Assembly (NCBI GenBank): GCA_964517315.1
Contig: CAZFCJ010000006.1
Coordinates: 1-58,628, forward strand
Length of the DNA: 58,628 nt
Direction of reading: 5' to 3'
From: an uncultured Anaerolineaceae bacterium
GTDB taxonomy: Bacteria; Chloroflexota; Anaerolineae; Anaerolineales; E44-bin32
A model generated the notes under the pieces. It was not told where the DNA came from. It did no database searches and saw nothing but the letters and a program-made list of their open reading frames with translations. Shown here piece by piece: positions 1-58,628 of this stretch. The position numbers and the translations under genes are program-made. How positions within the stretch are numbered: the first letter of the stretch is position 1; the number at the start of each line of letters is the position of its first letter.

Positions 1-1
1 G

Positions 2-1321
2 GGCCAAGACGGTCTCAGCTTCAGGGATGATCGCCACGAGCACGTCGATGGCCGGTGGGTTCCAATGCTCAGGATTGCGGTTGAAGCGCCAGGATTCGTT
101 CTTGCGCCAGTGGCCAAAGGTCCACGGGCCGCTGCCCACCGGCTCGGGGTTTTCGAACTCGTTGGGGGTATCCACCTCCTCCCAGATGTGCTTGGGGGCG
201 ATGAAGATGAACGGCAGTGAACTGTTGACGAAGGGTGCGAAGGCCTCCTTCAAAGTGAAGCGCACCGTTAGATCATCGGTGGCTTCCACGCTCTCCAAAT
301 TCTCAACCACACCCAGCCACTGTGGGAACTGATGCTGGATGGCGTAATTGACGGTGAATTCCACGTCTTCAGCCGTCACCGGCTCGTCGTCGTGAAAGCT
401 CATGTCGGAGCGGAGCGTCAGATCAAGTGTCGTGTCGTCCGCCCAATCCCACGACTCGGCGGCCCATGGGACTACCTCGTTTTCGGTGTCCAAGCGCGCG
501 AGGGTATCGTACACCCATCGCATCGTGTCGGTGTTGAACGAGCCTCCTGAGGCGATGAACGGATTGGTCGAGTTCCCCTCATGGTCGTTGGACACCTTGA
601 ACACCGTCTCGTCCGTCCTGGGACGGATGCTGAGATAGGAGAAGAGGTTGTTCCAGCGGGTAATCCCTCCGCCAAACACAGGGATAAACCCCTCCCAACG
701 GTCCGAGTTGTAGGCCAACACGTCGTTGAGGAAGTACATGCTGTACCAGGGGTTTTCCTCGGCGAAGATCTCTTGGGCCTGGTGGATCAATTCAAGGCGC
801 GCCTCGGGGTCTAACTCCCTGGCCTGGGCATCCACGATCGCATCGAACTCAGAGTTCGAGTATTGGGCCAGGTTGCGGCCGCCCGGTTCCGCACGTTTCG
901 AGTGCAGCAGTTCGGTGAGGACCCAATTCGGGTCGAAGCGGTCGCCGTTCAGGCCCCACGCAGTGCCTGTAAACGCACCGTAATCGTGCTCGTTTATGGC
1001 TTTCTCGATCCAGGATGTCGGCGCCACGATCTGCACGTTCACCTGCAGCCCGAGCTTCTCCAATTCGGGGCTGAGCTGCCGCCAGGTCTCCTCCCAGGCC
1101 GTCGATTGCAGTTCGACGACCTCCAGTTCAGGTACAAGTTCACCGAGCTCCCCCCCGGTGGCCTCCGTGGCCGATGGCGCCCCGTCGGTCGCCGCCTCCG
1201 GTGCGCACGCGTGCAGTACCGCCCCCCCGACCACGATCAGGCCACCGCTTAAAAATTGACGGCGGGTAAGCCTGGCCGCATTCTTGTTTCGTCGGCTTTG
1301 GTCGATCTCCTTCATCGACAT
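2..1321 (-). CDS. ABC transporter substrate-binding protein, family 5 (peptide/Opp/Dpp type), Tat lipoprotein; runs off the left edge
   Basis: Manual translation (absent from ORF track): MSMKEIDQSRRNKNAARLTRRQFLSGGLIVVGGAVLHAC gives Tat motif TRRQFL and lipobox LHAC. Family-5 motifs YDTLARLD, PWAAESW, FHDDEPVTAEDVEFT, PVGSGPW. GGAG RBS upstream; start 1321 or 1315. Confidence 0.85.
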   Translation of the reverse strand, partial: MSMKEIDQSRRNKNAARLTRRQFLSGGLIVVGGAVLHACAPEAATDGAPSATEATGGELGELVPELEVVELQSTAWEETWRQLSPELEKLGLQVNVQIVAPTSWIEKAINEHDYGAFTGTAWGLNGDRFDPNWVLTELLHSKRAEPGGRNLAQYSNSEFDAIVDAQARELDPEARLELIHQAQEIFAEENPWYSMYFLNDVLAYNSDRWEGFIPVFGGGITRWNNLFSYLSIRPRTDETVFKVSNDHEGNSTNPFIASGGSFNTDTMRWVYDTLARLDTENEVVPWAAESWDWADDTTLDLTLRSDMSFHDDEPVTAEDVEFTVNYAIQHQFPQWLGVVENLESVEATDDLTVRFTLKEAFAPFVNSSLPFIFIAPKHIWEEVDTPNEFENPEPVGSGPWTFGHWRKNESWRFNRNPEHWNPPAIDVLVAIIPEAETVLA

Positions 1322-1452
1322 CTTCTCGTCTCCAATCTTTCTCATTTGGGCGAAATCTCTTCACGCGGATCCCAAATCCACGTATTGGGGGAGGGTCGGG
1401 CCAGGGGTCATCTCATGGGCAAGAAGCGCCCGACGCCATGCCGTCTACAGCT

Positions 1453-1962
1453 TCATTCCACCTCCTCCTTCTCCACCCGCGACTCCTCGGAACTGCCCTT
1501 GCGGAGAATGTTGTCGTAACGGAAGGTGAGTTTGGTTTCTTTGAGGACCCGGTTCGTCTGAATGCGGCGCACTCCGGGGATCGAAGAGACCGTCTCCGTC
1601 AGGAAATGAAACAACTCCTCCTCGGAATTCAACGCCGCGGTGAACATGATGTCATGCTCGCCCGTCGCGTAGCCGACGTACATCGTCTCTTCCAGTGCCG
1701 CAATGGCCTCCGCGATCTCACGAATCCGATCCAGCTCAACTTCAAGCCCGCTGATAATGCGGATATGCTGGCCGATTTTGGTCGGATCGACGATCGCCAC
1801 AACCTGCATGATCTCTTCGTTCACAAGGCGCTCGATCCGGTTGCGTACCGTCACATCAGAAACGTCCAACTCCCGCGCCAAGGATACCTTTGTGCGCGAG
1901 GCGTCATCCATCAAGAGGGCAATCAACCGCCGATCAAGGTCGTCAAGCTTGATATCAGTCAT
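1453..1962 (-). CDS. Lrp/AsnC family transcriptional regulator
   Basis: LDDLDRRLIALLMDDASRT...LARELDVSDVTVRNRIERL HTH; C-terminal RAM domain with TGEHDI. Confidence 0.92.
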   Translation of the reverse strand: MTDIKLDDLDRRLIALLMDDASRTKVSLARELDVSDVTVRNRIERLVNEEIMQVVAIVDPTKIGQHIRIISGLEVELDRIREIAEAIAALEETMYVGYATGEHDIMFTAALNSEEELFHFLTETVSSIPGVRRIQTNRVLKETKLTFRYDNILRKGSSEESRVEKEEVE

Positions 1963-2495
1963 ATAGGCCTCACTGCAAATCTTGTACTACATTAATTAGA
2001 GAACGTCAAGTAATTAGGCGGATTCTTTCGGAATTCGAATCTATTTGGGCGATAAGTTGTCAATCAACAAAGTGAGCCGCCTGAGCCTGACCGGGCGCCG
2101 CTCACCGGGTAGCGACGGTTTTTGGCCTGCCATCCTCGCACGAGAGCGGCCGTCCAGGGCAAACAGAAGGCATCGTGGTGCCCCCTCGACGCGGCCCTGA
2201 CCGCCCGGAGGGGATAGAATGAGATCGGCATTCCACACAACGGCCCCCAGCGATCCCGGTCGCGAACTGAGCCGTTCTTTTCTAGTAACGCCGATCGCTC
2301 AAGCACCAGCCCGGGTGGCAACGCTCTCTCAGAGGGCATGGTCTCGACCGAACGCTCCGGGAGAACGCCTCGGCCATCCGTGGCCTGCGCACGGACGCTG
2401 GCGGCACAAAGCGGACCGGATCCAATCGGGGTCGCGGCTTACACCGTGACAAGCAGCAAGCGCCAGATTGACCCATCTCAAGGAGGTAGCGGACT

Positions 2496-2876
2496 ATGGA
2501 TCAATCGGAATCGTCTCCGCACGCGGCTAGGAATACAGGCGATGATCAGGAATTGACGGCCATCGGCGATTCCGATGCCGTTCGGCGGCGCAGAAAGGGT
2601 TGGAATTTGTACGCCGCCGATCGTCTCGACGAGGCACTGTCGTTCCTGCGCGAGGCCCAAGAAGCGATGCCCGAAGACTACGAAATTTCGTTCCTGCTCG
2701 GGCTGACGTATAAGCGCCGCGGCTCGCCGGAGAAGGCCAAGGAGGCCTTTGAGCTGACATTCGGGAATCTTAAGTTGATTGAGGACGAGCGTCGGCGTGA
2801 GATGCTGCGCCGGATCGTCAAGCGTCAGCGCAATCACACCCACGCGGGCACATTCTATTTGGAAGAGGAAGGCTGA
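2496..2876 (+). CDS. Tetratricopeptide-repeat protein
   Basis: TPR-like helices (GWNLYAADRLDEALSFL...FLLGLTYKRRGSPEKAKEAF); AGGAGG RBS upstream. Confidence 0.7.
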   Translation: MDQSESSPHAARNTGDDQELTAIGDSDAVRRRRKGWNLYAADRLDEALSFLREAQEAMPEDYEISFLLGLTYKRRGSPEKAKEAFELTFGNLKLIEDERRREMLRRIVKRQRNHTHAGTFYLEEEG

Positions 2877-3013
2877 TCCCGACCGCGCCCTCGCTGGTGA
2901 AGGCCGCCCGTTCATGCGTCCGCCGACCCTGAGTTCCCCCAGCGGCCAAGTCTTACCTTATCGAAGCAAATATCATAATTCACTTTGGTTTTCTAATTTC
3001 AGTCTCCTATCCT

Positions 3014-3042
3014 TTGAGAATTGCTTTGTTCTCCGATATAAT
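3014..3042 (+). promoter_or_regulatory. Sigma70-type promoter for the selenoprotein/MFS/aminotransferase operon
   Basis: TTGAGA (3014-3019), 17 nt, TATAAT (3037-3042) in an AT-rich tract, 47 nt upstream of ATG 3089. Confidence 0.7.
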
Positions 3043-3088
3043 GCTCTAGAAAATCGTCAGCGGTCTCGGAGGGTGTGGAGCCGGCAGG

Positions 3089-4612
3089 ATGGCTTGGCTA
3101 CGGGTGAAGCGGGATGAGTTCAATCAGGACATTCTACGTCACTACAGAGACTTCGTTCGGGCGCAAGATCAGACCTCCCTCTCCTATCTTCAGCGTCAAC
3201 TGATCTTCGTCGTAGTATCCACCGTCAACAAATGTAGATATTGAGCGAATACACATGCCCAGTGGGTCCGTGAGGCCACACACAACGCCCGACTGGCTCG
3301 AGATCTCCTCATCGATTTCCGCAAGGCCGACCTTTCGGATCGGGATCGAGCCATGCTCGAATTCGCAGTCAAGGCAGCCCGTCACGAACAGGAGCTGAAC
3401 CAGGATGAGTTGGCGCAGATGCGGGCCTTGGGATTCACCGATGCGGATTTGTTGGCGATCATATACTGGGTCGCAAACGTCAATCTCGCCAACACATTGA
3501 CGGCGAATGTGGGACTGGCACTGCACGAAGGCATGGACGCGATCTTTGTCGAAGATGAGTCGCCTCAAGTCGATGCGAGCTCCCAGCGTTCGCTGGGGGG
3601 CACGCATGAGTCCCTGCGCGCCGGATGGCAGCGGGCCTCGATTCCGGCGATGGAGGGCGCCGACCTTGAGTGGCTCAACAGTGATCCGCTCAGCTGGGCG
3701 GACCTGCAGGGGAGGCCCCTTCTCTTCCTGCACCTGGATCTCACTCACGCCAACACCCTTCACTCGATCCCCCAGCTCTCGCGTCTGCACCGGGCAATGG
3801 GTGATAAATTGGTCGTCATCGCTCTTCAGGCCGGCGAGTTCTCGCTGGGAAAGGATCGGGGCTTTACCCTGGCTGAGATCGGGCGCTTGGGGATATCCTT
3901 CCCGGTCGTCTTCGATCCCGACTACCGCCGAATGGCCGGCGCGAACAACCGCTTTTGGCCCTCCCTTCAACTCATCGATAGAGACGGTTTCGTTCGTTTC
4001 CGTCAGTACGGCCCGGCAGGGTTTGGGGCGTTGGCAGAGCAACTGCTATCGATCGTGGATGGAGTGAACGCAGTTCCTGCGGCGCTTGAACCCGAAGGTG
4101 ACGATCCCGGAGAGCAGCTCTGGCTGCATCCTGACGCCACCCCGGAGCTCTACACGACTTTTCGGGGCGGGAACCGCAAGGGTGGGCGTGTGGGGACCAC
4201 TGGGGAGGTGAAGGGTTTCAACCAGGCAGAGGTCTCCGAGCCGGACTACCTCTATATTGAAGGGGAGTGGTCCATGGAAACGGACGGCCTAGTCTTGGCC
4301 TCGAAGACTGGAAGGATGCACTTCCGGTACCATGCTCAGAGGCTGGGCGTGCTAGTCTCATCCAGCGATACGAGTCGTTCCCGGATCCTTTTATCGCTGG
4401 ACGGCGAGGATATCGACCGCGCGGCGCGGGGCCGCGACCTCGACGACTTATCTCAGCTCGACGTCGGGGAACCGCGGTTTCACTGGCTGGTCGAACATCA
4501 TAGGTTCGACCATCATCACCTCGACGTACAGATCAGTGGGCCTGGCACGAAGGTGTTTAGGTTTAACTTTCTCCCCTTCCGTGGAGAGCCCCATGTGTTC
4601 ATGGGGGCGTAG
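3089..4612 (+). CDS. Probable selenoprotein (507 aa): AhpD/peroxidase-related domain with CxxU, fused to a redoxin-like fold and a DipZ-type C-terminal domain
   Basis: ATG 3089 (MAWLRVKR, GGAG RBS) is in frame with ORF 3353..4612 across a single TGA at 3242-3244, in the context QLIFVVVSTVNK-C-R-Y-TGA-ANTH, the AhpD CxxCxxxH position. The AhpD-like second half LSDRDRAMLEFAVK...LGFTDADL follows. Confidence 0.8.
3254..3272 (+). promoter_or_regulatory. Candidate bacterial SECIS hairpin
   Basis: CATGCCC-AGT-GGGT(CC)GTG folds by eye into a bulged stem with a G-containing AGU loop starting 16 nt after the UGA; not computed. Confidence 0.4.
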
Positions 4613-4624
4613 AGCTGTGCGGCC

Positions 4625-5869
4625 ATGAACACAAGCAACCCGATGGTACGGCTCCTCGGAACAAACCAACTGGTGTTCGCGCTGTCCTTCGCCCGCATGG
4701 CGGATTCGATGGGCAACAGCATCCTGCTCATCTTGCTCCCACTTTATGTTGCCGAGGTCCCAGCCCACTTTCTGAATTTGCCCGAATCCGTCCTGGTGGG
4801 CATTCTTATCTCACTTTACGGCCTTACATTCACGCTGTTTCAACCGATCTTTGGCGTCCTTTCGGACCATTCGAGTCGGCGAAAGACGATCATCTTGGGA
4901 GGACTCCTCCTTATGGCGATCAGCACAGCGGCTTTCGTGATCGCGGGTCGATATGCCGAGGTGCTGGCCCTTAGGATGCTTCAGGGTCTGGCGGTCGCGA
5001 TGACCATTCCGGCCTCTCTGACGCTGCTGGCGAACGCCACAGAGAAGCACTACCGGGGCGGTTCGATGGGAGTGTACAGCACCATGCGCCTGATCGGACT
5101 TGGGACCGGCCCAGTGGTCGCCGGATTCCTGCACGTACGGTACGGGTTTGACATCGCCTTCTACACTGGGTCGGGCATGGTCCTGGCCAGCGCCATTCTG
5201 GTTCAGCTTTGGGTCAAGGAAGAAATGGGCTCCCATGAGCCGGTCCACCCACCCAAATTCAAGCTTTTCGATCGCAAGGCGATGGATCGGGACATTTTGT
5301 GGTTGATGGTCGCCACAACCCTGATGGCCAGCGCCTACACGATGGTCAACACACTGGAGAACGAGTTCAACGCTCGCCTCCAACAGACCGCGATGGGATT
5401 TGGATTGGCTTACAGCGCTCTCGTCTTCGGTCGGTTGCTCTTTCAAGTGCCCGTCGGTCGCCTATCCGATCGGATCGGCCGCAAACCCGTGATCGTGGCC
5501 GGCTTGCTGCTCCTGGGCTTGGCCACGGCGGTGCTCGGCTACGTCAGGACGACATTTGAGTTCGCCGGCACACGAACCTTTCAAGGCATCGCGACGGCGG
5601 CAATCGGCTCCCCGATTTTGGCGCTGACGGCCGACCTTTCCGAAGAAGGAAGCGAAGGACGCCGTCTGAGTATCGTCAACACCGGTTTCGGGTTGGGCAT
5701 CATGATTGGCCCTCTCCTCGCCGGTGTGCTCGCGACGGCCTTTTTCGAACTTCCCTTCTTGCTGGGAGGACTCCTTTCTCTATGCAGCGGGTGGATCGTG
5801 TATCGTTACGTACCGGAAAGCATCCAACAATCGGATCTGTACGATCTGGGCCCAGTGGAGACGACATGA
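4625..5869 (+). CDS. MFS transporter
   Basis: About 12 hydrophobic segments; motif A variants GVLSDHSSRRK and GRLSDRIGRK. Confidence 0.92.
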   Translation: MNTSNPMVRLLGTNQLVFALSFARMADSMGNSILLILLPLYVAEVPAHFLNLPESVLVGILISLYGLTFTLFQPIFGVLSDHSSRRKTIILGGLLLMAISTAAFVIAGRYAEVLALRMLQGLAVAMTIPASLTLLANATEKHYRGGSMGVYSTMRLIGLGTGPVVAGFLHVRYGFDIAFYTGSGMVLASAILVQLWVKEEMGSHEPVHPPKFKLFDRKAMDRDILWLMVATTLMASAYTMVNTLENEFNARLQQTAMGFGLAYSALVFGRLLFQVPVGRLSDRIGRKPVIVAGLLLLGLATAVLGYVRTTFEFAGTRTFQGIATAAIGSPILALTADLSEEGSEGRRLSIVNTGFGLGIMIGPLLAGVLATAFFELPFLLGGLLSLCSGWIVYRYVPESIQQSDLYDLGPVETT

Positions 5870-5918
5870 CCTTCAGACCTCACACCAATCTCGGAGCTAA
5901 AGAGGTCCACTAAACGGC

Positions 5919-7139
5919 ATGGGCGACAGATTCGGAGTGAACTCGACCGTTGCTGCCCTTGCATTCGGCCGTTTAGTCGAGGCGATCGGCAACGGCATCA
6001 TGCTGGTACTCCTACCGCCCTTCGTCGCTGCGCTCCCGACACTCCCGACATCGCTTCCAGAGACCGTGCTCATCGGCATCGTGATTTCACTGTATGGAAT
6101 GGTCTTCACCTTCCTACAGCCTGTGGCCGCCATATTCGCGGACCGGATCCCCCGTAGAAAACCGATGATTCTGGCCGGCCTTTTGGTTATGGGCAGCGCC
6201 TCAGCTGGATACGCACTTACCGGACGCTACATCCAGCTGCTCGTCCTGCGCATGTTCCAGGGGATGGCATTGGCCGTAATCATCGCCTCATCGCTCGCCC
6301 TCTTGGCCAGCGAAACCAAGGCGGACACAAGAGGGTCTGCTATCGGAATTTACGATTCGATGCGGATGATCGGCCTGGGCCTGGGACCGCTGATCGGTGG
6401 TCTCTTGCAGGTCAATTTCGGCTTCGACACCGCTTTCTACGCCGGCGCGGTAGCCGCGCTCATCGGCGCCGCTCTCGTGTACCGTTGGGTTCAGGAGACG
6501 AAACCAGGGCATAATCCTCCAATGCTGGGCTCCAGCAAACTCTTCGACCGTTCCTTGCTCACCCCCAACCTGCTCGGTTTGGGCCTCGCGACGACCCTGG
6601 TAGCCGTCATCTTCATCACGGTGACCACCCTCGAAAACGTGTTCAACGCACGACTGGAACAGACATCGTTCGGATTTGGCTTCGCCCTGAGTATGCTCAC
6701 CTTCAGCCGTTTGTTGGTCCAGGTTCCGCTCGGGCGGCTCTCAGATCACATCGGACGCAAACCCCTCATCTTGGCCGGTCTCCTGCTGCTCGTACCTTCA
6801 ACGGCGTTGATGGCCGCCGTGACGACAACATGGCAGCTCGCGGCGCTGATGGCCATGCTCGGCATATCGACGGCCGCAATCGCCTCTCCGGCCTACGCCC
6901 TGGCCGCCGATCAATCCGAGGCGGGGAGCGAGGGCCGGCGAATGAGCATCGTGACCTTGGGCTTCGGGATCGGTATGATGGGAGGTCCCCTGTTCGCCGG
7001 TACACTCGCATCGGCTTCATTTGTTCTGCCGTTCGCCCTCAGCAGCTTCGCAGCGTTGCTCGGCGCCTGGTTCGTTCACAATTTCGTTCACGACACTCCC
7101 AATGTGCCCGTCTCTGCGCGCGATATCGGTCAGGGATGA
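5919..7139 (+). CDS. MFS transporter (tandem paralog of the upstream gene)
   Basis: GRLSDHIGRKP motif; colinear similarity to 4625..5869 (LPE.VL.GI.ISLYG..FT..QP; EGRR.SIV..GFG.G.M.GPL). Confidence 0.92.
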   Translation: MGDRFGVNSTVAALAFGRLVEAIGNGIMLVLLPPFVAALPTLPTSLPETVLIGIVISLYGMVFTFLQPVAAIFADRIPRRKPMILAGLLVMGSASAGYALTGRYIQLLVLRMFQGMALAVIIASSLALLASETKADTRGSAIGIYDSMRMIGLGLGPLIGGLLQVNFGFDTAFYAGAVAALIGAALVYRWVQETKPGHNPPMLGSSKLFDRSLLTPNLLGLGLATTLVAVIFITVTTLENVFNARLEQTSFGFGFALSMLTFSRLLVQVPLGRLSDHIGRKPLILAGLLLLVPSTALMAAVTTTWQLAALMAMLGISTAAIASPAYALAADQSEAGSEGRRMSIVTLGFGIGMMGGPLFAGTLASASFVLPFALSSFAALLGAWFVHNFVHDTPNVPVSARDIGQG

Positions 7140-7209
7140 ATATTGGATTCCGAGGCGCGCCCAGGAGAGTTCTCTCTGTCGTCGACCACAAAAAGGAGCT
7201 TCCGACAAC

Positions 7210-8280
7210 ATGGATTCTGCCCTGAGCACACCCCTGGAAGTCCCAGTCAACGGAAGGGACTTCCGCGGCGATTACCCCGCAGTACCCATCAGCGGGGAGA
7301 TCCTCGCTGAGGTGGAGGCAGCCGGAAAGCGTGGTGAGACGCATTATGTGCAGGTCCCAGGCATCCCTGCCCTGCGAGAAGCTGTCTGCCATTTCCTTGC
7401 CACTTTGGGTCTGGACCGTCCAGCGGAGGACATCGTCATCACGTCTGGGGAGCAGGAAGGGCGGTTCCTCGCATTAGGAGCAGTCCTCGGGCCCGACGGC
7501 ACAGTGGCAGTCCCAGAGGTCGTTCATCCACGAGCGAGACTTGCTCTGGAAGTGCGGCACGCGAACTCCCTGACCGTGGAAGTGCCGAGGGGCCAGCGTT
7601 ATCTGCCCTCCATCCCCACAATCGAGCGAATCGTTGACGGAGGTTCTCGTCTGCTCTACCTCGAATCACCGAGTCGGCTGACCGGATTCGCCTACTCCGA
7701 AGGTGAAGTTGAAAGGCTCGGCGAGCTTGTCAGGGCCTATCAAGCCGATGTCGTATGGGACCAGACCCTGGCCCCTGCTTACCTCGGCGAGTATCAATCG
7801 CTCGCCAATACCGCCCCCGATCGTACTTTGGCCTTCGGGTCGCTGTGGCCCGGGCTCGGCATGGAGGCGTGGCAGCTTGGCTACATCCTCGCCGAGCCGG
7901 AGATGCGCGATCGGCTTGTGCGAGGCAAACAGATCTTGACCATCTGCACCTCAGCCCCAGTTCAAAAGTCCGGTGTAGTTGCGGCTGACGTATTCGGCAC
8001 TGAGCACCCTAACCTACTGGATCAAATGCGGGAAATGCGAGGCGAAGCGCTGAAAAAATTCTCGCATAATCCAGCCCTGCTCACCAGCCCAACGGCAAGC
8101 ATTCTGGTCGTCAGAGTCGATCACGCCGACGAGGTATGCGATCGCCTCGACGAGGATTGGGGATTTCTCCTGACCGACGGCTCACAATTTGGAGCGCCGG
8201 AACTTGTGAGGATGACGATGAAGCCGATACCCGAAGCGTTCGAGGTGTTGGAACTCTTGAGCCAGCCGCTTAACCAATGA
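7210..8280 (+). CDS. Class I/II aminotransferase-fold protein lacking the PLP lysine
   Basis: HY...GIPALREAV, IVITSG, ESPSRLTG; GSLWPGLGMEAWQLGY replaces GxSKxxxMTGWRxG. Start re-called at ATG 7210 behind AAGGAG. Confidence 0.8.
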   Translation: MDSALSTPLEVPVNGRDFRGDYPAVPISGEILAEVEAAGKRGETHYVQVPGIPALREAVCHFLATLGLDRPAEDIVITSGEQEGRFLALGAVLGPDGTVAVPEVVHPRARLALEVRHANSLTVEVPRGQRYLPSIPTIERIVDGGSRLLYLESPSRLTGFAYSEGEVERLGELVRAYQADVVWDQTLAPAYLGEYQSLANTAPDRTLAFGSLWPGLGMEAWQLGYILAEPEMRDRLVRGKQILTICTSAPVQKSGVVAADVFGTEHPNLLDQMREMRGEALKKFSHNPALLTSPTASILVVRVDHADEVCDRLDEDWGFLLTDGSQFGAPELVRMTMKPIPEAFEVLELLSQPLNQ

Positions 8281-9437
8281 CCTCCCAAGATAACGGCGAG
8301 CAAAAAGCACGCGGGACGAGCTTCCTTTATGCCCTCCTGGAGAAGGCGCGCCAGTACGACGACTTAATCGCCATGGGCCGGGGGGATCCTGACCTGGACA
8401 CTCCGGCCCACATCCTCGAGGCCCTCAGCGCCTCCCTGCGTCGTAGCGAAACGGAGCGGCCCAACATCTACGGACTATCGAGTTTGCGCAGATCGATATC
8501 CGAACGAGTTCGATCAGTGAATGGGATTGAAGTCGATCCGGATCAGGAAGTGTTGGTGACCAATGGCGCCCAGGAGGCCGTGTACATCGCCATCCTGACC
8601 CTGGCTGAGCCTGAATCGGATATCCTGGTTCCCGTCCCCGCCTACAACTCCTACCGCAACGCGATCGCACAGACCCAGGCCAGACTCGTCCCGATACTGA
8701 CGGCGATGGAGGATGCGTTCGAGGTCAGCGAGGAGGCGGCTCGGGCTGCTATCACCCCTGAGAGCCGCTGTATTATATTGAACTCGCCCAACAATCCTTC
8801 AGCTGCGGTCTTGTCGCCCCCAGTCGTCGAGAGGCTGGCGGAGTTTTCCGCTGAGCGGGACCTAAGAATCCTCGCGGATGACATCTACGATCGTTTCCTG
8901 TACGACGGCGCACAGCACCTTTCTCCAGCTTCTCTGCCAGAGGGGCGGGACCGAACTCTCACCGTCAACGGCGTATCGAAGGCCTACTCCATGACGGGCT
9001 GGCGCATGGGATGGGTCGTGGGACCAGTGCCGCTCATTGACCGCGCCGCAGAACTCAAAGCCGGGATCAGCGGCCCGACTTCTCTGGTCGCCCAGCACGC
9101 AGGGCTTGCGGCGTTGAACGGGCCCCAAGACTGCATCGACGAGGCCCATCAGACCTACATTCGCAGACGTGCTGCGGTTCTGGAGAAGTTAGACCAATTG
9201 GGGTTTACGTACGGACGGCCAAAGGGCGGTCAGTTCGTATTTGTGAACATAGAGAGCACTGGACTGGATGGTTGGGAGTTCGCGCAAAGGATATTGGATA
9301 AGACACACGTCCTTGTCTACCCGGGCGGGGCATTTGGGGACGATTGGCGCTCTTTCATACGCATCACCTTCCTCCAACCGCAGGCCGTTTTGAAGGCGGG
9401 TTTGGATAGGATCGCCGAGGTCGTGGACGAGCTTTAG
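8277..9437 (+). CDS. PLP-dependent aminotransferase class I (aspartate aminotransferase family)
   Basis: GRGDPD, VTNGAQEA, NSPNNP, DDIY, GVSKAYSMTGWRMG, FIRIT; ATGA overlap with the upstream gene. Confidence 0.93.
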   Translation: MTSQDNGEQKARGTSFLYALLEKARQYDDLIAMGRGDPDLDTPAHILEALSASLRRSETERPNIYGLSSLRRSISERVRSVNGIEVDPDQEVLVTNGAQEAVYIAILTLAEPESDILVPVPAYNSYRNAIAQTQARLVPILTAMEDAFEVSEEAARAAITPESRCIILNSPNNPSAAVLSPPVVERLAEFSAERDLRILADDIYDRFLYDGAQHLSPASLPEGRDRTLTVNGVSKAYSMTGWRMGWVVGPVPLIDRAAELKAGISGPTSLVAQHAGLAALNGPQDCIDEAHQTYIRRRAAVLEKLDQLGFTYGRPKGGQFVFVNIESTGLDGWEFAQRILDKTHVLVYPGGAFGDDWRSFIRITFLQPQAVLKAGLDRIAEVVDEL

Positions 9438-9798
9438 GCTATGACCTTCAACGCCACCGGGAGGACAGATACAGCGAGGCGTGGGTCAACAGCCCACGCT
9501 CGCCGGCCACCTCCTCGCCCCAAGACCAGCCTCGATTGTAACCGCGGTTCAGCGGCACTAATGGGGTCGGATACACTGAACTTTAGTCTAGACAACACCG
9601 AAGGCCCCGTCGGTGCTCACCGCTACCTTGTTCCCTTGGCCCGGCCTACTCGCGATGGACCCTTGACGTTGCGCATCTTCCCGCGTGACAGAGTGTTCGT
9701 CCTGCGGGTGGGGTGCGTTCTGAGGATTCCGACCTACGCTAATGGGGCCGCGCATTCGGGGAGACCCCATCCGAGCTCCCCGCCCTGGCCGATCGGGC

Positions 9799-10098
9799 TC
9801 AGCCGGAGCCCGTTGCGCCGCCGCGGGTCAGCACTTCGGCCAGGGTCAGCCCCAGCAGGATGACCAACCATAGGGTGCCGGCGCCCGCAAACAACCGAGC
9901 CAACCCGCTCGCCCGGCGCAGGTGCATGAAGTAGAGGGCCACCAGCCCGGCCTTGACCACCGCGATCCCCAAGGAGGCCGGCAGCTGGAGCCGGCCCAAC
10001 TCCAAGAACGTCACACCGACCGTGGCGCCCAACAGGACCATCAAGGCCAGGTAGACAAGGAGATAGGTGCCCGTCCGCGATTCTCTCGTGGCTTTCAT
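9799..10098 (-). CDS. Cytochrome c oxidase subunit IV (caa3-type, CtaF-like)
   Basis: YLLVYLALMVLL...IAVVKAGLVALYFMHL motif; start overlaps the subunit III stop (TGATG). Confidence 0.85.
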   Translation of the reverse strand: MKATRESRTGTYLLVYLALMVLLGATVGVTFLELGRLQLPASLGIAVVKAGLVALYFMHLRRASGLARLFAGAGTLWLVILLGLTLAEVLTRGGATGSG

Positions 10099-10703
10099 CA
10101 ACCTCGACCCACGAGATACAAGAGCGGAAACAGAAAGATCCAGATAACGTCGACAAAATGCCAGTACACGCCCACGAGCCCGGCCGGTCCGTGCCACTTC
10201 GTCGCGTCGGATGAACGCCAGGCCCCCCATGCCAGCAGGGCCACCGCGGCCACGCCGAGCAGCAGGTGTAGCGCGTGCAGACCCGTCATCACCAAGTAGA
10301 GATTCAGAAACAACTCCACGCCGGGCCTCACACCCGCGCCCAAATTCAGGGCCGGCATCAACCCCTCGTGAAACTTCTCAAGATATTCGAAGCCCTTAAT
10401 CCCCAAGAAGACCGCCCCCAACAAGGGGGTCGTCGCCAGGAAGGCGAGCGAGCGTCGTCGGCGCCCGAGCCGCAGCGCGTCCACTGCCAGCGCCATGGTC
10501 AGGCTGCTGGTGAGCAGCAGGCCGGTGTTCACCGAGCCCAGCAGCAGCGCAAGGTGCTGACTGCCGGCAGCGAAAGCCTTCGGGTGAAGCCATCGGTACG
10601 CCGAGTACACGGTGAACAGACCCCCAAAGAAGAGCACCTCGGAGGCCACGAATGTGCACAGCGCCAGCCTGTCAGCCTCCAACGGCTCATCCTCGGCGTG
10701 CAC
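10098..10703 (-). CDS. Cytochrome c oxidase subunit III
   Basis: SEVLFFGGLF, NTGLLLTSSLTM, MTGLHALH, YWHFVDVIWIFLFPLLYL; N-terminus uncertain. Confidence 0.9.
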   Translation of the reverse strand: MHAEDEPLEADRLALCTFVASEVLFFGGLFTVYSAYRWLHPKAFAAGSQHLALLLGSVNTGLLLTSSLTMALAVDALRLGRRRRSLAFLATTPLLGAVFLGIKGFEYLEKFHEGLMPALNLGAGVRPGVELFLNLYLVMTGLHALHLLLGVAAVALLAWGAWRSSDATKWHGPAGLVGVYWHFVDVIWIFLFPLLYLVGRG

Positions 10704-10727
10704 GTGCCCTTGGTGGTCGCGGATCCC

Positions 10728-10931
10728 TCAACCATCGGTTTCGTTCTCCAGACCGTAGGCATAGGCAGGTTCAGTGACCTCGGGCATGCGCTCAAAATTT
10801 TCCGGCGGAGGGGGCGAAAGCGTCGTCCACTCCAGACCCTTGGCACGCCACGGATTCCGATCCGCCACGGAGCCAAAGCGCATCGACCAGAGCAAGTAGG
10901 CCAGAGGCAGCACGTAGCCTACGGCCAGGAT
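10728..10931 (-). pseudogene. C-terminal fragment of cytochrome c oxidase subunit I
   Basis: ILAVGYVLPLAYLLWS...NPWRAKGLEWTTLSPPPPENF...AYAY is the subunit I tail; no subunit I or II sequence upstream. Confidence 0.8.
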
Positions 10932-11167
10932 TGGAGGGTTTGAATATGTACCAACAGATATAAGCGACAGTCTGATTAACTGCATGCAGGGAATTGACTT
11001 CCCATGCACTTATCGGTTCGAATGCACCTCATCAATGGATCTGACTCCATTAAATCCCCGTCGCCATGCGGCGGCTGACCCGTGAACCGCCTCAAGAAGT
11101 CGAAGAGAATACGCGCGGTCGGTAAACCCGTGGAAAATAACCCATGCCATACCCTCGCTAGATACCC

Positions 11168-11202
11168 GATCTATTACATTCGCTCGGGCCGGCTCTTACT
11201 AT
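11168..11202 (+). promoter_or_regulatory. Island promoter motif GATCTAT-N22-TACTAT
   Basis: Read directly; same geometry upstream of several island genes. Confidence 0.6.
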
Positions 11203-11247
11203 CGACCCACAACCGGAAATCGAATGCCAAGTGGAGGAGGAGCAACT

Positions 11248-12147
11248 GTGCATAGGAACAAGTTTTACGTATGGGGTTTACTGGTTTTGATCCTGGCTCT
11301 CGCCTTGGGCGCTTGCGCCGAGCAGGGTGAAGATCTCACCGCCACTCCGGTCGGAGGCGTGGTGACCGAGACAGCCGAACCGAGCCCGGTCGAGACCGAG
11401 CCAGCGGCCACTGAGACGGAGGTCACCGAAGCCCCCGCCGAGACGGCCACGCCGACGCAAGACACGGGCGAAATGGAGACACCCGATTCGGTGCGCGCCC
11501 AGGACTTGCTCGATGCCGAGGTTCACATCGGCAGCGAAGCGGAGGCCTCGGCTGAAGTTGAGGATCTACTGATGGATGCCAATGGCAACATCCGCTGGGT
11601 GATCCTTACCGACCTCGAAACCGATGAGACGCTGGCCACGAGCATCGAGAGCTACCGCTACGAACAGCGCGAGGAAATGAGCCGGTTGACGGCTGAGACG
11701 GATCCCAGGGCCGAGGCCGAAACCATCGACCTCGACGCTGCCTTCGGCGACGATGCTTTCCTGGACGAGGATGCCGAAGTCCCGGCCAGCTTCTCCGGCG
11801 AGCAACTGATCCGCATGAGCGGATACACCGACTTCGACCTTCAAAATGATGCCGGAGAAGACCTGGGTGAGGTTGAGGGTCTGATCATCGACCTGCAATC
11901 GATGCAGGTCACCTACGCCATCGCAGATGTCGGCGGGTTCCTGGGAATAGGCGAAAACACCGTTCTGATCCCTTGGGAGCGGCTCGAATTGCAGCAGGCT
12001 GACGACGAGGAGCAGCCTCAGTTCGTCCTGCCTGGTGTGGATCAGGAGAGACTGGAGAACGCCCCCACCGTCGATCTGGACGCCATCGACCTGAGCCAGG
12101 AGAACTGGGACGAGGAATATCAGTCCTTCTGGACAAACGGCAGCTAG
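11248..12147 (+). CDS. Acidic lipoprotein with PRC-barrel domains
   Basis: GTG after GGAGGAGG; signal peptide with lipobox LGAC; T/E/P/A linker; GEDLGEVEGLIID...YAIADVGGFLGIGE...IPW. Confidence 0.85.
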   Translation: MHRNKFYVWGLLVLILALALGACAEQGEDLTATPVGGVVTETAEPSPVETEPAATETEVTEAPAETATPTQDTGEMETPDSVRAQDLLDAEVHIGSEAEASAEVEDLLMDANGNIRWVILTDLETDETLATSIESYRYEQREEMSRLTAETDPRAEAETIDLDAAFGDDAFLDEDAEVPASFSGEQLIRMSGYTDFDLQNDAGEDLGEVEGLIIDLQSMQVTYAIADVGGFLGIGENTVLIPWERLELQQADDEEQPQFVLPGVDQERLENAPTVDLDAIDLSQENWDEEYQSFWTNGS

Positions 12148-12171
12148 CATCAGTCACGCTTCAAATCAGAG

Positions 12172-12205
12172 AAAAGTGCGGTGGCTTTGAGCCACCGCAC
12201 TTTTT
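12172..12205. terminator. Rho-independent terminator, probably bidirectional
   Basis: AAAAGTGCGGTGGCT-TTG-AGCCACCGCACTTTTT perfect hairpin with A and T tracts. Confidence 0.85.
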
Positions 12206-12887
12206 CTTCCATTCCCCGCAACGCGCGAAACACCAAGGGGTTCAAGTTGAAGAGCTTGGAATCCGATTCAAACTCGCCGATCGATCCCACTTATATCTGC
12301 CCTCCTCCCCGACGATAGATACTTCCCTGCCGACTTTATCCCTACCATGAAGAACGGGCGTGGGAGGTCATCGAAGCGCTCAATGGGAATTCAGGGGAAA
12401 GCCCCTCATGAAGGTGTGTCTGACGTACTTGCGCTGCTCGGAATTGATTCATACCCGATGTGGGATTTAGAGTGGGCGCGAGCAAGCCTGACGACCTTTT
12501 TGCCGCCATGGCCATCTATATTATCGTCGTTCACGACCCCGATTTAGCGACCGAGAATTATGAAGTGGCGACTGAACAAGCGGCACTTGGGGATCGTGAG
12601 GCCCTGCTCGCAAAATTGGTCCGCAAAGTATCGAAGCATGATCGGGACGCCTGAGCAGCCGCTATTGAGAGCCGTTGTTGCTGCGGGCCCGCTGGTGGCG
12701 AGTCCTGCACTCATTTCATCTGTCCATTGGCGTGGGCGGCCCACAGTCGTCGCCTTGATCTGCGCACAACGTTCTGGGCTCCGAAGGGATCTAACGAGGC
12801 CCCCGTATACGTGCAGTAAGAATGCTGTTCCTGAATGGGTCCCCGACGAGCTGGCCGGCAAGCCGTGCGACAGCCACCTCGACCAGT

Positions 12888-13979
12888 TCAGTGAACCATC
12901 CCACCGGCCAGCTGCGGATCCCTCAACAGTTCGAGGCATTCCTCTTCAATTTGCCGCACTCGCTCCCGCGTGATTCCGAGCCGCCGGCCAATAGCCGCCA
13001 GGGAGTGCGTTCGCCCGTCACGCAGGCCAAAACGCAGTCTGATAACCAGGGCCTGGTGCGGGCTCAAGTGCTTCAACAAGTCCTGAACTTGCCGCTCCAA
13101 TTCTTGTCGGCGGTCATCGGCCAGAATCGGATGGGGGTCCTCATCCGGTATGGTGTCTTCCAGCGTCCGTAGACCTTCTCCGGGAACGCGCTCGTTCAGA
13201 GATACTGGGTGGAGGGCATACTCCTGAAGTTGCCTGACCCGTGCCGGCTCGATCCGCAATTCCGAACCCAGTTCCTCCTCCGTGGGCTCACGGCCCAGGT
13301 CCTGTTCGAGCCGCATTCGGCACTTCCTCATGCGGGTGATGGCGTTGATCGTATGCACGGGTATGCGGATGGTCCGGGCGTTGTTCTCAATGCTCCGGCG
13401 GATGGATTGCCGAATCCACCAGGTAGCGTAGGTGGAGAATTTAAAGCCGCGCCGGTGGTCAAATTTTTTAATCGCTCTCATCAAACCCAAGTTGCCATCC
13501 TGCACCAAGTCGGCCAGCGGAACCCCTCGACCGACGTAACGTTTGGCCATGCTGATCACCAGGCGCAGGTTCGCCGCAATCAGATGCCGACGGGCGGCCT
13601 CGCCTTGACGGATGCGCCGGACCGCTTCCTCCGGGGAGAGATCACCCGCGGCTAATTGGCGCCTTGCCTCAGCACCCGCTTCAATCCGCTTGCTCAAGGT
13701 GACTTCCTGCTCCTGAGTAAGGAGTGGCACCTGGCCGGCTTCGTCCAAGTAGAGACTGAAACTGTCGCCGTGACGCCGTCCTTCCGAACCATCCACGCGG
13801 GATCCGTTCTTCGACTGCTTGAGTACTTCCACGCCGCGTTCCTCAAGCTGCTGCTGAACCCAGACAATCCGCTCCTCGTTGCCGGCACCATTGAGCAGAC
13901 TGCTGATGTCCTGCCGGAAGACGTAGCCTTGAGACTCGGCGAGCTCAGTGAGTTTTTCGATGGCCTGCTTCTGATTCAA
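12888..13979 (-). CDS. RNA polymerase sigma-70 factor (RpoD/RpoS-like, probably group 2)
   Basis: YLDEAGQVPLLT (1.2), ANLRLVISMAKRY, GNLGLMRAIKKFD..RGFKFSTYATWWIRQ (2), TRERVRQIE (4.2); TTG start with GGAGGG. Confidence 0.92.
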   Translation of the reverse strand: MNQKQAIEKLTELAESQGYVFRQDISSLLNGAGNEERIVWVQQQLEERGVEVLKQSKNGSRVDGSEGRRHGDSFSLYLDEAGQVPLLTQEQEVTLSKRIEAGAEARRQLAAGDLSPEEAVRRIRQGEAARRHLIAANLRLVISMAKRYVGRGVPLADLVQDGNLGLMRAIKKFDHRRGFKFSTYATWWIRQSIRRSIENNARTIRIPVHTINAITRMRKCRMRLEQDLGREPTEEELGSELRIEPARVRQLQEYALHPVSLNERVPGEGLRTLEDTIPDEDPHPILADDRRQELERQVQDLLKHLSPHQALVIRLRFGLRDGRTHSLAAIGRRLGITRERVRQIEEECLELLRDPQLAGGMVH

Positions 13980-14550
13980 CGGGGATCCCTCCGATCATGA
14001 TGGGGAAAAGTGGGTCGCCCACGTCGCGTTTCCTCTGTCCTCTTAGGGTTAGGATCCGTCGGACGTTGGTGACCAGTCAAAATAAGACCCGCATCATTAA
14101 ATTCTGGTGCAGGGGATCGACGTTCATGATCCGCGCCCCGATGGGGAAGCGCCTCCAGTCGACGAGCCTCCTTCACCATCACTCGCCAGTCTCTACGTTT
14201 ACCTCCGTATGGCACAGGCAGCCACGCCAGGAATTTATAGACCCATCGCCCTCAAGTTCAGGCGTCCTCATTTCATCGCCTGATTCGGCCACTTCGTACC
14301 GGCAGACTAATGTGAATCGATCCGGCTGTCATGTACCCCAATGCATAGACTCAGGTAGAAGCCGCTGGATTCCCATAGCTCTAGGCTGATCATTGATGGC
14401 ATCAAACTGCGGCCGACGAGGGCGTTGGAGTGGAACGGAAGCGGTCAATGACCCATCGCGATTGAATTCGGCCGCCGCTGACATCCGGGAGCTGGATTCA
14501 TGAGCGGATGTCCACGAAACGCCTGGCTCCGGATTGAATCCTCTGTCGTA

Positions 14551-16176
14551 TTAGGCTTGAGACTGGAGCCAACCGTAGCCGTAGGGGCGCAGGAGCAAAC
14601 GTTGCCCTTCAATTCGTAACGGTTGCCGTCCATCGGAAAGCAGCGTGGTGAGCTCGGCGGATTCGGCACCGATGGCCTCCAGACCCACCTGTTGGGCCTC
14701 TTCGGTCAAGTTGTGCAGCGCGGTGACTTCCCTTCCGTGCCAGCTGCAACGGTGGGCGAACACGTGAGGGCTCGACACTTCTAGAACCTGGCAGGCTCCA
14801 TTGCCCAGCTCAGGTGCGTCCCGCCGTGCTCGGAGCATGTGCCCAATCCGGCTCAATAGCGAATCCCGATTACTCTGCTGATCCACCACGTTGATGCGTT
14901 CGTAGCCGAATGGGCCTTCATTAATTACCGGCCGGATCAGATGGTCCGGCTCGGCGGTCGAAAATCCTGCGCTGCGCTTCGCCGTCCATTGCATCGGCGT
15001 ACGAATCGCGGTCCGGCCGCTTAACGACAGATCGTCTCCCATACCGATCTCCTCACCGTAGCGCAGCACGGGCGTTCCCGGCATCGAGAACATCAGGCTG
15101 TAGGCCATTTCGATCTTGGCCCGCTTACCCTTGAGCATCGGTGGCAGCCGCCGTCGGATGCCGCGACCGAATATACGCATACGCTCTTCCGGGGCGAATT
15201 TTTCAAATACCTCCTGCCGCTCTTTATCCGTCAATCGGTCCAGGTTCAGTTCATCATGATTGCGCAGGAAGTTGGCCCACTGACCGTTCGGTGGGATGGA
15301 AGGGATCTCCTGCATGCTGTTTCGGATGGGTTCCGCCCGCTCCCGTGCCAATCCCAAGATCAGGTGCTGATTGAGCAGGAAATTGAAGAGCATGTGCATG
15401 CGGCTGTCGCCGGCGAAGTACTCATTGACCTTGTCCGGAGCGACGTTGGCTTCAGCCAGCAGGATCGCGTCGCCCTGATGCCACGACAGGTAGTCCCTGA
15501 ATTCGTCCAAATAGAGATAGGGATTATCAACATGGGGATCATCGATCCCCTTCAACTCGATCAGGAAAGGAGCCGCGTCCAGCCGAAACCCCGATACCCC
15601 CAAGGCGAGCCAAAAGCTCATGATCTTGCGCATTTCCTCCCGAACCTGGGGGTTGGCGATGTTCAATTCGGGCTGGTGCTTATAGAAGCGATGGTAGTAA
15701 TAGGCGCCGGCCTTCCGATCGTATGTCCACGTGGATTCCTGTTGGCCGGGGAAGACCATCCCCTTATCGGCTCCTTTGGGTTTCTCCTCCGACCAGACGT
15801 AGAAATCGCGGTACTTCGAGTCAGGGTTTCGCCGGGCCTGCTTAAACCATGGATGGTTGATTGAGGTGTGATTGATCACCAGGTCGACGACGACTCGCAG
15901 ACCGCGCTCCCACGCCAGATCCATGAACTTGACAAAGTCACCAAGGGTCCCCAACCGGGCATCCACTCCGTAGTAGTCCAGTACGTCATAGCCGTTGTCA
16001 CGGTTGGGTGAAGGGTAGAAGGGCAGCAGCCAGATTGTGTTCACGCCTAAATTGGCGATGTAGCCGATCTTTTCGCACAGACCGCCAAAATCACCGATGC
16101 CATCGCCGGTGCTGTCTTTGAAGGTCTCAACATCCAAACAATAGATCAACGCATTCTTATACCATCGTTCTGTCAT
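14551..16176 (-). CDS. treS: GH13 alpha-amylase family protein, trehalose synthase-like
   Basis: WYKNALIY, DLVINHTS, GFRLDAAPFL, LLAEAN, FLRNHDEL, YGEEIGMGD, RTPMQW. Confidence 0.8.
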   Translation of the reverse strand: MTERWYKNALIYCLDVETFKDSTGDGIGDFGGLCEKIGYIANLGVNTIWLLPFYPSPNRDNGYDVLDYYGVDARLGTLGDFVKFMDLAWERGLRVVVDLVINHTSINHPWFKQARRNPDSKYRDFYVWSEEKPKGADKGMVFPGQQESTWTYDRKAGAYYYHRFYKHQPELNIANPQVREEMRKIMSFWLALGVSGFRLDAAPFLIELKGIDDPHVDNPYLYLDEFRDYLSWHQGDAILLAEANVAPDKVNEYFAGDSRMHMLFNFLLNQHLILGLARERAEPIRNSMQEIPSIPPNGQWANFLRNHDELNLDRLTDKERQEVFEKFAPEERMRIFGRGIRRRLPPMLKGKRAKIEMAYSLMFSMPGTPVLRYGEEIGMGDDLSLSGRTAIRTPMQWTAKRSAGFSTAEPDHLIRPVINEGPFGYERINVVDQQSNRDSLLSRIGHMLRARRDAPELGNGACQVLEVSSPHVFAHRCSWHGREVTALHNLTEEAQQVGLEAIGAESAELTTLLSDGRQPLRIEGQRLLLRPYGYGWLQSQA

Positions 16177-16212
16177 GACGAACCCTTCACCCGGCTAGCG
16201 ATCGGTCAACGC

Positions 16213-17283
16213 TTACGATCGCCCTTCATGAGTCTTCTTGGCGATCAAGTATTTTGCATGGGACCATAGCAGGGGCGAGGCAATGTCGCCCCAGAATCCG
16301 CGCCAGGGCTCCAGGTAACTCGGCTCGTTCATGTTTTGTGGAATTTGTTCAGGAAGCCAACCGCGTTCATTCGCCTGCTGCTCCACCCAATCCAGCAGAG
16401 GTTCGGCCCGGCCCAATCGACCACAGTCGAGGTGGTATTTGGCCAGCCAGGCCGACAACAACAACCACGCGCCACCCCCATAATAAGTATCCTGTAAATT
16501 GCGGTGAACGCCCTGACCGCGCCGCAGCTGTTCTTCAATTCGCTTCACTGTCCTCACGAGCCGAGAATCGTCAAGGGGGACAATGGTGGACGGAAAGGCC
16601 ACTCCTAGCAAGCTAGCATCGATCCGCGCGTCGCCCACCGAACGAATAAAGGCCCCATCGAGCACGCCGTTGTGGAGCACGAACTGCCGGATCTGATCCA
16701 CTATCTGGATCGGAATCTGATCGTTAAGGCGCTTCCAGGCCTGCAACCCGGCCCAGATCGATGCCAAGGTGTAGATGTGCAGTCGGCGGTCGGCCTCCTC
16801 CCACACGTCGTAGCAGGGCACGCTCCACAGGGCGACGAGGTAGCCGCTGAGGCTTTCAGCGGCTCGTCTCATCTCCTCCGGCAGCTCGTCGACTTCCGTC
16901 AGTCGAGCGTGCTGCTGCAAGGCCCATAACCAGGTGCCCAGTCCGTCCAGTTGAAAATTGGACCATGGCATCTCTTTCACTGGCCGGCCCTCTACAGTAT
17001 AGCGAGTGTGAAGAATCATATCCTCTTCCAGTGGTTGGCCATCCCGGGCGCGTTCGATGGCGGCCACCAAGCGATTCTCACGAGACAAGATAACCTCGGA
17101 CGACCAATGGAAGAACCGTGTGGACGATGTGCTTTCACCCCATAGGTCAAGGGCGTGGGCGCAGTAGGCTCCATCGCGAAACCAGCAGTATTGGTAGGGT
17201 CCAAAATTGGGGCCGGCGATGTAGGCGCCGCTCTCGGCCTGGTTGGCGGTGATGATCTCGATGCTTCGGCGGGCTAGATCCAT
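16213..17283 (-). CDS. Glycoside hydrolase family 15 (glucoamylase/trehalase-like)
   Basis: YQYCWFRDG, QLDG, DVWEE, DASLL, LPEQ, PLLWSHA. Confidence 0.85.
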   Translation of the reverse strand: MDLARRSIEIITANQAESGAYIAGPNFGPYQYCWFRDGAYCAHALDLWGESTSSTRFFHWSSEVILSRENRLVAAIERARDGQPLEEDMILHTRYTVEGRPVKEMPWSNFQLDGLGTWLWALQQHARLTEVDELPEEMRRAAESLSGYLVALWSVPCYDVWEEADRRLHIYTLASIWAGLQAWKRLNDQIPIQIVDQIRQFVLHNGVLDGAFIRSVGDARIDASLLGVAFPSTIVPLDDSRLVRTVKRIEEQLRRGQGVHRNLQDTYYGGGAWLLLSAWLAKYHLDCGRLGRAEPLLDWVEQQANERGWLPEQIPQNMNEPSYLEPWRGFWGDIASPLLWSHAKYLIAKKTHEGRS

Positions 17284-17638
17284 TGGCCTCCTTCAGCGAG
17301 TCAGGCACAGGAAGGGCCGACCTGGGCGGAACCTTCGATCCTCTCGGTGGCCAGGGACAAGAATGGATTTTCTCCTGTGGCCGCGCCGGGAACCGAGTCT
17401 ACAGGGCCAGGACGCGCTCATCCGACCACATGGGAAGCTCAGTCGGCTACGAGCCTCGTCCAATGACGCGTATAGAGCCTCTCGCCCCCGGCGCCTTCTG
17501 ATCTCGCCACGGATGGAAATGAGCGCCCGATTTGATGCACAGCGGACCGGAAGCACACTGGAAACAGTGCCTGATCCATGATGAGTGCGATTGGCGGGGC
17601 CCCGCCGGCGCTATGCGAGCGGTGCCTCGGCTGCTCAG

Positions 17639-17989
17639 CTAATGCCAGTACGGCTCGTAACCATAGTAATCGTAGATCTCGATCAAGAAGTCACGTTCGA
17701 CGGTCTCCGGCCAGTCATCCTTGTCAAATCCAGGCGCGTTCTCCAACTCCTCCTTGACCACATCCAGGATCAACCGCTCGTTCACGGTGTCCACCTGCAG
17801 GGCGCCCCATGGGATCGCGAAAAGCTTGTCACCCATTCCCAGGAATCCCCCGAAGGACAGGACCGCATACGCCACCTGGCCGGTATCCACGTCGAGCATG
17901 ATTTCTTCGAGCTCGCCCAAATCTTCACCGGCCGAATTAACGACGTTGTCACCGATCAAAGTCGAAGCCGATAACACCAGGCTGTTCAT
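17639..17989 (-). CDS. PRC-barrel domain protein
   Basis: LSASTLIGDNVVNSAGEDLGELEEIMLD...YAVLSFGGFLGMGDKLFAIPW...APGFDKDDWP...YYGYEPYW; start re-called. Confidence 0.92.
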   Translation of the reverse strand: MNSLVLSASTLIGDNVVNSAGEDLGELEEIMLDVDTGQVAYAVLSFGGFLGMGDKLFAIPWGALQVDTVNERLILDVVKEELENAPGFDKDDWPETVERDFLIEIYDYYGYEPYWH

Positions 17990-18258
17990 CGCTCGTTCCT
18001 TTGTCATCTTTGCCCAATTTGACTGAGGATAGTCCTGGAAATTTGGAAACGCCTGTATCGGGGTACATATTCCGAGATAGATTGCACGCCTATGATCGGG
18101 GTCCGGCTTCGGGAAGGGTGACACGCGGGTATATATCCCCTTCCAGTACTTGCGACTATTCCATCCTTCCTCGGCCTCACTCAGCATGGTTGTGGAAGCA
18201 CAGCTTTGCGCACCATGCTTGCAAAAACAATTTCATGACCCCATTGAAGGAGACAGGC

Positions 18259-19215
18259 ATGAAGCTCGGTTACGCCTTATCCAGCGAAGAACATCCGCCT
18301 CCTGACCTAGTCCGGAACGCCCAAAGGGCGGAGAGCGCGGGCTTTGATTTCGCGTTGATATCCGATCATTTCCATCCATGGATCGACCGACAGGGGCATA
18401 GCCCTTTCGTTTGGAGCGTGATTGGGGCCATCAGTCAGGTCACCGGTGAGCTTGAATTGGGCACCGGCGTCACCTGCCCGACCATGCGCATTCATCCGGC
18501 CATCATCGCGCAAGCTGCCGCCACCAGCGCCGCGCTCATGCCCGGTCGCTTCTTTCTGGGCCTGGGCAGCGGTGAAAACCTCAACGAACATATCCTTGGG
18601 CACCGCTGGCCCCCGTACGACCTGCGAGCCCCCATGCTCGAGGAGGCGGTCGAAATCATCCGGCTGCTGTGGGAAGGGGATTCGGTCACCTACTACGGCG
18701 ACTTCTATGACGTGGAGGAAGCGCGTATTTACACCCTGCCGGAGACTCCGCCCTCGATCTATCTGGCAGCCGGCGGCACGAAGTCCGCCGAGCAAGCCGG
18801 ACGCTTGGCTTCTGGGCTCATTTCCACTAGCCCGAAACACGAGTTGGTCAAGGCGTTCCGAGATCAGCTCGACGGCGGCGGGGACGCAATCGGCATGCTC
18901 ACGGTCTGCCATGCCAAGGACTACGACACGGCCCTCGACACCGCTTTCGAATGGTGGCCCAACAGCGCCCTACCGGGTGAACTGGCCCAGGAGTTGCGGA
19001 CCCCTGAACACTTTGAGCAGGCTACCCAATTAGTCACCAAGGAGCAGCTCGAGCGAAGTCTGACCCTGGGCAATGATGTGGAGACCTATTTGCAATCCGT
19101 CCAAAAATTCATCGATGCCGGCTTCGACAGGATCTATTTCCACCAGGTGGGACCCGATCAGGAAGGGTTCATGCAGTTCTTCAAGAATTCTCTTAAGCCG
19201 GAATTGGATCTCTAA
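18259..19215 (+). CDS. LLM-class (probably F420-dependent) oxidoreductase, G6PDH-like family
   Basis: GYALSSEEH, ISDHFHPW, GTGVTCPTMR, GSGENLNEH, HQVGPDQ; AAGGAG RBS. Confidence 0.9.
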   Translation: MKLGYALSSEEHPPPDLVRNAQRAESAGFDFALISDHFHPWIDRQGHSPFVWSVIGAISQVTGELELGTGVTCPTMRIHPAIIAQAAATSAALMPGRFFLGLGSGENLNEHILGHRWPPYDLRAPMLEEAVEIIRLLWEGDSVTYYGDFYDVEEARIYTLPETPPSIYLAAGGTKSAEQAGRLASGLISTSPKHELVKAFRDQLDGGGDAIGMLTVCHAKDYDTALDTAFEWWPNSALPGELAQELRTPEHFEQATQLVTKEQLERSLTLGNDVETYLQSVQKFIDAGFDRIYFHQVGPDQEGFMQFFKNSLKPELDL

Positions 19216-19392
19216 AAGTGGCCGAATGCGCTTTCGCCCGGGGAAATGAGCCGCCCAGCTTTAGTGCCCCTGGCCCCATCGGCAGCCCCGACCATCGATT
19301 TTTCAGACCGACCCGAGAAGCACGGGGCCTATGGAGGGGGCTGAGATCTGCCGGGCAGGAAGAAGCGAGTGGCTCCTGCTGGCGCCGGGCTC

Positions 19393-19932
19393 TCACTTCA
19401 CCTGCACCGAAACGCCCTTGAAGGCCACCTCCACTTGTTCAGCGTAGCGCCTGCCGTTCTTCCTATCGTGGCGCGGCATCTTCACTCGTTCGACTTCGAT
19501 GAGGATATCGTACTCGCCCGAGCCGGGGAGCCTCCAGTTCCTCCCGTAATGCGGCAGCCATGGATGCCACAGCAAGGGCTGTTGATGCCTGCCCACCTGC
19601 TTTCCCTGGGCGTCGAACACTGTAACGAAGACGGTGGCCCCATAGACGAAACGGTCATCGGCGGCGTCCCGCAGGGAAACCTCCACATGGACGTTGACAT
19701 CCTTGGGCTCCTTCCACACGAGATCATCCCCTTCGGGATGATACAGGCCTTCGGGTTTTTCAATCGCGTAAGCCACGATGTAATCTCCCGCCGCTTTCTC
19801 ATCCCCGATGTCGGCCACGAATTCGATCATGTGGCGCAGCGCCCTGACGTAGGCCTTGCCCTGCGATTTCGCCAGCTCAAGCTGGTTTAGGTTTGCCTCG
19901 TCACTCTTCACCTTCGGTTGTGCGCTTGTCAT
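19393..19932 (-). CDS. Tp34/P19-like 'iron transporter' family protein with no signal peptide
   Basis: HVEV, WHPWLPHYGRNW, MPRHD motifs typical of this metal-binding family. Confidence 0.65.
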   Translation of the reverse strand: MTSAQPKVKSDEANLNQLELAKSQGKAYVRALRHMIEFVADIGDEKAAGDYIVAYAIEKPEGLYHPEGDDLVWKEPKDVNVHVEVSLRDAADDRFVYGATVFVTVFDAQGKQVGRHQQPLLWHPWLPHYGRNWRLPGSGEYDILIEVERVKMPRHDRKNGRRYAEQVEVAFKGVSVQVK

Positions 19933-20351
19933 TCCTCGCTTCCTCCGCTTCAAAATTCTCACATCCAAGGTTCCAACCTCTTGCGAAATCCGTCAGGTTT
20001 CACCTCGCATATCGCCCCTTGACCTTCTCAGTCCGTTTTGACCAAACCTCTTGGCCTCCACCCCCAGGGATCAATTCAGGCCCCGTCATGGGAGAACAAA
20101 CTCCTTCAAGTGGAAAGCTGGCAGGTTAAATGGGATGGATGCAGAATGAGCCAGCAGCAAGCAAAAACGCGCTGAGAACATCAGCCGGACGATTGCCCGT
20201 CAACACACCATCGGACCCAACGGAATTCCATGATCATTTCCCCGACGCGAGACGGTTAATCCGTGGCCGGCACCCTCCTGTTTCGGAGGATGCCGGCCAT
20301 TTGTTTCTCCGTCCTGGGAGCTTCAGAACAGTTAGCTGTTCTGGGGCACGA

Positions 20352-20618
20352 TCAAGCCGCGCGGCGAACGAAGTTCACCAGCGCCAACAGCACGACGGCC
20401 CCGATGAAGGAAACCAACAGCCCCGACATACTGAAGTCGCCGGTGTTGATGGTGCCGGTGCCAAAGACCGGCCCCAGCAGGAAGCCACCGAGGAGTGCGC
20501 CGACAATCCCGACCACGATGTTCAAAAGGGCACCTTGCCGAGGGTCGGTGCCCATAACCATGCTGGCGAGCCAGCCGATGATCGCGCCGACAACCAACCA
20601 AACAATGAGACCGATCAT
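20352..20618 (-). CDS. GlsB/YeaQ/YmgE (transglycosylase-associated) stress membrane protein
   Basis: GAIIGWLAS...NIVVGIVGALLGG...SFIGAVVLL. Confidence 0.92.
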   Translation of the reverse strand: MIGLIVWLVVGAIIGWLASMVMGTDPRQGALLNIVVGIVGALLGGFLLGPVFGTGTINTGDFSMSGLLVSFIGAVVLLALVNFVRRAA

Positions 20619-21224
20619 TTTGACTACTCTCCTTCTTTTAGGGGGTGGGCATTAAGCCGGGACCGCCTCGTTGCTGCAGGACAGCCAGTCATGAAATCAT
20701 TCCCGCCTTCAAGCGGCGCAATTGCTGTCCCGGCTTCACCTTGTGCCATGTTGACATGGGGCATGGCCAAACTCAATATATCCTTATCCCCTCCACGGAT
20801 GCAGTGGGGGATACAAAGGGGTGGGATCCCCTCGAGCATACGCTGCTAGGATGTTTGATCCATAGGCAGCAGTCCGCCCATTTTGTACAATCCTGAACCA
20901 TGGAAACGTTTCCTTCATGGTCGCCCTACATAAGCCTTGCGACCCTTGTGTTTCTCATGTTGGTCGGATCTGTGGTCAAGCTGCCCGAGTTGGTCGTTTT
21001 CGCCGGCGGAGCAGCCTTACCCATCGGGTTGCACTGCTTGAAACGTGAAGCCAAGCTGCGGGATATGCACGACAACTAGTCTCAAAGCCTCAGCAAGCTC
21101 GCTTTGGAACCGATCAGATCCGGTCCACAACGGCGCGCCGGCCAGGCCGGTTCTCTCGCCCCCCCTGGCCATGTATGGTCCCCTGCCTCACCCGATGTCT
21201 CATCTGAAACCGCAGATCGGTCCA

Positions 21225-21479
21225 TTATGTCTCTTGAGTAGGGGCTTGCTCTTCCTTCGTTTGAAGCCTCTCAAGCAATTCCTCAGCCTGCTGCCGGGTG
21301 TCGGTGGCGGCTCGCTCCAATTCCTTTCGGATTTGATCGGATTTGTCCTTCAGTTGGGCGATGGTCTGCTCACCCGATTGGGGGGCATTCAGGATCGCGA
21401 TCGCGGCACCCACCAATCCGCCCAATAGCAACCCGCTGATGAAGGAGCCTAACCCGCTCCTCGTGTCATTCGTAGCCAC
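21225..21479 (-). CDS. YtxH-domain protein
   Basis: FISGLLLGGLVGAAIAILNAPQSGEQT followed by a coiled coil. Confidence 0.88.
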   Translation of the reverse strand: MATNDTRSGLGSFISGLLLGGLVGAAIAILNAPQSGEQTIAQLKDKSDQIRKELERAATDTRQQAEELLERLQTKEEQAPTQET

Positions 21480-21514
21480 GGTATAGTCCTTTCCTTATCG
21501 AGGTTTCTCATTCT

Positions 21515-21549
21515 AGACTATGGGGCTTGACGCGCGAGAACCATAGATC
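21515..21549 (-). promoter_or_regulatory. Island promoter motif GATCTAT-N22-TAGTCT (YtxH gene)
   Basis: Read directly on the minus strand. Confidence 0.6.
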
Positions 21550-21713
21550 GCAGGCATAAGGGGGAGCCTGCGGGGGCACATTCCCATACGTTCCCAGGAG
21601 TCCGGATCATCACATCCAGCGCGCATCTCGACCTATGAAGGCGATACATTTACCCACTACAGAATTTAGCCTATCGTCTGGGGAGCGGTGGTTTGGCTAA
21701 ATGGAGTGGGCCG

Positions 21714-22463
21714 ATGGAGAATTACACCTTCGATCTCCAGCGTATCTTTTTAGGGAACCTGCCGCCCCTGATCTTTCTCGAGATTGTTCTGCGGACGGTT
21801 CTCATGTACAGTTTCTCGCTTGCGTGTTTGCGGATTCTGGGAAAACGCAGCACGCGTGAACTGACGCCGGTGGATGTGATTCTGATCGTGGCCTTGGGCA
21901 GCGCAGTCGGGGACCCCATGTTTTCCCCTGACGTGCCGCTGCTCCATGGGATGCTGGTCGTCGGTCTGGTCATCGGTCTCCAGCGCCTGGCTGTGATGTT
22001 AGCCAATGACCATGCGAGGATCGAGAAAGGAATCAAAGGCTCGCCAGTTCGCCTGGTTGCCGAGGGCGTTCTAGACCTAAAAGCCAGGAAACAGGCCGAG
22101 TTTTCCCGAGACGAAATCTTCGCCATGCTACGTGAGCACGGTTACACAAATCTGGGCCAGGTGGCGCGGATGTACCTGGAAACCGACGGCAGCGTGACCC
22201 ATTACCCCTTCCCTGACGACCGCGCTGTCGCCGGGCTACCGGTCACACCTCCCTGGGAACTCGAACCCCCCAACGAAATAAAAGCGGGGGAGCGCCTGAC
22301 GGAGTCAACCCAGCTCGGTTGCAGTTATTGCGGCCACGTCATTCCCGCCGAGCAAGGAAAGACCGTTCCCCGCTGCCCGCGCTGCCATCGAACCGACTGG
22401 GTGATTGCGAGCGAGGCCGAGCAAGAAGATCCAACTGGTCAAGCGCCGGACACCCGTGGTTGA
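21714..22463 (+). CDS. DUF421/YetF-family membrane protein with C-terminal zinc ribbon
   Basis: RILGKR...LGSAVGDPM...LETDGSVT; C-terminal CSYC...CPRC. Confidence 0.85.
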   Translation: MENYTFDLQRIFLGNLPPLIFLEIVLRTVLMYSFSLACLRILGKRSTRELTPVDVILIVALGSAVGDPMFSPDVPLLHGMLVVGLVIGLQRLAVMLANDHARIEKGIKGSPVRLVAEGVLDLKARKQAEFSRDEIFAMLREHGYTNLGQVARMYLETDGSVTHYPFPDDRAVAGLPVTPPWELEPPNEIKAGERLTESTQLGCSYCGHVIPAEQGKTVPRCPRCHRTDWVIASEAEQEDPTGQAPDTRG

Positions 22464-22495
22464 CACCGATATTAAATGGAAGGCGACCCAGCCGA

Positions 22496-23389
22496 ATGAA
22501 GAACGAGTTCATCGCGCTGCTTAGGGAAACCTACCGGGCGTTCAGCCAAGACAAGGTTCCGCAATTGGGAGCTGCCTTGGCCTACTACACGGCCTTCTCG
22601 CTGGCACCGCTCCTCATCATCGCCATTGCCGTAGCCGGGTTGGCCTTCGGCCCGGAGGCGGCTCAAGGTGAGATCGTTGGCCAGTTCAGTTCGTTACTGG
22701 GTGAAACAGGGGCCGAGCTGATCCAAACCATGATCGCCCAAGCTTATGACCCCGGGCGCGGGCTTCTCGCCTCCTTCATCGGCGTCGTCACGCTCCTGTT
22801 AGGAGCGACCGGTGCCTTCAATCAGCTCCAGCAGGCGATGAACCTCATTTGGGACGTCCCCCAAAAGCAATCCCAGGGGATCATGAACACGATCCGCGAT
22901 CGACTGCTTTCGATCACCATGGTGCTGGGAACGGGTTTTCTGCTGCTGACTTCGCTGCTCCTGAGCGCGGCGGTAGCGGGCTTTAGTCGTTCCATTTCCA
23001 ATTGGTTGGGGGAAGGTGCCGAGGTGCTGATTATCGGGGGCAACACGACCATCACACTGAGCCTGACCACTGTGGTCTTTGCGCTCATGTTTAAGTATCT
23101 GCCCGACGGCGAGATCCAAGTCTCCTGGTGGGATCTATTTACGGGCGCGGCCGTGACCGCCGCGCTCTTCTCCCTGGGTAAGCTCCTGATTGGACTGTAC
23201 TTGGGGAATGCCGCCCTTGGGTCGTCCTACGGCGCCGCCGGTTCATTAGCCATCCTGCTGGTTTGGATCTACTACTCCGCTCAGGTGTTCTTCCTGGGCG
23301 CCGAATTCACCAAGGTGTTTGCGGGCGCAAAAGAAGAGAGTGGCGAAACCAAGCGGCGCAGAACTGTCCACGCCTCACCTAAGCGGTAA
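22496..23389 (+). CDS. YihY/BrkB family membrane protein
   Basis: GAALAYYTAFSLAPLL, YGAAGSLAILLVWIYYSAQVFFLGAEF. Confidence 0.92.
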   Translation: MKNEFIALLRETYRAFSQDKVPQLGAALAYYTAFSLAPLLIIAIAVAGLAFGPEAAQGEIVGQFSSLLGETGAELIQTMIAQAYDPGRGLLASFIGVVTLLLGATGAFNQLQQAMNLIWDVPQKQSQGIMNTIRDRLLSITMVLGTGFLLLTSLLLSAAVAGFSRSISNWLGEGAEVLIIGGNTTITLSLTTVVFALMFKYLPDGEIQVSWWDLFTGAAVTAALFSLGKLLIGLYLGNAALGSSYGAAGSLAILLVWIYYSAQVFFLGAEFTKVFAGAKEESGETKRRRTVHASPKR

Positions 23390-23718
23390 CCGGCAGGCCA
23401 AGCTCGAGAAGCCCCTTTGCCCGCGGCCTGCCCCCGGTTCCCAAGTCATCAGATGAAGTGGGCTCCACCCCCCCACGTCTAAAGTCGTTCCGAGTGGCGA
23501 ACCTGGAAATCGGCTGCTGTCCTCCCAGGATCTCTCGCCGTAATGCCGGCCGGACTTCTCAGCGGTTTGGATGCATCAAAGGCGAACGCCCTTCCGTCGC
23601 GAGGCTGGTCTAGCGAGCCCAAAGCTCTTCTTACCACTAAGAAAAGCCGCGGCTCACCCGCCAATTCCCTCCCCGCCACCGTCGTTTCCTTTGTGATTGA
23701 TCGCTCATGATCCAACCT

Positions 23719-24915
23719 CTATCCCCGTTCCGCACGCTCGAGCCCCTCAGCTTTCCGGTAGAGGTTCGTCACCTTACCTGCCAGATCGGACCACCGCTGC
23801 CGCGCATCGGGTTCTGGAAGACGATGGATCTGCTCGGTGATCCGGGTCAGCCTCCTCTTCAGCGTTCCAAAATCATCGGCCGATCCCTCACCGTCCGGCT
23901 GTGGGGAGGCTGGCTCATCCAGTCCCCGCAGTAATTCGTGGCCAGCTGCGGCGACCGGCGGGGCGAGGACCACCCCGATCAGGCCGGCCATCTTGCCCAG
24001 CGCCAGGATCAACACTCCGGTCAGCAGCCGACTCGGCGGCTCATAATCCAGTACCGCCCGCTGCCAGACCCGCTCAACCACGTAGTACAACATCACTCCG
24101 AAGAGGATGATCAACAGCTCGCCGCCGAGTTCGATCCCAACCAGGGCCAATAGCGGCAGGAAGGCTAGGGCCACCCCTAACCACGGCACCATGCGAGCTA
24201 TTCCCGCCCACAGCGCTAAAGCGGTTGGATAAGGCACGCCGCTGACCGAATACAATCCCGTTAGGCTCAGAAAAATGGTGAAGCTGATCAGGAGTTCAGA
24301 CCGGACCGACTCCCCAACGACTGACCATACCCTGTCCCAAATTCGGCGGGACCGGCTGCGCCATTCGGGCCACAGTAACCCGAACAGCCATCGTTGCAAT
24401 TGCCCCTGATCGAGGCTCCAGTAGATACTGATCACCAAAACCAAACCGAGATAGCCGATGAACGAGAGGATCCCGCTGGTGGCGCCTATGGCCATGATCG
24501 CCAGGCGAGGCATGAGCTTCTGGCTCAGTCCTTCGCCAGCCTCCGACAAATTGGGGACGAGGATAGCCAACAGACGGCTGTCGCCCGTGCCGTCTTCGGC
24601 CTCCTGTAATTCGGAGGAAAGGCGCCGCAGCATCCCAATACTATCGTCGACCAAGAGCTGCGAATCATTCACCAACCGTGGGCCCAGGGAGGTGGCTGTG
24701 AGCATCAGTATCAACAGGACGGAGGCGTAAGCCAGGACCACACTCAAGCGATGGGAGATCCCTCGCCGCCGAAACGTCTGAAACAGCGGATGTAGAGCGC
24801 GGGACACGGCCAAGGCCAACAGCAGGAGAACGACGGCTATGCGCAGTTCCCAAAGGACCCACAAGCCGGCAACGGTGAGCAGCACCCATAACGCGGTTTG
24901 GGCCAAGTCCCTCAC
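23719..24915 (-). CDS. AI-2E family transporter (divergent)
   Basis: Multi-TM; VPYPTALALWAGIARMVPWLG, GLIGVVLAPP. Confidence 0.75.
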   Translation of the reverse strand: MRDLAQTALWVLLTVAGLWVLWELRIAVVLLLLALAVSRALHPLFQTFRRRGISHRLSVVLAYASVLLILMLTATSLGPRLVNDSQLLVDDSIGMLRRLSSELQEAEDGTGDSRLLAILVPNLSEAGEGLSQKLMPRLAIMAIGATSGILSFIGYLGLVLVISIYWSLDQGQLQRWLFGLLWPEWRSRSRRIWDRVWSVVGESVRSELLISFTIFLSLTGLYSVSGVPYPTALALWAGIARMVPWLGVALAFLPLLALVGIELGGELLIILFGVMLYYVVERVWQRAVLDYEPPSRLLTGVLILALGKMAGLIGVVLAPPVAAAGHELLRGLDEPASPQPDGEGSADDFGTLKRRLTRITEQIHRLPEPDARQRWSDLAGKVTNLYRKAEGLERAERG

Positions 24916-26156
24916 TCCGCGCCACCTCCATCCTCAACCTGCTCCAAATAACGATCCAAACCGAGAACCATATTTTCCAGCTCGGTCTTGAGCACATGAC
25001 CCCGATCACTTGAGGGACCAAGGGGATCGATGGCGGGTTGGTTGATGGTCCTCAAGACTTCGCGGGCTTCGTAACGCAGCGCGCTGATCGCATCCCGACC
25101 CTCAAGTCCTTGCCCACGCCTCATCTCCACACCACCGAAACGACGGAAGAGAATTTGGACGCCGCTGGCAAAGGGAATGGCCACGACCCCGCCTGGGATC
25201 CCCAACAGGCTGGCCAAGGTTACCAGGCTCAGCAGCGTCAGGATCGGATGGACACCAACCGAGTGATTCATTACCCGGGGGACCAGCAGGGTATTCTCCA
25301 GCGCTTGGATTAAGGTGGCAGCCACCACGACGGCCAAGACCGGCCCTGTCCCGAGCGGAAGGGCGACTAAACCGGCGGGTATAGCAGCCAGGACGGGTCC
25401 GAAGATGGGCACTGCTTCCATCAAGCCGGCCAACACGCCCAAAGCAAACGGGTAGGGCAGACCAATAATCAGATAGGCGATGAAGGAAAGCAGGCCGACC
25501 GCCAGGCACAGAATAGTCTGGGCCCGAATAAACTCGCCGATTTTCCGCTCAAAGTCTTCAACCAGCTCCTCGACCGTACGCCGGCGCTCCGCCCGAAACC
25601 ACTTGCCGACGCCTCGAATGAACCAGTTTCGTTCCAAGCTCCAATACGCCGCCAGAATGAAGATTCCCACGAAGTAAATCACGGCTTTGGCTACCGTTAG
25701 GGCCGTGGACGCGATCGCCTCCGCCAAATCGTTTTCGGCCCCGGCAACGCCGGCCAACAAGCCTGGCAGCTGTTCGATGGATGGCAGTTCAAAGGCCAGG
25801 AACCGCAGTTCACCTTCAGACTTGAAAAGCGCTAGCCGCAATTTTTCGTAATTTTCCGGAATGGCCTCCAGCAGTTGGGAGGATTGACGTACCAGTAGCG
25901 GCGTGGCACCCACCAGGAGAAGGCCCGAAATCAGCGCCAGTACGCTGTAAATGATCAGGACGTTGTTGGCACGGTTGCCACTTAATTGGGCTGCGTAGCG
26001 AACCACGGGCTGTAGGGCCATCGCCAAGATCAAGGCGATCACCAGGACGAAGAGTATCTCCCTGAAGAAATAAAGGGTGTAAAATGCCAAGGCAACGCAG
26101 GCGATCACAAGGGTCGCATGCACCACCTGTCTTGGATTCTGGTTACCGATGGACAT
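24912..26156 (-). CDS. AI-2E family transporter
   Basis: LPYPFALGVLAGLMEAVPIFGP, QALENTLLVPRVMNHSVGVHP; start 26156 or 26177. Confidence 0.9.
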   Translation of the reverse strand: MSIGNQNPRQVVHATLVIACVALAFYTLYFFREILFVLVIALILAMALQPVVRYAAQLSGNRANNVLIIYSVLALISGLLLVGATPLLVRQSSQLLEAIPENYEKLRLALFKSEGELRFLAFELPSIEQLPGLLAGVAGAENDLAEAIASTALTVAKAVIYFVGIFILAAYWSLERNWFIRGVGKWFRAERRRTVEELVEDFERKIGEFIRAQTILCLAVGLLSFIAYLIIGLPYPFALGVLAGLMEAVPIFGPVLAAIPAGLVALPLGTGPVLAVVVAATLIQALENTLLVPRVMNHSVGVHPILTLLSLVTLASLLGIPGGVVAIPFASGVQILFRRFGGVEMRRGQGLEGRDAISALRYEAREVLRTINQPAIDPLGPSSDRGHVLKTELENMVLGLDRYLEQVEDGGGAE

Positions 26157-26346
26157 AAGAAGCCCAAAGCCAGGCAAAAGACTGCGGAAAGCCTGGCAGC
26201 CGGTTAGCTTCTGGATCGGCGCGGCAGATGCGCCACCTCACAACGGAGCCGGCTTCCTGCCAGGCGTTTCGGGATGCCTAACTTGGCTGACAGTGTGCTC
26301 GCCAACGGCTTCCCGGCCTGCACAGGCTCGAGCGCCCTCCGAACCG

Positions 26347-26619
26347 CTAATGGCGGCGGGCTGCCGACATCGCCACCAGGGCCAAAACGGCCACCCCCGC
26401 TATCAGTAAGGGCAGCGAGCTCGCCTGCTTGTCGCCTCCCGCGCCGGCTAACTCCAGGGCGCCCTGCAAATCCGAGCCGCTGCAAGCGCTTACGAGCGAG
26501 GCGATTAGCAATTGCGCCAGGATCAACCTGGAATAAATGGAACCTCGCCTGAGATCCACGCCTTCCCTTCCTTCTATTCGATCATCCATCCAACTGGCGA
26601 ACCGCTCTGGACATTTCAT
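26347..26619 (-). CDS. Hypothetical small membrane/lipoprotein
   Basis: Hydrophobic stretch with VSAC lipobox-like motif and a C-terminal TM helix; start uncertain. Confidence 0.3.
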   Translation of the reverse strand: MKCPERFASWMDDRIEGREGVDLRRGSIYSRLILAQLLIASLVSACSGSDLQGALELAGAGGDKQASSLPLLIAGVAVLALVAMSAARRH

Positions 26620-26880
26620 TCAAATCATCGGGCTTAAACGCAATACGACCCACCCACCGCGGTCATGGATCGAGGCACAATTCAGACATACCCCCCGGAG
26701 TCCGGTCCGTTCAGAACTACCTCCATTAAGGGCTCAGAAAGCGGCTCAGTGGCCGACTGCTGAAATTTATCTAGGTATGGGAACGACGAAAAGAGGACTC
26801 ACGCACCGCTCCGCAGGTCCAGCGCGGGACCTTCGCATCGCGATCATCTGTATCTCACTCTGTACCTGAAGGCGGGAAGT

Positions 26881-26915
26881 GATCTATGAGGTTTCGCCCC
26901 TTTGGAAGTTAGCAT
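26881..26915 (+). promoter_or_regulatory. Island promoter motif GATCTAT-N22-TAGCAT
   Basis: Read directly, 43 nt upstream of the DUF3309 gene. Confidence 0.6.
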
Positions 26916-26958
26916 GAAGGTAACGGACGCTTGAAAATCGCTCGTAGGGAGGAAACAC

Positions 26959-27111
26959 ATGTCAACCATACTCATCATCTTGCTGGTCTTGCTTTTGATC
27001 GGCGCTTTGCCCAGTTGGGGCTACAGCAGCGGGTGGGGGTACGGGCCCTCAGGGATCCTAGGCTTTCTGCTCCTGCTCCTGATCATCGCGCTGCTCGCCG
27101 GTTGGCTCTAA
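26959..27111 (+). CDS. DUF3309 family small membrane protein (50 aa; below ORF-track cutoff)
   Basis: MSTILIILLVLLLIGALPSWGYSSGWGYGPSGILGFLLLLLIIALLAGWL; GGGAGG RBS. Confidence 0.9.
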   Translation: MSTILIILLVLLLIGALPSWGYSSGWGYGPSGILGFLLLLLIIALLAGWL

Positions 27112-27185
27112 TCTGACGCACGAACGAGCGGCAACACAGCAGCTCCCGCTCCTGTGTGCTGAAAACCTCATTTTGGAGGAAATAT

Positions 27186-27365
27186 ATGGAACTGCTCGGC
27201 TGGGCCATTGGAGCGCTGATCATTTCGCTGATCGCCGGCCTGCTCGGATTCACCGGCATCGCCCGAGGAGCGGCGACAGTCGCCAAGGTTCTCTTTGGCT
27301 TCTTCATTCTGGTGGCTGTCGCGATCTTCTTTTTAATGTTGTTGGGCGTCGGCGTTGTCACTTGA
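27186..27365 (+). CDS. DUF1328 (UPF0391) small membrane protein
   Basis: WAIGALIISLIAGLLGFTGIARGAATVAKVLF; GGAGG RBS. Confidence 0.9.
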   Translation: MELLGWAIGALIISLIAGLLGFTGIARGAATVAKVLFGFFILVAVAIFFLMLLGVGVVT

Positions 27366-27985
27366 AATGAGTCCGTTCTCGCCACACACGCCGACCCCTC
27401 GAATGAAGGGGCAAGCCTCGGCAACGGCAAAAGCCGATTCGCGCGGGAGCATGCGCCGTTACCCGACAAACGCGCCGGAGCCGTCTCAATTTGCGTCCTG
27501 ATGCGAATCGCCCGACTGGCCACCGCCTCGGCCGGCTTCGTGTATGCGGCCAACGCTGGCATCGGGCCATAGCTGAGCCAACCGGATTTGACCGATCCGG
27601 TGAAGGACCTGGTGGAGAAGGCTGAAGGGCTGCGCCAGACCAGAGGAGTTCCCGTAGCTCCAAATGCGCGTGGATAAATATCAACTCCGCGCCCGCGGTT
27701 GCCCGATGTCTCCGGCCTCTTGCCCCGCTCGGTTCGCTCCGGTAGCTGGTTCGAACTTTCCTGTGGGGGCGCAGCAGCCACCTGAGCGCGAACCAGGGCA
27801 TCGGGAACAGGATCAGCCCCACCCGGTCAGGAATCAACAGATAGCGGCGTCGACGGCCAGGCTCCCCAGCATGACGTTCTGATCGATCGAAATGCCACAG
27901 AAAGTGGGCAGGTCCCAGTGGATAGTTCGGATCGGGTACCGGCCGGTCCAGATGAGAATTTGACGATTGATGGAGGGATCACGAC

Positions 27986-28405
27986 ATGAATAAGCGAACA
28001 TTCCGTTGCTTGCTGTTTAATTTGCTCCTAGCTGCCCTCATCGGAGCTTGTGGGCAGCTGGAGGAATCCGCGGTCGAGCTCCCGGAGGCCGCGGAAATCC
28101 GCCAGGCCGTGCGCCAGCAACTACAGGAACGCACCGGCGTGGACCCCGAGCAAATCGAAATTCTGGAGGTCGAACAGAGGGAGTGGAGTGATGCCTGCCT
28201 CGAACTACCTGAGCCGGATGAGGCCTGCGCCCAAACGATAACCCCCGGTTGGCTGCTACGGGCCCGGGTGGAAGGGCAGGAGATCGAAGTCCACACCAAT
28301 GCAGACGCCTCCCAGATTCGCATCGCAGGGATGGCCACGGGGGTGCTGCTCCCAAGGATTGCTGGGGTTCCAATGACCCAAGGGAATGATCAAGGTCAAC
28401 GCTAG
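27986..28405 (+). CDS. Hypothetical lipoprotein
   Basis: Lipobox IGAC; conserved-looking WSDACL...ACAQTITPGW...EVHTN; GGAGG RBS. Confidence 0.7.
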   Translation: MNKRTFRCLLFNLLLAALIGACGQLEESAVELPEAAEIRQAVRQQLQERTGVDPEQIEILEVEQREWSDACLELPEPDEACAQTITPGWLLRARVEGQEIEVHTNADASQIRIAGMATGVLLPRIAGVPMTQGNDQGQR

Positions 28406-28627
28406 CCCTCGGATCTCAGCGCTCCACCGCGGGATGGTTGGTGGCTCGGTTCGCTTCAAACCGGACCAGCCGACCGGTCGCCCGATCTGATCGTGGGGGC
28501 ACCGTTACCTGATCGGTAAAATGGTGCGGGTGGCCATGGGGGCATAAAGCTTCTCAAGTCCATCCTCCTGAGACCCGTTGCCGGCATTCAATCCGGCGCC
28601 CATTTCCTGAAAACCCCGCTGTTAAGT

Positions 28628-28667
28628 GTCAATGGCCGGAGGCTTAAAAATTCCTCCGGCCATTGAC
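28628..28667. terminator. Inverted repeat / terminator between convergent genes
   Basis: GTCAATGGCCGGAGG-N10-CCTCCGGCCATTGAC, perfect 15-bp stem. Confidence 0.7.
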
Positions 28668-28695
28668 CGCTTCACTTTATTTGGAGAGAGCAGCC

Positions 28696-28908
28696 TCAGG
28701 TGAGGTCCCGCTCGGCCCGATCCAGATAATCCTCCACCCTTTTCTCGGCCTCAGCCCGCTCGTAGCCGTAGCGCTCCTGGAGGGTTCCAATGAGGCGATC
28801 CCGACTGCCTTCGATCCGGGCCAAATCATCATCCGTAAGCTTGCCCCACTGCTGCTTGATCTTGCCCTTCAACTCCTTCCAGTTGCCACTCAGCACGTCC
28901 TTGTTCAT
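28696..28908 (-). CDS. csbD: CsbD family general stress protein
   Basis: MNKDVLSGNWKELKGKIKQQWGKLTDDDL...GTLQERYGY. Confidence 0.95.
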   Translation of the reverse strand: MNKDVLSGNWKELKGKIKQQWGKLTDDDLARIEGSRDRLIGTLQERYGYERAEAEKRVEDYLDRAERDLT

Positions 28909-29035
28909 CTAAGTCCTCCTTTTGGTTTCAGCGCAACCCTTCAGTTCGGCCGCGGCCAATAGGGTGGCCAGCGAACGATTTCTGGGCATCCCCACAGACC
29001 GTTCAGCGACCAGTCCGCAAGGAACTCCAATGTCT

Positions 29036-29070
29036 AACATAAAGCGCGGGCCTTCGGAAGACCATATACC
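29036..29070 (-). promoter_or_regulatory. Island promoter motif variant GGTATAT-N22-TATGTT (csbD)
   Basis: Read directly; part of inverted repeat ATATATC-AGA-GGTATAT. Confidence 0.5.
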
Positions 29071-29294
29071 TCTGATATATGGAGGACACAGTCATGGCAA
29101 CATCACTCACATTTTCGGTATTGTTTATCCGTTAACACTTTGTTACTATCTTAATAAGGACACGATTAACTCCAATGGGAATCATCAGCCCGTAAGTCCA
29201 ATCAGGCCGAGCAGTCAGTTGAGGTTGCTCCTCCTTTCCGTCGTTAGCATTCGCTGACCGTCGCGGGAGAGCCAATACTCGTCAGGGGGGGAAC

Positions 29295-31337
29295 ATGCTC
29301 CGTCGGGTCGTTTCCACTCTCCTCTTCATATCATCCACCGCCATGCTGGCGAGCCTTGTGATCCTGCCCGCCCGCCTCGGCTCCAGCATCTGGCTCAGCC
29401 CCCTCCAAACCACCCTGCTTATGTTGGTTCCATCGTTGGCGTTGGTCCTGCTGATCGTGGACCGGGCTCAATCGGGGCCCCCGCGCGCACAGGAGCAGGG
29501 GGGCTGGCTGAAGGACGAGCACGTCCATCAGATGATCGCCGAATTGGAAGATTACGCTATCTTCTTCCTGGACCCGGAGGGGACGGTCATTAGCTGGAAC
29601 AAGGGCGCCGGGAAGATCAAAGGCTACCAAGCTGACGAGATCATGGGTCAACACTTCTCGATTTTCTACCCCGAGGAGGACAGGGCCCGGGGTGTGCCCG
29701 CGAATAACCTAGAGATTGCCTGGAAGACGGGGAAACTTAGGACCGAGGGTTGGCGCCTGCGCAAGGATGGCACCCGTTTCCGGGCCGATGTCTTAATCGT
29801 TCCTTATTACGATCAGAAAGGAAATTTGTCAGCCTACGCCAAACTTACCCGCGATATTACCCCCTGGCATGAGGCCAGAATGGAGCTACGGAACAGTCAG
29901 CAACGGCTGGCGGAAGCCCAGCGAATTGCACGCATTGGAACTTGGGAGTGGAACCTGGAGTCGGATGAATGGTTATGGTCGCAGGAGCTGTACAGGATCT
30001 ACGGGCGGGATCCGGAGAGCTTTACACCCTCCTACGAGAGCTTATTGCAGGCGATGCCCCCCGAGGACCGTAAAAAGGCGAGGACGATCGTCGAGCGCTC
30101 ATTGCAAACCGGCGAACCTTTCCAATTTGGGCATCAACTGATACGGCTCGATGGTGATATCCGCACGGTCTATACCCACGGGCAGGTGGAGTTCGACCCA
30201 CAGGGCCAACCCATCCGAATGGTGGGTACCGGTCAAGATATCACAGAGCGTGTCCGGCTCGAGCGAGACTACATGATGCAGATCGAGCTGAACCAAAGTG
30301 TTGTCCGAGCGCAAAACGACCTGGGGCAGGGTGTGCTCATCACCGATGGGGATAACATCCTCTTCTACAATGATGTCTTTGCCGAAATCTTCAACTTGCC
30401 GGTGGGGCCGATCGAGTCGATCGAGGCTTTTCTGGGTCTCACTGGCGTGGATTCGGAATCTCATCTGCATGCCACGTTAACAACCACCCCGACCCCAACC
30501 GGCCGGATTGAAAGAGGCCAAGAGTTCCTCAACAGTCAGGAGGGCAAATACCTCGAATACGCTGCCACCTCGATGCGCATCCATGATCAAACCCGCAGAA
30601 TCGTCCTGCTCCAAGACATCACCGAGAGGAAAGAACTCCACCTCAGCCTTGAGGCTTCTCGCGAGAAACTGAAGCGATACTCGGCCGAACTGAATCGGGT
30701 CATCGAGCAGGAGCGCGCTTACATCGCCCGTCAGATACACGATGAATTGGGCCAGCAGTTGACGGGTCTCAAGATGGATCTATCCTTCCTTTCGGCCGAG
30801 CTGAGCAAAACCAACCATCCGGATACCCCATATTTTCTCCAGAAATTCGAGGAGATGATGGCCATGATCGAACACAGCGTCGATGCGGTTCGCAAGCTGG
30901 CCACCGAGCTGCGACCCGGCATCCTGGACAAGCTGGGCTTGTCGGCCGCTTTGGAATGGCAGGCCGCCGAGTTCCGGAAGCGAACTGGGGTGAAATGCCG
31001 CTATAGGGGAGCTAACTTGGGACGCATCGAGGATGAGGTCGCTACGGCCATGTTTCGGATCACGCAGGAGGCGTTGACCAATATCGCCCGCCACGCCCGC
31101 GCCGAGAATGTTGAGATCACGCTCGAATCGAACGAAGATAACGTCATCTTACAGATCAAGGACGATGGGCGGGGAATATCGGCTGAATCGCTCATGGGCA
31201 AGAACTCCTTGGGGATATTGGGCATGCGCGAACGAGCCGAGAACCTCGGCGGAAAGACGATCATCGCCCCCCGCTCCCGCAAGGGCACGGTTATTCACGT
31301 CACAATCCCAATGACACCGCTCGAGGACGATGGCTGA
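29295..31337 (+). CDS. Membrane PAS-domain sensor histidine kinase (HisKA_3, NarX/UhpB type)
   Basis: Two TM helices; PAS/PAC repeats; ERAYIARQIHDELGQQLT H-box, LRPGILD, QEALTNIARHA, DDGRG, GILGMRER. Confidence 0.93.
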   Translation: MLRRVVSTLLFISSTAMLASLVILPARLGSSIWLSPLQTTLLMLVPSLALVLLIVDRAQSGPPRAQEQGGWLKDEHVHQMIAELEDYAIFFLDPEGTVISWNKGAGKIKGYQADEIMGQHFSIFYPEEDRARGVPANNLEIAWKTGKLRTEGWRLRKDGTRFRADVLIVPYYDQKGNLSAYAKLTRDITPWHEARMELRNSQQRLAEAQRIARIGTWEWNLESDEWLWSQELYRIYGRDPESFTPSYESLLQAMPPEDRKKARTIVERSLQTGEPFQFGHQLIRLDGDIRTVYTHGQVEFDPQGQPIRMVGTGQDITERVRLERDYMMQIELNQSVVRAQNDLGQGVLITDGDNILFYNDVFAEIFNLPVGPIESIEAFLGLTGVDSESHLHATLTTTPTPTGRIERGQEFLNSQEGKYLEYAATSMRIHDQTRRIVLLQDITERKELHLSLEASREKLKRYSAELNRVIEQERAYIARQIHDELGQQLTGLKMDLSFLSAELSKTNHPDTPYFLQKFEEMMAMIEHSVDAVRKLATELRPGILDKLGLSAALEWQAAEFRKRTGVKCRYRGANLGRIEDEVATAMFRITQEALTNIARHARAENVEITLESNEDNVILQIKDDGRGISAESLMGKNSLGILGMRERAENLGGKTIIAPRSRKGTVIHVTIPMTPLEDDG

Positions 31338-31986
31338 AATGACGATGAAGGTGCTCGTCGCCGACGACCACGCGGTGGTGCGCCGTGGGATTCGCAATAT
31401 CCTGCGGGACTCGCCCAACATGACGGTGGCCGGCGAGGCTTCTTCCGGCGAGGAAGTACTGCGCATGGTCCGCGAACAGGAGTGGAACATCCTCGTCCTG
31501 GATATCACGCTGCCGGGAATTTCGGGCCTGGAGGTCCTACGAGAAGTCAAACGCCTTCAGCCAGGGTTGCCCATCTTAATCCTCAGTATGTATGAGGCCG
31601 ACCAATTCGCGATCCGAATGCTGAAGGCCGGCGCTTCCGGTTACATCAATAAGGAAAGCACGCCCGATGTCCTGGTGGAAGCCATCCACGAGGTCACTCA
31701 AGGTCGGCGCTATTTGACTCCTGAAGTGGCGGCCGTCATGGCCGAACACATCACCGACCGCCCATCGGAACCCGATCACGAGCTGCTTTCGGATCGCGAA
31801 TTTCAAGTCATCCGCGGGCTGGCTGAAGGGCGACGCATAAAAGACATCGCTGACGATCTTTCCCTCAGTCCAAAGACCGTGAGCACCTACCGACGGCGGG
31901 CGCTGGAGAAACTCGGCCTGGATACCGATGCGGAATTGATCCGCTACGCCCTGCAGGCGGGCCTTGTCGAGCCGGAATCCGACTGA
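31330..31986 (+). CDS. NarL/FixJ-family response regulator, UvrY/GacA-like
   Basis: ADDHAVVR, LDITLPG (phospho-Asp), LSM, GYINK; HTH LSDREFQV...LSLSPKTVSTYR. Confidence 0.93.
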   Translation: MAEMTMKVLVADDHAVVRRGIRNILRDSPNMTVAGEASSGEEVLRMVREQEWNILVLDITLPGISGLEVLREVKRLQPGLPILILSMYEADQFAIRMLKAGASGYINKESTPDVLVEAIHEVTQGRRYLTPEVAAVMAEHITDRPSEPDHELLSDREFQVIRGLAEGRRIKDIADDLSLSPKTVSTYRRRALEKLGLDTDAELIRYALQAGLVEPESD

Positions 31987-32053
31987 TCGGGCCGGCCAGC
32001 TTCTCCCCCACCTCTCGCCCCAACTCTATCTAAGAAACCTCCTCGTACTTTCT

Positions 32054-32071
32054 TGTAAGAATACGCTTACA
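32054..32071. promoter_or_regulatory. GacA/UvrY-type binding box
   Basis: TGTAAG-AATACG-CTTACA palindrome; extra CTTACA half-site at 32088-32093. Confidence 0.7.
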
Positions 32072-32194
32072 GCCATATCCGGCAAAACTTACAGCCGCGC
32101 CAGTCCTTGGCTGATAGCGACTTCTTCCGTGGCTATCTATGATTGCAATAACTCAGAACCATAGGAAACCGGGCGAAGTCAGATCGTCCATTCG

Positions 32195-32422
32195 ATGGAC
32201 ATCTTCATCGCTGATCACTGAAAAATCGCTGTAGAACGGTTGGCACCAATGATCGAGAACCAGTCTGAAATGGAGAACCGCGGATATGTGGGCGATGCCC
32301 ATCCTTCAGCCCACATGATCGTCATGTTCGAGCCGGACGTGGTGAGTACCGACATCCACGCGCCGATGAACGGCTTCAGCCTGATTGAGATCTTGAGGAG
32401 GTCGAAGGAACACCGATTTTGA
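32195..32422 (+). pseudogene. Degenerate receiver-domain gene
   Basis: MDIFIADH*KIAVERLAPM...GYVGDA...EPDVVSTDIHAPMNGFSLIE; in-frame TGA 32219-32221 and a premature end. Confidence 0.6.
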
Positions 32423-32574
32423 CCGTCCATTCTCCTGTCAAGTAGGCACCAAATACTTCTTCGACAAATTTACAGGGTTCGATTCGGTTATCGGGATTCT
32501 TGGTAGCCGAGCAACTGCCCGATCTCGAAGCACTTATACCAGATGGATTTATCTATTCGAAAAGGGAGGAAGAG

Positions 32575-33276
32575 ATGACTCAGGAGGATACCCCAGCCAG
32601 GAAGATCAAGGTGCTGATCATCGACTCAGATTCCGTCCGCATCTCCAATCGGATGACGGAGTTCGCCAAATTCGGGGATTTCGGTGAGATCCGTAGCGGC
32701 CTGGGACCTGACGCCATCCACGCGTTTCCGGAGGATCAAACCTTCGACGTGTGCCTGACGAGCAGCGATCACCTCTTACCGAAAGCCCTCCATCTGCTGG
32801 TCAAAACAGCCCGGCAGCACGATCCTCGGATGAAGATCATCGTGACCGAGGCGCCCGAAGAACCCGAGCGCATCCTCCAGTACCTTGAAGCGGGTGCTTG
32901 GGCGTACGTCTGCCGATTGGCGAGCATCGATGAGCTGGCCAACCGCATCCGCAGCGCGGTCCGTGGCTCCATCCAATTCTCGCCCGCGGTGGCCGGCGCG
33001 CTGGTTGGCCGCATCCAGGAATTGAGCTCCAGGCACACCAGCGGCGTATCTTTAGTCAACGGATACGCGGAGCTCACTCCGCGCGAGCACGAGGTCCTGG
33101 CATTGATTGGTCAGCGCATGACCAATCGACAGATCGCCAAAGAGCTCGTGCTGGAGGTGGGAACGGTCAAGAACCACGTGCATAACCTGCTCAAAAAGCT
33201 CGACGTCGACAACCGCTATGAGGCAGCCGCCTACAGTTTGAGCGGCCCAGTCACGGTTCACTCGGGCAAGTATTAA
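32575..33276 (+). CDS. LuxR-family regulator with atypical receiver domain
   Basis: LTPREHEVL...TNRQIAKEL...GTVKNHVHNLLKKL HTH; receiver DVCLTSS lacks the phospho-Asp; GGGAGG RBS. Confidence 0.88.
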   Translation: MTQEDTPARKIKVLIIDSDSVRISNRMTEFAKFGDFGEIRSGLGPDAIHAFPEDQTFDVCLTSSDHLLPKALHLLVKTARQHDPRMKIIVTEAPEEPERILQYLEAGAWAYVCRLASIDELANRIRSAVRGSIQFSPAVAGALVGRIQELSSRHTSGVSLVNGYAELTPREHEVLALIGQRMTNRQIAKELVLEVGTVKNHVHNLLKKLDVDNRYEAAAYSLSGPVTVHSGKY

Positions 33277-33303
33277 CAAAGATCCGGCGAACGGGAAAAG
33301 AGG

Positions 33304-34008
33304 ATGAGCACGGTAATGGAAGGTTCAGACAAGAAAAAGGTGTTGATCATCGCGTCGAACGCCCTGCTGGCCAACCTATGGCGTTCGGCCTTCGAAGGGG
33401 ATGCCGAGTTTGAGATATTCGCCGTTGAGTCCTCCTTCGCGGATGGCTCCAACGCGCTCCGCCAGGCCGATCTCGTGCTGGTTAACGTCCTGGAGCGGGT
33501 CGAGCAGGGGCTGCAGTGGGTGGTGAAGATCAAGCTACAAGCCCCTCGCAGTCGAGTAGTAGTGTTGGGCATCCCGCGCCGGGAGCACATCCTGCTGGCC
33601 TATATCGAGGCCGGCGCGGTCGGCTTCGTCCCGGAAGATTCATCTTTAGAAGAAGCGCGCGAAGCCATGCAGGCCGCCGCGGCCGGCGCAGCTATTCTCG
33701 ATCCCCAAGTCACGCCAGCCCTCATCAACAGGCTTCACAGCTTGCAGAACGGATACCACGAACCGGACACGGCCGGGCGCCGTATAAAGCAGCTGACTCC
33801 GCGAGAGCAAGAAGTGCTCGAGCTGGTCTCCGAGAAGATGACCAATCGAGAGATTGCTAAAGAGCTGGTTATCGAATTGGGAACGGTCAAGAACCACGTG
33901 CACAGCATTCTGGAAAAGCTGGAGTTTAACAGCCGCTATGAAGCTGCGGCCTACTATCACTCGGCCCTTCGTTCCATAGATAACCCCACCAAACGGCAAG
34001 CCTCCTAG
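33304..34008 (+). CDS. LuxR-family regulator with atypical receiver domain
   Basis: LTPREQEVL...TNREIAKEL...GTVKNHVHSILEKL; receiver DLVLVNV has Asn at the Asp position. Confidence 0.9.
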   Translation: MSTVMEGSDKKKVLIIASNALLANLWRSAFEGDAEFEIFAVESSFADGSNALRQADLVLVNVLERVEQGLQWVVKIKLQAPRSRVVVLGIPRREHILLAYIEAGAVGFVPEDSSLEEAREAMQAAAAGAAILDPQVTPALINRLHSLQNGYHEPDTAGRRIKQLTPREQEVLELVSEKMTNREIAKELVIELGTVKNHVHSILEKLEFNSRYEAAAYYHSALRSIDNPTKRQAS

Positions 34009-34157
34009 TCGAGGACACAGCTTCCCAGTGTGGCGGGAACGGCGCTGTCGACTTGGGGAGACCATCGATCCGATTCCCGATGAGTCAGGATGCGCCACGG
34101 ATGGATGGCAAGAGTCACCTGAAGGGCATGAGGCTCGGATGGATCACGATAGGAGCG

Positions 34158-34604
34158 ATGGACTTGTCATTTCAAATAGAAGTACTCATGGAGATCTCGC
34201 TGGCGCTGATCTTCGGGGGCCTCATCGGACTTGAGCGGGAGCTGCGGGACAAGCCCGCCGGCTTACGAACCCACATGCTGGCTGCGGGCAGCTCCGCGTT
34301 GTTTATCGCTTTGGGGAACTACATCGTTCAAGAATTCACCTTCCCTGCTTACGTAACCACCGATCCCATTCGCATCATCCAAGCCATTATCGTCGGTATC
34401 AGCTTTTTAGGCGCCGGCACCATACTGCAGCGCAATGATGGTGGCGGAGTGGAAGGCCTGACCACGGCCGCCTCGGTGTTGGCCTCCGCCGGCGTTGGAA
34501 TCAGCTTGGCCATGCGCTTGTTCGTCATCGCTACTGGCATGACTGCGCTGATCCTCATCACCAACCGCCTCTTAGGTCTGCTGGAAGCCCGCTACCTTCA
34601 TTAG
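34158..34604 (+). CDS. MgtC/SapB family membrane protein
   Basis: GLERE..DKPAGLRTH, DPIRI, GISFLGAGTI, GLTTAAS. Confidence 0.92.
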   Translation: MDLSFQIEVLMEISLALIFGGLIGLERELRDKPAGLRTHMLAAGSSALFIALGNYIVQEFTFPAYVTTDPIRIIQAIIVGISFLGAGTILQRNDGGGVEGLTTAASVLASAGVGISLAMRLFVIATGMTALILITNRLLGLLEARYLH

Positions 34605-34664
34605 CTGGCTGAAGCGAGGTGGTCGAGAACCTCGCTCCAAGTGCACACCCTCCGTTGTGCCCGT

Positions 34665-34699
34665 GATCTATCAACCAAGCTCTGCCTTCGATCTAAATT
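34665..34699 (+). promoter_or_regulatory. Island promoter motif GATCTAT-N22-TAAATT
   Basis: Read directly, upstream of 34777. Confidence 0.6.
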
Positions 34700-34776
34700 C
34701 GAAGGGCCAAACGGCGGCCCGGCCCTGCCGGTTCGGCGGTTGCAATGAATCCAGACTTCGAAGAGGGAGGATCAAT

Positions 34777-35046
34777 ATGGTTCGACGAGAGTACGATGAT
34801 TATGAACCCGGCTTCCGCGAGGACTATGAGGAGCTCTACGAAGACACGGAATACGGATATGAACATTATGAGCGTGCCTATCGATACGGTTACGACTTGG
34901 CCACCCGCCACGGTGCCAACCGCTGGGAAGATTACGAAGAGCAAGCCCGCCGCGAATGGGAGCAGCGTGGCCAGGGGCCCTGGGAGGACTTCAAGGACGC
35001 CGTCCGGCACGCTTGGGAAGAAGTGACCGGTGAGGAGCAACAATAG
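34777..35046 (+). CDS. Small acidic, Tyr/Trp-rich conserved hypothetical protein
   Basis: GGGAGG RBS; AYRYGY...W...ARREWE...WEDFKDAVRHAWE. Confidence 0.75.
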   Translation: MVRREYDDYEPGFREDYEELYEDTEYGYEHYERAYRYGYDLATRHGANRWEDYEEQARREWEQRGQGPWEDFKDAVRHAWEEVTGEEQQ

Positions 35047-35147
35047 AAGTAACAGCAGGGCTCGCTGAAGCGGTGACGTGGATTTGGGCAGGCACCCCAC
35101 CCATTTTGGACGCGGAGGTGACTTGTCGCGATAGGGAGACGGTGGGC

Positions 35148-35330
35148 TTACGGCCTGTTTCCTTCACGATCCGCTTGCAGAAACGTGTCGGCCGCCGAGT
35201 GGATCCCTTCCGACAACATGACCGAACTTCCGGACAGCGCAGCTACGGTGAATTTGGCGACTGCGATCAGAAAGTTGGCAGCCATGGCTGCATAAACGGT
35301 CGCTGGCTTCTTGGATGACCCACCTGCCAT
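35148..35330 (-). pseudogene. N-terminal remnant of a cation diffusion facilitator
   Basis: VYAAMAANFLIAVAKFTVAALSGSSVMLSEGIHSAADT (CDF TM1-2, HxxxD) followed by an early stop. Confidence 0.75.
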
Positions 35331-35490
35331 GGTCATGCCCTCAGGGCTATGTCGTTCCGATCCTTATTCTGCCGGATATCGACCTTAAACTGGCTGCTGG
35401 AAAACACCGCCCCTCCATTAACATCGAAGGTCTCCCAGCCCCTCGAGCCCTGGATGGACCTTCCAGTGATCGCAGACGAAAAGTTTGCCG

Positions 35491-36510
35491 TCATGGCTCT
35501 TCTTCTATCGTGAACTGGACCAGGAGCGGCCGATGGTCCGAACTGCCCGACTCCGGGACCGTTCGCGCCCAAAGGGCGTGAATGAAATCGTTGTAGAAGA
35601 AATAATCCAACCGCAGGATCTGCGGCAGGGGCAGACGACGCCCGTTAGGATAGGTGAATCCCAACTCGATCTCACCCACCTCTCGAAAGGCATCCCGGTA
35701 GGAGCCTACCAGCAATTCATATTCCTCAAATTGATCGCTCATATTGAAATCCCCGACCAGGATCAGCGGCCCTTTCACCTGACGGGCGTGTTCGACGATG
35801 CGATTCAATTCGAGCGTGTGCGGCCGGGCGTTGAAGCCACGCTCGGGGGCGTAGGGCGGCACCGGATGGGTGTTGATGACGGTCAAAGTTTGGCCATCCA
35901 CCTCCAACTCTACGTACTGGTGGCCCAGTTTCGCTTCGAGATCCTCGAACCGGACGTACCTATCCCGCCTGATCGGAATACGGCTGAGCAACCCCTGGCC
36001 CGCGTGATCCTGCTGGCGGGGGTGAAGCGCCTGATGCGGGTAATCGTGCTCGAACTCCTGCTTAAAAAACCGGGCCGCCTCCGGACTGACCTCTTGAAGC
36101 GCCACAATGTCCGGCGCGGTGTCCCTGAGGATGGCCCCTAGGGAATCGAACTCGTCCTGGGTGAATTGGATGTTGAAAGACATCAGGCGAATGCCGTGCC
36201 CACCCCCTGCCGGCTGATCGCCCCGGGGCAGCAGAAAAGCGCCATAGTAGGCGAAGAACCCCACGAAGGCGGGGAAAAGAAGGGCGCTCAGTCGCCAGCG
36301 CCTGAGCAGTAAAGCCAGGGGTAGAAAGAGCAGCGCCGGTAGCATCATCAGGCTGAAGAAAGTGCGGACCAAACCCACCAGGGGATTGGCCTCCGTGAAA
36401 AGCAAATTGGCCGACAGCACCAGGATCAAGCAGCCACCGTAGGCCGCCAAGATCCAAGATAGCACCTTTTCAACGCCGCTTCGAAAGCGTTCCGCGCTGG
36501 AGGTCTTCAT
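35491..36510 (-). CDS. Endonuclease/exonuclease/phosphatase family membrane-anchored protein
   Basis: N-terminal TMs; SFN, ALQE, GDFN, RLDY, SDHRP. Confidence 0.9.
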   Translation of the reverse strand: MKTSSAERFRSGVEKVLSWILAAYGGCLILVLSANLLFTEANPLVGLVRTFFSLMMLPALLFLPLALLLRRWRLSALLFPAFVGFFAYYGAFLLPRGDQPAGGGHGIRLMSFNIQFTQDEFDSLGAILRDTAPDIVALQEVSPEAARFFKQEFEHDYPHQALHPRQQDHAGQGLLSRIPIRRDRYVRFEDLEAKLGHQYVELEVDGQTLTVINTHPVPPYAPERGFNARPHTLELNRIVEHARQVKGPLILVGDFNMSDQFEEYELLVGSYRDAFREVGEIELGFTYPNGRRLPLPQILRLDYFFYNDFIHALWARTVPESGSSDHRPLLVQFTIEEEP

Positions 36511-36610
36511 TCCATCAGGGTAATCTCGAATCCTGTCGGGTCCTGTTCCACGCGAGATTCAGGCTGACCCTTGGTTTTGTTGGCGTTGCAAATATCATCA
36601 GCGGGCTGGA

Positions 36611-37525
36611 TCAGTGACCGATGGTGGAGCCGGCCGGCACGATGACCGGAATGCGCCGCGGCAGGATCTTGACTCGAATGGGCAGCCTTCCAATAATGTC
36701 GCCATCACCCTGGACCACCATCGTGGAGGCGCCGTGGATGTCAACCTCGGTGATGTCCCGCGCCTGGATCCACGACTCCAGACCTTCGGGATTCCCTTTG
36801 AGCGACTGCACCGTCCGCTCAGGGATGGAACCCCCGCCCAAGGTCACCAGGCGCAGGCTGCCATCGTCGGGGCTTATCCTTCCTCCGAGCAGAGCTTCGG
36901 GCAAGCCTGTGATCCCCATATTCAAGACGGCCACCTCCATGAAGACGTCGCGGATTCGGCTGCAACCTAAATCCAAGGTGATCGGCTGCGGAACGAAATC
37001 GAAAGCGCTCTTGGCACCTTTTAGATAGTAGGCAAATAAACCGTAGCGCGCTTTGTCCCCCGCTCCCGTCCACTCCATCGATTGCGCGCTGACCCCGACG
37101 CTCAAGGATATGAGAAAGACCCGGTCGTTACAATAAATCGCATCCAGCCGGCGCACTTCATGACCTTCCCTTAGTAATTCCAACGCCGCCTCCACCTTCA
37201 GGGGGATGCCGAGCTGGCGGGCAACTCCATTGGCCGTTCCAATCGGCAAAATGCCCAGCGGCAACTCCTGATCCAGCAGCGCGCTCGCCACCCGGGAGAC
37301 TGTCCCGTCGCCGCCGGCTACCAGCACTCGCCCGGTGTCCGCTTGACGCATATCTTCCAAGACCGGCCTGAGATCCTCGTTGCCATTGGTGGTGTGAATG
37401 TGGATGGGCTCGGAATGGGAATCGGCCCAAGCCCGAAGCTCTTGGCGAATGTCAGCTCGCCCGCCGCCGGACTTGGGATTCAAGATCACCCCGGTCGCTC
37501 TCTTGCGAACGTCCTTTCTTATCAT
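36611..37525 (-). CDS. Diacylglycerol kinase family (YegS/BmrU) lipid kinase
   Basis: NPKSG, AGGDGT, LPIGTAN, QGDGD. Confidence 0.9.
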   Translation of the reverse strand: MIRKDVRKRATGVILNPKSGGGRADIRQELRAWADSHSEPIHIHTTNGNEDLRPVLEDMRQADTGRVLVAGGDGTVSRVASALLDQELPLGILPIGTANGVARQLGIPLKVEAALELLREGHEVRRLDAIYCNDRVFLISLSVGVSAQSMEWTGAGDKARYGLFAYYLKGAKSAFDFVPQPITLDLGCSRIRDVFMEVAVLNMGITGLPEALLGGRISPDDGSLRLVTLGGGSIPERTVQSLKGNPEGLESWIQARDITEVDIHGASTMVVQGDGDIIGRLPIRVKILPRRIPVIVPAGSTIGH

Positions 37526-37555
37526 GAGGAAGTACTTCCGAGACCGCAGGTCGGC

Positions 37556-37759
37556 TCAATCGCTTTCCTTCTTGACCCAGCGGTCCCCTTCCTTCTTGTA
37601 CTCCTTTTTAACCGCGCTCCAGGCCACCTTGTGGGCCGTAGCCTCATCGTCGTATTGTTGGCTGGCGCTGTTGTATGCCTCCTTGTAGATTTCCTGCGCG
37701 TGACTGGGCAAGTTGTCCTTCACTGAATCGGGCAAATCTGTTTTGCTGTCATAGACCAT
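37556..37759 (-). CDS. chaB: ChaB family protein
   Basis: DLPDSVKDNLPSHAQEIYKEAYNSA...AHKVAWSAVKKEY. Confidence 0.93.
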   Translation of the reverse strand: MVYDSKTDLPDSVKDNLPSHAQEIYKEAYNSASQQYDDEATAHKVAWSAVKKEYKKEGDRWVKKESD

Positions 37760-37791
37760 GCTCCACCTCCGAATTTATTCGGCACGACTCC

Positions 37792-37826
37792 AGCCTAATG
37801 CTGGCGGGAAAATCCTTCGATAGATC
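37792..37826 (-). promoter_or_regulatory. Island promoter motif GATCTAT-N22-TAGGCT (chaB)
   Basis: Read directly; preceded by TACCTC as at 46162. Confidence 0.6.
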
Positions 37827-37887
37827 GAGGTAACAATCGTGAAAACAAGAGATACAGACAGGAACGAACCTCGAGCGGCCAAGGGAT

Positions 37888-38445
37888 CTACGTAGTCTGT
37901 TGGGTGGACTCTTCTCCGTCCTCGACGACCACATCGCTGTCACGGGTGGGGTGGTAGGCGATAATCAAATCTTGCACAGCTTCGTAGAGCATAAGGATGG
38001 TGCCAATGAACAGGCCAGTAATCCCTGCCACCGTGACCAGGAGGACGTAGTACAGGATGTCGAACCAGGGACCTGGCAGCGCCTGTCGTTCTTCCAGCGG
38101 AAAGTTAAAGATCAGCAAGAGGAGGATGCTGCCCGCGAGAGCGACCGTGTCGAGCCGTGCTATGTTTCGAACCTGCCTAAAAAAGCGAGCCTCCAATTGC
38201 TTGGAACTGCCACTGCTGATGCTGATAATGGTGAGCATCAAGGCCAAAATCGTCGCGGAGGCGGTGACGATGCTGGAGGCCAGAAACCTCGAAGCAGGAA
38301 GGAGTGAATTCAGGAATGTCAACGCCTGACTTTCGGAGTAGGCCAAGCCCACCAGGAATTGACCGGCCAAGACGATCGCCCCGGTGATGAGACCGCCCAG
38401 CAGGGCTCGCTTGCCGCCAACAAAGAACAACGCCGACTCCTTCAT
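37888..38445 (-). CDS. Hypothetical 4-TM membrane protein
   Basis: GGAGGAG RBS; four hydrophobic segments; ASATILALMLT. Confidence 0.7.
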   Translation of the reverse strand: MKESALFFVGGKRALLGGLITGAIVLAGQFLVGLAYSESQALTFLNSLLPASRFLASSIVTASATILALMLTIISISSGSSKQLEARFFRQVRNIARLDTVALAGSILLLLIFNFPLEERQALPGPWFDILYYVLLVTVAGITGLFIGTILMLYEAVQDLIIAYHPTRDSDVVVEDGEESTQQTT

Positions 38446-38541
38446 ATGCTCCTCCACTTCCACCGCCCGATGGGCCTGTTACAACTCTTCGACTCGCCCT
38501 TTGAATTCCTTCCATCGCGCTCATTCCGCCTTATCTCCCTC

Positions 38542-39087
38542 TTAACCTGAGTCCTCTCCAGCTTTCGGAGCCACGTCGGCGAGCGGAGCTTTCCGGTTCC
38601 CCTCCGGGGCCTCCAATCGCACTGTCGCGCCGATGACAATGGCGGCAGCGATCAGCACCGAGTTCTTCACCATGTATTGACCTTCCAGTGTCAGGATGAA
38701 GGGGAAACTCTGCCAGACGGCGGAGGGCTCCAGCATGACCGGCGAAATGGAGCCGAGAATCTGGACACTCATCAGCAGAATTGTGAGGCGCAAAAACAAC
38801 CCGGTAGCGAACCCCAATCCGATCAATATTTCCAACACTCCCACCATGGGGACGAAGAAATCTCCAGGCAAAAATTCGAAGGACCGACGGATCAACTCGC
38901 TCGCCGGACTGGCGTTCGGTATGAGCTTGAGGGCTCCGAACCATAGATAGACCAGCCCGAGGGACAGGCGGAGGAGCAGCAGGCCGCGGCCCGCCATCCA
39001 TGAGGTTATGCGCCGATCCAATCGGTCAAAGCCCGGGCCAAACAGGCGACGGTAAAAATCGGTGATTCTATCCCTGGTGTTCATCAT
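38542..39087 (-). CDS. DoxX/DUF417-like membrane protein
   Basis: LLRLSLGLVYLWFGALK...SPA...GVLEILIG...TLEGQYMVKN; start uncertain. Confidence 0.8.
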   Translation of the reverse strand: MMNTRDRITDFYRRLFGPGFDRLDRRITSWMAGRGLLLLRLSLGLVYLWFGALKLIPNASPASELIRRSFEFLPGDFFVPMVGVLEILIGLGFATGLFLRLTILLMSVQILGSISPVMLEPSAVWQSFPFILTLEGQYMVKNSVLIAAAIVIGATVRLEAPEGNRKAPLADVAPKAGEDSG

Positions 39088-39115
39088 CCAACTCATGCTC
39101 CGTTCAGCCAAACTC

Positions 39116-39150
39116 AATGTATGAAAGCCTTGCCCAATCCGCCATGTACC
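39116..39150 (-). promoter_or_regulatory. Island promoter motif variant GGTACAT-N22-TACATT
   Basis: Read directly, upstream of the DoxX gene. Confidence 0.5.
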
Positions 39151-39378
39151 GTGGATAGAGATCGATAACGATCGCTCACCCAATTCCCGGGTTGGGACGG
39201 GATCCTCACGATCGAGGAAGGTAACAAACCCTCATGGTTACCTCCGAGCGGCCGACTGTATCTCAGCATCTATCCAATTCCGCCCATCGATACATTCCCA
39301 AGAGCGCGTGACACCGTGAGGATGGACCAGCCAACCTTCCCCACTTGTGGCACTGGGATCAACGATTCGGATTCCCCC

Positions 39379-39912
39379 ATGAACTCTGAGAACCCACCGC
39401 CGGGTTGGGATAACAACCCCTCTTCTTGGCGAGACCGCCTGCCCATTATCGGTTTATCTGTTTGGGGATTTTTGATCGCCGGCTACCTGACTCTCTTCCA
39501 AGTCGACGTGATCACAACCGTCTGGGAACCCTTCTTTGGTGATGGCAGCCGCACCGTTCTAAATTCCCGGTTTTCACGGGTGCTTCCCGTTCCCGATGCC
39601 GCCTTGGGGGCCTTTGGGTACCTGTTGGATGCGGTGACCGGGGCCGTCGGCTCCCCCCATCGCTGGCGCCGGATGCCCTGGATTGTCATCCTCTTTGGAA
39701 TAGCCGTCGGCCCGCTGGGTTTGATCAGTATGACCTTGGTCATCATTCAGCCGGTCCTCCTCGACGCCTGGTGCAGCCTGTGTTTGCTGTCAGCGTTGGT
39801 TTCGGCCCTGATGATCGGCCCGGCGATGGATGAAGTGCTCGCCAGCCTGCAATTCTTGAAACGAGTGGATCGGGATCGATCTCTCTGGCGGGCCTTCTGG
39901 GGGATGTCATGA
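39379..39912 (+). CDS. Vitamin K epoxide reductase (VKOR) family protein
   Basis: PPGWDNNPS, VLNS, PDAALG, WCSLC (CxxC). Confidence 0.85.
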   Translation: MNSENPPPGWDNNPSSWRDRLPIIGLSVWGFLIAGYLTLFQVDVITTVWEPFFGDGSRTVLNSRFSRVLPVPDAALGAFGYLLDAVTGAVGSPHRWRRMPWIVILFGIAVGPLGLISMTLVIIQPVLLDAWCSLCLLSALVSALMIGPAMDEVLASLQFLKRVDRDRSLWRAFWGMS

Positions 39913-40268
39913 TCGCTCGTCTGCTCTCCTTGGCATTGGGACTCTGGCTGATGGCCGCGCCAGCGGTCCTCAACTACGGGCCACCGTTAGCCACCAGCGA
40001 CCGGATCATCGGCCCGCTCATCGCCACCGTCTCCATCATCGCGATCTCCGAGGCGACACGCGGGCTGCGTTGGGTTCCGCTTCCCGCTGGGCTGTGGTTG
40101 GTAACGTCGCCCTTGGTCATGAGCGGCTATGACCTGACAATGTTGTTCCACCACGCCTTGGTGGGTTTAGGGCTGGCTGCGCTTGCATTCTCCGGCGGCG
40201 ACATCCAGGGGCGTTACGGCGGCGGCTGGTCCGCCTTGTGGGCGGACGAGAAAGAGGCCGGTTCATGA
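39909..40268 (+). CDS. SPW-repeat membrane protein
   Basis: GLWLMAAP and GLWLVTSP repeats; RYGGGW tail; ATGA overlap with VKOR. Confidence 0.8.
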   Translation: MIARLLSLALGLWLMAAPAVLNYGPPLATSDRIIGPLIATVSIIAISEATRGLRWVPLPAGLWLVTSPLVMSGYDLTMLFHHALVGLGLAALAFSGGDIQGRYGGGWSALWADEKEAGS

Positions 40269-41647
40269 CGCCGACCACGGCCACAACTTCCGATCGCCGG
40301 GATGTAAGCAGCACACCCCAACAGGCACCGAAAGGATGGCGCCGGCTGCTATGGCTCGGACCGGGTTTCCTGTGGATGGTTTCCGCCGCTGGCTCTGGCG
40401 AGCTGTTGTTCACGCCGCGAATGGGAGCACTCTATGGCTATAGCTTGCTGTGGGCATTGATCACCGCAGTTGTCTTCAAGTGGGTCATTAATCGCGAGGT
40501 GGGGCGTTACACGGTGGCCACGGGGGAGACGGTGCTGGAGGGGATGCGCCGAATCCCCGGCCCTAACAATTGGGCGATCTGGTTGATCCTCCTACCCCAG
40601 TTGGTGGTGGCGGTGGCCACCATCGCCGGGCTGGCCGGCTCGGCCGCCAGCGCACTCATCCTGACCTTGCCGGGCGACATCCGAATATGGATGATCTTGG
40701 CGGTGCTGGCGTCCACCGCGCTCGTAGCCTGGGGCGAGTATCAGGGGATCGAGCGGGTCGCCATGGCCATCGCAATCGCCCTCGGAGTGGCCTCAGTCGT
40801 TGCAGCTCTGACCGCATTAACGGATCCTTCCCCTCTCCTGGTCGGCCTAGCCCCTCGAGTTCCAGCCGACATTGACTTTGGAGAGGTCCTGCCCTGGCTC
40901 GGTTTCATGCTGTCGGGCACCGCCGGCATGATCTGGTACTCCTATTGGCTTCGCAGCAAGGGTTACGGGGGGGCCACCAGCTCGCCGACGGAGACGTCGT
41001 CGCATTCTGAGGCTGACTTGGATAGGACCGCCCGGGAGCAGCTGCGTGGTTGGCTTCAGATGATGACTTTGGATAACAGCGTCGCCGTCATCGGGACCTT
41101 GATCATCACGGGTGCGTTCTTGATTTTGGGCACAGAGCTGTTGATGCCGCGTGGACTCGTACCGGCCGAGGATGAGATTGCCTCCGTTCTGGGTCGGCTG
41201 CTGGGCGAACTGTGGGGACCGATAGGTTTCTGGTTCATGGTGACAGCTGTCTTCATCGGATTTTGGGACACGGTATTGTCCGATCAGGATGGGTTCGGAC
41301 GGATGTTCGCCAACGGTCTCACACTACTTCCTGGGTTCAAGCAGCTGCTGACAAACCATTCGGACATAAGGGTCCGTCGCTGGCTGGTTCTGACCCTTTT
41401 GACCGCGATCCCCATCGGCGTGTATCTGCTCGTAGGCCGCCCCGTCGGCCTGCTAGCGCTGGCCGGCGCCATCGAGGCGGCCCAGATTCCAGTGCTGGCC
41501 GGCTTGGTGATCTGGATGAATGACCGGCTGCTGTCACCCTCGATTCGACCCACCTGGTACGAGCAAGCGGCCACGATCGTCGCCGGTGGTTTTTTTGCGC
41601 TCTTCGCTGCCTTCTTCCTGTGGCAGCTGATTGGATCCGCCGCTTAA
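40265..41647 (+). CDS. Nramp-family divalent metal transporter-like protein
   Basis: LGPGFLWMVSAAGSGE, GALYGYSLLWA, about 11 TMs; ATGA overlap. Confidence 0.8.
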   Translation: MTPTTATTSDRRDVSSTPQQAPKGWRRLLWLGPGFLWMVSAAGSGELLFTPRMGALYGYSLLWALITAVVFKWVINREVGRYTVATGETVLEGMRRIPGPNNWAIWLILLPQLVVAVATIAGLAGSAASALILTLPGDIRIWMILAVLASTALVAWGEYQGIERVAMAIAIALGVASVVAALTALTDPSPLLVGLAPRVPADIDFGEVLPWLGFMLSGTAGMIWYSYWLRSKGYGGATSSPTETSSHSEADLDRTAREQLRGWLQMMTLDNSVAVIGTLIITGAFLILGTELLMPRGLVPAEDEIASVLGRLLGELWGPIGFWFMVTAVFIGFWDTVLSDQDGFGRMFANGLTLLPGFKQLLTNHSDIRVRRWLVLTLLTAIPIGVYLLVGRPVGLLALAGAIEAAQIPVLAGLVIWMNDRLLSPSIRPTWYEQAATIVAGGFFALFAAFFLWQLIGSAA

Positions 41648-41688
41648 GCCGAACTGCGTGCTGTGAAGCCGTGTCAGGAGGAATGAGA

Positions 41689-42237
41689 ATGGCACAGAAT
41701 AACCGTTGGAAGGGATTGCTGGTCGGCGTCGCCGGCAGCGTAGGGGGCTTGCTGGCAATGCGGGCCTACTGGCAATATCTGGCGCCCGAAGTGAACAAGC
41801 GGCTAACGGTGGCTGAAAACCCTCAGCAGCCATCTCCATCGAGGAGCGAGACGGATTTCTCCTTGGTGGGCAAACAATATCAGGAGGGCGAGAGTGCCCC
41901 CGCTGCCCTCGGAAGAATGGTCTATCAACGGATGAATGGCCGCGAGCCTCGCGCCAAGGAGACCAAAGAACTGCTGGGGTCTCTGGTCCACTGGAGCTAC
42001 GGTCTGCTGCAAGGCGGAATGTACGGCTCGATTCGAAAAGGGGGCGGCCCATTCAGTGGGCTCATTTACTCCAGCGGCCTGTGGCTCCTGGGCGATGAAA
42101 TGGTCGTCCCCTTGCTCGGCCTGCAAGCGGGCCCCGCCTCCTCTTCTTTGGCTGATCACGCCAACCGGCTCGGGGCTCACTGGGCTTACGGCCTTGGCAC
42201 TGGCCTGACTGCCAAGGTGTTGGACGAGATTCTCTAA
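41689..42237 (+). CDS. DUF1440-like membrane protein
   Basis: VHWSYG...GLWLLGDE..VPLLGL...HWAYG; AGGAGG RBS. Confidence 0.7.
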   Translation: MAQNNRWKGLLVGVAGSVGGLLAMRAYWQYLAPEVNKRLTVAENPQQPSPSRSETDFSLVGKQYQEGESAPAALGRMVYQRMNGREPRAKETKELLGSLVHWSYGLLQGGMYGSIRKGGGPFSGLIYSSGLWLLGDEMVVPLLGLQAGPASSSLADHANRLGAHWAYGLGTGLTAKVLDEIL

Positions 42238-42248
42238 GGGAGCATGGG

Positions 42249-43241
42249 ATGCCGAGATCTGAAGTCGTGGTGATCACCGGCGCCTCGGCCGGTGTGGGCC
42301 GGGCGACGGCCCGCTTGTTCGGCGAACGAGGGGCCATGCTGGGCCTGCTGGCGAGAGGCGAGCAGGGCCTGCAGGCGACTCAGATGGAAATCGAATCGAG
42401 GGGCGGTCGGGCTTTGGCAATACCCACTGAGGTCGCCGATGCCGAGGCGGTTATGGCCGCTGCCCAGCAGATCGAACGTCAGCTAGGACCTATCGACATC
42501 TGGATCAACAACGCCATGACCACCGTCTTCGGCCGCTTTACGGATCTGACGGCCGAGGAATTCCGACGCGTTACCGAAGTCACTTACCTGGGAGTGGTCC
42601 ATGGGACCCTGGCCGCGCTGGAATACATGCTGCCCCGCAACCGTGGATCCATCGTACAAGTGGGCTCGGCGCTGGCCTACCGCGGTATCCCGTTGCAGGC
42701 GGCTTACTGCGGTGCCAAACACGCCATCCAGGGTTTCACCGAGTCGGTGCGGTCAGAACTCATCCACGACGACCGAAATATCACGCTGAGCATGGTCCAG
42801 CTTCCGGCCATAAACACGCCGCAGTTCAGCTGGTGCAAGACGTACATGCCGCGCAAGCCTCAACCCATGCCACCCATATACCAGCCAGAGGTGGCCGCCG
42901 AGGGTATCCACTGGGCTGCCCATCACAACCGTCGTGAGCTGGTCATTGGTCTCAACACCTCGATTATCCTGCTGGGGAACAAGTTCTTCCCCGGTTACGG
43001 TGACCGGTTTTTGGCGCGGAAGGGCTTTGAGGGCCAGCAGTACAACGGTCGGGTCGAAGCGAATCGGCCCAGCAACCTCTGGTCTCCGGTGGAGGGCGAC
43101 TTCGGCGCGCGCGGTGATTTCAACCATCGCTCCCGCAGCCAGAGCTGGCAGCTTTGGCTGGCGACCCACCGCTGGGCACTATGGGCGCTGTTGGTCACGC
43201 TGGCCGCGCTGATCGCCGGGGGCTTGATCTTGCTGCTTTGA
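42249..43241 (+). CDS. SDR family oxidoreductase
   Basis: TGASAGVG, NNA, S...YCGAK catalytic residues; C-terminal TM. Confidence 0.93.
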   Translation: MPRSEVVVITGASAGVGRATARLFGERGAMLGLLARGEQGLQATQMEIESRGGRALAIPTEVADAEAVMAAAQQIERQLGPIDIWINNAMTTVFGRFTDLTAEEFRRVTEVTYLGVVHGTLAALEYMLPRNRGSIVQVGSALAYRGIPLQAAYCGAKHAIQGFTESVRSELIHDDRNITLSMVQLPAINTPQFSWCKTYMPRKPQPMPPIYQPEVAAEGIHWAAHHNRRELVIGLNTSIILLGNKFFPGYGDRFLARKGFEGQQYNGRVEANRPSNLWSPVEGDFGARGDFNHRSRSQSWQLWLATHRWALWALLVTLAALIAGGLILLL

Positions 43242-43496
43242 ACGGTCGGATGGGCGGGCCTGACTGCGCGCGGTCGAATCCCATGCAAGCGGAAGACCCG
43301 TTCGAAGCAACCCGATGTACCCTCGATTGTGCCACGAGTATGCGTCAAGGCACTTGTCGCGCATCGGCTCCGCTCCGAAGATAAAAGGCGCGACTCATTT
43401 CAAGCAGCCGCAGATGGCCGCCTGGTTGCCCATCCCCCACAGCTCATTTGGTAAGCGGGTGGAATTCGCAGATACGGCGGCTCGAGGAGCCTCAAG

Positions 43497-43703
43497 ATGA
43501 AAGATCGAAATGAACCTAGCAAGGGGCGGTCCACAAAATGTCCCTATTGCACCTTCCCGCTCAAGAATATCCCTGCAAAGAGCCTGACCGAACAGTGCCT
43601 TCACTTGATCTGCCAACACTGCCATACGCGCGTTCTACGCTGGTCACAGGAACTCGGGCGGCAGCGTCCACTTCGGCTTTACCGCTTTACGGGCGGCCGA
43701 TAG
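43497..43703 (+). CDS. Putative small zinc-ribbon protein
   Basis: CPYC...CQHC; GAGGAG RBS 7 nt before ATG. Confidence 0.4.
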   Translation: MKDRNEPSKGRSTKCPYCTFPLKNIPAKSLTEQCLHLICQHCHTRVLRWSQELGRQRPLRLYRFTGGR

Positions 43704-43832
43704 GGGACTGGGGTTTGTCCAATTCATTTGGAGTTCCAATTCATATCCACGTGTATATCGGGGATAGATGGCGACCCCCCGGAAGGTGTTTGACCATTTC
43801 GCTAAACGGTGTTCAAAGAAGGAGAAAAATCT

Positions 43833-44339
43833 ATGTCTCTCGAGACCCTCTACGACCTGTATATCGATCAATTGAAGGACCTCTACAGCGCCGAAAACCA
43901 ATTGGTGGACGCGTTGCCCGAGATGGCCGCTGCCGCGACGGACGCAGAACTGCAGCAGGCCTTTGAAGATCATGCCCAGCGGACCAGATCACACGTGGAA
44001 GAGGTGCGCGCTATCCTCGACGAACTCGATGTCGACCCCGGTAATAAGGTCTGCGTTGGCATGGAGGGCCTGATCAAGGAGAGCCGGGAAGTCATTGAGA
44101 AGGAGGCCTCGGCGGCAGCCAAGGACGCCGCGCTGATTCTGGCAGCGCAAAAGGTCGAGCATTATGAGATTGCGTCCTACGGCGGCCTCAGAACCTATGC
44201 CGAGTTGCTCGACTACGGCGATTTCGAGTCAACCCTGGCTGACATCCTCGACGAGGAGGGGCAGGCCGACAAGCGATTGACTGAATTGGCCGAAGGAAGA
44301 GTGTTTGAAAAAGGCTTGAACGTAAAAGCGCAGGAGTAG
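43833..44339 (+). CDS. yciF: YciE/YciF ferritin-like protein (DUF892)
   Basis: LKDLYSAENQL...MEGLIKE...DAALILAAQKVEHYEIASYG...EE..ADKRLT. Confidence 0.92.
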   Translation: MSLETLYDLYIDQLKDLYSAENQLVDALPEMAAAATDAELQQAFEDHAQRTRSHVEEVRAILDELDVDPGNKVCVGMEGLIKESREVIEKEASAAAKDAALILAAQKVEHYEIASYGGLRTYAELLDYGDFESTLADILDEEGQADKRLTELAEGRVFEKGLNVKAQE

Positions 44340-44755
44340 CTTGGCCCCCCGGACCGAGACGCGATCGGCGATGGAACGACGGCAGTGGGCGGAGGCCAAT
44401 TGAATGGATGGTCGGGGCTGAACCAAACGGGTCAGTCCCGTCATTTTATGCGGTGATCCCCTTGCTGGCCAACCGCCCGAGTGCCGAGCCGCAGCCACAC
44501 CCATCCACCCCCATGACCATCGCCAGGACCCCAAATGCGCCGAAAACAATCACGACGAGGACCAAAAGGACGGCGGTGCAGGATCACCGTGTCCAGCTCT
44601 TAAACCGTCCGCAACGGAGCTCGCCTCCTGGTTCGGCGGAGCGGCCTCAAGGTTGCTTCGAATATGCGCCAACGGACGCTCCTGCTCAGAAACGGTTGTG
44701 CTGCTCTCTGCGATTCGGTCTGGGGACACTGTTCCAGGGGGACCTCGTCCGGGGT

Positions 44756-45139
44756 CTATCCCTCAAAATAGCCGATCGTCGTGAGCAGTGCGTTCTCCGC
44801 CTGGCGGGAGTCCAGACGCGTGTGCTGTACGACGATGGGCACGTCGGAAGAAATCACACTGGCATAGTCGCGCCCTAAAGGAATCGGTTCGGGGTCGGAG
44901 AAATCGTTGAAGCGCAGGTGGCGTGTGCGTCTGGCGGACACGCGGAAGACATAAGGTCCCAGCGGCTCGCGATCGCCGAAATAGATTGTGATCTCGATCT
45001 CGGCCTCTTGATCGCTTGCGTTCAGAATACAAACGGTCTCGTGACTGAGCATTTCTGGCTGAGGGCCACTGCTTCTCTCCGGAATATATCCTTCCGCAAT
45101 CGCCCAGCGGCGCTTTCCTATCGATTCGGGCATATTCAT
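44756..45139 (-). CDS. Sensory rhodopsin transducer (ASRT) family protein
   Basis: IGKRRWAIAEGYIP, SHETVCILN, RRTRHLRFND, VPIVVQHTRLDSRQ. Confidence 0.88.
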   Translation of the reverse strand: MNMPESIGKRRWAIAEGYIPERSSGPQPEMLSHETVCILNASDQEAEIEITIYFGDREPLGPYVFRVSARRTRHLRFNDFSDPEPIPLGRDYASVISSDVPIVVQHTRLDSRQAENALLTTIGYFEG

Positions 45140-45254
45140 GTCTCCTTTCGGTGATGGTCATCGTTTGCGTGAAATGTGTGCGGGCCACTACATTTTGAGG
45201 ACGGACAACGTTAGATCGGATCGATGAATGCTCAAAGACTGGAATGCCTCTGCC

Positions 45255-45836
45255 CTATTCCGGCGAAGCCGGGAAATCCGGCACGGGTCTCGCTTCCGCC
45301 TCCTCCTGGCTGGCCGCCAGATCATATGCCCGTATATCCTCAATCAGCCATTCCATCTCGGCGATCTCACGGCGCTGAGCTTTGATAATCTCATCGGCAA
45401 GCTCACGCACTCTCGGATCTTTGATCCTTGCGCGCTCACTGGTCAAAATGGCGATCGAATGGTGTGGGATCATTGCTTCCATGTAGTCCACATCCGTGAC
45501 GCTGGCCTGGCTGCGCACCAGCCACACGGCGGAGAGCAGCAACACGAAGGCGCCGGCGAAGATCGCCAAGTTGACCCTCCGATCGCGGTACATCCCCAGC
45601 ATGAAGCTAAGCATTACGATCGCCATCACTGAGCCCATGATCAGCGTCATGAACAAGCGGGTTTCGCTGAACCAGGCATGGTCAAAGATCTGGTAGGAAT
45701 TCAGATAGGTGACCAAATACATGGTCACCATTGATGTGCCGATCATGGCGAAAAAGATCCCGTAATTCCCACCTCCGCCGCTTCTAACGTTCATGGGCTG
45801 GTGGTCCCGCTGCAAATTTCGTCTGTTGTCCCTCAT
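45255..45836 (-). CDS. DUF305 domain membrane protein
   Basis: Three TMs, then MIPHHSIAILTS...IIKAQRREIAEM. Confidence 0.85.
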   Translation of the reverse strand: MRDNRRNLQRDHQPMNVRSGGGGNYGIFFAMIGTSMVTMYLVTYLNSYQIFDHAWFSETRLFMTLIMGSVMAIVMLSFMLGMYRDRRVNLAIFAGAFVLLLSAVWLVRSQASVTDVDYMEAMIPHHSIAILTSERARIKDPRVRELADEIIKAQRREIAEMEWLIEDIRAYDLAASQEEAEARPVPDFPASPE

Positions 45837-46167
45837 GCCATTTCCTACCTGTTTTGAAGTTTGCCCAACGGATCATCTTCCAGCCTGAAGCCGTTCCCAT
45901 GCGGGTGTGATCAATCGCGCCTCGCGCGGTTCGCGCTCTGCGAGCGCATTTTTTCCGGGCCCGATCAGGCATGTCGCTGTGATGGCTCGTGGACCCAACC
46001 TGAACCGCTTTCAGAAGATACTCAACAGACGGATTCGATCCAGACTAAACATAGTGAGCGAGCGATTGGAAGGCTTACGCCAAAGTGCATATTTAAAGGT
46101 AGATTGCAGGTATACGTTCGCTTGGGCTGGAAACCGCGGGGCGACATATATCCGCTTTTCGTACCTC

Positions 46168-46202
46168 GATCTATGGTCCCCGTACGTCTCGTATCCGAAA
46201 GT
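46168..46202 (+). promoter_or_regulatory. Island promoter motif GATCTAT-N22-GAAAGT
   Basis: TACCTCGATCTAT identical to the chaB site; weaker -10. Confidence 0.45.
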
Positions 46203-46419
46203 GAGAAGAACGTGGATGATCGCTTCGCGGGATGCTTTGGACGCCAGCTTCGTAAGGCGTGGTTCCTGGACGGGCCGCGATTGAAAACGGCCGTGTCAAG
46301 CTCCGCCCGGAGCGAGCGGAAGGCCTGTTCGCCCGCCCGTCACCATCAGTCGGCCGGCATGAGTTTTTTGGATGATCCAGACGCGGCCGTTGAGATGTCC
46401 GCGTGAGAGGAGAGCATTC

Positions 46420-46902
46420 ATGACAGACGCAGGTCCAAACCACCGGGAGCAGGTCAACCTTCAAGGGAAGGGCGCCGTATTGGGCCATCCAATTCATCCC
46501 ATACTTGTCGATTTTCCCATCGTCTTTCTGATCGGGGCGCTGGTGTCCGATGTGGCATTTGCATTATCTGGGCAAGCCTTTTGGGCGCTGCTCAGCCTGT
46601 ACGCACTCGGTGCCGGGGTCCTAATGGGTGTCCTGGCTGCGATCTTCGGAGTCATCGACTTCTTCAGCGTGCCCGCCGCTCGCGAGCTGCGAGCAGGTTG
46701 GATCCATTTCCTTGGAAACGCCGTCGTCCTGCTCATCGCGCTTGGCAATTTACTGCTGCGCTTAGGGGATTGGGAGCAAGCGGTGGTGCCTCTAGGCCTG
46801 ATTCTGTCTGCTGCTGCGGGATTGCTCTTAGGAATAACGGGCTGGTTCGGCGGGGCACTCGTCTTTCGGCATAAGATCGGCGTACGCCATCACGACCAAT
46901 GA
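46420..46902 (+). CDS. DUF2231 domain membrane protein
   Basis: GHPIHPILVDFPI...GVIDF...H...N...GWFGGALVFRH; GAGGAG RBS. Confidence 0.88.
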   Translation: MTDAGPNHREQVNLQGKGAVLGHPIHPILVDFPIVFLIGALVSDVAFALSGQAFWALLSLYALGAGVLMGVLAAIFGVIDFFSVPAARELRAGWIHFLGNAVVLLIALGNLLLRLGDWEQAVVPLGLILSAAAGLLLGITGWFGGALVFRHKIGVRHHDQ

Positions 46903-46924
46903 GGCGAGCGGAATTTAACCGATT

Positions 46925-49501
46925 CTAAGCCGCGCCAACGACCTCGAGCATCTTCTTCGTGATCGACTGACGTTGCTCGAAGAACCCGTCCCAGGCGTCA
47001 CCTTGCGAGGCGTTCAGCCTATTACGAATATTGCCCAGATTGAATTCTTTCGCGCTTTCGACCCGGCCCAACTCCTCCCATGTCAGCGGTGTTGAGATCG
47101 GCGCCCCCTCCCGCGCACGCGTCGAATAGGGTGCCACGTTCGTCGCCCCTCGTGAATTCCTCAAGTAATCCACAAAGATCTTTCCTTTGCGCTTGGCTTT
47201 CGACGCCGTAGCCACATATTCGTCGGGCGCCTCCGCCGCCATACGGTCGGCGATGCCGTGCGCGAAGGCTTTCACTTCGTCCCAGCCGGTCCTCCGTTCC
47301 AAGGGAACGACGACATGGAGCCCTTTCCCTCCGGAGGTTTTCACGAAACATGCCAAGCCGTGATTCTGCAGCTTCTCATTAACCGATCGTGCTGCCTGGA
47401 CGACGCGCTGCCATTCCACGCCCGGACCTGGATCCAAGTCGAAAATCAGCCGATCGGGCCGGTCAAGGCGGTCGACTCTGCTGCCCCATGGATGGAGCTC
47501 GAGCGTGCCCAGCTGTGCGAGTTGAATGAGACCGGCCTTATCGTCGATGGACATGTAGGTCGCCTTCTCCCCGCTTTGCTCTTCCAACTCCACCCGATCA
47601 ATGGGACCCACAATCGAGTCGGTGTAATTCTTCTGGAAAAAGCACTCCTTCTCGTGTCCCTGCGGACAGCGCAGCAGCGCTATGGGCCGGTCGGAGATGT
47701 GGGGCAGGATTCGTTCGGCCACCGTATCGTAATAACTCGCCAGCTCGCGCTTTGTGACCCCTTGCTCGGGGAAAAGCACTCGATCGGGGTTGGAGAGACG
47801 TATGCCTGCAAAGACCGCTGCACTGGAATTCGCGCTCGAGGACCTCTCATTGGCCTTCATGTCTTCCATCACCTCCATTAGGAGCTGAGTCGCCGCTTCG
47901 TCGCTTTCCGGGATTTCCCTGCGCACCTCGTGGGGGTCTTTATCCTCCCGCAACCCGAGATAGGATGCCTGCCGCACGAGACCATCCCGTGTCCAATCCA
48001 CAAACTGGACCTCTACGACGAGAGACGGCTCGACCCAGTGGATCCCCCGAAGTCGCGATTCCCGAGGCGGAATGTCAAAAGCTGTCTTTCCCACTTCCAA
48101 GGTATGCAGCTTTGCGGAGAGACGTTTGAGCTCCGCCTGATCGAATCCTGTCCCCACACGCCCGGCGTAGATCAAGTCGCCTGAGGTATCGCGATAACCG
48201 AGCAGCAGCGCGCCAAAACCCTTTCGAACTCCCTTGGGATCTGTGTATCCCCCCACGACAAATTCCTGACGCAAGTAGCATTTCGACTTCTGCCAGGTTT
48301 GGGTCCGGCTTGAAACGTAGGGGCTGTCCTTGTGTTTGGAGATTATTCCTTCCAGGCCGATTCCGCACGCGTTCCGATAAACCTCGGGCCCACTTCCTAT
48401 GCTATGCCGGCTGAAACGCAGATGCTTTTCCCCTGTGGATTCAAGGATCTCCCCGAGCAGCGATTTTCTTGAATGCAGCGGCGCCTCACGCAAATCCACC
48501 GAATCAAGATACAGCAAATCGAAGACATAGAAATAGACCTTCGCGGTGGTGCGCCGGATGTTTTGAAGCTTTTGGAAATCGCTTTTCCCATGGGGGCCGA
48601 GGGCGACCACTTCTCCATCCAGAATGGCTCGATGGAGCGGAAGGGCCTCGATCGCCTTCTTGATCGTTTCGAATTTACTCGTCCAATCGTTTTCATTGCG
48701 CGTATAGAGCTGGACTTCGCCATCCTTCAGCAGTGCGAGCAAGCGATAGCCGTCAAATTTGACCTCATGAAGCCAATCCGACCCGGCGGGCACTTTGTCA
48801 ACCAGCGTGGCCAGCTGAGGCGTGAAAAAGCCTGGCCAATTGGCTTCCTTCGCCCCGTCCATATCGCGTGCCGCCTTTTCCCAACTTTCCACCTGCGACG
48901 CTTTGCCCGTGCTCGGCGCAGCTGGAGAGCCATCGGAAACCCGCAGGTCCTCCAGGATATTTCCGCTCTTTACGCTGCCAGGTCTAGCCTCAGTGATGGG
49001 ATAATCGTCTTCACTGCGGGCGTGCTCGTCATCGCCTTTGATGAGCAGCCAGTTCTTGGCCTCCTCACCCGCCTCGCCGTCCATGCGCACGAGCGTCCAC
49101 AACCCCCTCAATTTCTCACCCTCCAGCACAAAGCTGAGTTTCCCGGAGCGAAGTTCTTGCTTCGCCGATTTGGGCGCGTGCCAAATGCCACGATCCCATA
49201 GGATCACCTCGCCAGCGCCATACTCGCCTTCCGGAATGATGCCCTCGAACGTCCCGTAGGAGAGCGGGTGATCCTCAACCTGTATTGCCAGGCGTTTCTC
49301 AGAGGGATCAAGGCTGGGCCCTTTGGGCACCGCCCAGCTCTTAAACACTCCCTCAAGCTCAAGTCTCAAGTCGTAATGAAGCCGTGAGGCATCGTGCTTT
49401 TGGATGACAAATTTGCGCTCGCCCTGACGCCGTTCCGGTTCGCCTTTCGGTTCGGGCGTCTTCTCGAAATCTCGCTTCGCCCTGTACTCTCGTAAGCTCA
49501 T
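46925..49501 (-). CDS. ligD: DNA ligase D (phosphoesterase-ligase-polymerase order)
   Basis: YRAKRDF, QKHDASRLHYDLRLE (PE); EVKFDGYR (ligase); RCPQG, FDLDP, KTSGGKGLH (Pol). Confidence 0.96.
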   Translation of the reverse strand: MSLREYRAKRDFEKTPEPKGEPERRQGERKFVIQKHDASRLHYDLRLELEGVFKSWAVPKGPSLDPSEKRLAIQVEDHPLSYGTFEGIIPEGEYGAGEVILWDRGIWHAPKSAKQELRSGKLSFVLEGEKLRGLWTLVRMDGEAGEEAKNWLLIKGDDEHARSEDDYPITEARPGSVKSGNILEDLRVSDGSPAAPSTGKASQVESWEKAARDMDGAKEANWPGFFTPQLATLVDKVPAGSDWLHEVKFDGYRLLALLKDGEVQLYTRNENDWTSKFETIKKAIEALPLHRAILDGEVVALGPHGKSDFQKLQNIRRTTAKVYFYVFDLLYLDSVDLREAPLHSRKSLLGEILESTGEKHLRFSRHSIGSGPEVYRNACGIGLEGIISKHKDSPYVSSRTQTWQKSKCYLRQEFVVGGYTDPKGVRKGFGALLLGYRDTSGDLIYAGRVGTGFDQAELKRLSAKLHTLEVGKTAFDIPPRESRLRGIHWVEPSLVVEVQFVDWTRDGLVRQASYLGLREDKDPHEVRREIPESDEAATQLLMEVMEDMKANERSSSANSSAAVFAGIRLSNPDRVLFPEQGVTKRELASYYDTVAERILPHISDRPIALLRCPQGHEKECFFQKNYTDSIVGPIDRVELEEQSGEKATYMSIDDKAGLIQLAQLGTLELHPWGSRVDRLDRPDRLIFDLDPGPGVEWQRVVQAARSVNEKLQNHGLACFVKTSGGKGLHVVVPLERRTGWDEVKAFAHGIADRMAAEAPDEYVATASKAKRKGKIFVDYLRNSRGATNVAPYSTRAREGAPISTPLTWEELGRVESAKEFNLGNIRNRLNASQGDAWDGFFEQRQSITKKMLEVVGAA

Positions 49502-49551
49502 ACATATCTGCTTTCTGGTCGACGGACCGGGCACCACCTCGTCAGGTCCGG

Positions 49552-50355
49552 CTAGCTCCCCACCTTTTCGACGCTGCGCTGCAGGAGTTCGGTCACGTCG
49601 ATGGGCTCCGTTGTTTCCACGTCCCCGACGGGCTCTGCCGCCGAGGGCGAGGTTTCGATCTCGCCCGCCTCGACCCTCTCCTGAATCCAGTCCAGCAGCG
49701 CCTGACGATATTCATCGTGATAGGCTGAGGGATCCCATTCCTCCGTCATCGCCTCCACGAGTTGGGAGGCTAATTCCTCCTCCTTCTCTGTGATGTCGTA
49801 GGCCGAGGCGGATTCCTCCGGCAGATCGAATTCCTCGGGACTGCGCAGCTCTTGTCCATAGCGCATAAGAATCAGGAAGAGTGCCCTATCCTTTGGAACC
49901 AGCGCGGCCAGGTATTCGCGCGTGCGCACAACGACGCGCGCCACACCGACTTTTCCGTGCTTCTCCAGCGTTTCGCGCATGAGTACGTAGCTTTTCTCGC
50001 CCTTCGCCCGCGGAACGAGATAATAGGGCTTATCGAAGAAAATATCATCGATAGCATCGCGCGTTACGAAGCTTTCAATTTCCACCGCCTGTGTGGCCTC
50101 CGGCGCGGCCTTTTTAAAATCCTCGTCGGATAAGACAACATACTGGCCTTCGTCGTACTCGAAGCCTTTGACGATTTGATCCCAAGGAACTTCCTCACCG
50201 GTGATGTCGTTTACGCGCTGATAGCGGATACGCGCCTTGTCGCGGCTGTCGAGCATGTTGAAATCAAGATCGGTGTTGACCTCCGCCGAGTACAGGCTGA
50301 CAGGAATATTTACGAGTCCGAAGGCGATATGCCCCTTCCAAATCGCGCGCGGCAT
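49552..50355 (-). CDS. ku: Ku protein (NHEJ)
   Basis: RAIWKGHIAFGLVNIPV, IVKGFE, FDKPYYL, YHDEY. Confidence 0.96.
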   Translation of the reverse strand: MPRAIWKGHIAFGLVNIPVSLYSAEVNTDLDFNMLDSRDKARIRYQRVNDITGEEVPWDQIVKGFEYDEGQYVVLSDEDFKKAAPEATQAVEIESFVTRDAIDDIFFDKPYYLVPRAKGEKSYVLMRETLEKHGKVGVARVVVRTREYLAALVPKDRALFLILMRYGQELRSPEEFDLPEESASAYDITEKEEELASQLVEAMTEEWDPSAYHDEYRQALLDWIQERVEAGEIETSPSAAEPVGDVETTEPIDVTELLQRSVEKVGS

Positions 50356-51163
50356 AGATGTGGCTCCTCACTTGTGAAAGCGGCTCTCCCGTCCACCCAA
50401 TGGATCGCGCTGCCCATTTCCCAGAATCCTTGCTGAGGCCGGAAGCGATTCGGGCTGCTGACCTCAGCCACAGGCTCGATGCGTGATCCTGCCTCCCGAC
50501 GAATATCCGCCAGGGGACGCAGAGTGCTTAGAATGGCGACCGCTAAGATCATGGCGATTTCTGCTGGGAGCATCCCTTCCAAGCCCGAAACTGTCGCCAG
50601 AACTCGGATCAATAAAGATCACCCCATACAGAACCTTGATAGGAATACTTCCCTACACACTTTAGCGGTCCGGCCACCCAAATTGCATCGCACGCGGATA
50701 TAGCCCTGGATACAGTCCTGATACAGGATCGACGGCAGGATACCATCTGGCACTGGGGAGGAGAACCGTCACGCGGGGGCCTTCAGCTCGCCGGTCCAGG
50801 CGCCCATACGGCTGTTGGACAAAAGAAAGAATCGATCGCTGAACCCCTGTGAGCAGGTAACGATCATCGGTGCCACACTCGGGGTGCTCTAGATCGCCAC
50901 TTGAAACTCCTTCACCCAGCGGGTGAAGCCACACGATCCGCTCACAAACATCGCCTTGCCGAGTCCTATAGCGGAGTCATATGCATGCCCGTTCCAGACT
51001 CCGGCCAACGCGATCAGAACGACAAACTCCACCAGCCCACAGCTGGCGCCGACCCCATTCCCGGCCCAAGGGACATTCTGCTACCCTCGGTCTAAGCTCG
51101 ACCTTCCAACTGCTCAGGCGTGGAGCGTAAGTCGGACGCATCTACGGAGCCTGCACGCCCCAT

Positions 51164-51192
51164 TTGACTTCACTCGGACAAACTTATAGAAT
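51164..51192 (+). promoter_or_regulatory. Sigma70-type promoter of the sugar operon
   Basis: TTGACT (51164-51169), 17 nt, TAGAAT (51187-51192). Confidence 0.7.
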
Positions 51193-51216
51193 GTTGTTAT
51201 GACATCATTATAAGTT
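51181..51216. promoter_or_regulatory. Inverted-repeat operator overlapping -10/+1
   Basis: AACTTATA...TATAAGTT 8-bp arms enclosing ATGT..ACAT. Confidence 0.55.
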
Positions 51217-51334
51217 GGGTGGAGGCGACCTTCGGTCGGCGGGATCTTGGATCGGGGACCTCACCCCGCCAGTGGATCCTCCCCGCTCGGGTAGCGCACG
51301 GCCACCTGCTGGGGACGGGAGCCAGACGTAAGCC

Positions 51335-52378
51335 ATGAACGCTACAATCGGGGTTGGTTTGGTTGGCGCAGGCAGAGCCGGCAGGGTCCACGCCCAATCG
51401 CTCACCCAGCATGTTCCAGGCGCAAAACTGACAGCCGTGGTGGACGCCGACGCGGAAACATTGGACGCGTTCACCGCCGACTTCCCGGTCGAGGAAAGGC
51501 ACACCGAGCTGGAAGCCGCCCTCGACCGGGGTTCTTTCGACGCCGTCGTCATCACCACACCGACCTTCGCCCACAAGGATCTTGCGGTCGCCGCTGCCGA
51601 GGCCGGCAAGCACGTATTCCTCGAGAAGCCCATGGCGCTCGATCTCCAGGAATGCGACGAAATTATCGACGCCGTCGAGAAGAACGGCGTGCTGCTTCAA
51701 CTGGGCTTTATGCGGCGCTTTGACCCCGAATTCCAGGCCGCCGCCTCCCGGATTGAAGCCGGCGAGATCGGCCGACCTATGATGATCAAGTCCCTCACCC
51801 ATGGGCCAGGCCTGCCCCCGCCCTGGGCTCGCAGAATCGAAACCTCAAATGGTAACCTTGCCGAGGTCAACAGCCATGACTGGGACTGCACCCGCTGGCT
51901 GATGGGTTCCAATCCTCAGCGCGTTTATGTCGAGGTGGCCAACTTCAAAGGTGAGGCTCGCGGCGTCGAAGATGAGGGGTTCTACGACAACGCGCTCGTC
52001 AACATCCGCTTCGAAAGCGGTGGTCTGGGCAGCATCTCCGGCATCTGTCCCTGCGATTACGGCTACGACGCCCGGGTCGAGATCGTGGGCGAAAAGGGCA
52101 TCATGCAGATCGGTGAACTGCAGGGCCAGGCGGTCGTGGTCGGGGTGAACCGCGACGAGGGTCTCCGCACCCCGATCTACCGCACCTGGCCGGAACGCTT
52201 CGCCTGGGCCTACATTCGCGAGATGGAGCATTTCGTTGACTGTATCCGGAACGACAGGCAACCGGCGGTCGGTGGCGAGGACGGCCGCTGGGCTGTGGCC
52301 GGCGTTCTCGCTGGAACTCGATCCTTCCGCGAGGAGCGTCCCGTTCGATTGAAGGAGATCTTGGAGAAACCAGCCTAG
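51335..52378 (+). CDS. Gfo/Idh/MocA family oxidoreductase (inositol dehydrogenase-like)
   Basis: GAGRAG, TPTFAH, EKPMA, GFMRRFD, HDWD, YGYDARVE. Confidence 0.92.
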   Translation: MNATIGVGLVGAGRAGRVHAQSLTQHVPGAKLTAVVDADAETLDAFTADFPVEERHTELEAALDRGSFDAVVITTPTFAHKDLAVAAAEAGKHVFLEKPMALDLQECDEIIDAVEKNGVLLQLGFMRRFDPEFQAAASRIEAGEIGRPMMIKSLTHGPGLPPPWARRIETSNGNLAEVNSHDWDCTRWLMGSNPQRVYVEVANFKGEARGVEDEGFYDNALVNIRFESGGLGSISGICPCDYGYDARVEIVGEKGIMQIGELQGQAVVVGVNRDEGLRTPIYRTWPERFAWAYIREMEHFVDCIRNDRQPAVGGEDGRWAVAGVLAGTRSFREERPVRLKEILEKPA

Positions 52379-52392
52379 CCACCCGCCAGCCC

Positions 52393-53385
52393 ATGACTGA
52401 GCGTTCGCAGAAGATCAAAGGTCACCGGCTCATGGGGACCACGGGACCGATCCGGCTCCCCGAGACGGCGATTGCCGACGCCCACAATCATCTTTGGATT
52501 GACCCCGTCTCTGGCGCCGATCCCCAGGCTCCTGTGCTCAACAACGGAGAGCTCATTCGAGCAGGTCTCAAGGCCTTCCATCGATTGGGAGGATCGGCGG
52601 TCATGGACTGCCAGCCGGCGGGATGTGGCCGGAACGGATTCAAACTGCGCCAATTTTCCGATGAATGCGACGTGCACATCATCGCCTGCACTGGATTCCA
52701 CCTGCGGAAATACTATCCACCCGAGTATTGGCTCTTCCAGGCGGGCGTCGAGGAGGCGATCGAGTTCTTCCTCGATGAATTGAGGATCGGCCTGGTTGAG
52801 ACCCGCAGGGGCCGAAATCCGGTGCGGGCAGGCTTCATCAAAGTCGCCTGTGAGCGCTCGATCCCCGACTCGCCAATCGAGCTGCTGGAAGCCGGCGCGA
52901 GAGCGGCCCTGGAGGCGGGGGCGGCGGTCGCCATCCACACGGAGCGTGGCTCCGGGGCCAACGCCATCCTCACCCAGTTTGACCGCTTTGGCCTCCCCGC
53001 CAACCGCATCGTGCTCTGCCACATGGACAAGCGACCGGACGCTGGGCTCCATCGCGAACTCGCCGATCGGGGCGCGTTGCTGGAATATGACACCTTCTTC
53101 CGACCCAAGTATGAGCCAGAGAAGAACGTTTGGCCCCTGCTCGAGGAGTTGGCGGTGGACGGTTACTCGAACAGGATCGCGCTGGCGACCGATATGGCTG
53201 AGGCGGAGATGTGGCGAGAGGGGAAGTTCGGCTCGCACCTGACGGGGTTGATCACGGTCGTCAAGCCCAAGCTGGAGTCGATCGGTTTCAACCACGACGA
53301 TTTGCGTTCTCTGCTAGGCGGAAATATCATCGCGCGCCTCGCGCTCTACGCTGAGACGGAACTCGGAGACCTGGAGGAGCACTGA
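52393..53385 (+). CDS. Phosphotriesterase-family amidohydrolase (possible lactonase)
   Basis: HNH, GRN, CTGFH, GFIK, IHT, CHMD, ATD metal ligands. Confidence 0.85.
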   Translation: MTERSQKIKGHRLMGTTGPIRLPETAIADAHNHLWIDPVSGADPQAPVLNNGELIRAGLKAFHRLGGSAVMDCQPAGCGRNGFKLRQFSDECDVHIIACTGFHLRKYYPPEYWLFQAGVEEAIEFFLDELRIGLVETRRGRNPVRAGFIKVACERSIPDSPIELLEAGARAALEAGAAVAIHTERGSGANAILTQFDRFGLPANRIVLCHMDKRPDAGLHRELADRGALLEYDTFFRPKYEPEKNVWPLLEELAVDGYSNRIALATDMAEAEMWREGKFGSHLTGLITVVKPKLESIGFNHDDLRSLLGGNIIARLALYAETELGDLEEH

Positions 53386-53388
53386 TCG

Positions 53389-53976
53389 ATGAGCTCTCAG
53401 CCCTACACTTTTGAGGTTTCGGTGAAAGACAAGAACTTGAGCGAATACGACAACCACATTGAACGCCATCTCTCGGCGATGGAGGGCCAGTTCGCAGATG
53501 CTGAGGCCTATCAGCGCATGCTGAATCAGGGCGACCCGATCCTTTACGAGGTCTATGAACTCGAGCGCCCGGCCGTCGCGGGCGAAATACGGCATGGGCT
53601 CTCCGTCGTTCATCCCGGCACCGTCGGCGACGAGTTTTTCATGACCAAAGGACACTTCCACAAAGTGCTTGACACATCGGAGATTTACTACTGCCTCCGC
53701 GGCCAGGGGATGATGGTCATGGAGACCCCGGAGGGCGACTCGTCGGTCGAGCCGCTGAAGCCGGGATCGGTGCTTTACGTTCCGCCGCGGTGGGCTCACC
53801 GGTCAGTGAACACCGCGCTCGAGGAGTCCTTGGTGACCCTGTTCGCCTATCCCAGCAACGCCGGTCACGACTACGGGTCCATCGAGAAGCAGGGGTTTCG
53901 AAAGCTCGTACTGCGCAAGAACGGCAAGCCCGAAATCGTCGACAACCCCCATTGGCTGCCACCGGAGAGCCGCTAG
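53389..53976 (+). CDS. Cupin-type (archaeal-type) glucose-6-phosphate isomerase family
   Basis: PGTVGDEFFMTKGHFH, EIYY, YVPPRWAHRSVNT, AGHDYG. Confidence 0.9.
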   Translation: MSSQPYTFEVSVKDKNLSEYDNHIERHLSAMEGQFADAEAYQRMLNQGDPILYEVYELERPAVAGEIRHGLSVVHPGTVGDEFFMTKGHFHKVLDTSEIYYCLRGQGMMVMETPEGDSSVEPLKPGSVLYVPPRWAHRSVNTALEESLVTLFAYPSNAGHDYGSIEKQGFRKLVLRKNGKPEIVDNPHWLPPESR

Positions 53977-54945
53977 ATGGTGGATCTCGGCGAGTGCCGG
54001 GTTCTTGTGACGCCGACGTCCTTCGCTCGCCACGACCGAAGCCTACGGGAGCACCTCGAATCGCGAGTCCGCCAGGCGGTCTACAATGAAGAAGGTCGGC
54101 CCCTGACCTCGGAGGAGCTGGTGGAGCTGATACCCGATTTCGATGGCTTCATCGCGGGTCTTGACGCGATTGACCGCCCGGTCATCGAGGCGGCCGAGCG
54201 GCTGAAAGTGATCGCCCGTTATGGCACCGGAGTCGACAACGTGGATCTGAAAGCGGCTCAAGAGCGCGGGGTCGTCGTCTGCAACACCCCCGGCGCCAAC
54301 GCCGATTCCGTCGCCGAGCTGGCGATCGGGCTCATGTTCGCGCTGGCGAGACATATTTGCCGCGCATCGGCGGCCACCAAGTCCGGTGAATGGCCGCGGA
54401 TGGACGGCAGATTGCTCGGCGGGAAAACGGTCGGGTTGATCGGATTCGGCAGGATTGGGACCTCCGTCGCCCGACGGCTGCAGGGCTTCGACTGTCGTCT
54501 GCTGGCCTACGACCCTTACCCGCAGGAGGAACGGGCGAATGAGCTCAACGTCGGCCTGCTGCCACAGGAGCAAGTGCTCCGGCAGTCCGATTTCATCTCG
54601 CTGCACTGCCCGCTGACGGAGGAGACCCACGGTCTGGTCGACGCCGATTTTTTGGCCACCTTGAAGAGAGGGGCCTACTTGATCAACACCGCCCGCGGCG
54701 AACTGATCGTCGAAGCCGCCTTGGCCGACGCCCTTCGCCGCGGCCACCTGGCCGGAGCTGCGCTGGACGCATTCAAGCGGCAGCCCCCCACGCTGCCCCA
54801 CCCTCTCCTTGAATTGCCGCACGTGATCGCCACCCCGCACATGGGTTCGCATACGGACGGAGCGGTGAACGCGATGGGATGGGCCGCGCTCCACGACTGC
54901 CTGGCCGTTTTGCGCGGCGAGGAGCCCAGCCACCCGGTCGTCTGA
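53977..54945 (+). CDS. D-2-hydroxyacid/phosphoglycerate dehydrogenase family
   Basis: GTGVDNVD, GFGRIG, INTARG, TPHMG. Confidence 0.92.
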   Translation: MVDLGECRVLVTPTSFARHDRSLREHLESRVRQAVYNEEGRPLTSEELVELIPDFDGFIAGLDAIDRPVIEAAERLKVIARYGTGVDNVDLKAAQERGVVVCNTPGANADSVAELAIGLMFALARHICRASAATKSGEWPRMDGRLLGGKTVGLIGFGRIGTSVARRLQGFDCRLLAYDPYPQEERANELNVGLLPQEQVLRQSDFISLHCPLTEETHGLVDADFLATLKRGAYLINTARGELIVEAALADALRRGHLAGAALDAFKRQPPTLPHPLLELPHVIATPHMGSHTDGAVNAMGWAALHDCLAVLRGEEPSHPVV

Positions 54946-54960
54946 GACATGGGGACTTCG

Positions 54961-55611
54961 ATGGATAAACTCGAAACGATGTCTCGCATTTCGGACCTGG
55001 GTGTGATCGCGGTGATCCGGGGACCCTCGGTTGAGCTCACAATGAAGATGGTCGAAGCCCTTGTCGAGGGCGGCGTCCGCGGCATCGAAATTACCTACAG
55101 CACCCCGAACGCTGCCGATGTCGTCCGCGACCTCCGACGCGCCTACGGCGAGGAGATCGTGTTGGGAATGGGAACGCTGACGGCGCCTGCCCATGCGAGC
55201 GAGGCGCTTGAGGCTGGAGCCTCTTTCATCGTCAGCCCGCACACGGAGGAGCCACTTGCCGCCGCGATGAGGGATACGGGTCTCGTCGTCATGATGGGCG
55301 CGCTCACCCCCTCCGAGATTATGCGCTCGCTACAGCTCGGGTCGGACGTGGTCAAGCTCTTTCCCGGTTCGCAATTCGGTCCGGATTATTTGCTCGCCCT
55401 GCGCGGCCCCTATCCCGAATTACCGGTGATGCCGACCGGGGGAGTCGACCTGGACAATCTCCCTTCGTGGTTTGAGGCAGGCGCCTTCGCCGTCGGAGCT
55501 GGGAGCTCGCTGTGCCCCCGTTCATGGGCAGAGCAGGGACGCTTTAATGACATCTCACGCCGCGCCGAGGACTTCATTGAACTTCTCGGGCGCGTGCGCG
55601 CTTCAACCTAG
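54961..55611 (+). CDS. eda: KDPG/KHG aldolase
   Basis: AVIR, IEIT, GMGT, IVSP, TPSE, KLFPG, PTGGV. Confidence 0.88.
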   Translation: MDKLETMSRISDLGVIAVIRGPSVELTMKMVEALVEGGVRGIEITYSTPNAADVVRDLRRAYGEEIVLGMGTLTAPAHASEALEAGASFIVSPHTEEPLAAAMRDTGLVVMMGALTPSEIMRSLQLGSDVVKLFPGSQFGPDYLLALRGPYPELPVMPTGGVDLDNLPSWFEAGAFAVGAGSSLCPRSWAEQGRFNDISRRAEDFIELLGRVRAST

Positions 55612-55679
55612 GAAGAACGGAATCGCGGACATGGCAACGGAAGGTCCCCACAGCCTGACAGACGGAGGAAAGCCCATCG

Positions 55680-56672
55680 ATGCCTGACAGCCAATCCCCG
55701 GGGGAGTACCGGGTTGTCGAGAATTCCCGGCCGACCTTCTACTTCATCGGCGTGACCACCGGTCAGTCTTCGATCATGAACGTGTTTCCCCGCTGGATGG
55801 AGGCCTTGGATCAGTCTGAGATCATCATGGAAGGAGTCGATCACGAGCTTCATGATGATCCCGATGCCTATCGCCAATCGGTCGCTCAAATCAAGTTCGA
55901 CCCTCTCTCACTGGGCGCCCTGGTCACCACCCACAAGATTGATGTGCTCGAGGCCGCCCGCGACATGTTCGACATCCTTCACTCATCCGCGAAAATCACG
56001 GGTGAAGTCTCGTGCATTTCCAAGCGCAATGGGCGGCTTGTCGGTCACGCCAAAGATCCTCTGACCGGGGGCATGAGCCTGGACGCGATTCTGGGGGAGC
56101 GATACTTCGCCAGAACCGGCGGCCACGTGATGAACATCGGCGCCGGTGGATCCGGCAAAGCCATCGCCCTTCACCTGATCCAGAAAGAGGCGAACGACGA
56201 TCGGCCGGAGCGCTTCATCATGATCAACCGCTCCCGCCCTCGTCTGGACGACGTCAGGCAGATGGTGGAGGACTTGGGGACGGACATCGAGTTCGAATAC
56301 GTCCTGAACGAGGACCCGCGCCGCAACGACGAGATCATGGGGGACCTTCCCGATGGCAGCATCGTCATCAACGCGACCGGCTTGGGCAAAGACCGACCGG
56401 GCTCACCCATCAGCGACGAGGGGGTGTTCCCGGAGAACGGGGTCGCGTGGGAGATCAACTATCGCGGGGAACTCGACTTCTGGCATCAGGCGAAGGCTCA
56501 AGAGGAAAGCCGCCATCTGACGGTGGAAGACGGTTGGCTTTACTTCCTGCACGGGTGGACACAGCACATCGCGGAGGTCCTGCATATCGAGATCGACGAC
56601 GAGGCGTTTGCCGAGCTGGCCGGCATTGCGGAAACCTTGCGCCCTCCCCTCGTTTACGAGCCCTCGGAATAG
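55680..56672 (+). CDS. Shikimate dehydrogenase-like protein
   Basis: LVTTHK, GAGGSG, INRS, INATGLG; divergent N-terminus FIGVTTGQSSI. Confidence 0.75.
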   Translation: MPDSQSPGEYRVVENSRPTFYFIGVTTGQSSIMNVFPRWMEALDQSEIIMEGVDHELHDDPDAYRQSVAQIKFDPLSLGALVTTHKIDVLEAARDMFDILHSSAKITGEVSCISKRNGRLVGHAKDPLTGGMSLDAILGERYFARTGGHVMNIGAGGSGKAIALHLIQKEANDDRPERFIMINRSRPRLDDVRQMVEDLGTDIEFEYVLNEDPRRNDEIMGDLPDGSIVINATGLGKDRPGSPISDEGVFPENGVAWEINYRGELDFWHQAKAQEESRHLTVEDGWLYFLHGWTQHIAEVLHIEIDDEAFAELAGIAETLRPPLVYEPSE

Positions 56673-56714
56673 ATAAAGGCGGGACACCGGCTATGCTGGA
56701 CCGGAGGTGAGGCA

Positions 56715-57590
56715 TTGAACGGCGTCGGCATCTACTACGCATTCTGGACCCAGGATTGGGACGCTGACTTCCATCCCTTTGTTGACAAGGTCGCCGATCT
56801 CGGCTTCGACCTTCTGGAGGTCAATGCCGGCTCGATCGGCCGCATGTCCTCCGGGGAGCGGCGCGCACTCAAATCTCACGCCGATGACCGAGGGATCGAG
56901 CTGAGCTACTGCGTCGGCCTGCCCCCTAAATACGACGTCGCCTCGGAATCCCGGCAGGCGCGTGAAGCCGGGGTTGAATTCCTACGGCGAATGGCGGACG
57001 GCATCGGCGAGATGGGGGGCGGCATCCTGGGCGGCATCATCTACGGTAGCTGGCCAGCCTCCCTCCCGGCCGGCCAAGAGGATCGGCGCCCCTTCGTAAA
57101 CCGCAGTCTTCAGAGCATGAGACGGGCCGTCAACGCTGCCGAGCAAAACGACGTGACCTTGTGTTTGGAGGTGGTCAATCGCTTTGAGCATTTCATCATG
57201 AACACTGCCGAGGAGGGGATCGAGTACCTCGAGGCCCTCGACAGCCCCAACGCTAAGCTTCTTCTTGACACCTTCCACATGAACATCGAGGAGAGCTCCA
57301 TGGCGGCGGCTATTGAGCTGGCGGAAGATCATCTCGGGCATCTTCACATCGGCGAAAACAACCGCATGCCGCCAGGTTATGGCCACATCCCTTGGCAGGA
57401 GTTGGCCTCCGCCCTCAAAGAAGTGGGCTATCAGGGGCACGTGGTTATGGAACCTTTCATCAAGCCGGGCGGCCAGGTGGGAAGGGATATTCGGGTCCAC
57501 CGGGACCTGGGTCCGGACATGGACCTGGATCGTGAGGCGGAAAAGGCGCTCGGCCGCATGCGACGGCTCCTCGGTCCGGAGGTCGCTTGA
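56715..57590 (+). CDS. Ketose 3-epimerase (D-psicose/D-tagatose 3-epimerase family)
   Basis: GIYYAFW, EVVNRFE, LDTFHMNIEE, HIGENNR, MEPF metal/catalytic residues; TTG start with GGAGGTGA. Confidence 0.85.
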   Translation: MNGVGIYYAFWTQDWDADFHPFVDKVADLGFDLLEVNAGSIGRMSSGERRALKSHADDRGIELSYCVGLPPKYDVASESRQAREAGVEFLRRMADGIGEMGGGILGGIIYGSWPASLPAGQEDRRPFVNRSLQSMRRAVNAAEQNDVTLCLEVVNRFEHFIMNTAEEGIEYLEALDSPNAKLLLDTFHMNIEESSMAAAIELAEDHLGHLHIGENNRMPPGYGHIPWQELASALKEVGYQGHVVMEPFIKPGGQVGRDIRVHRDLGPDMDLDREAEKALGRMRRLLGPEVA

Positions 57591-57963
57591 ACTCGCGCTT
57601 GGGCCGAGGGGCGTCTGTGGGTGAGCAACCTGAACGACCAGTCTGAGCACCCCAGCGCGGCTGCACCGATGCTTCTTATAGAGGCTCGAGGGGCTGCCGT
57701 CCAGACTCAACGCCGAGCTGGGGAGATCATCGCCCGCGTCCGAGATCAGGTGGAGCGCGGCGCGAGTTAACTGCTGCGCCTGGCGAACGCAGCCGGCCGG
57801 CGCTCGGACGGACGGCTCAGCCCGCCGATCTGCCCTTCGCTGCGGAACGCCGGAAGGAGCTGACGGATCTCGCGCCAGAACACATTCGACAGTGGATCAA
57901 TAGCCCAGCTTCGACGACGGCGGCGGCGACTCGACCGCAAAAACGGCCGATGGGACGGCCCGA

Positions 57964-58626
57964 TCAATCCTCGGCGGCCCATTCGGGCAGCCCCGCCAGC
58001 GAGTCGAACGCAGGCTTGGCCGACTCAAATAGACCCACGTATTCCTCCGCGAGCGGCCGATAGAACTGGTGGTTTTCCATATGGGGCTCGGTGCGGTCCG
58101 TCGTCTGGGTAAAGCGTTCAGCCGTGGACGCCAAATCATCGAATTCTCCAACCGCATAGCCAGCGAGAATCGCGGATCCCAGGACCCCGAACTCGCTCCG
58201 ATTCAGCCGGACATACGGCACGCCCAGGATGTCGGCCTTGATCTGGTTCCATAGGCTGCTCTTGGCGCCGCCCCCGATCACTCTTGTCTCACGCACATCG
58301 AGTTCGGGCAGCAAATCGCGAACGATGTCCAAATAATAGGCGTACTCGTAGCCAACGCCCTCCAACATCGCCCGGTACAGGTGCTCCTTCTTGTGGGACC
58401 AATTCAGGCCCACGTACAGACCGCGAGTGTTGGGATCGCTGGGACAAACGCGGCCGCCAAGGTGGGGTTGAAAGATGAGCTTCTCCGAACCCGGAGGTAC
58501 TTCGGCCGCCATCCGGTCGAGCCACTCGTAGGGACTGACACCCTCGCTCTCCGCCTCCTCCCGCTCCTGGTCTGCCACCTCATCCCTGAACCAACGCAGG
58601 TTAAGCCCGCCTCCATTGATATAGGC
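57964..58626 (-). CDS. FGGY-family carbohydrate kinase (xylulokinase-like), 5' end outside window
   Basis: GGLNLRWFRD, PHLGGR, RAMLEGV, GGGAKSSLWNQIKADILG; frame open to the window edge. Confidence 0.9.
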   Translation of the reverse strand, partial: AYINGGGLNLRWFRDEVADQEREEAESEGVSPYEWLDRMAAEVPPGSEKLIFQPHLGGRVCPSDPNTRGLYVGLNWSHKKEHLYRAMLEGVGYEYAYYLDIVRDLLPELDVRETRVIGGGAKSSLWNQIKADILGVPYVRLNRSEFGVLGSAILAGYAVGEFDDLASTAERFTQTTDRTEPHMENHQFYRPLAEEYVGLFESAKPAFDSLAGLPEWAAED

Positions 58627-58628
58627 CA

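Follow-up and report, generated by a model that had tools for sequence, protein, structure and literature searches.

In the window, the 58,628-nucleotide stretch of DNA that was analysed, positions 3089 to 4612 are best explained as one gene for a 507-residue selenoprotein, predicted to be cytoplasmic, in which an AhpD-like domain with a putative selenocysteine (Sec) centre is fused to a cysteine-free thioredoxin-like module of the DipZ type. Decoding of UGA 3242 as Sec, which the original prediction had proposed as the route to a 507-residue product, is strongly supported by the Sec machinery of the genome, the conservation of the TGA, the dN/dS values on both of its sides, an RNA-level constraint downstream and the match to the family model TIGR01926. 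The probability of the reading as a whole, including the module and the mechanism proposed below, is estimated at roughly 0.8. The enzyme type is known; its fusion with a Cys-less thioredoxin-like module appears to be undescribed and would constitute a new architecture among the AhpD-like selenoproteins.

Gene structure and the in-frame UGA

The frame opened by ATG 3089 extends to the TAG at 4610-4612 and is interrupted solely by the TGA at 3242-3244 (codon 52), around which it reads VSTVNK-C49-R-Y-[TGA]-A-N-T-H56; the 419-aa open reading frame (ORF) at 3353-4612 lies in the same frame. The sequence statements of the original prediction on this continuity are thus confirmed. The features of the locus are as follows:

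3014..3042, + strand: sigma-70-like promoter candidate (TTGAGA 3014-3019, 17 nt spacer, TATAAT 3037-3042)
3077..3080, + strand: GGAG, likely ribosome-binding site, 8 nt 5' of the ATG, read from the sequence
3089..4612, + strand: predicted selenoprotein gene, 507 codons plus TAG stop, single in-frame TGA
3113..3517, + strand: AhpD-like / CMD-family domain, residues 9-143 (TIGR01926, Pfam CMD, PDB 3c1l/2pfx/6k40)
3242..3244, + strand: TGA, predicted to be read as Sec, codon 52 (TGA in C62, C1 and L055; Cys in solved homologs)
3261..3274, + strand: 14-nt block invariant in the three paralogs, synonymous sites included (alignment columns 50-63)
3262..3281, + strand: candidate SECIS hairpin, 7 pairs, one bulge, loop CGUGA 3269-3273
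3518..3643, + strand: linker, residues 144-185, mostly predicted disordered (AlphaFold2 pLDDT <50 at 143-162 and 164-175)
3644..4078, + strand: thioredoxin-fold domain, residues ~186-330, DipZ C-terminal / ResA-TlpA type, without cysteine
3743..3757, + strand: vestigial active site T219-H220-A221-N222-T223 (T-C-I-N-C in canonical relatives)
4139..4570, + strand: Thioredoxin_10 (PF17991), residues 351-494 (Pfam, 59.8 bits vs a cut-off of 27.1)

The predicted promoter is present, agrees with the consensus at 11 of 12 positions and is the sole such site within 2700-4900; it is a consensus match that is not significant alone, since shuffled sequences hold 0.8 such sites on average. The ribosome-binding site that had been proposed ahead of ATG 3089 corresponds to the GGAG, and the protein start, M-(A/T/S)-W-L, is common to all four full-length homologs. 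Cys or Sec occurs in the 507-residue protein at residues 49 and 52 only, and a hydrophobic segment is absent (maximal 19-residue Kyte-Doolittle mean, 1.35). The AlphaFold2 model of the read-through protein has a pLDDT of 83.8 and a pTM of 0.77; its Thioredoxin_10 region consists mainly of beta strands with pLDDT >90, and the linker is poorly conserved in the paralog alignment.

The original prediction had named the genes for Sec incorporation as the ones to look for, and all were found in the same genome, a bin of 88.9% completeness and 3.95% contamination: selA (538 bits), selB (360.6 bits) and selD (336.4 bits), each above its cut-off, and the tRNA-Sec gene selC (anticodon tca, on contig C16). 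The selD gene itself carries one TGA. TGA is the commonest stop codon of this genome, closing 1136 of 1897 long open frames; within the gene, it occurs once, against ten TGG codons.

Codon 52 is TGA not only here: two full-length paralogs in the same genome (C62:8688-10205 and C1:900-2378, with 45% and 40% identity in one alignment and 44% and 39% in another) have it as well, as does the matching codon of a metagenome locus, L055, and of 22/22 standalone AhpD-like genes retrieved from relatives and the same genome. A homolog search at this codon, also put forward in the original prediction, retrieved no full-length Cys form among the 150 best matches listed (HMMER, 1.84 billion representative proteins). 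In L055, the one homolog from outside with DNA sequence, codon 47 is a further in-frame TGA and the last domain has suffered an internal deletion; the locus adjoins a transposase-like ORF and may be a decaying copy. Codons 1-51 and 53-88 are free of further stops and frameshifts, and pairwise dN/dS is 0.10-0.43 over the former (computable for 5/6 pairs) and 0.18-0.55 over the latter (6/6 pairs; identity 47-61%), resembling the remainder of the gene. Such low values indicate purifying selection on both flanks and that both sides of the TGA are translated.

The codon is also found in other assemblies. The contig of run X2 is identical over 3000-3294; contigs of X1 and X4 (different study) span the TGA, and none of the differences listed for them falls at 3242-3244; the listing leaves out 56 further differences, and the contigs of X8 do not cover 3242. 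Agreement of the contigs at 3242-3244 argues that the TGA is not an assembly error. The sequencing runs listed as containing the stretch include no RNA run; those bearing the contig are labelled soil metagenomes.

Downstream of the UGA, a hairpin with a stem beginning 17 nt past the codon was obtained as RNAalifold consensus of both three and four sequences. The codons of H56, V60, R61, E62 and T64 are identical among the paralogs, that is, 5/5 amino-acid-invariant degenerate columns vs 20/129 gene-wide, and the segment right after the TGA ranks first among all windows of the gene for identical codons. Frozen synonymous sites point to an RNA-level constraint just 3' of the UGA; part of the nucleotide conservation is explained by the conserved peptide W-V-R-E. 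Eleven standalone AhpD-like Sec genes of relatives form a hairpin at equal distance from the UGA (alifold -11.13), and the upper 4 pairs are retained via G-C/C-G swaps between the fusion and standalone groups; among the four fusion sequences themselves, there is no compensatory change. The SECIS candidate of the original prediction is confirmed in part, as a conserved hairpin, but its folding energy is ordinary: z-scores are -0.55 for 3236-3310 and +0.73 for 3242-3291, not better than shuffles, 5-16% of mononucleotide shuffles of 25-nt segments fold equally well, and an overlapping second hairpin (3254-3272) is about equally stable. Rfam models, compared with 2900-4700 at E-values of up to 10, gave four matches at chance level and none to a SECIS family. 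The hairpin at 3262-3281 is a putative SECIS element that probably directs the decoding.

The AhpD-like domain and the cysteine-free module

The AhpD-like domain matches TIGR01926 across the TGA (106.7 bits vs a cut-off of 81.8 over residues 9-143, with C in place of U), and the two paralogs reach 116.9 and 102.4 bits. Its redox motif, C49-R-Y-U52-A-N-T-H56, fits the pattern C-x-x-U/C-x-x-x-H, and residue 52 aligns with the second Cys of C-Y-Y-C in 3c1l, C-F-Y-C in 2pfx and C-V-Y-C in 6k40, exactly the position that had been assigned to the TGA beforehand. Foldseek likewise matches the AlphaFold2 model to 6k40, 2pfx and 3c1l, and the nearest solved relatives carry peroxidase-related annotation.

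Bacterial AhpD-like CxxU selenoproteins are known, as the original prediction had stated: a 2026 review (PMC13188914) tabulates TIGR01926 as a family of CxxU selenoproteins, and 299 sequences of the AhpD-like CxxU family are tabulated in PMC2398784. With this family (“peroxidase-related enzyme” is the NCBIfam name of TIGR01926; “AhpD-like 1”, COG2128, that of the marine metagenome surveys), the fusion protein shares the motif C-x-x-U-x-x-x-H, in which Tyr precedes the Sec; the codon position of the TGA agrees with that in 22 standalone genes of relatives, and the hairpin-UGA distance with that in 11 of these. Unlike the standalone members of ~180-200 residues, it comprises 507, of which ~360 are extra, and it lacks the first ~39 positions of the TIGR01926 model, matching positions 40-173 of 178; it is thus a fusion variant and an atypical member. 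Against NF041238 (AhpD_rel_CFYUT; cut-off 175 bits), it scores 24.5 bits and its paralogs 30.9 and 26.2.

A further difference concerns the proton relay. In the account given in PMC3141380, the relay motif of AhpD is Cys-x-Tyr/His-Cys-x-x-x-His, and Mycobacterium tuberculosis AhpD and Pseudomonas aeruginosa PA0269 have a helix-turn-helix core with the relay residues Cys, Tyr/His, Cys and His. PA0269 structures (2ijc, 2o4d) match residues 35-142 of the fusion protein, in which the second Cys of these Cys-only proteins is replaced by the predicted Sec and the relay Glu by Gln. This Glu, located 12 residues ahead of the first Cys, is present in 22/22 standalone genes, whereas Gln or Asp occupies its position in 4/4 fusion genes; the chemistry may therefore differ from that of AhpD.

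The C-terminal module has the same two-domain fold as the C-terminal domains of M. tuberculosis DipZ (2hyx, 5cyy), with PF17991 above cut-off and the beta-sandwich (Thioredoxin_10) following the thioredoxin fold as in DipZ. By phmmer, residues 186-428 match 2hyx/5cyy with an E-value of 1e-13; Foldseek aligns the model to 2hyx with an E-value of 2e-22 and a target-normalised TM-score of 0.74-0.75 (0.70-0.75 for 2hyx/5cyy overall). A paralog, P0009, gives weak AhpC-TSA/Redoxin matches. The DipZ-like thioredoxin module of the original prediction is hence borne out as to its fold, but both active-site cysteines have been lost: neither a CxxC nor a UxxC is present in the thioredoxin fold, and both positions are without Cys in all 14 family rows covering this part of the fold. 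The vestigial site retains His in 11/14 and Asn in 13/14 of these rows; the canonical relative P0006 has T-C-I-N-C where the fusion family has T-H-A-N-T or T-H-P-N-S, and the whole module is Cys-free. A module without CxxC or any Cys implies that it has no thiol-disulfide chemistry of its own, which leaves Cys49 and the predicted Sec52 as the sole redox residues of the protein. In contrast to DipZ, the fusion has neither the membrane CcdA/DsbD domain nor a signal-like hydrophobic segment, the AhpD domain forming its N-terminus instead. Canonical Redoxin + Thioredoxin_10 proteins are widespread, and the canonical module in relatives can itself be a UxxC selenoprotein (L012, L033). The fusion family offers a clean natural example of a thioredoxin fold that stayed under selection after Cys loss while joined to a different redox domain, which supplies the sole reactive residue.

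Proposed mechanism and alternative explanations

The gene product may operate in the following manner: SelA, SelB, SelD and tRNA-Sec of the genome would decode UGA 3242 as Sec, probably directed by the hairpin at 3262-3281 (loop CGUGA) 17 nt downstream. In the AhpD-like domain, Cys49 and Sec52 would form the only redox pair, with Tyr51 and His56 of the proton-relay motif alongside. Sec52 presumably attacks an oxidised substrate, for which a partner protein in oxidised form or a small disulfide is more likely than a peroxide; Cys49 would then resolve the adduct to yield a selenenylsulfide, from which a cellular reductant may restore the reduced pair. Across the putatively disordered linker, the module of thioredoxin fold and beta-sandwich, devoid of Cys, might act as a built-in docking or substrate-binding unit for the Sec centre.

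The interrupted frame could also be accounted for without Sec. The Cys codon of a once-intact fusion may have mutated to TGA, such that only the 419-aa ORF or nothing at all is made; the frame is indeed broken under table 11, gene callers report the 419-aa product and the L055 copy, with its extra TGA and internal deletion, looks damaged. Such a pseudogene is highly improbable given a TGA that is kept in L055 and across three paralogs at 39-45% identity, dN/dS of 0.10-0.55 over codons 1-51 and 53-88 without another stop or frameshift, complete Sec machinery and the lack of a full-length Cys form among the 150 top-ranking matches listed from the 1.84 billion proteins. If translation instead stopped at UGA 3242 and restarted at Met89 (3353), 51-aa and 419-aa products could act separately or assemble, as might be suspected from the invariance of Met89 across the three paralogs and from the many database entries that begin there. 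Codons 53-88 would then go without translation, which is at odds with their conservation at the protein level (47-61% identity, dN/dS 0.18-0.55) and with their place within the TIGR01926 match and in confident helices of the model (50-64, 67-75 and 84-102); the break would fall inside the CxxCxxxH centre, at the cost of the catalytic residue, and by eye no ribosome-binding site is seen ahead of 3353, all of which renders a split gene very unlikely. Least probable of all is selenium-free read-through, in which near-cognate suppression or a local recoding signal, rather than SelB, would place Trp, Cys or Gly at the UGA: the weakness of the hairpin, matched by no Rfam model, would suit it, but selA, selB, selD and tRNA-Sec are all present, the site is the redox Cys of a CxxU family listed in tables of PMC13188914 and PMC2398784, the hairpin position is common to 11 standalone Sec genes of relatives and TGA is the main stop codon of the genome.

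The remaining alternative retains the selenoprotein and departs from the proposed mechanism in the role of the module: T-H-x-N-S/T may be a binding site for a metal or a small molecule or serve non-thiol catalysis, or the protein as a whole may function in redox sensing or selenium transport and not as a reductase. It would account for the conservation of the vestigial site (His 11/14, Asn 13/14 family rows) and the replaced relay Glu in 4/4 fusion genes, and the differing neighbourhoods of the three paralogs, which give no pathway hint, leave room for it. Against it stand the intact CxxU-xxxH centre with its Tyr, the peroxidase-related annotation of the nearest solved relatives and the lack of positive evidence for any of these activities; it is considered unlikely. 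A passive module serving the Sec centre is the preferred reading. A more far-reaching version of the latter is offered tentatively and is doubtful as a whole: in a family for which no Cys form was found, the Sec-containing AhpD domain would have taken over the redox role of the CxxC-less module, its Sec centre docking on T-H-x-N-S while the thioredoxin fold and beta-sandwich hold the substrate, and the gene would have been triplicated in one soil bacterium. If true, two different redox folds would build a composite active site.

Family, annotation and gene context

The family is small and rare, with about ten clusters at 50% identity, and of 401 genomes sampled across the phylum, one was found to have the fusion. 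Among the 150 best matches listed, there is none that extends from the N-terminus into the C-terminal module; the family members among them begin at query residue 70-99 or beyond, as expected where gene callers restart past a stop. Judged from these truncated starts, P0003, P0004, P0005, P0012, P0015-P0018 and P0059 may have an upstream TGA as well. Protein databases list the gene itself as a 419-aa piece (P0002) and a 51-aa piece (P0046), just as the original prediction had anticipated of gene callers; under standard annotation, the shorter piece is a fragment and the longer one a “hypothetical protein”. Through such splitting, the active centre becomes invisible in the databases for the whole fusion family.

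Genome contigs searched with patterns carrying Cys at the Sec position yielded only Cys-type CMD/AhpD-like domains from other bacteria and no fusion homolog, although one match, L054 from a Chloroflexia MAG, is fused to an SDR; metagenome contigs searched with the small alignment A5 yielded one locus, L055. Cys forms are numerous among the standalone AhpD-like proteins, whereas for the fusion none was found, which makes the family useful for asking why Sec persists. The finding is of specialist interest.

The original prediction had not recognised this three-domain fusion among described selenoproteins, and the searches agree: NCBIfam has no model covering the AhpD + DipZ-like fusion, and no description was found in the literature searched, outside which fall fusions shown only in Figure S1 of PMC2398784. 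Fusion of a CxxU AhpD domain with a further module has a precedent in NF041537, from the table of PMC13188914; its partner domain differs from the present DipZ-like module, and NF041537 is absent among the NCBIfam matches of the protein and its paralogs.

The three paralogs share no gene context, and their surroundings give no hint of a pathway. The copy described here (C6) lies downstream of an Lrp/AsnC regulator and upstream of two MFS transporters; by eye, the neighbours of the C62 copy were named as a hydantoinase-like ORF and a CobW-like GTPase, and those of the C1 copy as a zinc-type dehydrogenase and an amidase-like ORF.

The gene at 3089-4612 and its in-frame TGA

From ATG 3089 the frame reads M-A-W-L ... 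V-S-T-V-N-K-C49-R-Y-[TGA 3242-3244]-A-N-T-H56 and, with the TGA read, comprises 507 residues with no further stop before TAG 4610-4612; the 419-aa ORF found with translation table 11 (3353-4612) is its in-frame tail. Everything that the original prediction had taken directly from the sequence (frame, TGA, 419-aa ORF, promoter, RBS) is correct; frame, promoter and GGAG were read anew:

3014-3042, + strand: promoter-like site TTGAGA-17-TATAAT, 11 of 12 consensus positions matching
8 nt 5' of ATG 3089, + strand: GGAG, read from the sequence

The promoter is only suggestive, because a single site was observed against 0.8 expected from shuffles. The gene and its TGA are real, and the TGA very probably encodes selenocysteine (Sec; probability about 0.9).

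The Sec machinery, whose presence had been proposed as a check, is complete in the source genome (G000, a bin with 326 contigs, completeness 88.9%, contamination 3.95%): selA (538 bits), selB (360.6 bits), selD (336.4 bits) and a tRNA-SeC with anticodon tca. TGA is not reassigned in this genome, where it terminates 1136 of 1897 stop-to-stop frames of at least 350 codons; the gene itself has one TGA vs ten TGG. selD (C165:3-908, L009) has an in-frame TGA right where the contig begins (G-U-A-S-K), and SelD is therefore probably itself a selenoprotein; a hairpin with a CGUGC loop follows about 30-46 nt downstream.

When G000 and 60 relatives (61 genomes) were searched in six frames, full-length fusion matches came up at three places, all in G000 (contigs C6, the gene studied, C62 and C1), with exactly one TGA each. 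The codon position is identical at a protein identity of 39-45%, the motif being C-R-Y-[TGA]-A-N-T-H in two paralogs and C-H-F-[TGA]-R-E-S-H in one. L055, the sole homolog retrieved from JGI metagenomes, reads C-K-Y-*-A-N-T-H, so that the proposed comparison of codon 52 (TGA or Cys) returned TGA in both further paralogs and in L055.

Were the TGA a stop, the locus would be a pseudogene or a split gene. With dS near saturation, dN/dS is 0.10-0.43 over codons 1-51 (five of six pairs computable) and 0.18-0.55 over codons 53-88, from the TGA to the next Met (6/6 pairs); these values resemble the rest of the gene, hence both flanks are translated. This argues against a pseudogene, and the translation-like values of codons 53-88 also argue against a split gene. 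A private mutation, or TGC/TGT in the reads, had been considered too: the contig of sequencing run X2 is identical over 3000-3294, and contigs of X1 and X4 (the latter from another study and about 5% divergent) span the site with no difference at 3242-3244 among those listed (56 others undisplayed); X8 contigs do not reach it.

Tandem MFS transporter genes (4625-5869 and 5919-7139, both +) adjoin the selenoprotein gene 3' and may share its transcript, since the first starts 13 nt past its stop codon; upstream lies a Lrp/AsnC-type regulator (1453-1962, -). This context is not common to C62 and C1, and the neighbourhoods of the three paralogs, unlike one another, give no pathway hint. Beside the C62 paralog (L041), a CobW-like GTPase ORF at about 3680-4447 (-) includes a stretch of masked or unknown bases (X in translation).

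A hairpin downstream of the UGA

In bacteria, a SECIS element is a small hairpin lying roughly 15-40 nt past the UGA whose apical loop has G/U, a description that the following hairpin fits:

3261-3274, + strand: invariant block of 14 nt, identical in the three paralogs
3262-3281, + strand (21-40 nt from the U of UGA): consensus hairpin (RNAalifold), seven pairs, one bulge, loop CGUGA

Gene-wide, the three paralogs share the codon in 20 of 129 amino-acid-invariant degenerate columns (TGA column counted); directly after the TGA, the codons of H56, V60, R61, E62 and T64 are identical (5/5), the highest-scoring window in the gene. Including L055 gives 10/98 gene-wide vs 4/4 just after the TGA.

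For comparison, 20 standalone AhpD-like genes of relatives (L058-L077) were fetched along with two of G000:

C26:18756-19133, - strand: standalone AhpD-like gene
C47:2124-2489, + strand: standalone AhpD-like gene

All 22 carry C-x-x-TGA-x-x-x-H in an open frame, and such genes are common in this bacterial family and order. Their post-UGA hairpins define two subgroups: the loop is of the GGUCU type, at about +21 to +25, in one and of the CG(G/U)G type, from +28, in the other. In a subgroup of 11 the hairpin is clear: positions 21-27 pair with 34-40 and the loop (CGGG/CGUG) starts at +28 (alifold -11.13). The distance from the UGA is exactly equal in the fusion genes and these 11; in the common register the upper four pairs are held in both groups, G-C in the fusion corresponding to C-G in the standalone genes.

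The hairpin at 3262-3281 is a probable SECIS. The predicted candidate finds support in the conserved hairpin and the frozen synonymous sites, but the folding energy is ordinary, an overlapping hairpin at 3254-3272 is about equally stable, and an Rfam scan gave no SECIS match for the region. Among the four fusion sequences there are no compensatory changes.

The AhpD-like domain and the Cys-less DipZ-like module

Residues 18-60: CMD (Pfam)
Residues 351-494: Thioredoxin_10 (Pfam)
Residues 9-143, across the TGA: TIGR01926 'peroxidase-related enzyme' (NCBIfam, 106.7 bits, cut-off 81.8)

Among solved structures, residues 17-143 match AhpD-like 3c1l, 2pfx, 6k40, 2oyo and 2prr; the TGA aligns with the second Cys of their CxxC, bearing out its predicted place in the AhpD CxxCxxxH motif. 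For residues 186-428 the match is to M. tuberculosis DipZ, in its C-terminal domains (2hyx, 5cyy; E 1e-13). In an AlphaFold2 model (70-row alignment; mean pLDDT 83.8, pTM 0.77) the linker at ~143-175 is disordered; Foldseek ranks 2hyx/5cyy top (E 2e-22, target-normalised TM 0.70-0.75), followed, for the N-terminal domain, by 6k40, 2pfx and 3c1l. The fusion of an AhpD-like domain to a Cys-less DipZ-like module is shown.

The 'DipZ-like thioredoxin module' originally proposed holds for sequence and fold, but its CxxC is lost: where canonical relatives have F-W-T-Y-T-C-I-N-C (database entry P0006) or similar, the gene has T-H-A-N-T, and other fusion members T-H-P-N-S, T-H-S-N-S, M-H-P-N-T, V-L-P-N-A, L-L-P-N-S or T-Q-A-A-S. 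Cys is absent from both positions in all 14 rows covering the site (some near-duplicates of G000/L055 copies); 11 rows have His and 13 have Asn, near-duplicates included. Cys49 and Sec52 are the only Cys/Sec of the whole protein, and the module is, judging by its sequence, redox-dead.

In relatives, L012 (G004:C33, about 1381-2490; Redoxin + Thioredoxin_10) has T-U-I-N-C, its TGA being residue 78 of the stretch as translated, and L033 (G039:C104, about 1381-1980) is a Trx-like ORF with G-U-I-N-C and a second TGA near the frame end, probably the true stop. Both are likely UxxC selenoproteins, with Sec at the motif's first Cys. Canonical DipZ-like modules can thus carry Sec; that of the fusion has neither Cys nor Sec.

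Passages of PMC3141380 describe a proton relay in the AhpD-like core, made up of Glu, Cys, Tyr/His, Cys and His. Cys49, Tyr51, Sec52 and His56 are present in the fusion; the relay Glu position, 12 residues ahead of the motif's first Cys, is occupied by Glu in 22/22 standalone genes but by Gln/Asp in 4/4 fusion genes. Sec52 and Cys49 would pass through a selenenylsulfide cycle on peroxide or an oxidised partner, with the Cys-less module as the binding part; we give this catalytic and docking role even odds. Since the 507-residue protein has no hydrophobic segment, it is taken as cytoplasmic, in contrast to DipZ-type proteins.

Annotation, rarity and literature

A HMMER search of 1.84 billion representative proteins gave 13 matches below 1e-30. 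Close matches (P0002, P0011-P0018, P0005, P0059) start at query residue 70-99 or beyond, mostly at the conserved Met89, which is where a gene caller restarts past a stop, and the 51-aa head is a separate entry (P0046); gene callers do split or shorten the gene, as foreseen. As none of the best 150 matches listed joins head and tail, no full-length Cys form was seen. After these come canonical Redoxin + Thioredoxin_10 proteins, at 22-32% identity, together with CMD proteins, standalone or other.

The family is rare: at E <=1e-40 only G000 among 401 sampled genomes of the phylum has the fusion and two same-genus genomes (94% and 78% complete) lack it; outside G000 it is known from metagenome assemblies only. 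The one outside copy for which DNA was obtained, L055 (1340-2626), carries a further in-frame TGA at codon 47, which is Val/Ile in the other copies. It also has an internal deletion within Thioredoxin_10, and a transposase-like ORF (15 to about 1270) lies immediately upstream. The copy may be decaying or reflect an assembly error; a two-Sec form is less likely.

The AhpD-like CxxU class is known: 'AhpD-like 1' (COG2128) counts 299 sequences in the GOS survey (PMC2398784), and a 2026 review table (PMC13188914) has 'AhpD-like protein, TIGR01926, CxxU' and an arsenite methyltransferase/AhpD fusion. Section 9 of the GOS paper, on fusions, names no AhpD fusion, and in the BSepDB passages only the AhpD-like family appears. 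A literature search combining 'DipZ' and 'selenoprotein' turned up a single, unrelated paper, and NCBIfam has no model fitting the fusion (window protein and paralogs). On these searches the fusion, not recognised among described selenoproteins at the outset either, is therefore taken as a new form within a known class. The finding sets the annotation right and extends a known enzyme class by an unusual architecture, in a rare family.

In a Chloroflexia MAG (L054, 2170-3447), a short-chain dehydrogenase carries a C-terminal CMD/AhpD-like domain with C-R-Y-C-A-N-Y-H; here too the redox motif, in its Cys form, is joined to a module unrelated to it.

Follow-up and report, generated by a model that had tools for sequence, protein, structure and literature searches.

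The DNA analysed here, a stretch of 58,628 nucleotides that we call the window, contains at 11168-50355 what is, by its gene content, a chromosomal cluster in which about 40 genes of the general-stress type extend over about 39 kb in a soil bacterium of the Anaerolineales (Chloroflexota). The host genome, a MAG of 4.06 Mb, is 88.9% complete. The organism occurs in soil metagenomes, whereas the stretch was found in no RNA run. Genes were called with a crude codon-score caller made for this analysis. Pfam and NCBIfam scans recovered each family named in the initial annotation at its place, so the stress-gene content listed there is real; they also identified families absent from that list, namely, an F420-type luciferase-like (LLM) oxidoreductase, YetF/DUF421, an EEP nuclease/phosphatase, a YegS-type lipid kinase, DoxX, VKOR, SPW, ASRT, DUF305/CopM and DUF2231. 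By family, the products include small hydrophilic and membrane stress proteins, enzymes of trehalose metabolism, proteins for ion and redox homeostasis, and the Ku-LigD end-joining pair; a role in desiccation would follow from these families only. No integrase or transposase families are among the Pfam matches in the window. The left edge of the cluster is not a composition boundary: low G+C (about 0.57-0.61) spans all of 1-51000, compared with 0.625 genome-wide.

From the left, a boxed promoter, GATCTATT-N21-TACTAT (11168-11202, +), precedes a PRC-barrel gene (PF05239; 11224-12147, +) that likely starts at the GTG at 11248, preceded by GGAGGAGGAG. The minus strand then encodes an RpoD-like sigma-70 paralogue (362 aa, regions 1.1-4; 12888-13979), a TreS-type maltose alpha-D-glucosyltransferase (14551-16176), a GH15 glucoamylase/trehalase-like protein (16213-17283) and a second PRC-barrel protein (17639-18187; true start probably near 17993). 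This last gene and the LLM gene (18001-19215, +; TIGR03557, the domain starting at residue 89) diverge, with TGTATC, TATATCC and ATCTATC elements between the two. GlsB/Transgly_assoc (20352-20618, -), a conserved 59-aa ORF (20900-21079, +) and YtxH (21225-21479, -) with its boxed promoter (21515-21549, -) are followed by YetF/DUF421 (within 21693-26177, +), YihY/BrkB (22319-23389, +) and two AI-2E family transporters (23719-24915 and 24912-26177, both -). The DUF3309 (26959-27111, +) and DUF1328 (27156-27365, +) genes lie behind a promoter that begins at 26848 (+) and reads CTGTATCTC-N23-GATCTATG-N21-TAGCAT. To the right of the regulatory genes, which are described below, another boxed promoter, GATCTATC-N21-TAAATT, precedes the gene for an acidic, Tyr/Glu-rich protein of about 89 aa (34665-35046, +), with the M at 34777 as its probable start. 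ChaB (37556-37759), the lipid kinase (36611-37525) and the EEP family protein (35491-36510), all on the minus strand, have upstream of them CTGTATCTC-N22-GATCTATC-N21-TAGGCT (about 37792-37857, -). Then come a 191-aa protein of no assigned family and DoxX (within 37888-43241, both -), a divergent region with CTGTATCTCAGCATCTATCC (39256-39275) between DoxX and VKOR and, on the plus strand up to 43241, VKOR, SPW, Nramp, a 205-aa protein of no assigned family and a PRK07109-type SDR. The right end holds DUF892/YciF (43809-44339, +; TATATC 55 nt upstream), ASRT and DUF305/CopM (within 43754-46902, both -), DUF2231 (46372-46902, +; CATATATCC-N13-GATCTATG at 46145-46175), LigD (46925-49537, -) and Ku (49552-50355, -), with direct repeats CTGTATC, CTGTATC and CTATATC, 11-12 nt apart, upstream of ku (50697-50726, -).

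At the centre of the cluster is a sensor kinase gene (29295-31337, +; two to three PAS domains, HisKA_3, HATPase_c), whose product has two N-terminal hydrophobic segments. It is divergent from CsbD (28696-28908, -), which has a TATATC element 166 nt upstream, and is overlapped by 8 nt by the gene of a canonical NarL-family response regulator (31330-31986, +), for which the best NCBIfam match is UvrY/SirA/GacA (190.9 bits; cut-off 280). The operator and promoter of a LuxR operon follow (32054-32143, +), with an exact TGTAAG-N6-CTTACA inverted repeat (TGTAAGAATACGCTTACA) at 32054-32071, an extra CTTACA half-site at 32088-32093, and a candidate -10, TATGAT, at 32138-32143 that places the centre of the repeat at about -87.5. 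The operon comprises a decayed stand-alone receiver gene (32195-32520, +), interrupted by one frameshift and two in-frame TGA codons, and two GerE/LuxR genes, LuxR1 (32500/32575-33276, +) and LuxR2 (33304-34008, +), directly 3' of which lies a gene of the MgtC family (34053-34604, +). LuxR1 and LuxR2 are, judging from the alignment, NarL-type regulators with pseudo-receiver domains: in all eight aligned sequences of this type, S, N or G takes the place of the phospho-acceptor Asp and the Lys is missing, whereas both residues are kept in the three canonical regulators. The two share the HTH sequence E[VL]GTVKNHVH.

The window contains eight matches to the repeat at up to 3 mismatches, one of them exact, with shuffles giving 7.1. 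The exact form occurs only twice in the 4.06 Mb, each time directly after one of two paralogous regulator genes, compared to 0-1 genome occurrences for eight versions with scrambled arms. TGTARG-N6/7-CYTACR is found upstream of the REC/LuxR operon at five loci of two genera (the window, C186, G001:C44, G023:C247 and G395:C30), and its arms co-vary: AAG/CTT in the window, AGG/CCT at the three relatives' loci, and mixed AAG/CCT on C186. At all five, taking the first TAnnnT within 110 nt as the -10 (it is the sole one in 4/5) gives a repeat centre between -87.5 and -90. Both the GacA box and its position before an atypical LuxR pair, as originally proposed, are borne out, and the part of the cascade that leads from the repeat to the regulator pair appears well supported by this conserved layout. 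An intact receiver gene is present in the paralogous module as well as in G001, G023 and G395.

The second element implicated in regulation is GATCTAT, with 11 copies in the window compared to 4.17 expected (none of 100 shuffles reaches 11); all 11 are within the cluster, where 2.2 of the 226 genomic copies would be expected. Six of the 63 intergenic copies in the genome are in the cluster (0.9 expected), all six oriented toward the next gene. The pattern TCTAT[CGT]-N21-TAnnnT has 10 matches in the genome, five of them in the cluster, that is, in 1% of the genome. These five are all intergenic and co-oriented, with predicted -10 hexamers at 11197-11202, 21515-21520, 26910-26915, 34694-34699 and 37792-37797; four end 22-44 nt before ORF starts, and the fifth falls inside a longest-ORF call, 78 nt ahead of the probable start of the acidic protein. 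Spacers of 14-20 and 22-26 nt yield 0-2 matches in the cluster. The related TRTATC occurs within 250 nt upstream of 12/44 cluster genes, compared with 142/3443 other genes (4.1%), and of 4/16 paralogues of the cargo outside the cluster (p=0.0035); when intergenic, it points at the next gene in 14/14 cases in the cluster vs 117/234 elsewhere. GATCTAT seems to be that unit of the T(G/A)TA(T/C)C direct repeats which lies nearest the promoter, with 21 nt between it and the -10; this position, together with its membership in a direct-repeat array, makes it read as an activator site. The PRC2, VKOR, DUF2231 and LuxR promoters deviate from the 21-nt rule. GATCTAT was also considered as a -10 itself and rejected: the T at -7 is missing in 6/8 sites.

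It is conceivable that the stress genes are merely co-located, with no common local control, that the words reflect chance or composition, and that the two-component system regulates only its neighbours. The box patterns were defined post hoc, from the cluster itself, no single k-mer is significant after multiple-test correction, an EM search puts motifs of the CGATCTATGG type near, but not at, the top, and the lower G+C of the cluster (0.582 vs 0.625) would generally enrich A+T-rich words. Yet, the 21-nt spacing is singled out independently in the relatives' loci, where, in 100,250 nt, the looser TCTA[TC][CGT] gives six matches at this spacing and 0-1 at each of ten others; boxes are kept at orthologous promoters across genera while the flanks diverge; and TRTATC is uniformly oriented toward genes and is also present at cargo paralogues elsewhere. 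We consider mere co-location very unlikely.

The conserved footprints are found in G000 and G002 for YtxH, and in G000 and G244 for ChaB and DoxX/VKOR; in G001, chaB keeps TGTATC and lacks the proximal box. YGGT genes are boxed in G001 and G395, with a similar box before a YGGT-like gene of G000 on C118. Gene order is partly retained: G002, of the same genus, shares TreS-GH15-PRC, LLM to CsbD plus the kinase, and LuxR1-LuxR2-MgtC-EEP-kinase, and G244, of another genus, shares LuxR1 through SPW. In both, MgtC again comes directly after LuxR2, and csbD and the kinase gene keep their arrangement in G002 and G023. More distantly related LuxR1/2-type proteins are encoded next to DUF892, SDR, LLM, YihY, PRC, CsbD, MgtC and DUF3309 genes. 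The strict GATCTATB-N21-TANNNT has at least one match in 44/81 genomes, with 6, 3 and 3 matches in G000, G002 and G244 (0, 0 and 2 for the reversed control) and none in G001, G023 and G395, all of which carry the LuxR pair; one match that we examined precedes Hsp20-Lon in G073, in which a LuxR2 query found nothing. The GATCTAT promoters of the initial annotation survive as a box shared by cluster promoters and conserved in other species and genera, but not as a -10 or sigma-type element.

Contrary to what had been suggested, the cluster is not strictly self-contained: a second paralogous kinase-RR-LuxR-LuxR module with a sigma gene is on C186/C107, and boxed CsbD/DUF892/PRC/YGGT clusters are on C107, C108 and C118. 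This arrangement bears on the possibility that GATCTAT and TRTATC are read directly by the sigma-70 paralogue, in an RpoS/group-2-like regulon, with the LuxR pair otherwise employed. The sigma is a full RpoD-like paralogue with a divergent region 2.4 (QSIRRSIENN vs Q(A/T)(I/V)(T/S)RAIAD(Q/K) in four full-length paralogues), a paralogue is near both copies of the module, in the second directly 3' of the LuxR pair and followed by a boxed promoter, and the -10s of boxed promoters are often TAGnnT. Conversely, as a -35, the box would require a 21-nt spacer, and as a -10 it fails as described above; the DNA upstream of the cluster sigma gene showed no box; no clear orthologue was found in G001, G002, G023 or G008 (best matches 43-54% over long stretches; in G002, 62% over a partial stretch, where tblastn gives 46%), yet G001 and G002 keep boxes; and no sigma is present in the stretches fetched around the modules of G001, G023, G395 and G244, or on the examined 8.3-kb contig of G244, which keeps boxes. 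Direct reading by this sigma thus appears improbable, and its place in the proposed cascade comes down to adjacency. With respect to other sigma systems, the reported absence of PhyR/NepR and Rsb genes from the window holds in the Pfam/NCBIfam scans, no NepR was found, no SigB/F/G-type sigma scored over the cut-off, and EcfG-type GGAAC-N15-18-CGTT shows no enrichment in the window (two matches, both intragenic, as chance predicts). The genome does encode, elsewhere, about 12 ECF-size sigmas and two STAS/RsbW-like pairs, which could also act on the cluster genes.

Alternatively, the GacA-like response regulator might recognise the inverted repeat as well as the direct-repeat boxes, controlling the cargo directly, with the pseudo-receiver LuxRs accessory or engaged elsewhere. 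Such dual binding is plausible inasmuch as TGTAAG and TGTATC have TGTA in common; NarL-family proteins can use inverted as well as direct repeats, as in the case of ComA (in the available part of PMC4797271), and UvrY crosslinks near the -35 region besides the upstream inverted repeat (in the available part of PMC4682653). However, the exact inverted repeat is found only at the two LuxR operons, the recognition helices differ (SPKTVSTYRRR vs GTVKNHVH), and in more distant genomes a single LuxR1/2-type protein adjoins these cargo families, the fetched stretch containing neither a kinase nor a response regulator. We regard direct control by the response regulator, too, as unlikely.

Our preferred reading, to which the sequence evidence lends roughly an even chance, is control of the cluster genes by a two-tier NarL-family cascade that the cluster itself encodes. 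The membrane-anchored PAS/HisKA_3 kinase would phosphorylate the adjacent GacA/UvrY-like response regulator, as suggested by the protein families, by the 8-nt overlap of the genes and by their conserved adjacency. The regulator, a predicted class I activator, would then bind the 18-bp repeat, whose centre lies about 88 nt before the (decayed REC)-LuxR1-LuxR2 operon starts, a step supported by the comparative data above. LuxR1 and LuxR2, in turn, may bind the T(G/A)TA(T/C)C direct repeats, which recur at roughly one helical turn, with the proximal GATCTAT(C/G/T) exactly 21 nt upstream of TAnnnT, at about -39 to -34. This unit and the next one upstream would make up a site with its centre near -42, where class II activators sit; the promoters concerned have no -35 hexamer and are predicted to start transcription about 7 nt after TAnnnT. 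At least five cluster promoters would be switched on (PRC, YtxH, DUF3309-DUF1328, the acidic small protein and ChaB-lipid kinase-EEP), with VKOR, DoxX, DUF2231, DUF892, CsbD, GlsB and ku-ligD, and CsbD/DUF892/PRC/YGGT genes elsewhere in the genome, as probable further targets. Of the cascade envisaged initially, the kinase and the UvrY/GacA-like regulator directly upstream of an exact GacA-type repeat stand, and the sigma link is weak; the sigma-70 paralogue may be a partner sigma, the weakest link of the scheme. To our knowledge, such regulatory wiring has not been described for Chloroflexota.

The published UvrY site, TGTAAGNNNNNNCTTACA, has an extra half-site nearby, as given in the available part of PMC4682653, and the repeat in the window is likewise followed by an extra CTTACA, 16 nt downstream.

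The stress-gene families that the initial annotation placed in the island at 11168-50355 were all recovered by Pfam and NCBIfam scans, along with several that it had not listed, and the island is a well-annotated stress-gene cluster even if the regulatory reading developed here fails. Within the parent genome, G000 (a 4.06 Mb assembly in 326 contigs, 88.9% complete, the window being its contig C6, 1-58628; genes were called by a codon-score method of our own, for which the long ORFs of the genome served as training set, and start codons are approximate), ChaB, DUF3309, DUF1328, VKOR, SPW, Nramp, ASRT, DUF305, DUF2231, GH15, EEP, Ku and LigD are single-copy, the island gene being the sole match at E<=1e-5; CsbD, DUF892, PRC, YtxH, GlsB, MgtC, DoxX and YihY have additional copies elsewhere. 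The cluster is flanked by transport, aminotransferase and cytochrome oxidase genes on the left (1-11000) and by sugar-metabolism genes on the right (from 51335, G+C ~0.62). Its G+C content is 0.582 vs 0.625 for the genome, and the low G+C (~0.57-0.61) spans 1-51000, beyond the island itself, before rising to ~0.62 from ~51000; there is no composition edge at 11168, lower values already beginning at position 1. No integrase or transposase family gave a Pfam match in the window; judged by gene content and composition, the cluster does not qualify as a mobile genomic island. The loci most closely related to LuxR1 come from Anaerolineales, Anaerolineae and Chloroflexota MAGs, and the public runs that contain the stretch are soil metagenomes from 3 studies, with no RNA run listed among them.

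The cluster is rearranged within the genus, because in G002, a relative from the same genus, a LigD-like gene (locus L150 on G002:C167, 4580-6193; 537 aa, 61% identity) lies between the YihY and CsbD genes, where the window has AI-2E, DUF3309 and DUF1328. Two small genes are worth recording here. A 59-aa ORF between GlsB and YtxH (20900-21079) is 79% identical to a counterpart in the same place in G002 and has no family match except a weak, sub-threshold one to NAS; a very acidic, Tyr/Glu/Arg-rich protein of ~89 aa (34777-35046), behind a boxed promoter, belongs to no Pfam family and is missing from the G002 contig. Intergenic DNA repeatedly contains the 8-mer GAAATGAG, often just past gene ends (5 counted vs 0.28 expected; 17516, 19243 and 27364 on the plus strand, 12710, 14267 and 43394 on the minus strand). 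An ARAGORN call of tRNA-Thr(tgt) at 40209-40284, across the SPW/Nramp gene junction, is unsupported by Rfam at the gathering threshold and is probably false.

At the center of the island is a module that begins with a histidine kinase (29295-31337, plus strand) comprising two N-terminal hydrophobic segments, two to three PAS domains, HisKA_3 and HATPase_c; with only PAS, HisKA_3 and HATPase_c, it is not a tripartite kinase of the HisKA, REC and Hpt type. Its gene overlaps by 8 nt that of a response regulator (31330-31986, plus strand; PF00072 and PF00196), in which the acidic pair (DD), the Asp and the Lys are kept in alignment, which makes it a canonical NarL/FixJ protein. The best curated match of this regulator, among 82 families matched, is UvrY/SirA/GacA (NF007018), at 190.9 bits vs a curated cut-off of 280 bits that it does not reach. 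Downstream come an inverted repeat, a stand-alone receiver (REC) gene (32195-32520), LuxR1 (32500-33276, plus strand) and LuxR2 (33304-34008, plus strand). The receiver gene is decayed, with two in-frame TGA codons and one frameshift; contigs of 4 public runs over 32195-32520, where cover is fragmentary and depth low, report no indel, and one public-run contig is identical to the window over 31373-32313. Intact versions of the gene are found in the paralogous module of the same genome and in the related genomes G001, G023 and G395. That paralogous module, on contigs C186 (1-4867) and C107 (1-11455), consists of a kinase fragment, a response regulator, an inverted repeat, REC, two LuxR genes and a sigma-70 paralogue. 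The order of kinase, regulator, stand-alone receiver and two LuxR genes recurs on C186, G001:C44 and G023:C247, and is partly retained in G002:C65 and in G244:C133, from another genus; G395:C30 keeps the receiver and both LuxR genes, with no kinase or regulator within the 12 kb fetched.

The two LuxR proteins are, as judged from an 11-sequence alignment (3 canonical regulators and 8 LuxR1/2-type proteins), atypical NarL-type regulators with pseudo-receivers. The acidic pair, the phospho-acceptor Asp and the Lys are retained in all three canonical regulators, whereas each of the eight LuxR1/2-type proteins has S, N or G at the Asp position and has lost the Lys. LuxR2 aligns to NarL over residues 8-220 and, in another search, over 54-220; the nearest solved structures by sequence are NarL, VraR, DesR and DevR. 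Both LuxR types share the recognition-helix motif E[VL]GTVKNHVH[NS], in place of which the response regulator has SPKTVSTYRRR. Proteins of this type are sparse: at E<=1e-30 they turn up in 16 of 401 genomes, counting G000. In other families of the order their genes adjoin those for DUF892, SDR, LLM, YihY, PRC, CsbD, MgtC and DUF3309.

The connection between the response regulator and the LuxR pair is suggested by the inverted repeat TGTAAG-N6-CTTACA. UvrY is reported to bind an 18-nt repeat, consensus TGTAAGNNNNNNCTTACA, at a long distance upstream of csrB and csrC, where partial half-sites are also present (PMC4682653). Positions 32054-32071 of the window match this consensus exactly, and one more CTTACA half-site lies 16 nt further downstream. 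The genome has two copies of the exact repeat, here and at C186:1202, each time directly after the gene of a GacA-like regulator, vs 0-1 matches for each of eight scrambled-arm controls. The modules of C186, G001, G023 and G395 carry the versions TGTAAGCTTTTTCCTACA, TGTAGGACTGGTCCTACG, TGTAGGCCTGCGTCCTACG and TGTAGGATGTCGTCCTACA, respectively, and the arms covary between loci. At the five loci, the repeat is centered at -87.5, -88.5, -88.5, -90 and -89 relative to the inferred start, a distance taken from the first TAnnnT downstream of the repeat, which in four of the five is the sole TAnnnT within 110 nt; this spacing is the geometry expected of a class I activator. We dismissed CTATCTATGA of the LuxR promoter as a box of the cargo type, the TATGAT there being the -10 that gives the conserved distance. 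Among 79 other related loci, near matches to the repeat were found in five, mostly with generic NarL regulators, and one is identical to the G001 operator. No Rfam family at all, and hence no Csr/Rsm-type sRNA, reached the gathering threshold anywhere in the window, and the genes downstream of the operator are the decayed REC gene and the two LuxR genes.

The promoters of the cargo, that is, the stress-type genes of the island, would form the next tier. GATCTAT is enriched in the island, and all six intergenic copies face the next gene. It does not serve as a -10 element itself, the T at -7 being absent in six of the eight aligned sites; instead, the pattern TCTAT[CGT]-N21-TAnnnT captures five island promoters, half of its 10 genome-wide matches, with each of twelve other spacings giving 0-2 island matches. 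These promoters precede PRC (-10 TACTAT), YtxH (TAGTCT), DUF3309-DUF1328 (TAGCAT), the acidic Tyr/Glu-rich small protein (TAAATT) and ChaB (TAGGCT). A sixth strict match, at C107:956, lies 3' of the sigma gene of the second module and reads TATATCC-N25-GATCTATGG-N21-TACACT. Directly upstream is a second unit, (T/G)(A/G)TA(C/T)C or weaker, in most promoters 10-13 nt away start-to-start, and further units follow at steps of about one helical turn, as in TGTATC/TGTTTT/TGTTAC/TCTATC before chaB and in the three CTRTATC units, 11-12 nt apart, that precede ku. With the -10 placed at -12 to -7, the proximal unit falls between about -39 and -34, which puts the center of the proximal pair near -42. More loosely, TRTATC occurs within 250 nt upstream of 12 of 44 island genes and 4 of 16 cargo paralogues outside the island, and upstream of 4.1% of genes outside it.

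The box patterns were defined from the island itself, and a position weight matrix built from the six sites was discarded as circular. Several island promoters depart from the 21-nt spacing. In k-mer enrichment of the island intergenic DNA, ATCTAT, GTATCT, TGTATC and GTTACCT rank high, with no single word significant after multiple-test correction and GTTACCT marginal; our own EM motif search placed motifs of the TCCATCGATC and CGATCTATGG types among the top ones, weakly. The relatives provide an outside comparison. The elements persist at orthologous promoters whose flanks have diverged: the YtxH promoter of G002 reads TATATCCACGATCTATGG-N..-TATCCT, the ChaB promoter of G244 reads CTATATCC-N..-TCGATCTATCG-N21-TAGGCT, and the DoxX/VKOR intergenic element is CTGTATCTCAGCATCTATCC in the window vs ATGTATCTGCCTATCTATCC in G244. 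Loci of relatives amounting to 100,250 nt contain the composite six times with the 21-nt spacing and at most once with any one of ten other spacings; two of the six stand before YGGT genes (G001 and G395), as a similar box does on contig C118 of G000, and one (L095:572) is antisense within a gene and looks like chance. The C118 box, CTGTATCCGCAGATCTATCG, precedes a YGGT-like gene at 7983-8414 in a small stress-gene cluster outside the window, with CsbD at 4462-4665 and DUF892 at 5450-6043; contig C108 of the same genome has another, with PRC at 203-1147 and DUF892 at 2221-2730, and both clusters contain TGTATCC/TATATCC elements.

Co-occurrence of regulators and motif in relatives, which the initial annotation put forward as a check, can be claimed at most for G000, G002 and G244, because in a family-wide search the strict pattern finds no match in G001, G023 or G395, all of which have the LuxR pair (chaB of G001 keeps CTGTATCT and is missing the proximal box), and because the pattern occurs in many genomes that have no match to the LuxR2 query, in one case before Hsp20-Lon.

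Could the cargo instead answer to a conventional stress sigma factor? NepR (PF18557) has no match in G000, while the Caulobacter control was found; EcfG-type GGAAC...CGTT promoters number two, both within genes, vs 1.54 expected, which is chance level; and no sigma factor exceeds the SigB/F/G-type cut-off (TIGR02980; best 145 vs 234 bits). The genome does encode ~12 ECF-size sigma factors outside the island and two STAS and HATPase_c_2 (RsbV/RsbW-like) pairs, at G000:C90:8059-8793 and G000:C9:42036-43158, with none in the window, and additional control may therefore exist. Closer to the module is the RpoD-like sigma-70 paralogue of the island (12888-13979, minus strand), one of six RpoD-like genes in the genome. 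Compared with group-2 sigma factors (RpoS, or the SigB-like ones of cyanobacteria or actinobacteria), it carries all RpoD-like regions, deviates from its paralogues in region 2.4, and scores below the curated cut-offs of TIGR02997 (298.5 vs 384.5), NF005920 (295 vs 464) and rpoS (254.7 vs 378.7). No clear orthologue was found in the four relatives searched, and no box is seen upstream of its gene. C186 and C107 share 55 identical nt at their ends, and the join is spanned by a sigma ORF, so that the second module directly precedes a sigma-70 paralogue; the boxed promoter at C107:956 comes next, then the gene of a small membrane protein and, at a greater distance, CsbD. A sigma gene is therefore near both modules of G000, and none was found near those of G001, G023, G395 and G244 within the DNA fetched; the island sigma is a possible partner of the module.

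The cascade drawn in the initial annotation, from the kinase through the regulator and a GacA box to the LuxR pair, with the sigma factor, and on to GATCTAT promoters, survives in its exact operator upstream of the LuxR pair and in its boxes; a reading of GATCTAT as the -10 has to be given up, and adjacency is what points to a role of the sigma factor. In the revised form, the kinase would act through the GacA-like regulator and its operator to switch on the LuxR pair, which would in turn activate the cargo promoters from the direct repeats. We give this full mechanism an even chance of being correct. A broader interpretation is a tentative one that we consider rather doubtful: soil Anaerolineales would run their general stress response by a two-tier NarL-family relay, without a dedicated stress sigma/anti-sigma switch. 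In it, a GacA-type regulator, acting on a GacA-type operator re-used outside Proteobacteria, would turn on tandem, phosphorylation-blind LuxR paralogues; these would bind head-to-tail on direct repeats centered near -42 and bring polymerase to promoters of CsbD/YtxH/ChaB/DUF892/Ku-type genes that have no -35 element, perhaps with the help of a sigma-70 paralogue encoded with, and specific to, the module. Two such modules, both with a sigma factor and cargo of their own, would be present in the genome.

Chloroflexota are abundant in soils, and among the papers listed by our full-text literature search none was seen to describe how this phylum mounts a general stress response. In the literature consulted, we found no account of the combination seen here, in which a tandem pseudo-receiver LuxR pair stands under a GacA-type operator, direct-repeat boxes lie at about -42 on a general-stress-type regulon, and the phylum is Chloroflexota. 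Should the proposed scheme hold, it would provide a testable map of regulator, operator, box and cargo for Chloroflexota, a GacA-type operator that drives protein regulators rather than sRNAs, and a set of compact stress-inducible promoter parts. The tandem LuxR pair would, in addition, be a new case for pseudo-receiver control, which is presented as an open question in PMC12632262.

By analogy, the module resembles NarL-family cascades and pairs of atypical regulators in its likely mode of working, and the known systems each match a different part of it. The cargo is shared with the SigB, RpoS and PhyR-NepR-EcfG responses, CsbD, YtxH, DUF892/YciF, PRC, GlsB, ChaB and Ku-LigD being typical members of sigma-based stress regulons; unlike in the SigB and PhyR-NepR-EcfG responses, neither NepR nor a SigB/F/G-type sigma factor over the cut-off was found here, and the promoters look activator-dependent. 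In mycobacteria, several dozen survival genes answer, by way of a repeated box, to the HisKA_3 kinases DosS and DosT and the NarL-family regulator DosR (DevR), which parallels the kinase and box found here; however, DosR is a single-tier, canonical regulator with GAF-domain kinases, a 20-bp palindrome and USP and HspX among its cargo, so that tiers, kinase domains, box symmetry and cargo all differ. The acid resistance cascade of E. coli, EvgS/EvgA to YdeO to GadE, shares a NarL-family two-component top, beneath it a LuxR-type activator that lacks a functional receiver, and clustered stress cargo, whereas here the cargo is different, there is no AraC-type intermediate, both lower-tier proteins are tandem pseudo-receiver paralogues, and the boxes take the form of direct repeats at about -42.

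For the pairing itself, the RcsB-GadE heterodimer (PMC2887963) offers a likeness, in that two LuxR-family proteins are proposed to act jointly at one box. BldM and WhiI of Streptomyces are likewise two atypical NarL-family regulators, described as phosphorylation-independent, whose homodimers or heterodimer set the regulons (PMC4125116); unlike the LuxR pair, they are orphans, not in tandem, in charge of development, and not under a GacA-type operator. In function, there is a likeness to OrrA of Anabaena PCC 7120, a response regulator and master of salt and dehydration genes, including those for trehalose synthesis, whose cognate kinase gene is suspected upstream (PMC9804601); it belongs to another phylum, and the accessible part of that source describes no LuxR-pair tier or box.

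For the upper tier, the known counterparts are BarA/UvrY and GacS/GacA. Those are gammaproteobacterial, with tripartite BarA/GacS kinases and Csr/Rsm sRNAs as targets, whereas the module is from Chloroflexota, with a PAS/HisKA_3 kinase, a regulator below the family cut-off and a LuxR-type operon as the target. What they have in common is the family match of the regulator, the exact operator with an extra half-site near it, the position of this operator far upstream of the promoter it serves, and a very small number of targets, with two exact sites in this genome.

Follow-up and report, generated by a model that had tools for sequence, protein, structure and literature searches.

Why do genes spread over 35 kb of an uncultured Anaerolineaceae genome carry the same heptamer at the same distance from a −10-like hexamer? 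We analyzed a stretch of 58,628 nt (the window) of contig CAZFCJ010000006.1 (GCA_964517315.1), which makes up 1.4% of the genome, and scanned the genome whole (4,064,555 bases); gene starts in the window are from our own simple ORF caller. Genes downstream of the sites belong to typical stress families (CsbD, YtxH, DUF892, and ChaB). About a dozen promoters of this stress-gene island carry a common paired-heptamer site beside the −35 position, most likely bound by NarL-type regulators that the island itself encodes and that would switch on its genes together. RNA runs were searched for the locus, and none contains it.

Enrichment of the motif in the window

An earlier note on this DNA listed 13 sequences built on GATCTAT or variants of it, and we recovered all of them with identical coordinates, heptamers, spacings, and hexamers. 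GATCTAT occurs 226 times in the genome and 11 times in the window, where 4.17 ± 1.80 are expected and none of 100 dinucleotide shuffles reached 11. Six of the 11 are intergenic and aimed at the next gene; by our ORF calls, the remaining five (16141, 18756, 19131, 23132, and 30777) lie inside coding sequence. Genome-wide, the distance from GATCTAT to TANNNT has its mode at 22 nt (n = 7), with all other distances from 2 to 47 nt seen at most three times each. Five of the seven GATCTAT-N22-TANNNT composites in the 4.06-Mb genome fall within the 58.6-kb window, bearing out both the proposed common architecture and its enrichment over shuffled and genome-wide backgrounds.

The degenerate composite TRYC-N2-3-GRTNYAT-N22-TANNNT was found seven times in the genome, six of them in the window, versus none in a backwards control; over the other 40 related genomes, it gave 35 matches versus 28 in the control. 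With a leave-one-out matrix, 9 of 10 window sites ranked within the best 10 to 27 of ∼8.1 million genome positions, and the site at 43763 ranked only 365th. The earlier note's own sites served to train the first matrix, a circularity that leave-one-out scoring and an independent matrix from foreign sites only lessen but do not remove. The foreign-only matrix placed 8 of its 42 genome matches of ≥10 bits in the window (control, 28 genome-wide), recovering just those 8 window sites at this threshold, and an OOPS Gibbs run recovered the word GATCTAT only in part. The looser heptamer G[AG]TNNAT gave no genome-wide peak at N22 (42 cases at this offset versus 27 to 57 at other offsets), and the signal is therefore the island's, not that of the whole genome.

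Architecture and individual sites

The consensus is an imperfect 7-2/3-7 inverted repeat, ATRTAYC-N2-3-GRTAYAT, whose promoter-proximal arm is the heptamer and ends exactly 22 nt before the TAnnnT −10 hexamer. Because of this distance, the dyad abuts the −35 position, with its center near −42.5 if transcription starts ∼7 nt after the hexamer; the last heptamer base is the first base of a hexamer placed 17 bp from the −10. As described earlier, the heptamer is the right arm of a repeat: a left arm ending in TRYC, 2 to 3 nt before the heptamer (1 to 2 nt at 11168), was found in 9 of 10 core sites and is absent only at 26881, and TAnnnT is absent at 3 core sites. The 22-nt spacer columns have almost no information content, and thus the motif is not a repeat element. 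Every core site is oriented toward its gene, and in 8 of 10 the heptamer lies 63 to 112 nt upstream of the start codon.

Because the dyad is clearly palindromic in distant relatives and is accompanied upstream by extra heptamers that the searches did not specify, its reading as a protein site rather than a sigma −35 element is supported. Agreement with TTGACA at the window's 12 sites averages 2.5 of 6 positions, about chance, and since spacing to the −10 is also rigid, the site probably serves an activator. The earlier proposal of an activator site overlapping −35 is consistent with these features, the predicted overlap being a single base.

The individual assignments fared unevenly (Table 1). 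Of the six exact sites said to have a −10-like hexamer, five have TAnnnT and 46168 does not. Among the N22 variants, 29070 and 39150 held up, as did 43763 in weak form, but 17478 and 18128 have no matrix support. The sequence at 26671 scores well but lacks TAnnnT, and the next called same-strand gene, for an AI-2E transporter (26156-24912), is 515 nt away. The N21 variant by the sigma gene, at 14337, is present as a sequence but unconfirmed as a site; orthologs of that gene with upstream DNA were sought in three related genomes (G001, G002, and G023), and none was found. As a promoter of the dyad type, 18128(+) is unsupported, being part of the palindrome GGGTATATATCCC and without a matrix match; judged by sequence, 18062(+) appears to be the better candidate.

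Table 1. Predicted sites and regulatory genes of the island (positions in the window; distances are from site to gene; G002 is the sister genome)
Feature	Coordinates	Strand	Elements or type	Downstream gene(s)	Remarks
Site 1	11158-11202	+	TAGATAC-CC-GATCTAT (11168-11174)-N22-TACTAT	PRC-barrel 11248-12147, 80 nt	Leave-one-out score 21.1, rank 10
Site 2	21515-21559	−	TTATGCC-TGC-GATCTAT (21549-21543)-N22-TAGTCT	YtxH 21479-21225, 70 nt	Orthologous site kept in G002
Site 3	26871-26915	+	GATCTAT (26881)-N22-TAGCAT; left arm unrecognizable	DUF3309 26959-27111, 78 nt; then DUF1328 27186-27365	Leave-one-out rank 12
Site 4	34655-34699	+	TTGTGCC-CGT-GATCTAT (34665)-N22-TAAATT	89-aa ORF without family 34777-35046, 112 nt	
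Site 5	37792-37836	−	TGTTACC-TC-GATCTAT (37826-37820)-N22-TAGGCT	ChaB 37759-37556, 67 nt; then DAGK-like kinase 37489-36611, EEP-family protein 36510-35491	Top match of genome for foreign-only matrix, 29.7 bits
Site 6	46158-46202	+	TCGTACC-TC-GATCTAT (46168)-N22-GAAAGT, not TAnnnT	DUF2231 (46372 or 46420 to 46902), ∼205-250 nt	Independent matrix 17.9 bits; leave-one-out rank 16
Site 7	29036-29080	−	ATATATC-AGA-GGTATAT (29070-29064)-N22-TATGTT	CsbD 28908-28696, 162 nt	Orthologous site kept in G002; in divergent region common to CsbD and PAS kinase genes
Site 8	39116-39160	−	CTCTATC-CAC-GGTACAT (39150-39144)-N22-TACATT	DoxX-like 39087-38542, 63 nt; then 191-aa ORF 38463-37888	Leave-one-out rank 27
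Site 9 (weaker)	43753-43797	+	GTATATC-GGG-GATAGAT (43763)-N22-GACCAT	DUF892 43833-44339, 70 nt	Leave-one-out score 9.2, rank 365
Newly found site	18052-18096	+	CTGTATC-GG-GGTACAT (18062)-N22-TATGAT	F420-dependent LLM oxidoreductase 18259-19215, 197 nt	Independent matrix 18.2 bits
Newly found site (moderate)	21633-21677	+	GATACAT (21643)-N22-TATCGT	YetF/DUF421 21714-22463, 71 nt; then BrkB/YihY-like 22496-23389	Independent matrix 10.4 bits; divergent from site 2
Uncertain site	26637-26681	−	TTGTGCC-TC-GATCCAT (26671)-N22-TGCGTT; poor −10		Leave-one-out rank 15
Uncertain site	14304-14347	−	GGTACAT (14337-14331)-N21-TAGTCT; no clear left arm	Sigma gene, ∼320 nt	
Candidate site	12304-12348	+	GATAGAT (12314)-N22-TACCAT	60-aa ORF 12472-12654, 158 nt	
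Unsupported variant	17444-17488	−	GCTCTAT/TAGCCG		No matrix match (none ≥9 bits)
Unsupported variant	18118-18162	+	GGTATAT/TATTCC, inside a palindrome		No matrix match
PAS/HisKA_3 histidine kinase	29343-31337	+			Upstream half of conserved four-gene cassette
Canonical NarL-type response regulator	31339-31986	+	Helix TVSTYRRR		Upstream half of four-gene cassette
NarL-family regulator (paralog), 258 aa	32500-33276	+	Helix GTVKNHVHNLL		Receiver state ambiguous
NarL-family regulator, 230 aa	33316-34008	+	Recognition helix GTVKNHVHSIL		Degenerate receiver
Sigma-70, group-1/2 type, 363 aa	12888-13979	−			One of at least six such paralogs in genome

Occurrence in related and distant genomes

Orthologous proteins of the sister genome, G002, are 58 to 88% identical to those of the island. 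This genome has sites of the same geometry upstream of its CsbD (L051 1855+), YtxH (L051 8569+, ATATATC-CAC-GATCTAT-N22-TATCCT), YetF-like (GATATAT 66 nt upstream, L051 8499−), and 139-aa orthologs. Another lies directly beyond its regulator pair (G002:C65), where GTGTGCC-CGC-GATCCAT resembles site 4, and GATCTAT-N22-TANNNT occurs four times in G002 versus zero in the control. Genome G001 (same genus, 94% complete) carries the four-gene cassette; composite matches there numbered zero versus three in the control, and none adjoins the cassette. Among CsbD loci from five other genomes of the class, 0 of 11 had a match of ≥13 bits.

As an independent set, we took 80 loci (1.26 Mb in total) anchored on homologs of the 258-aa regulator, mostly from other Chloroflexota families. 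Searching these for the dyad alone yielded 27 dyads, for which the distance to the next TANNNT peaked at 22 nt (n = 9; other distances, ≤3 each). The composite with N21 to N23 allowed gave 28 matches versus 1 in reversed sequence, 25 of them with N22, and the regulator gene was <700 bp away in 13 of the 28 (3.2 expected). When five distant genomes were scanned whole, two to three of each one's two to six matches were on the regulator's contig, with 20 whole-genome matches in total, barely above the 12 of the control. The distant sites are clearly palindromic (TATACC-NN-GGTATAT), and the search pattern left columns −31 to −28 and −21 to −16 free, yet these show conservation. Spacer length (2 or 3) and arm sequence vary between lineages; an upstream dyad, where present, is ∼25 bp from the proximal one. 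At ∼10 of 25 foreign sites, the −35 hexamer reads TnGACa, a 4- to 5-of-6 match to TTGACA that is flush with the dyad.

In motif-bearing foreign loci there is usually a single NarL-type gene, whose product has the invariant GTVKNHVHN helix and lacks both an acidic pocket and a phospho-acceptor Asp; most of these loci have no kinase or canonical regulator in the vicinity. Gene families common to the window and the foreign targets include CsbD, MgtC, SDR, alpha-amylase/trehalase-like enzymes, and ferritin-like proteins. The predicted regulon is an accessory feature of the island, not the stress response of the whole phylum.

Candidate regulators and mode of action

The island's NarL-family regulators match NarL (E = 7.7e-21), and no NCBIfam model reached its cutoff against them, giving no specific named family. 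In HMMER alignments, the 230-aa regulator has Asn at the phospho-acceptor Asp position of NarL and VraR. Among solved relatives, DevR comes out best for the canonical response regulator (E = 2e-29). The earlier note had named the three island LuxR/NarL proteins for binding assays; sequence comparison favors the degenerate-receiver pair (33316-34008 and 32500-33276) as better candidates than the canonical regulator, whose helix differs, and the 230-aa protein as the best candidate.

From the motif, its enrichment, geometry, conservation, and linkage to the regulator gene, we infer with a probability of roughly 55% that the motif is a class-II-type activator operator of these degenerate-receiver NarL/GerE-family regulators. 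The class II reading follows from the lack of a usable −35 at the window promoters. The operator would consist of the two inverted heptamers, with the proximal arm here mostly drifted to GATCTAT and overlapping the −35 hexamer by a single base, and often of one or two additional heptamers upstream. A bound dimer (or dimer pair) would recruit RNA polymerase via sigma region 4 and alpha, for which NarL at yeaR and ogt and DosR at its regulon may serve as precedents. The binder would most likely be the pair, whose recognition helices are almost identical, and any signal would probably reach it from the neighboring PAS kinase and canonical response regulator acting upstream. The paired paralogs BldM and WhiI act as a heterodimer, and by analogy those of the island might as well. 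The regulon would comprise at least 9 to 11 promoters across the 35 kb and a small number elsewhere, with small stress proteins, membrane proteins, and probably trehalose/redox genes as output, content that would fit a desiccation or general-stress programme of a soil bacterium.

A repressor at the same dyad, blocking RNA polymerase at the upstream edge of the −35 until stress removes it, is unlikely. The window promoters would be weak unaided, and a single rigid spacing with heptamers that extend upstream, not into the core promoter, is what class II activators typically show; the −10 and +1 are free of overlap at every site. On the other hand, the operator does overlap the −35 position by one base, and those foreign promoters in which a near-consensus −35 and a good −10 are 17 bp apart could work without a regulator. 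Members of the NarL family are also able to repress; of the 26 regulatory regions listed for NarL, it activates at 11 (PMC7419079).

It is rather doubtful that the same operator and geometry serve the canonical, phosphorylatable response regulator, with the degenerate pair as its targets or cofactors. That protein and its kinase sit at the island center, their cassette is conserved on G000:C186, G001:C44, and G023:C247, site 7 falls in the kinase's divergent upstream region, and DevR, its closest solved relative, operates by such sites. However, its helix is unlike the invariant one encoded by the gene that accompanies the motif in distant genomes, and G001 has the cassette without motif excess. 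Within the stretches examined, matches to it occur in only 3 of 20 motif-bearing foreign loci (L062, L101, and L116) and to the kinase in just 1 (L101).

Direct reading of the heptamer as an unusual promoter element by the island sigma factor is improbable. Sigma region 4 would need neither a dyad nor upstream repeats, the 22-nt gap misfits sigma-70-family spacing and contains a normal 17-bp −35 position, and motif-bearing foreign loci hold no sigma homolog. What speaks for it is the group-1/2-type sigma gene in the island, with its motif-like N21 sequence upstream, and a sigma paralog that also follows a second cassette on C186; the island sigma-70 may be a regulon member or partner sigma. 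Chance or hand-picking of AT-rich intergenic words or repeat remnants without a regulatory role would account for the weak variants (17478 and 18128), the missing genome-wide peak of the loose heptamer, and the partial Gibbs result, but is barely credible given the shuffles, the concentration of composites, the empty backwards control, the unrelated spacers, and the same spacing in G002 and distant families, where matches differ in sequence and hence are not assembly duplicates.

The predicted activator operator resembles known systems in part. NarL 7-2-7 sites are two 7-bp inverted elements 2 bp apart, bound by a GerE-type dimer; at Escherichia coli yeaR-yoaG and ogt, a NarL site abuts or lies just upstream of the −35, ogt having a second one farther upstream (−44.5 and −77.5), and NarL can activate by itself (PMC7419079). 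The island likewise has an inverted heptamer pair next to the predicted −35 position. Its heptamer is ATRTAYC, unlike the NarL consensus TACYYMT, the spacer is 3 bp at many window sites, the probable binder has no phospho-acceptor Asp, and the targets are stress genes rather than those of nitrate respiration.

DevR/DosR of Mycobacterium tuberculosis, a NarL-subfamily protein, controls a few dozen stress/dormancy genes through tandem palindromic boxes at −42.5 (proximal) and −63.5, with helical phasing required (PMC3177182); as a dimer it makes contact with both sigma region 4 and alpha (PMC13486717), and it depends on Asp54 phosphorylation (PMC3029386). The island's proximal dyad is also predicted near −42.5. 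The DevR box, an 18- to 20-bp palindrome with essential G5 and C7 (PMC3177182), is unrelated to the island heptamers, however, and here the upstream dyad is ∼25 bp from the proximal one and targets cluster in one island. Atypical GerE-family regulators such as the RcsB-like SecR have receiver-like domains without phosphorylation residues (PMC12632262 and PMC13199381), and the island similarly joins a degenerate receiver to a GerE helix-turn-helix. The dyad regulon would belong to a known type (NarL 7-2-7 or DosR-like regulons); a description of it for the Chloroflexota was sought, and none was found.

CsbD, YtxH, PRC-barrel, DUF892/YciE-like, GlsB/YmgE-like, and Ku/LigD are families of SigB/EcfG/RpoS stress regulons, and the island shares them, with Ku/LigD nearby. 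Unlike in those responses, the common element is a dyad 5′ of an ordinary TAnnnT −10 with no special −35/−10 pair; EcfG-like and SigB-like promoter patterns occur in the window at chance level, in line with the earlier view of a general-stress regulon unlike these. As a possible parallel to OrrA of Anabaena sp. PCC 7120, a member of another phylum, the island has TreS-like and GH15 trehalase-like genes, but none of the supported sites belongs to the trehalose operon itself. Further putative regulon promoters lie outside the island (C4:13679, C107:956, and C118:7892).

The heptamer-N22-hexamer element in the window

Re-reading of the sequence bore out the 13 sites listed in the earlier note, with heptamer, spacing, and hexamer all as described (13/13). 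The expected enrichment was also seen: the window contains 11 copies of GATCTAT versus 4.17 +/- 1.80 expected, a count reached by 0 of 100 shuffles. The source genome (4.06 Mb in 326 contigs, 89% complete; the window is contig C6) contains 226 copies of GATCTAT, for which the distance to TANNNT has its mode at 22 nt (n = 7), each other distance from 2 to 47 nt being seen at most three times. The window, 1.4% of the genome, contains five of the seven genome-wide GATCTAT-N22-TANNNT matches. The composite pattern that includes the end of a left arm, TRYC-N2-3-GRTNYAT-N22-TANNNT, gave 7 matches in the source genome (6 in the window) versus 0 for the backwards control, and 35 versus 28 in 40 other related genomes pooled. 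With the looser heptamer G[AG]TNNAT the N22 peak was absent genome-wide, and we therefore regard the signal as a property of the island, the ∼35-kb stress-gene region of the window. Leave-one-out scoring placed 9 of the 10 core window sites among the best 10 to 27 genome positions, with site 43763 at rank 365. De novo Gibbs sampling of 34 intergenic regions (one site per sequence) returned in its best run CCATAGATC-like words at some promoters only, which argues weakly for the motif. A dispersed repeat is excluded as the origin of the shared words because the 22 spacer columns of the window sites carry near-zero information.

As proposed from the first inspection, the heptamer forms the right arm of an imperfect 7-(2/3)-7 repeat whose left arm, ATRTAYC, sits 2 or 3 nt upstream (e.g., ATATATC-AGA-GGTATAT and TGTTACC-TC-GATCTAT). 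The operator consensus here is ATRTAYC-N2-3-GRTAYAT, 22 nt before the -10 hexamer. The left arm is missing at site 26881; at the 9 other core sites the arms are separated by 3 bp (5 sites), 2 bp (3 sites), or 1 to 2 bp (site 11168). Eight of the 10 core heptamers lie 63 to 112 nt upstream of the start codon, oriented toward the gene. The last T of the heptamer is the first base of the hexamer placed 17 bp from the -10, and this hexamer agrees with TTGACA at a mean of only 2.5 of 6 positions (12 window sites). Elsewhere the source genome does have canonical TTGACA-N17-TATAAT-like promoters (e.g., C12:41533 and C20:26322). If TAnnnT is the -10 element, the geometry would match that of a class II activator promoter, in which the activator site is centered near -41.5 to -44.5, overlapping or adjoining a weak -35.

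The promoters had been described as unlike those of SigB or EcfG, and the scan agrees. Using patterns that we take to represent EcfG (GGAAC-N16-17-CGTT) and SigB (GTTT-N-GGGWAT), we found 2 EcfG-like matches in the window versus 0.88 expected and 1 SigB-like match versus 0.67, none of them at motif-bearing promoters. Comparative support was absent for the N21 variant upstream of the island sigma gene, for which no clear ortholog was found in the sister genome (G002), a genome of the same genus (G001), or another related genome (G023). The best partial match in G002 resembles the housekeeping sigma factor and has a canonical TTGACA-N17-TACACT promoter. Gene positions came from a simple ORF caller, and genes, including those downstream of the sites, were assigned by Pfam and NCBIfam scans of the called ORFs.

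Positions and assignments of the sites, genes, and other features discussed (window coordinates unless a contig is named)
Feature	Position	Strand	Downstream gene or description
Site 11168	11168	+	PRC-barrel protein
Sigma gene	12888-13979	-	N21 variant upstream at 14337 (-)
Trehalose metabolism genes	14551-17283	-	GH15 trehalase/glucoamylase-like gene adjoining TreS-like maltose alpha-D-glucosyltransferase
Site 18062 (new)	18062	+	F420-dependent LLM oxidoreductase
Palindrome GGGTATATATCCC	18126-18138		Two overlapping half-sites, no spacer; 66 nt downstream of supported site 18062
Site 21549	21549	-	YtxH
Site 21643 (new)	21643	+	YetF/DUF421, then BrkB-like gene
Site 26881	26881	+	DUF3309, then DUF1328
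Site 29070	29070	-	CsbD
Kinase	29343-31337	+	PAS/HisKA_3 domains
Canonical regulator	31339-31986	+	NarL type; GerE (PF00196) E = 6.7e-16
258-aa regulator	32500-33276	+	NarL family; GerE E = 1.6e-14
230-aa regulator	33316-34008	+	NarL family; GerE E = 3.1e-15
Site 34665	34665	+	89-aa protein, no family
Internal match	37105-37149	-	GATTTAT-N22-TATCCT, 19.5 bits; within DAGK-like coding sequence
Site 37826	37826	-	ChaB, then DAGK-like kinase and EEP-family protein
Site 39150	39150	-	DoxX-like protein
SPW-domain ORF	39909-40268
tRNA-Thr (TGT)	40209-40284	+	ARAGORN call
Site 43763	43763	+	DUF892
Sensory rhodopsin transducer	44756-45133	-	125-aa protein of the Anabaena sensory rhodopsin transducer family (PF07100, E = 1.7e-55)
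Site 46168	46168	+	DUF2231
LigD	46925-49501	-	Phosphoesterase, ligase, primase-polymerase domains
Ku	49552-50355	-	End-joining repair, with LigD
Second cassette	C186:1-4865		Source genome, outside window
Candidate site	C118:7892		GATGCAT-N22-TATGCT; source genome, outside window
CsbD-like match	C118:4477-4626		Weak; same contig as C118:7892

Conservation in close and distant relatives

Contig C167 of G002 is syntenic with window positions 18259-31337, with proteins 58 to 88% identical, and sites of the same geometry are kept upstream of the CsbD, YtxH, YetF-like, and 139-aa orthologs. A look-alike of site 34665 lies on the short G002 contig C65, just past the pair of degenerate-receiver regulator genes. 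GATCTAT-N22-TANNNT occurs 4 times in G002 versus 0 for the control, and the remaining relatives are near control. Upstream of the G002 PRC ortholog are the heptamers TTATATC, GATCTAC, and GATACAG and no clean composite. The G002 ortholog of the DAGK gene is truncated at the edge of its contig. Among G001, G002, and G023, a DUF892 ortholog was found in G001 only, without the motif. The cassette of kinase and regulator genes is present in G001, yet the composite gave 0 matches versus 3 for the control, with no site beside the cassette. CsbD, found in just 6 of 61 genomes of the class, served as an independent anchor; the motif was present at none of 11 foreign CsbD loci (5 other genomes of the class), so the motif follows the regulator rather than the target family.

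We also searched the surroundings of homologs of the 258-aa regulator in 80 foreign loci (1.26 Mb), mostly from Ardenticatenaceae, Promineifilaceae, Caldilineaceae, Anaerolineales, and similar groups. A dyad-only search found 27 dyads, most often with the next TANNNT at 22 nt (n = 9; other distances at most 3). The composite with N21-23 gave 28 matches, spread over 20 of the 80 loci, versus 1 in reversed sequence, and 25 of the 28 have N22 although N21 was tried first by the pattern. The logo of these 25 sites reads TATACC-NN-GRTAYAT, with 2 bp between the arms in 20, plus a G at +8; further heptamer-like blocks not demanded by the pattern are conserved at -31 to -28 and -21 to -16. A matrix built from foreign sites only ranked window site 37826 first in the source genome and gave 42 hits there of at least 10 bits, 8 of them in the window, versus 28 for the control. 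The shared element is, as far as sequence can tell, a real and conserved cis-regulatory operator. Within 3 nt after the -10 hexamer, 8 of the 10 core window sites also have GA (e.g., TAGTCTaGA and TACATTGAg), a feature that is much weaker among the 25 foreign sites (A at +37 in 11).

Of the 28 foreign sites, 13 are no more than 700 bp from the degenerate regulator gene, versus 3.2 expected. When 5 foreign genomes were searched whole, 2 to 3 of the 2 to 6 matches were on the regulator's contig; the whole-genome counts in distant genomes were barely above control (20 versus 12). The predicted regulons in distant genomes are small and local. The first downstream ORF was scanned for the first 20 of the 28 sites in list order, and 12 had a family: CsbD twice, SDR three times, and MgtC, alpha-amylase with CBM48, an MGH1/trehalase-like hydrolase, DUF2383, a Na/H exchanger, an AtpI-like protein, and fasciclin once each; the other 8 had none.

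Candidate regulators and known systems

Among the proteins encoded in the island are a PAS/HisKA_3 kinase, a canonical NarL-type regulator, and two more members of the NarL family; the regulators also match NarL, VraR, DesR, and DevR chains. The earlier note put forward all three as possible binders. We favor the 230- and 258-aa proteins, which have a recognition helix GTVKNHVH(N/S) in common, whereas that of the canonical regulator is TVSTYRRR. The canonical regulator has the acidic pocket, the phospho-acceptor Asp, and the Lys/T residues. HMMER alignments put an Asn of the 230-aa protein at the phospho-acceptor Asp position of NarL and VraR, and this protein has no DD pair; the 258-aa receiver is ambiguous, with D and T present and Lys missing. 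All 18 foreign homologs aligned with MAFFT have the GTVKNHVHN helix and are without the acidic pocket and Asp. The constant neighbor in motif-bearing foreign loci is a single degenerate-receiver gene, and a kinase or canonical regulator was mostly not seen within the stretches retrieved. No NCBIfam model names this family.

The same gene order (kinase, regulator, and then two degenerate regulators) is found on C186 of the source genome and C44 of G001, and all four genes are on C247 of G023. C186 carries a second, paralogous cassette: a kinase fragment, a canonical NarL-type regulator (TVSTYRRR), a stand-alone receiver, two degenerate-receiver regulators (GTVKNHVHN and GTVKNHVHS), and a sigma-70 paralog at its end. 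This 4.9-kb contig gave no match to the composite motif.

Most likely, the element serves the degenerate-receiver NarL-family regulators of the island as a class II activator site. Repression is the other mode to weigh: a good -35 at some foreign promoters leaves room for it, and in ∼10 foreign sites the +8 G is the base that makes up a TnGACa -35 with canonical 17-bp spacing. Binding of a GerE-type dimer to a 7-2-7 operator beside the -35 is a textbook mechanism, so an activator site here would be of value for its new regulon and new family of regulators rather than for any new principle. The NarL heptamer consensus is TACYYMT, and the half-site here (ATRTAYC/GRTAYAT) aligns with it in no register. 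In the available part of PMC7419079, NarL 7-2-7 operators abut the -35; the predicted architecture here is similar (inverted heptamers adjoining the -35), but the heptamer sequence differs. DevR boxes are tandem, at -42.5 and -63.5, and the 18- to 20-bp Dev box has an essential G5 and C7 in each half (PMC3177182, in excerpt), while the DosR dimer touches sigma region 4 and alpha (PMC13486717, in excerpt). The predicted placement resembles that of DevR/DosR, but the AT-rich heptamers of the consensus here do not fit the Dev box as given in those excerpts. In the literature searched, part of it available as excerpts, no description was found of the motif, of a Chloroflexi general-stress regulon, or of the regulator family; the RegPrecise Chloroflexi collection (PMC3840689) lay outside the comparison. 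Nor was a stress-response regulator found described for the phylum Chloroflexota.

Anaerolineae-type Chloroflexota are abundant in soils, sludge, and sediments, and to our knowledge almost nothing is known of their transcription regulation. A tentative joint reading, to which we give a probability of roughly one in three, is that a NarL-type family with a lost phosphorylation site recognizes a conserved operator of several heptamers at -42.5 and serves as the core of a general-stress or desiccation response in this group. In most lineages the family would control 2 to 3 neighboring promoters. In the soil lineage studied here, duplication of the regulator gene and its joining to the PAS kinase and response regulator would have produced a four-gene cassette, and the regulon would have expanded to a dozen promoters on a self-contained 35-kb stress island that is probably transferable. 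If true, a general-stress-type program would be run by a phosphorylation-independent NarL-family activator, not an alternative sigma factor, and a path from a small local regulon to an island-wide one would be seen. The result offers a concrete predicted operator, a short list of candidate regulators, and a set of genes open to testing without culture.

Other island genes and candidate sites elsewhere

Other island genes include those for TreS-like, GH15, MgtC, Nramp-like transporter, and SDR proteins, with Ku and LigD at the edge; the window scan found no supported site upstream of any of these. GATCCAT lies upstream of Ku (∼50400), but no TAnnnT follows at N22, and the Ku-LigD operon was not counted as a member. 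The TreS-like match scored 578 bits, under the 678 cut-off. No RNA run was among the 12 listed with DNA near-identical to window positions 20500-30400; these derive from 3 studies, as contigs of soil-metagenome or unlabelled DNA. The tRNA-Thr call overlaps the end of the SPW-domain ORF and may be spurious, because Rfam at gathering score has no tRNA there; it found no RNA family anywhere in the window. The internal match in the DAGK-like coding sequence is 629 nt upstream of the gene for the EEP-family protein and may reflect either an internal promoter or chance.

The source genome also has candidate sites beyond the window, at C4:13679, C107:956, and C118:7892. The C118 site is motif-like, with GTATCC and GATCTATC upstream, and is followed (C118:7892-8981) by genes for a 143-aa membrane protein, which resembles a protein downstream of a site in foreign locus L110, and a GlsB/transglycosylase-associated protein. 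This region looks like a small second stress cluster.

Follow-up and report, generated by a model that had tools for sequence, protein, structure and literature searches.

The 18-bp inverted repeat TGTAAGN6CTTACA is the box of the response regulators UvrY and GacA, as given in the available part of PMC3171408. At promoters that are activated by BvgA, phosphorylated BvgA (BvgA~P) is described as binding in head-to-head dimers, whose centres are 22 bp apart on a single helix face (PMC7250471). The strongest consensus site at these promoters takes the most upstream position, and the most downstream one adjoins the -35 region; the primary BvgA site of the Pfha promoter is given there as TAAGAAATTTCCTA (PMC7250471). 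In a third system, FixT feeds back on FixL (available part of PMC7078487).

The palindrome and the kinase and regulator genes upstream

The window, i.e., the whole stretch of DNA that was analyzed, is 58,628 nt in length. A pattern search of the window shows that TGTAAGAATACGCTTACA at positions 32054–32071 is TGTAAG-N6-CTTACA with 0 mismatches. It starts 67 nt past the TGA stop codon (31984–31986) of a response regulator gene. A sequence-only reading of this DNA had reported a perfect GacA/UvrY box behind the regulator, together with a second half-site, and both are confirmed. The spelling is that of the published UvrY/GacA consensus as it appears in the available part of PMC3171408. CTTACAGCC is present in exactly two copies in the window, at 32066–32074 and, 22 nt on, at 32088–32096.

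The box is rare. By arithmetic, a perfect box with its 12 fixed bases is expected about 0.004 times per window. When up to 2 mismatches are permitted, there are 2 matches in the window vs. 0.47 expected from shuffles. The genome assembly (G000) has 4.06 Mb in 326 contigs and is 89% complete; its sole perfect box is the one at 32054–32071 and its sole box with 1 mismatch is at positions 1202–1219 of contig C186. A reversed-pattern control across the 4.06 Mb assembly gave 0 matches. Half-site hexamers (CYTACA/TGTARG) are found 24 times in the 58.6 kb, and three are inside 40 nt at the box. The core palindrome shows no enrichment genome-wide, with 7 sites (14 strand hits) vs. 38–58 strand hits in mononucleotide shuffles. 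The box is identical in independent contigs from two public runs of one study.

The two genes upstream of the box are as follows.

29295–31337, + strand: sensor histidine kinase of 680 aa (ORF list; Pfam domains PAS, PAS, HisKA_3 and HATPase_c)
31330–31986, + strand: NarL/FixJ-type response regulator of 218 aa (Pfam receiver and GerE helix-turn-helix)

The kinase has two hydrophobic segments at the N-terminus, and Pfam shows no receiver and no Hpt domain in 29295–31337. The kinase ORF and the start of the regulator overlap by 8 nt. A CsbD-like small stress protein is encoded just 5' of the kinase (28696–28908, - strand).

The regulator has Pfam scores of 101.5 bits for Response_reg and 58.1 bits for GerE. 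It belongs to the NarL/FixJ family, with a receiver that has the phospho-acceptor Asp (aligned with the Asp of UvrY), a C-terminal GerE/LuxR helix-turn-helix and an adjoining HisKA_3 kinase. Its top NCBIfam match is UvrY/SirA/GacA (NF007018) at 190.9 bits, E 2e-56, which is less than the cut-off of 280 bits. No protein in the genome passes this cut-off; the E. coli control does. The aa sequence identity to E. coli UvrY is 36% over 213 residues. The recognition helix, SPKTVSTYRRR, is nearly identical to that of E. coli UvrY; in the alignment the recognition stretch is LSLSPKTVSTYRRR in the regulator and LNLSPKTVNSYRYR in UvrY. The earlier statement that the recognition region resembles UvrY/GacA is borne out by this alignment, and UvrY/GacA is the best-scoring named family. 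The label of a UvrY-like regulator is correct for the helix but does not extend to a BarA/UvrY orthologue, as the score is short of the cut-off and the kinase has the PAS-HisKA_3 architecture. A contig search with the regulator gave a sole match, in a Rhodoferax MAG, with 45% identity and without a box behind the gene. In a protein-cluster search the nearest proteins are generic LuxR-family regulators, which are commonest in Pseudomonadota. LpxC and Omp85 were not found in the genome of the window, with positive diderm controls, and the host is probably non-proteobacterial, in agreement with the earlier reading.

The region downstream of the box

Three features are found between the promoter region and position 34008.

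32195–32528, + strand: pseudogene of a single-domain receiver (tblastn, receiver profile)
32575–33276, + strand: atypical LuxR-type regulator 1, with a pseudo-receiver without phospho-acceptor Asp, a GerE domain and the helix GTVKNHVHN
33304–34008, + strand: atypical LuxR-type regulator 2, with Asn at the phospho-acceptor position and a GerE domain

The segment 32100–32575, within the seemingly intergenic 590 nt, represents the receiver pseudogene and its leader, and not a small RNA. The ATG at 32195 is followed by an in-frame TGA at 32219–32221. The N-terminal part extends to approximately 32410, and the C-terminal part (32433–32528) is in another frame. A tblastn search with receivers from related loci gives two colinear pieces in different frames, the C-terminal piece being GTKYFFDKFTGFD in the window and GAQYFFDKSTDFE in the related receiver. 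A receiver profile was made from ten receivers that are linked to the promoter module described below, and was scored on 1,904 six-frame segments of the window. Segment 32222–32419 matches profile positions 13–74 (E 2e-6) and segment 32397–32684 matches positions 93–124 (E 1.6e-4). The two rank next after the regulator's own receiver domain; profile positions 75–92 are missing. A Pfam search with the two fragments alone shows no family at E ≤1. The stop codon is unchanged in contigs of three runs from two studies and the frame junction is unchanged in contigs of two runs from one study, with no insertions or deletions at either lesion, where one of the runs that cover the lesions may be the source sample.

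A perfect GacA consensus, and a regulator whose best-scoring named family is UvrY/GacA, speak for a true Gac/Csr switch, in which a GacA/UvrY orthologue drives a GGA-rich RNA that titrates a CsrA-like protein. The box TGTAAG-N6-CTTACA is the one character of such a system that is found. The regulator is at 190.9 bits against the 280-bit cut-off, and the kinase does not have the receiver and Hpt domains of BarA/GacS, where a tripartite kinase (HisKA, receiver, Hpt) is typical. CsrA (PF02599) was not found in the genome of the window, which is 89% complete, with E. coli, B. subtilis and T. maritima as positive controls; it was likewise not found in 5 of 5 other module-bearing genomes that are 90–97% complete. 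An Rfam search of 31000–34500 at E ≤10 gave two chance snoRNA matches, both outside 32100–32575, and at the gathering score nothing was found in the 13 module loci. The GGA density of 2.55 per 100 nt is ordinary compared with the window mean of 2.08 ± 0.76, and 178 of 582 windows are as high or higher. This locus is not a Gac/Csr system, and the switch is very improbable and largely refuted. A Gac/Csr small-RNA system should not be concluded from a perfect 'GacA box'.

A small RNA encoded in 32100–32575 was considered as a candidate and was rejected on the basis of Rfam, the GGA density and the receiver pseudogene. The absence of a GGA-repeat small RNA behind the box had been predicted from the letters alone, and agrees with these results. 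The same prediction named the LuxR pair as the genes driven by the box. This part is not sustained for the first target, which is the receiver pseudogene.

In the LuxR pair the phospho-acceptor Asp is replaced by Thr/Ser or Asn. The helix GTVKNHVHN is NarL-like and not UvrY-like. An MgtC-family gene is located at 34053–34604. It is followed at 34657–35046 (+ strand) by a 129-aa ORF that is Glu/Tyr/Arg-rich and repeat-like (YEELYEDTEYGYEHYERAYRYGYD).

A conserved module in related loci

The box is part of a larger element, and its parts in the window are listed here.

32054–32071, no strand: putative dimer site 1, the perfect inverted repeat TGTAAG-N6-CTTACA (12 other modules align here with their site 1/2)
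32076–32093, + strand: putative dimer site 2, with the right half CTTACA at 32088–32093 and a degenerate left half
32099–32119, + strand: putative dimer site 3, with the right half CTGATAGCG from 32111 (alignment column with CCGACAGAC/CCGATAGAC)
32138–32143, + strand: predicted -10 hexamer TATGAT (alignment of 13 modules; 27 nt counted from the first base of the last half-site)

Thirty-three homologous regulator loci were compared: the window, the C186 locus, 2 from 41 relatives and 29 from 401 genomes of the class, where 40 of the 401 genomes have a regulator match at E ≤1e-52. Related genomes among these are not independent samples. A clear module that aligns nearly gap-free over about 100 nt is present in 13 of the 33 loci, from six families (f1, f42, f58, f59, f64 and f73). 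One locus (L036) has a variant module with TGTAGA, TCTACA and GCTACA, and two (L060 and L004) have a partial module. In L042 the contig ends 186 nt after the regulator. The other 16 loci have no module within 300 nt of the regulator, and have the same recognition helix. The module profile was built from these loci and then scored on them, and its only independent matches are a second copy in L035 and a weak match in L036.

The module is about 90 nt in length and consists of the inverted repeat, two more half-sites at steps of 22–23 nt, and the -10 hexamer. Its geometry is rigid. The spacing is 12–13 nt from half-site 1 to 2, 22–23 nt from 2 to 3, 22–23 nt from 3 to 4, and 27 nt from half-site 4 to the -10 (TATAAT, TATACT or TACAAT; TATGAT in the window), in 13 of 13 modules in each case. 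The sequence between the sites varies between families while these spacings hold. A conserved AG is found 8–9 nt before each downstream CCTACA, in the same place as in TGTAGG, and this fits degenerate left half-sites. At the normal -35 distance, which is 17±1 nt from the -10, the 13 modules have no hexamer in common. Matches to GTARG-N6/7-CYTAC number 7 in the 9,786 nt after regulator stop codons vs. 1 in the remaining 104,686 nt of these loci. Immediately ahead of site 1, four loci have a hairpin with a T-run, which indicates that the module starts a new transcription unit.

The half-site consensus of the family is TGTAGG/CCTACA. The window has the A/T variant of this at all three strong sites, and for this reason its box has the perfect GacA spelling. 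The identification as a GacA box is thus accurate in spelling but not in describing a lone box, as it represents the first site in a module for a predicted three dimers, and the consensus of the family is TGTAGG-N6/7-CCTACA. In the window, the site 2 half CTTACA begins 22 nt after the preceding CTTACA, and the site 3 half CTGATAGCG starts 23 nt after the site 2 half. With a transcription start predicted near 32150, the site 3 half covers about -39 to -34 and abuts the -35 region, and the three dimer centres would be near about -87, -65 and -42. A consensus promoter scan of 31800–32800 found 0 sigma-70-like sites and no canonical -35/-10 pair, so that the -10 assignment in the window is based on the module alignment alone. 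This outcome is expected if the promoter is activator-dependent. The window hexamer TATGAT is weaker than the TATAAT of its relatives, and the promoter itself could be decaying, given that its first gene is dead.

Contig C186 of the same genome has a paralogous kinase-regulator locus. Its regulator is 50% identical to that of the window, with MctR as a near-best NCBIfam name, and TGTAAGCTTTTTCCTACA is 51 nt past the stop codon. A third CCTACA is located 23 nt further, and the next genes encode a receiver and an atypical LuxR protein. In the sister-species orthologue of this locus the regulators are 68% identical, and TGTAGGACTGGTCCTACG is 5 nt past the stop codon. Conservation of the box in related loci had been proposed as a check on the earlier reading; its position is kept in the C186 paralogue, in the sister species and in 13 of the 33 loci. 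A regulon search of the genome with the module profile finds just two loci, the window and C186, and all other matches are at E ≥1.6.

These data bear on the possibility that the palindrome arose by chance, or forms a hairpin in the RNA of the kinase-regulator operon or acts as its terminator. A 7-bp stem with a delta G of -5.3 kcal/mol can be formed, and the position after a stop codon would suit a terminator. However, there is no T-run and no terminator call in 31800–32800, and the direct-repeat half-sites at steps of 22–23 nt are conserved without a hairpin partner. The sole perfect copy in 4 Mb is also in the same place as in the paralogue. The conservation pattern refutes this explanation, and the likelihood that remains to it is negligible.

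In ten loci (L002, L005, L035, L036, L039, L040, L041, L048, L055 and L060) the module is followed first by a single-domain receiver gene, where L036 has the variant module and L060 the partial one. The module-linked receivers have an N-terminus like MLKVVIADDSALVRERL and a YFFDK tail. The Asp is kept, so that these receivers should be phosphorylatable. In L039 and L055 the receiver ATG is about 9 nt after the predicted -10 (TATACT/TACAAT ... ATG), and the mRNA may lack a leader. The receiver is replaced by a small membrane protein in L038. Of the two modules in L035, the first precedes a small basic ORF (MADKTSQTKPKRLSKGQRKH...), and the receiver gene comes right after the second.

Several loci have features of their own. 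L035 (G229) carries two tandem full modules, about 45 and 420 nt past the regulator stop codon, with nhmmer E values of 7e-17 and 1e-15. L037, L040, L041 and L048 have a conserved leader start, GGTGTTGGGCAAAG, right after the -10, and an untranslated region of 85–100 nt ahead of the receiver gene, with no match to an Rfam family. In L057 and L058 the module is absent, and another promoter-like stretch (AAATTGGGGTTGTTCG...ACTTGCACTATTT...GTGTGATATA) is shared, about 60–110 nt past the regulator stop codon and ahead of a small Cys-rich ORF. Small membrane proteins (MINLIVTIIVGAIIGW...) are encoded downstream of the cassette in L035, L038 and L039. Together with the CsbD-like protein they may hint at a stress-response theme.

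L036 (G125) is the sole module in which the first C is lost in the half-sites, and its regulator helix has Ser for the usual Lys (SVSTVSTYR). This single case possibly represents protein-DNA co-variation. Comparison of the residue before the helix Lys with the choice of C or T in the half-site shows no clean co-variation.

Metagenome contigs were also scanned for TGTAGG-N6/7-CCTACA-N17-CCTACA, blind to genes, and at least 121 stretches were found. DNA was retrieved for 80 loci among the matches listed, representing 77 distinct module strings, with the orientation set by the third site. Among these matches, 25 of 80 loci have a family regulator upstream in the same orientation, and 0 of 80 have it solely in another arrangement. 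The end of the regulator is within 400 nt in 23 of these 25 listed cases, and at 740 and 1,003 nt in the other two; 20 of the 25 have the helix S-x-K-T-[VI]-S-x-Y-R. Five of the 80 listed loci have a receiver only, and 50 have neither a regulator nor a receiver within 1.3 kb. An in-phase fourth half-site is present in 15 of 79 of the loci listed vs. 0–1 of 78 at shifted offsets. The link between module and regulator gene is strong, directional and frequent, but is not obligatory or universal. The remaining motif loci may be other targets, sites of other regulators, or chance matches. Several of the metagenome matches listed (e.g., L084, L130 and L123) have TGTAGGAAATTTCCTACA, which contains the symmetric inverted heptad TAGGAAATTTCCTA, one base off the Pfha primary site quoted for BvgA. 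These matches are without a family regulator within 1.3 kb.

The 50 of 80 listed motif loci without a regulator nearby are an argument for another binder, either by autoregulation through the downstream LuxR proteins or through an unlinked global factor, with the position of the module reflecting conserved gene order only. LuxR DNA-binding proteins are encoded next door, and binding by the regulator itself is a prediction. However, LuxR-type genes are behind the module at only three loci, all of this genus, and are found in none of the five other families. Sites of the type TARG-N6-CYTA go with a UvrY/BvgA-like helix, whereas GTVKNHVHN resembles that of NarL. The NarL-like helix and the absence from most module-bearing loci make the LuxR pair a poor candidate. 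The regulator is the only DNA-binding gene that consistently adjoins the module, and another binder is therefore rather improbable.

Mode of action and comparison with known systems

The best explanation, to which we assign a probability of roughly two in three, is that the phosphorylated regulator binds the module sites and activates the downstream unit. The palindrome would be the strongest and most upstream site of the promoter, which would be activator-dependent and part of the preceding two-component system. A first regulator dimer would occupy TGTAAG-N6-CTTACA, and two further dimers would bind cooperatively at 22–23 bp steps on the same helix face, the last one abutting the -35 region. 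Such an array is predicted to recruit RNA polymerase to the -10 TATGAT (32138–32143), with a start near 32150. The lack of a conserved -35 and of a consensus promoter fits activator dependence.

NarL-family regulators can repress. The same regulator may therefore have a negative action, with dimers that spread to the -35 and shut the promoter, or that block read-through from the kinase and regulator genes. The last site overlaps the position of the polymerase contact at -35, and in the window the regulator gene and the box are not separated by a terminator, which makes read-through possible. Against this, the 13 modules have no usable -35 at 17±1 nt from the -10, which is typical of activator-dependent promoters, and four loci have a terminator-like hairpin ahead of the module. 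The geometry also equals that of BvgA-activated promoters as described in the accessible portion of PMC7250471. Repression is considered unlikely.

Under activation by the phosphorylated regulator, the promoter in related loci would drive the single-domain receiver. Its probable role is feedback on the kinase of that system, either as a phosphate sink or by inhibition, by analogy with FixT. Expression of FixT depends on the FixL-FixJ pathway. In the window, where the receiver has decayed, the two phosphorylation-independent LuxR-type regulators would be the main products of the transcript.

A broader reading, plausible but tentative, is that the module belongs to a widespread self-contained cassette of Chloroflexota-like soil and sediment bacteria. 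This cassette would comprise a PAS kinase, a UvrY/BvgA-like regulator, a three-dimer promoter (12–13/23/23/27 nt) and a receiver that provides built-in feedback, and the TARG-N6-CYTA code and two-turn multi-dimer design, familiar from BvgA and GacA, would be an ancient trait of the regulator subfamily that is kept across phyla. If so, the window represents a dead feedback arm, with a promoter taken over by two phosphorylation-independent LuxR regulators. The compact arrangement of regulator, promoter and receiver is a candidate natural feedback module.

The open-access literature searched has no relevant report of a module of this kind in Chloroflexi. The locus is a known kind of regulator-operator system and a new, well-defined example of it. 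It provides a testable regulator-operator pair for a class with almost no experimentally known transcription-factor sites, with precise predictions for the half-site, the spacing and the place of the -10. The example suggests that the way in which the GacA/UvrY/BvgA helix reads DNA is shared well beyond the Proteobacteria. If so, the regulons of such regulators may be predictable from sequence in uncultured bacteria.

Compared with the known systems, the GacA/UvrY box of the Csr/Rsm small RNAs of Gammaproteobacteria has the same 18-bp consensus as the window (PMC3171408), and E. coli UvrY, at 36% identity, has a near-identical recognition helix. The differences are that the target in the window is a protein-coding operon, that CsrA was not found, and that the kinase is not BarA/GacS-like. 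In addition, the regulator does not reach the NCBIfam cut-off, the class consensus is TGTAGG/CCTACA, and the sites form a three-site array.

The FixL-FixJ-FixT system, to the extent covered by the available source, likewise combines a PAS kinase, a NarL/FixJ-family regulator and a single-domain receiver. Unlike FixT as described there, the receiver gene of the present loci follows the regulator gene immediately and is under a promoter that carries the probable sites of this regulator, and its product has a conserved YFFDK tail. The window differs further in that its receiver is dead.

The promoters of the Pfha type that are activated by BvgA share with the module the inverted half-site core TA(A/G)G-N6-C(C/T)TA (accessible portion of PMC7250471). 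Indeed, the TAAGAAATTTCCTA quoted in that portion can be read as TAAG-N6-CCTA, the same core as in the window module. In both, the strongest and most symmetric site is furthest upstream, the steps are of about two turns, and the last site abuts the -35 (accessible portion of PMC7250471). The step is 22 bp at the BvgA promoters described there and 22–23 in the modules, mostly 23 nt, and both BvgA and the window regulator are of the NarL/FixJ type (PMC7250471). BvgA is from another phylum, acts on virulence genes and has a BvgS-type hybrid kinase, whereas the module has a receiver as cargo, placed by its own operon, and a PAS/HisKA_3 kinase. The likeness to BvgA, within what the source describes, is one of promoter sites and geometry, and for the module we infer the binding itself. 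All 13 modules have the BvgA-type geometry, with 12–13, 22–23, 22–23 and 27 nt to the -10, when compared with the promoters described in that portion. By this analogy, the module appears to work like a BvgA-type promoter with a GacA-type half-site.
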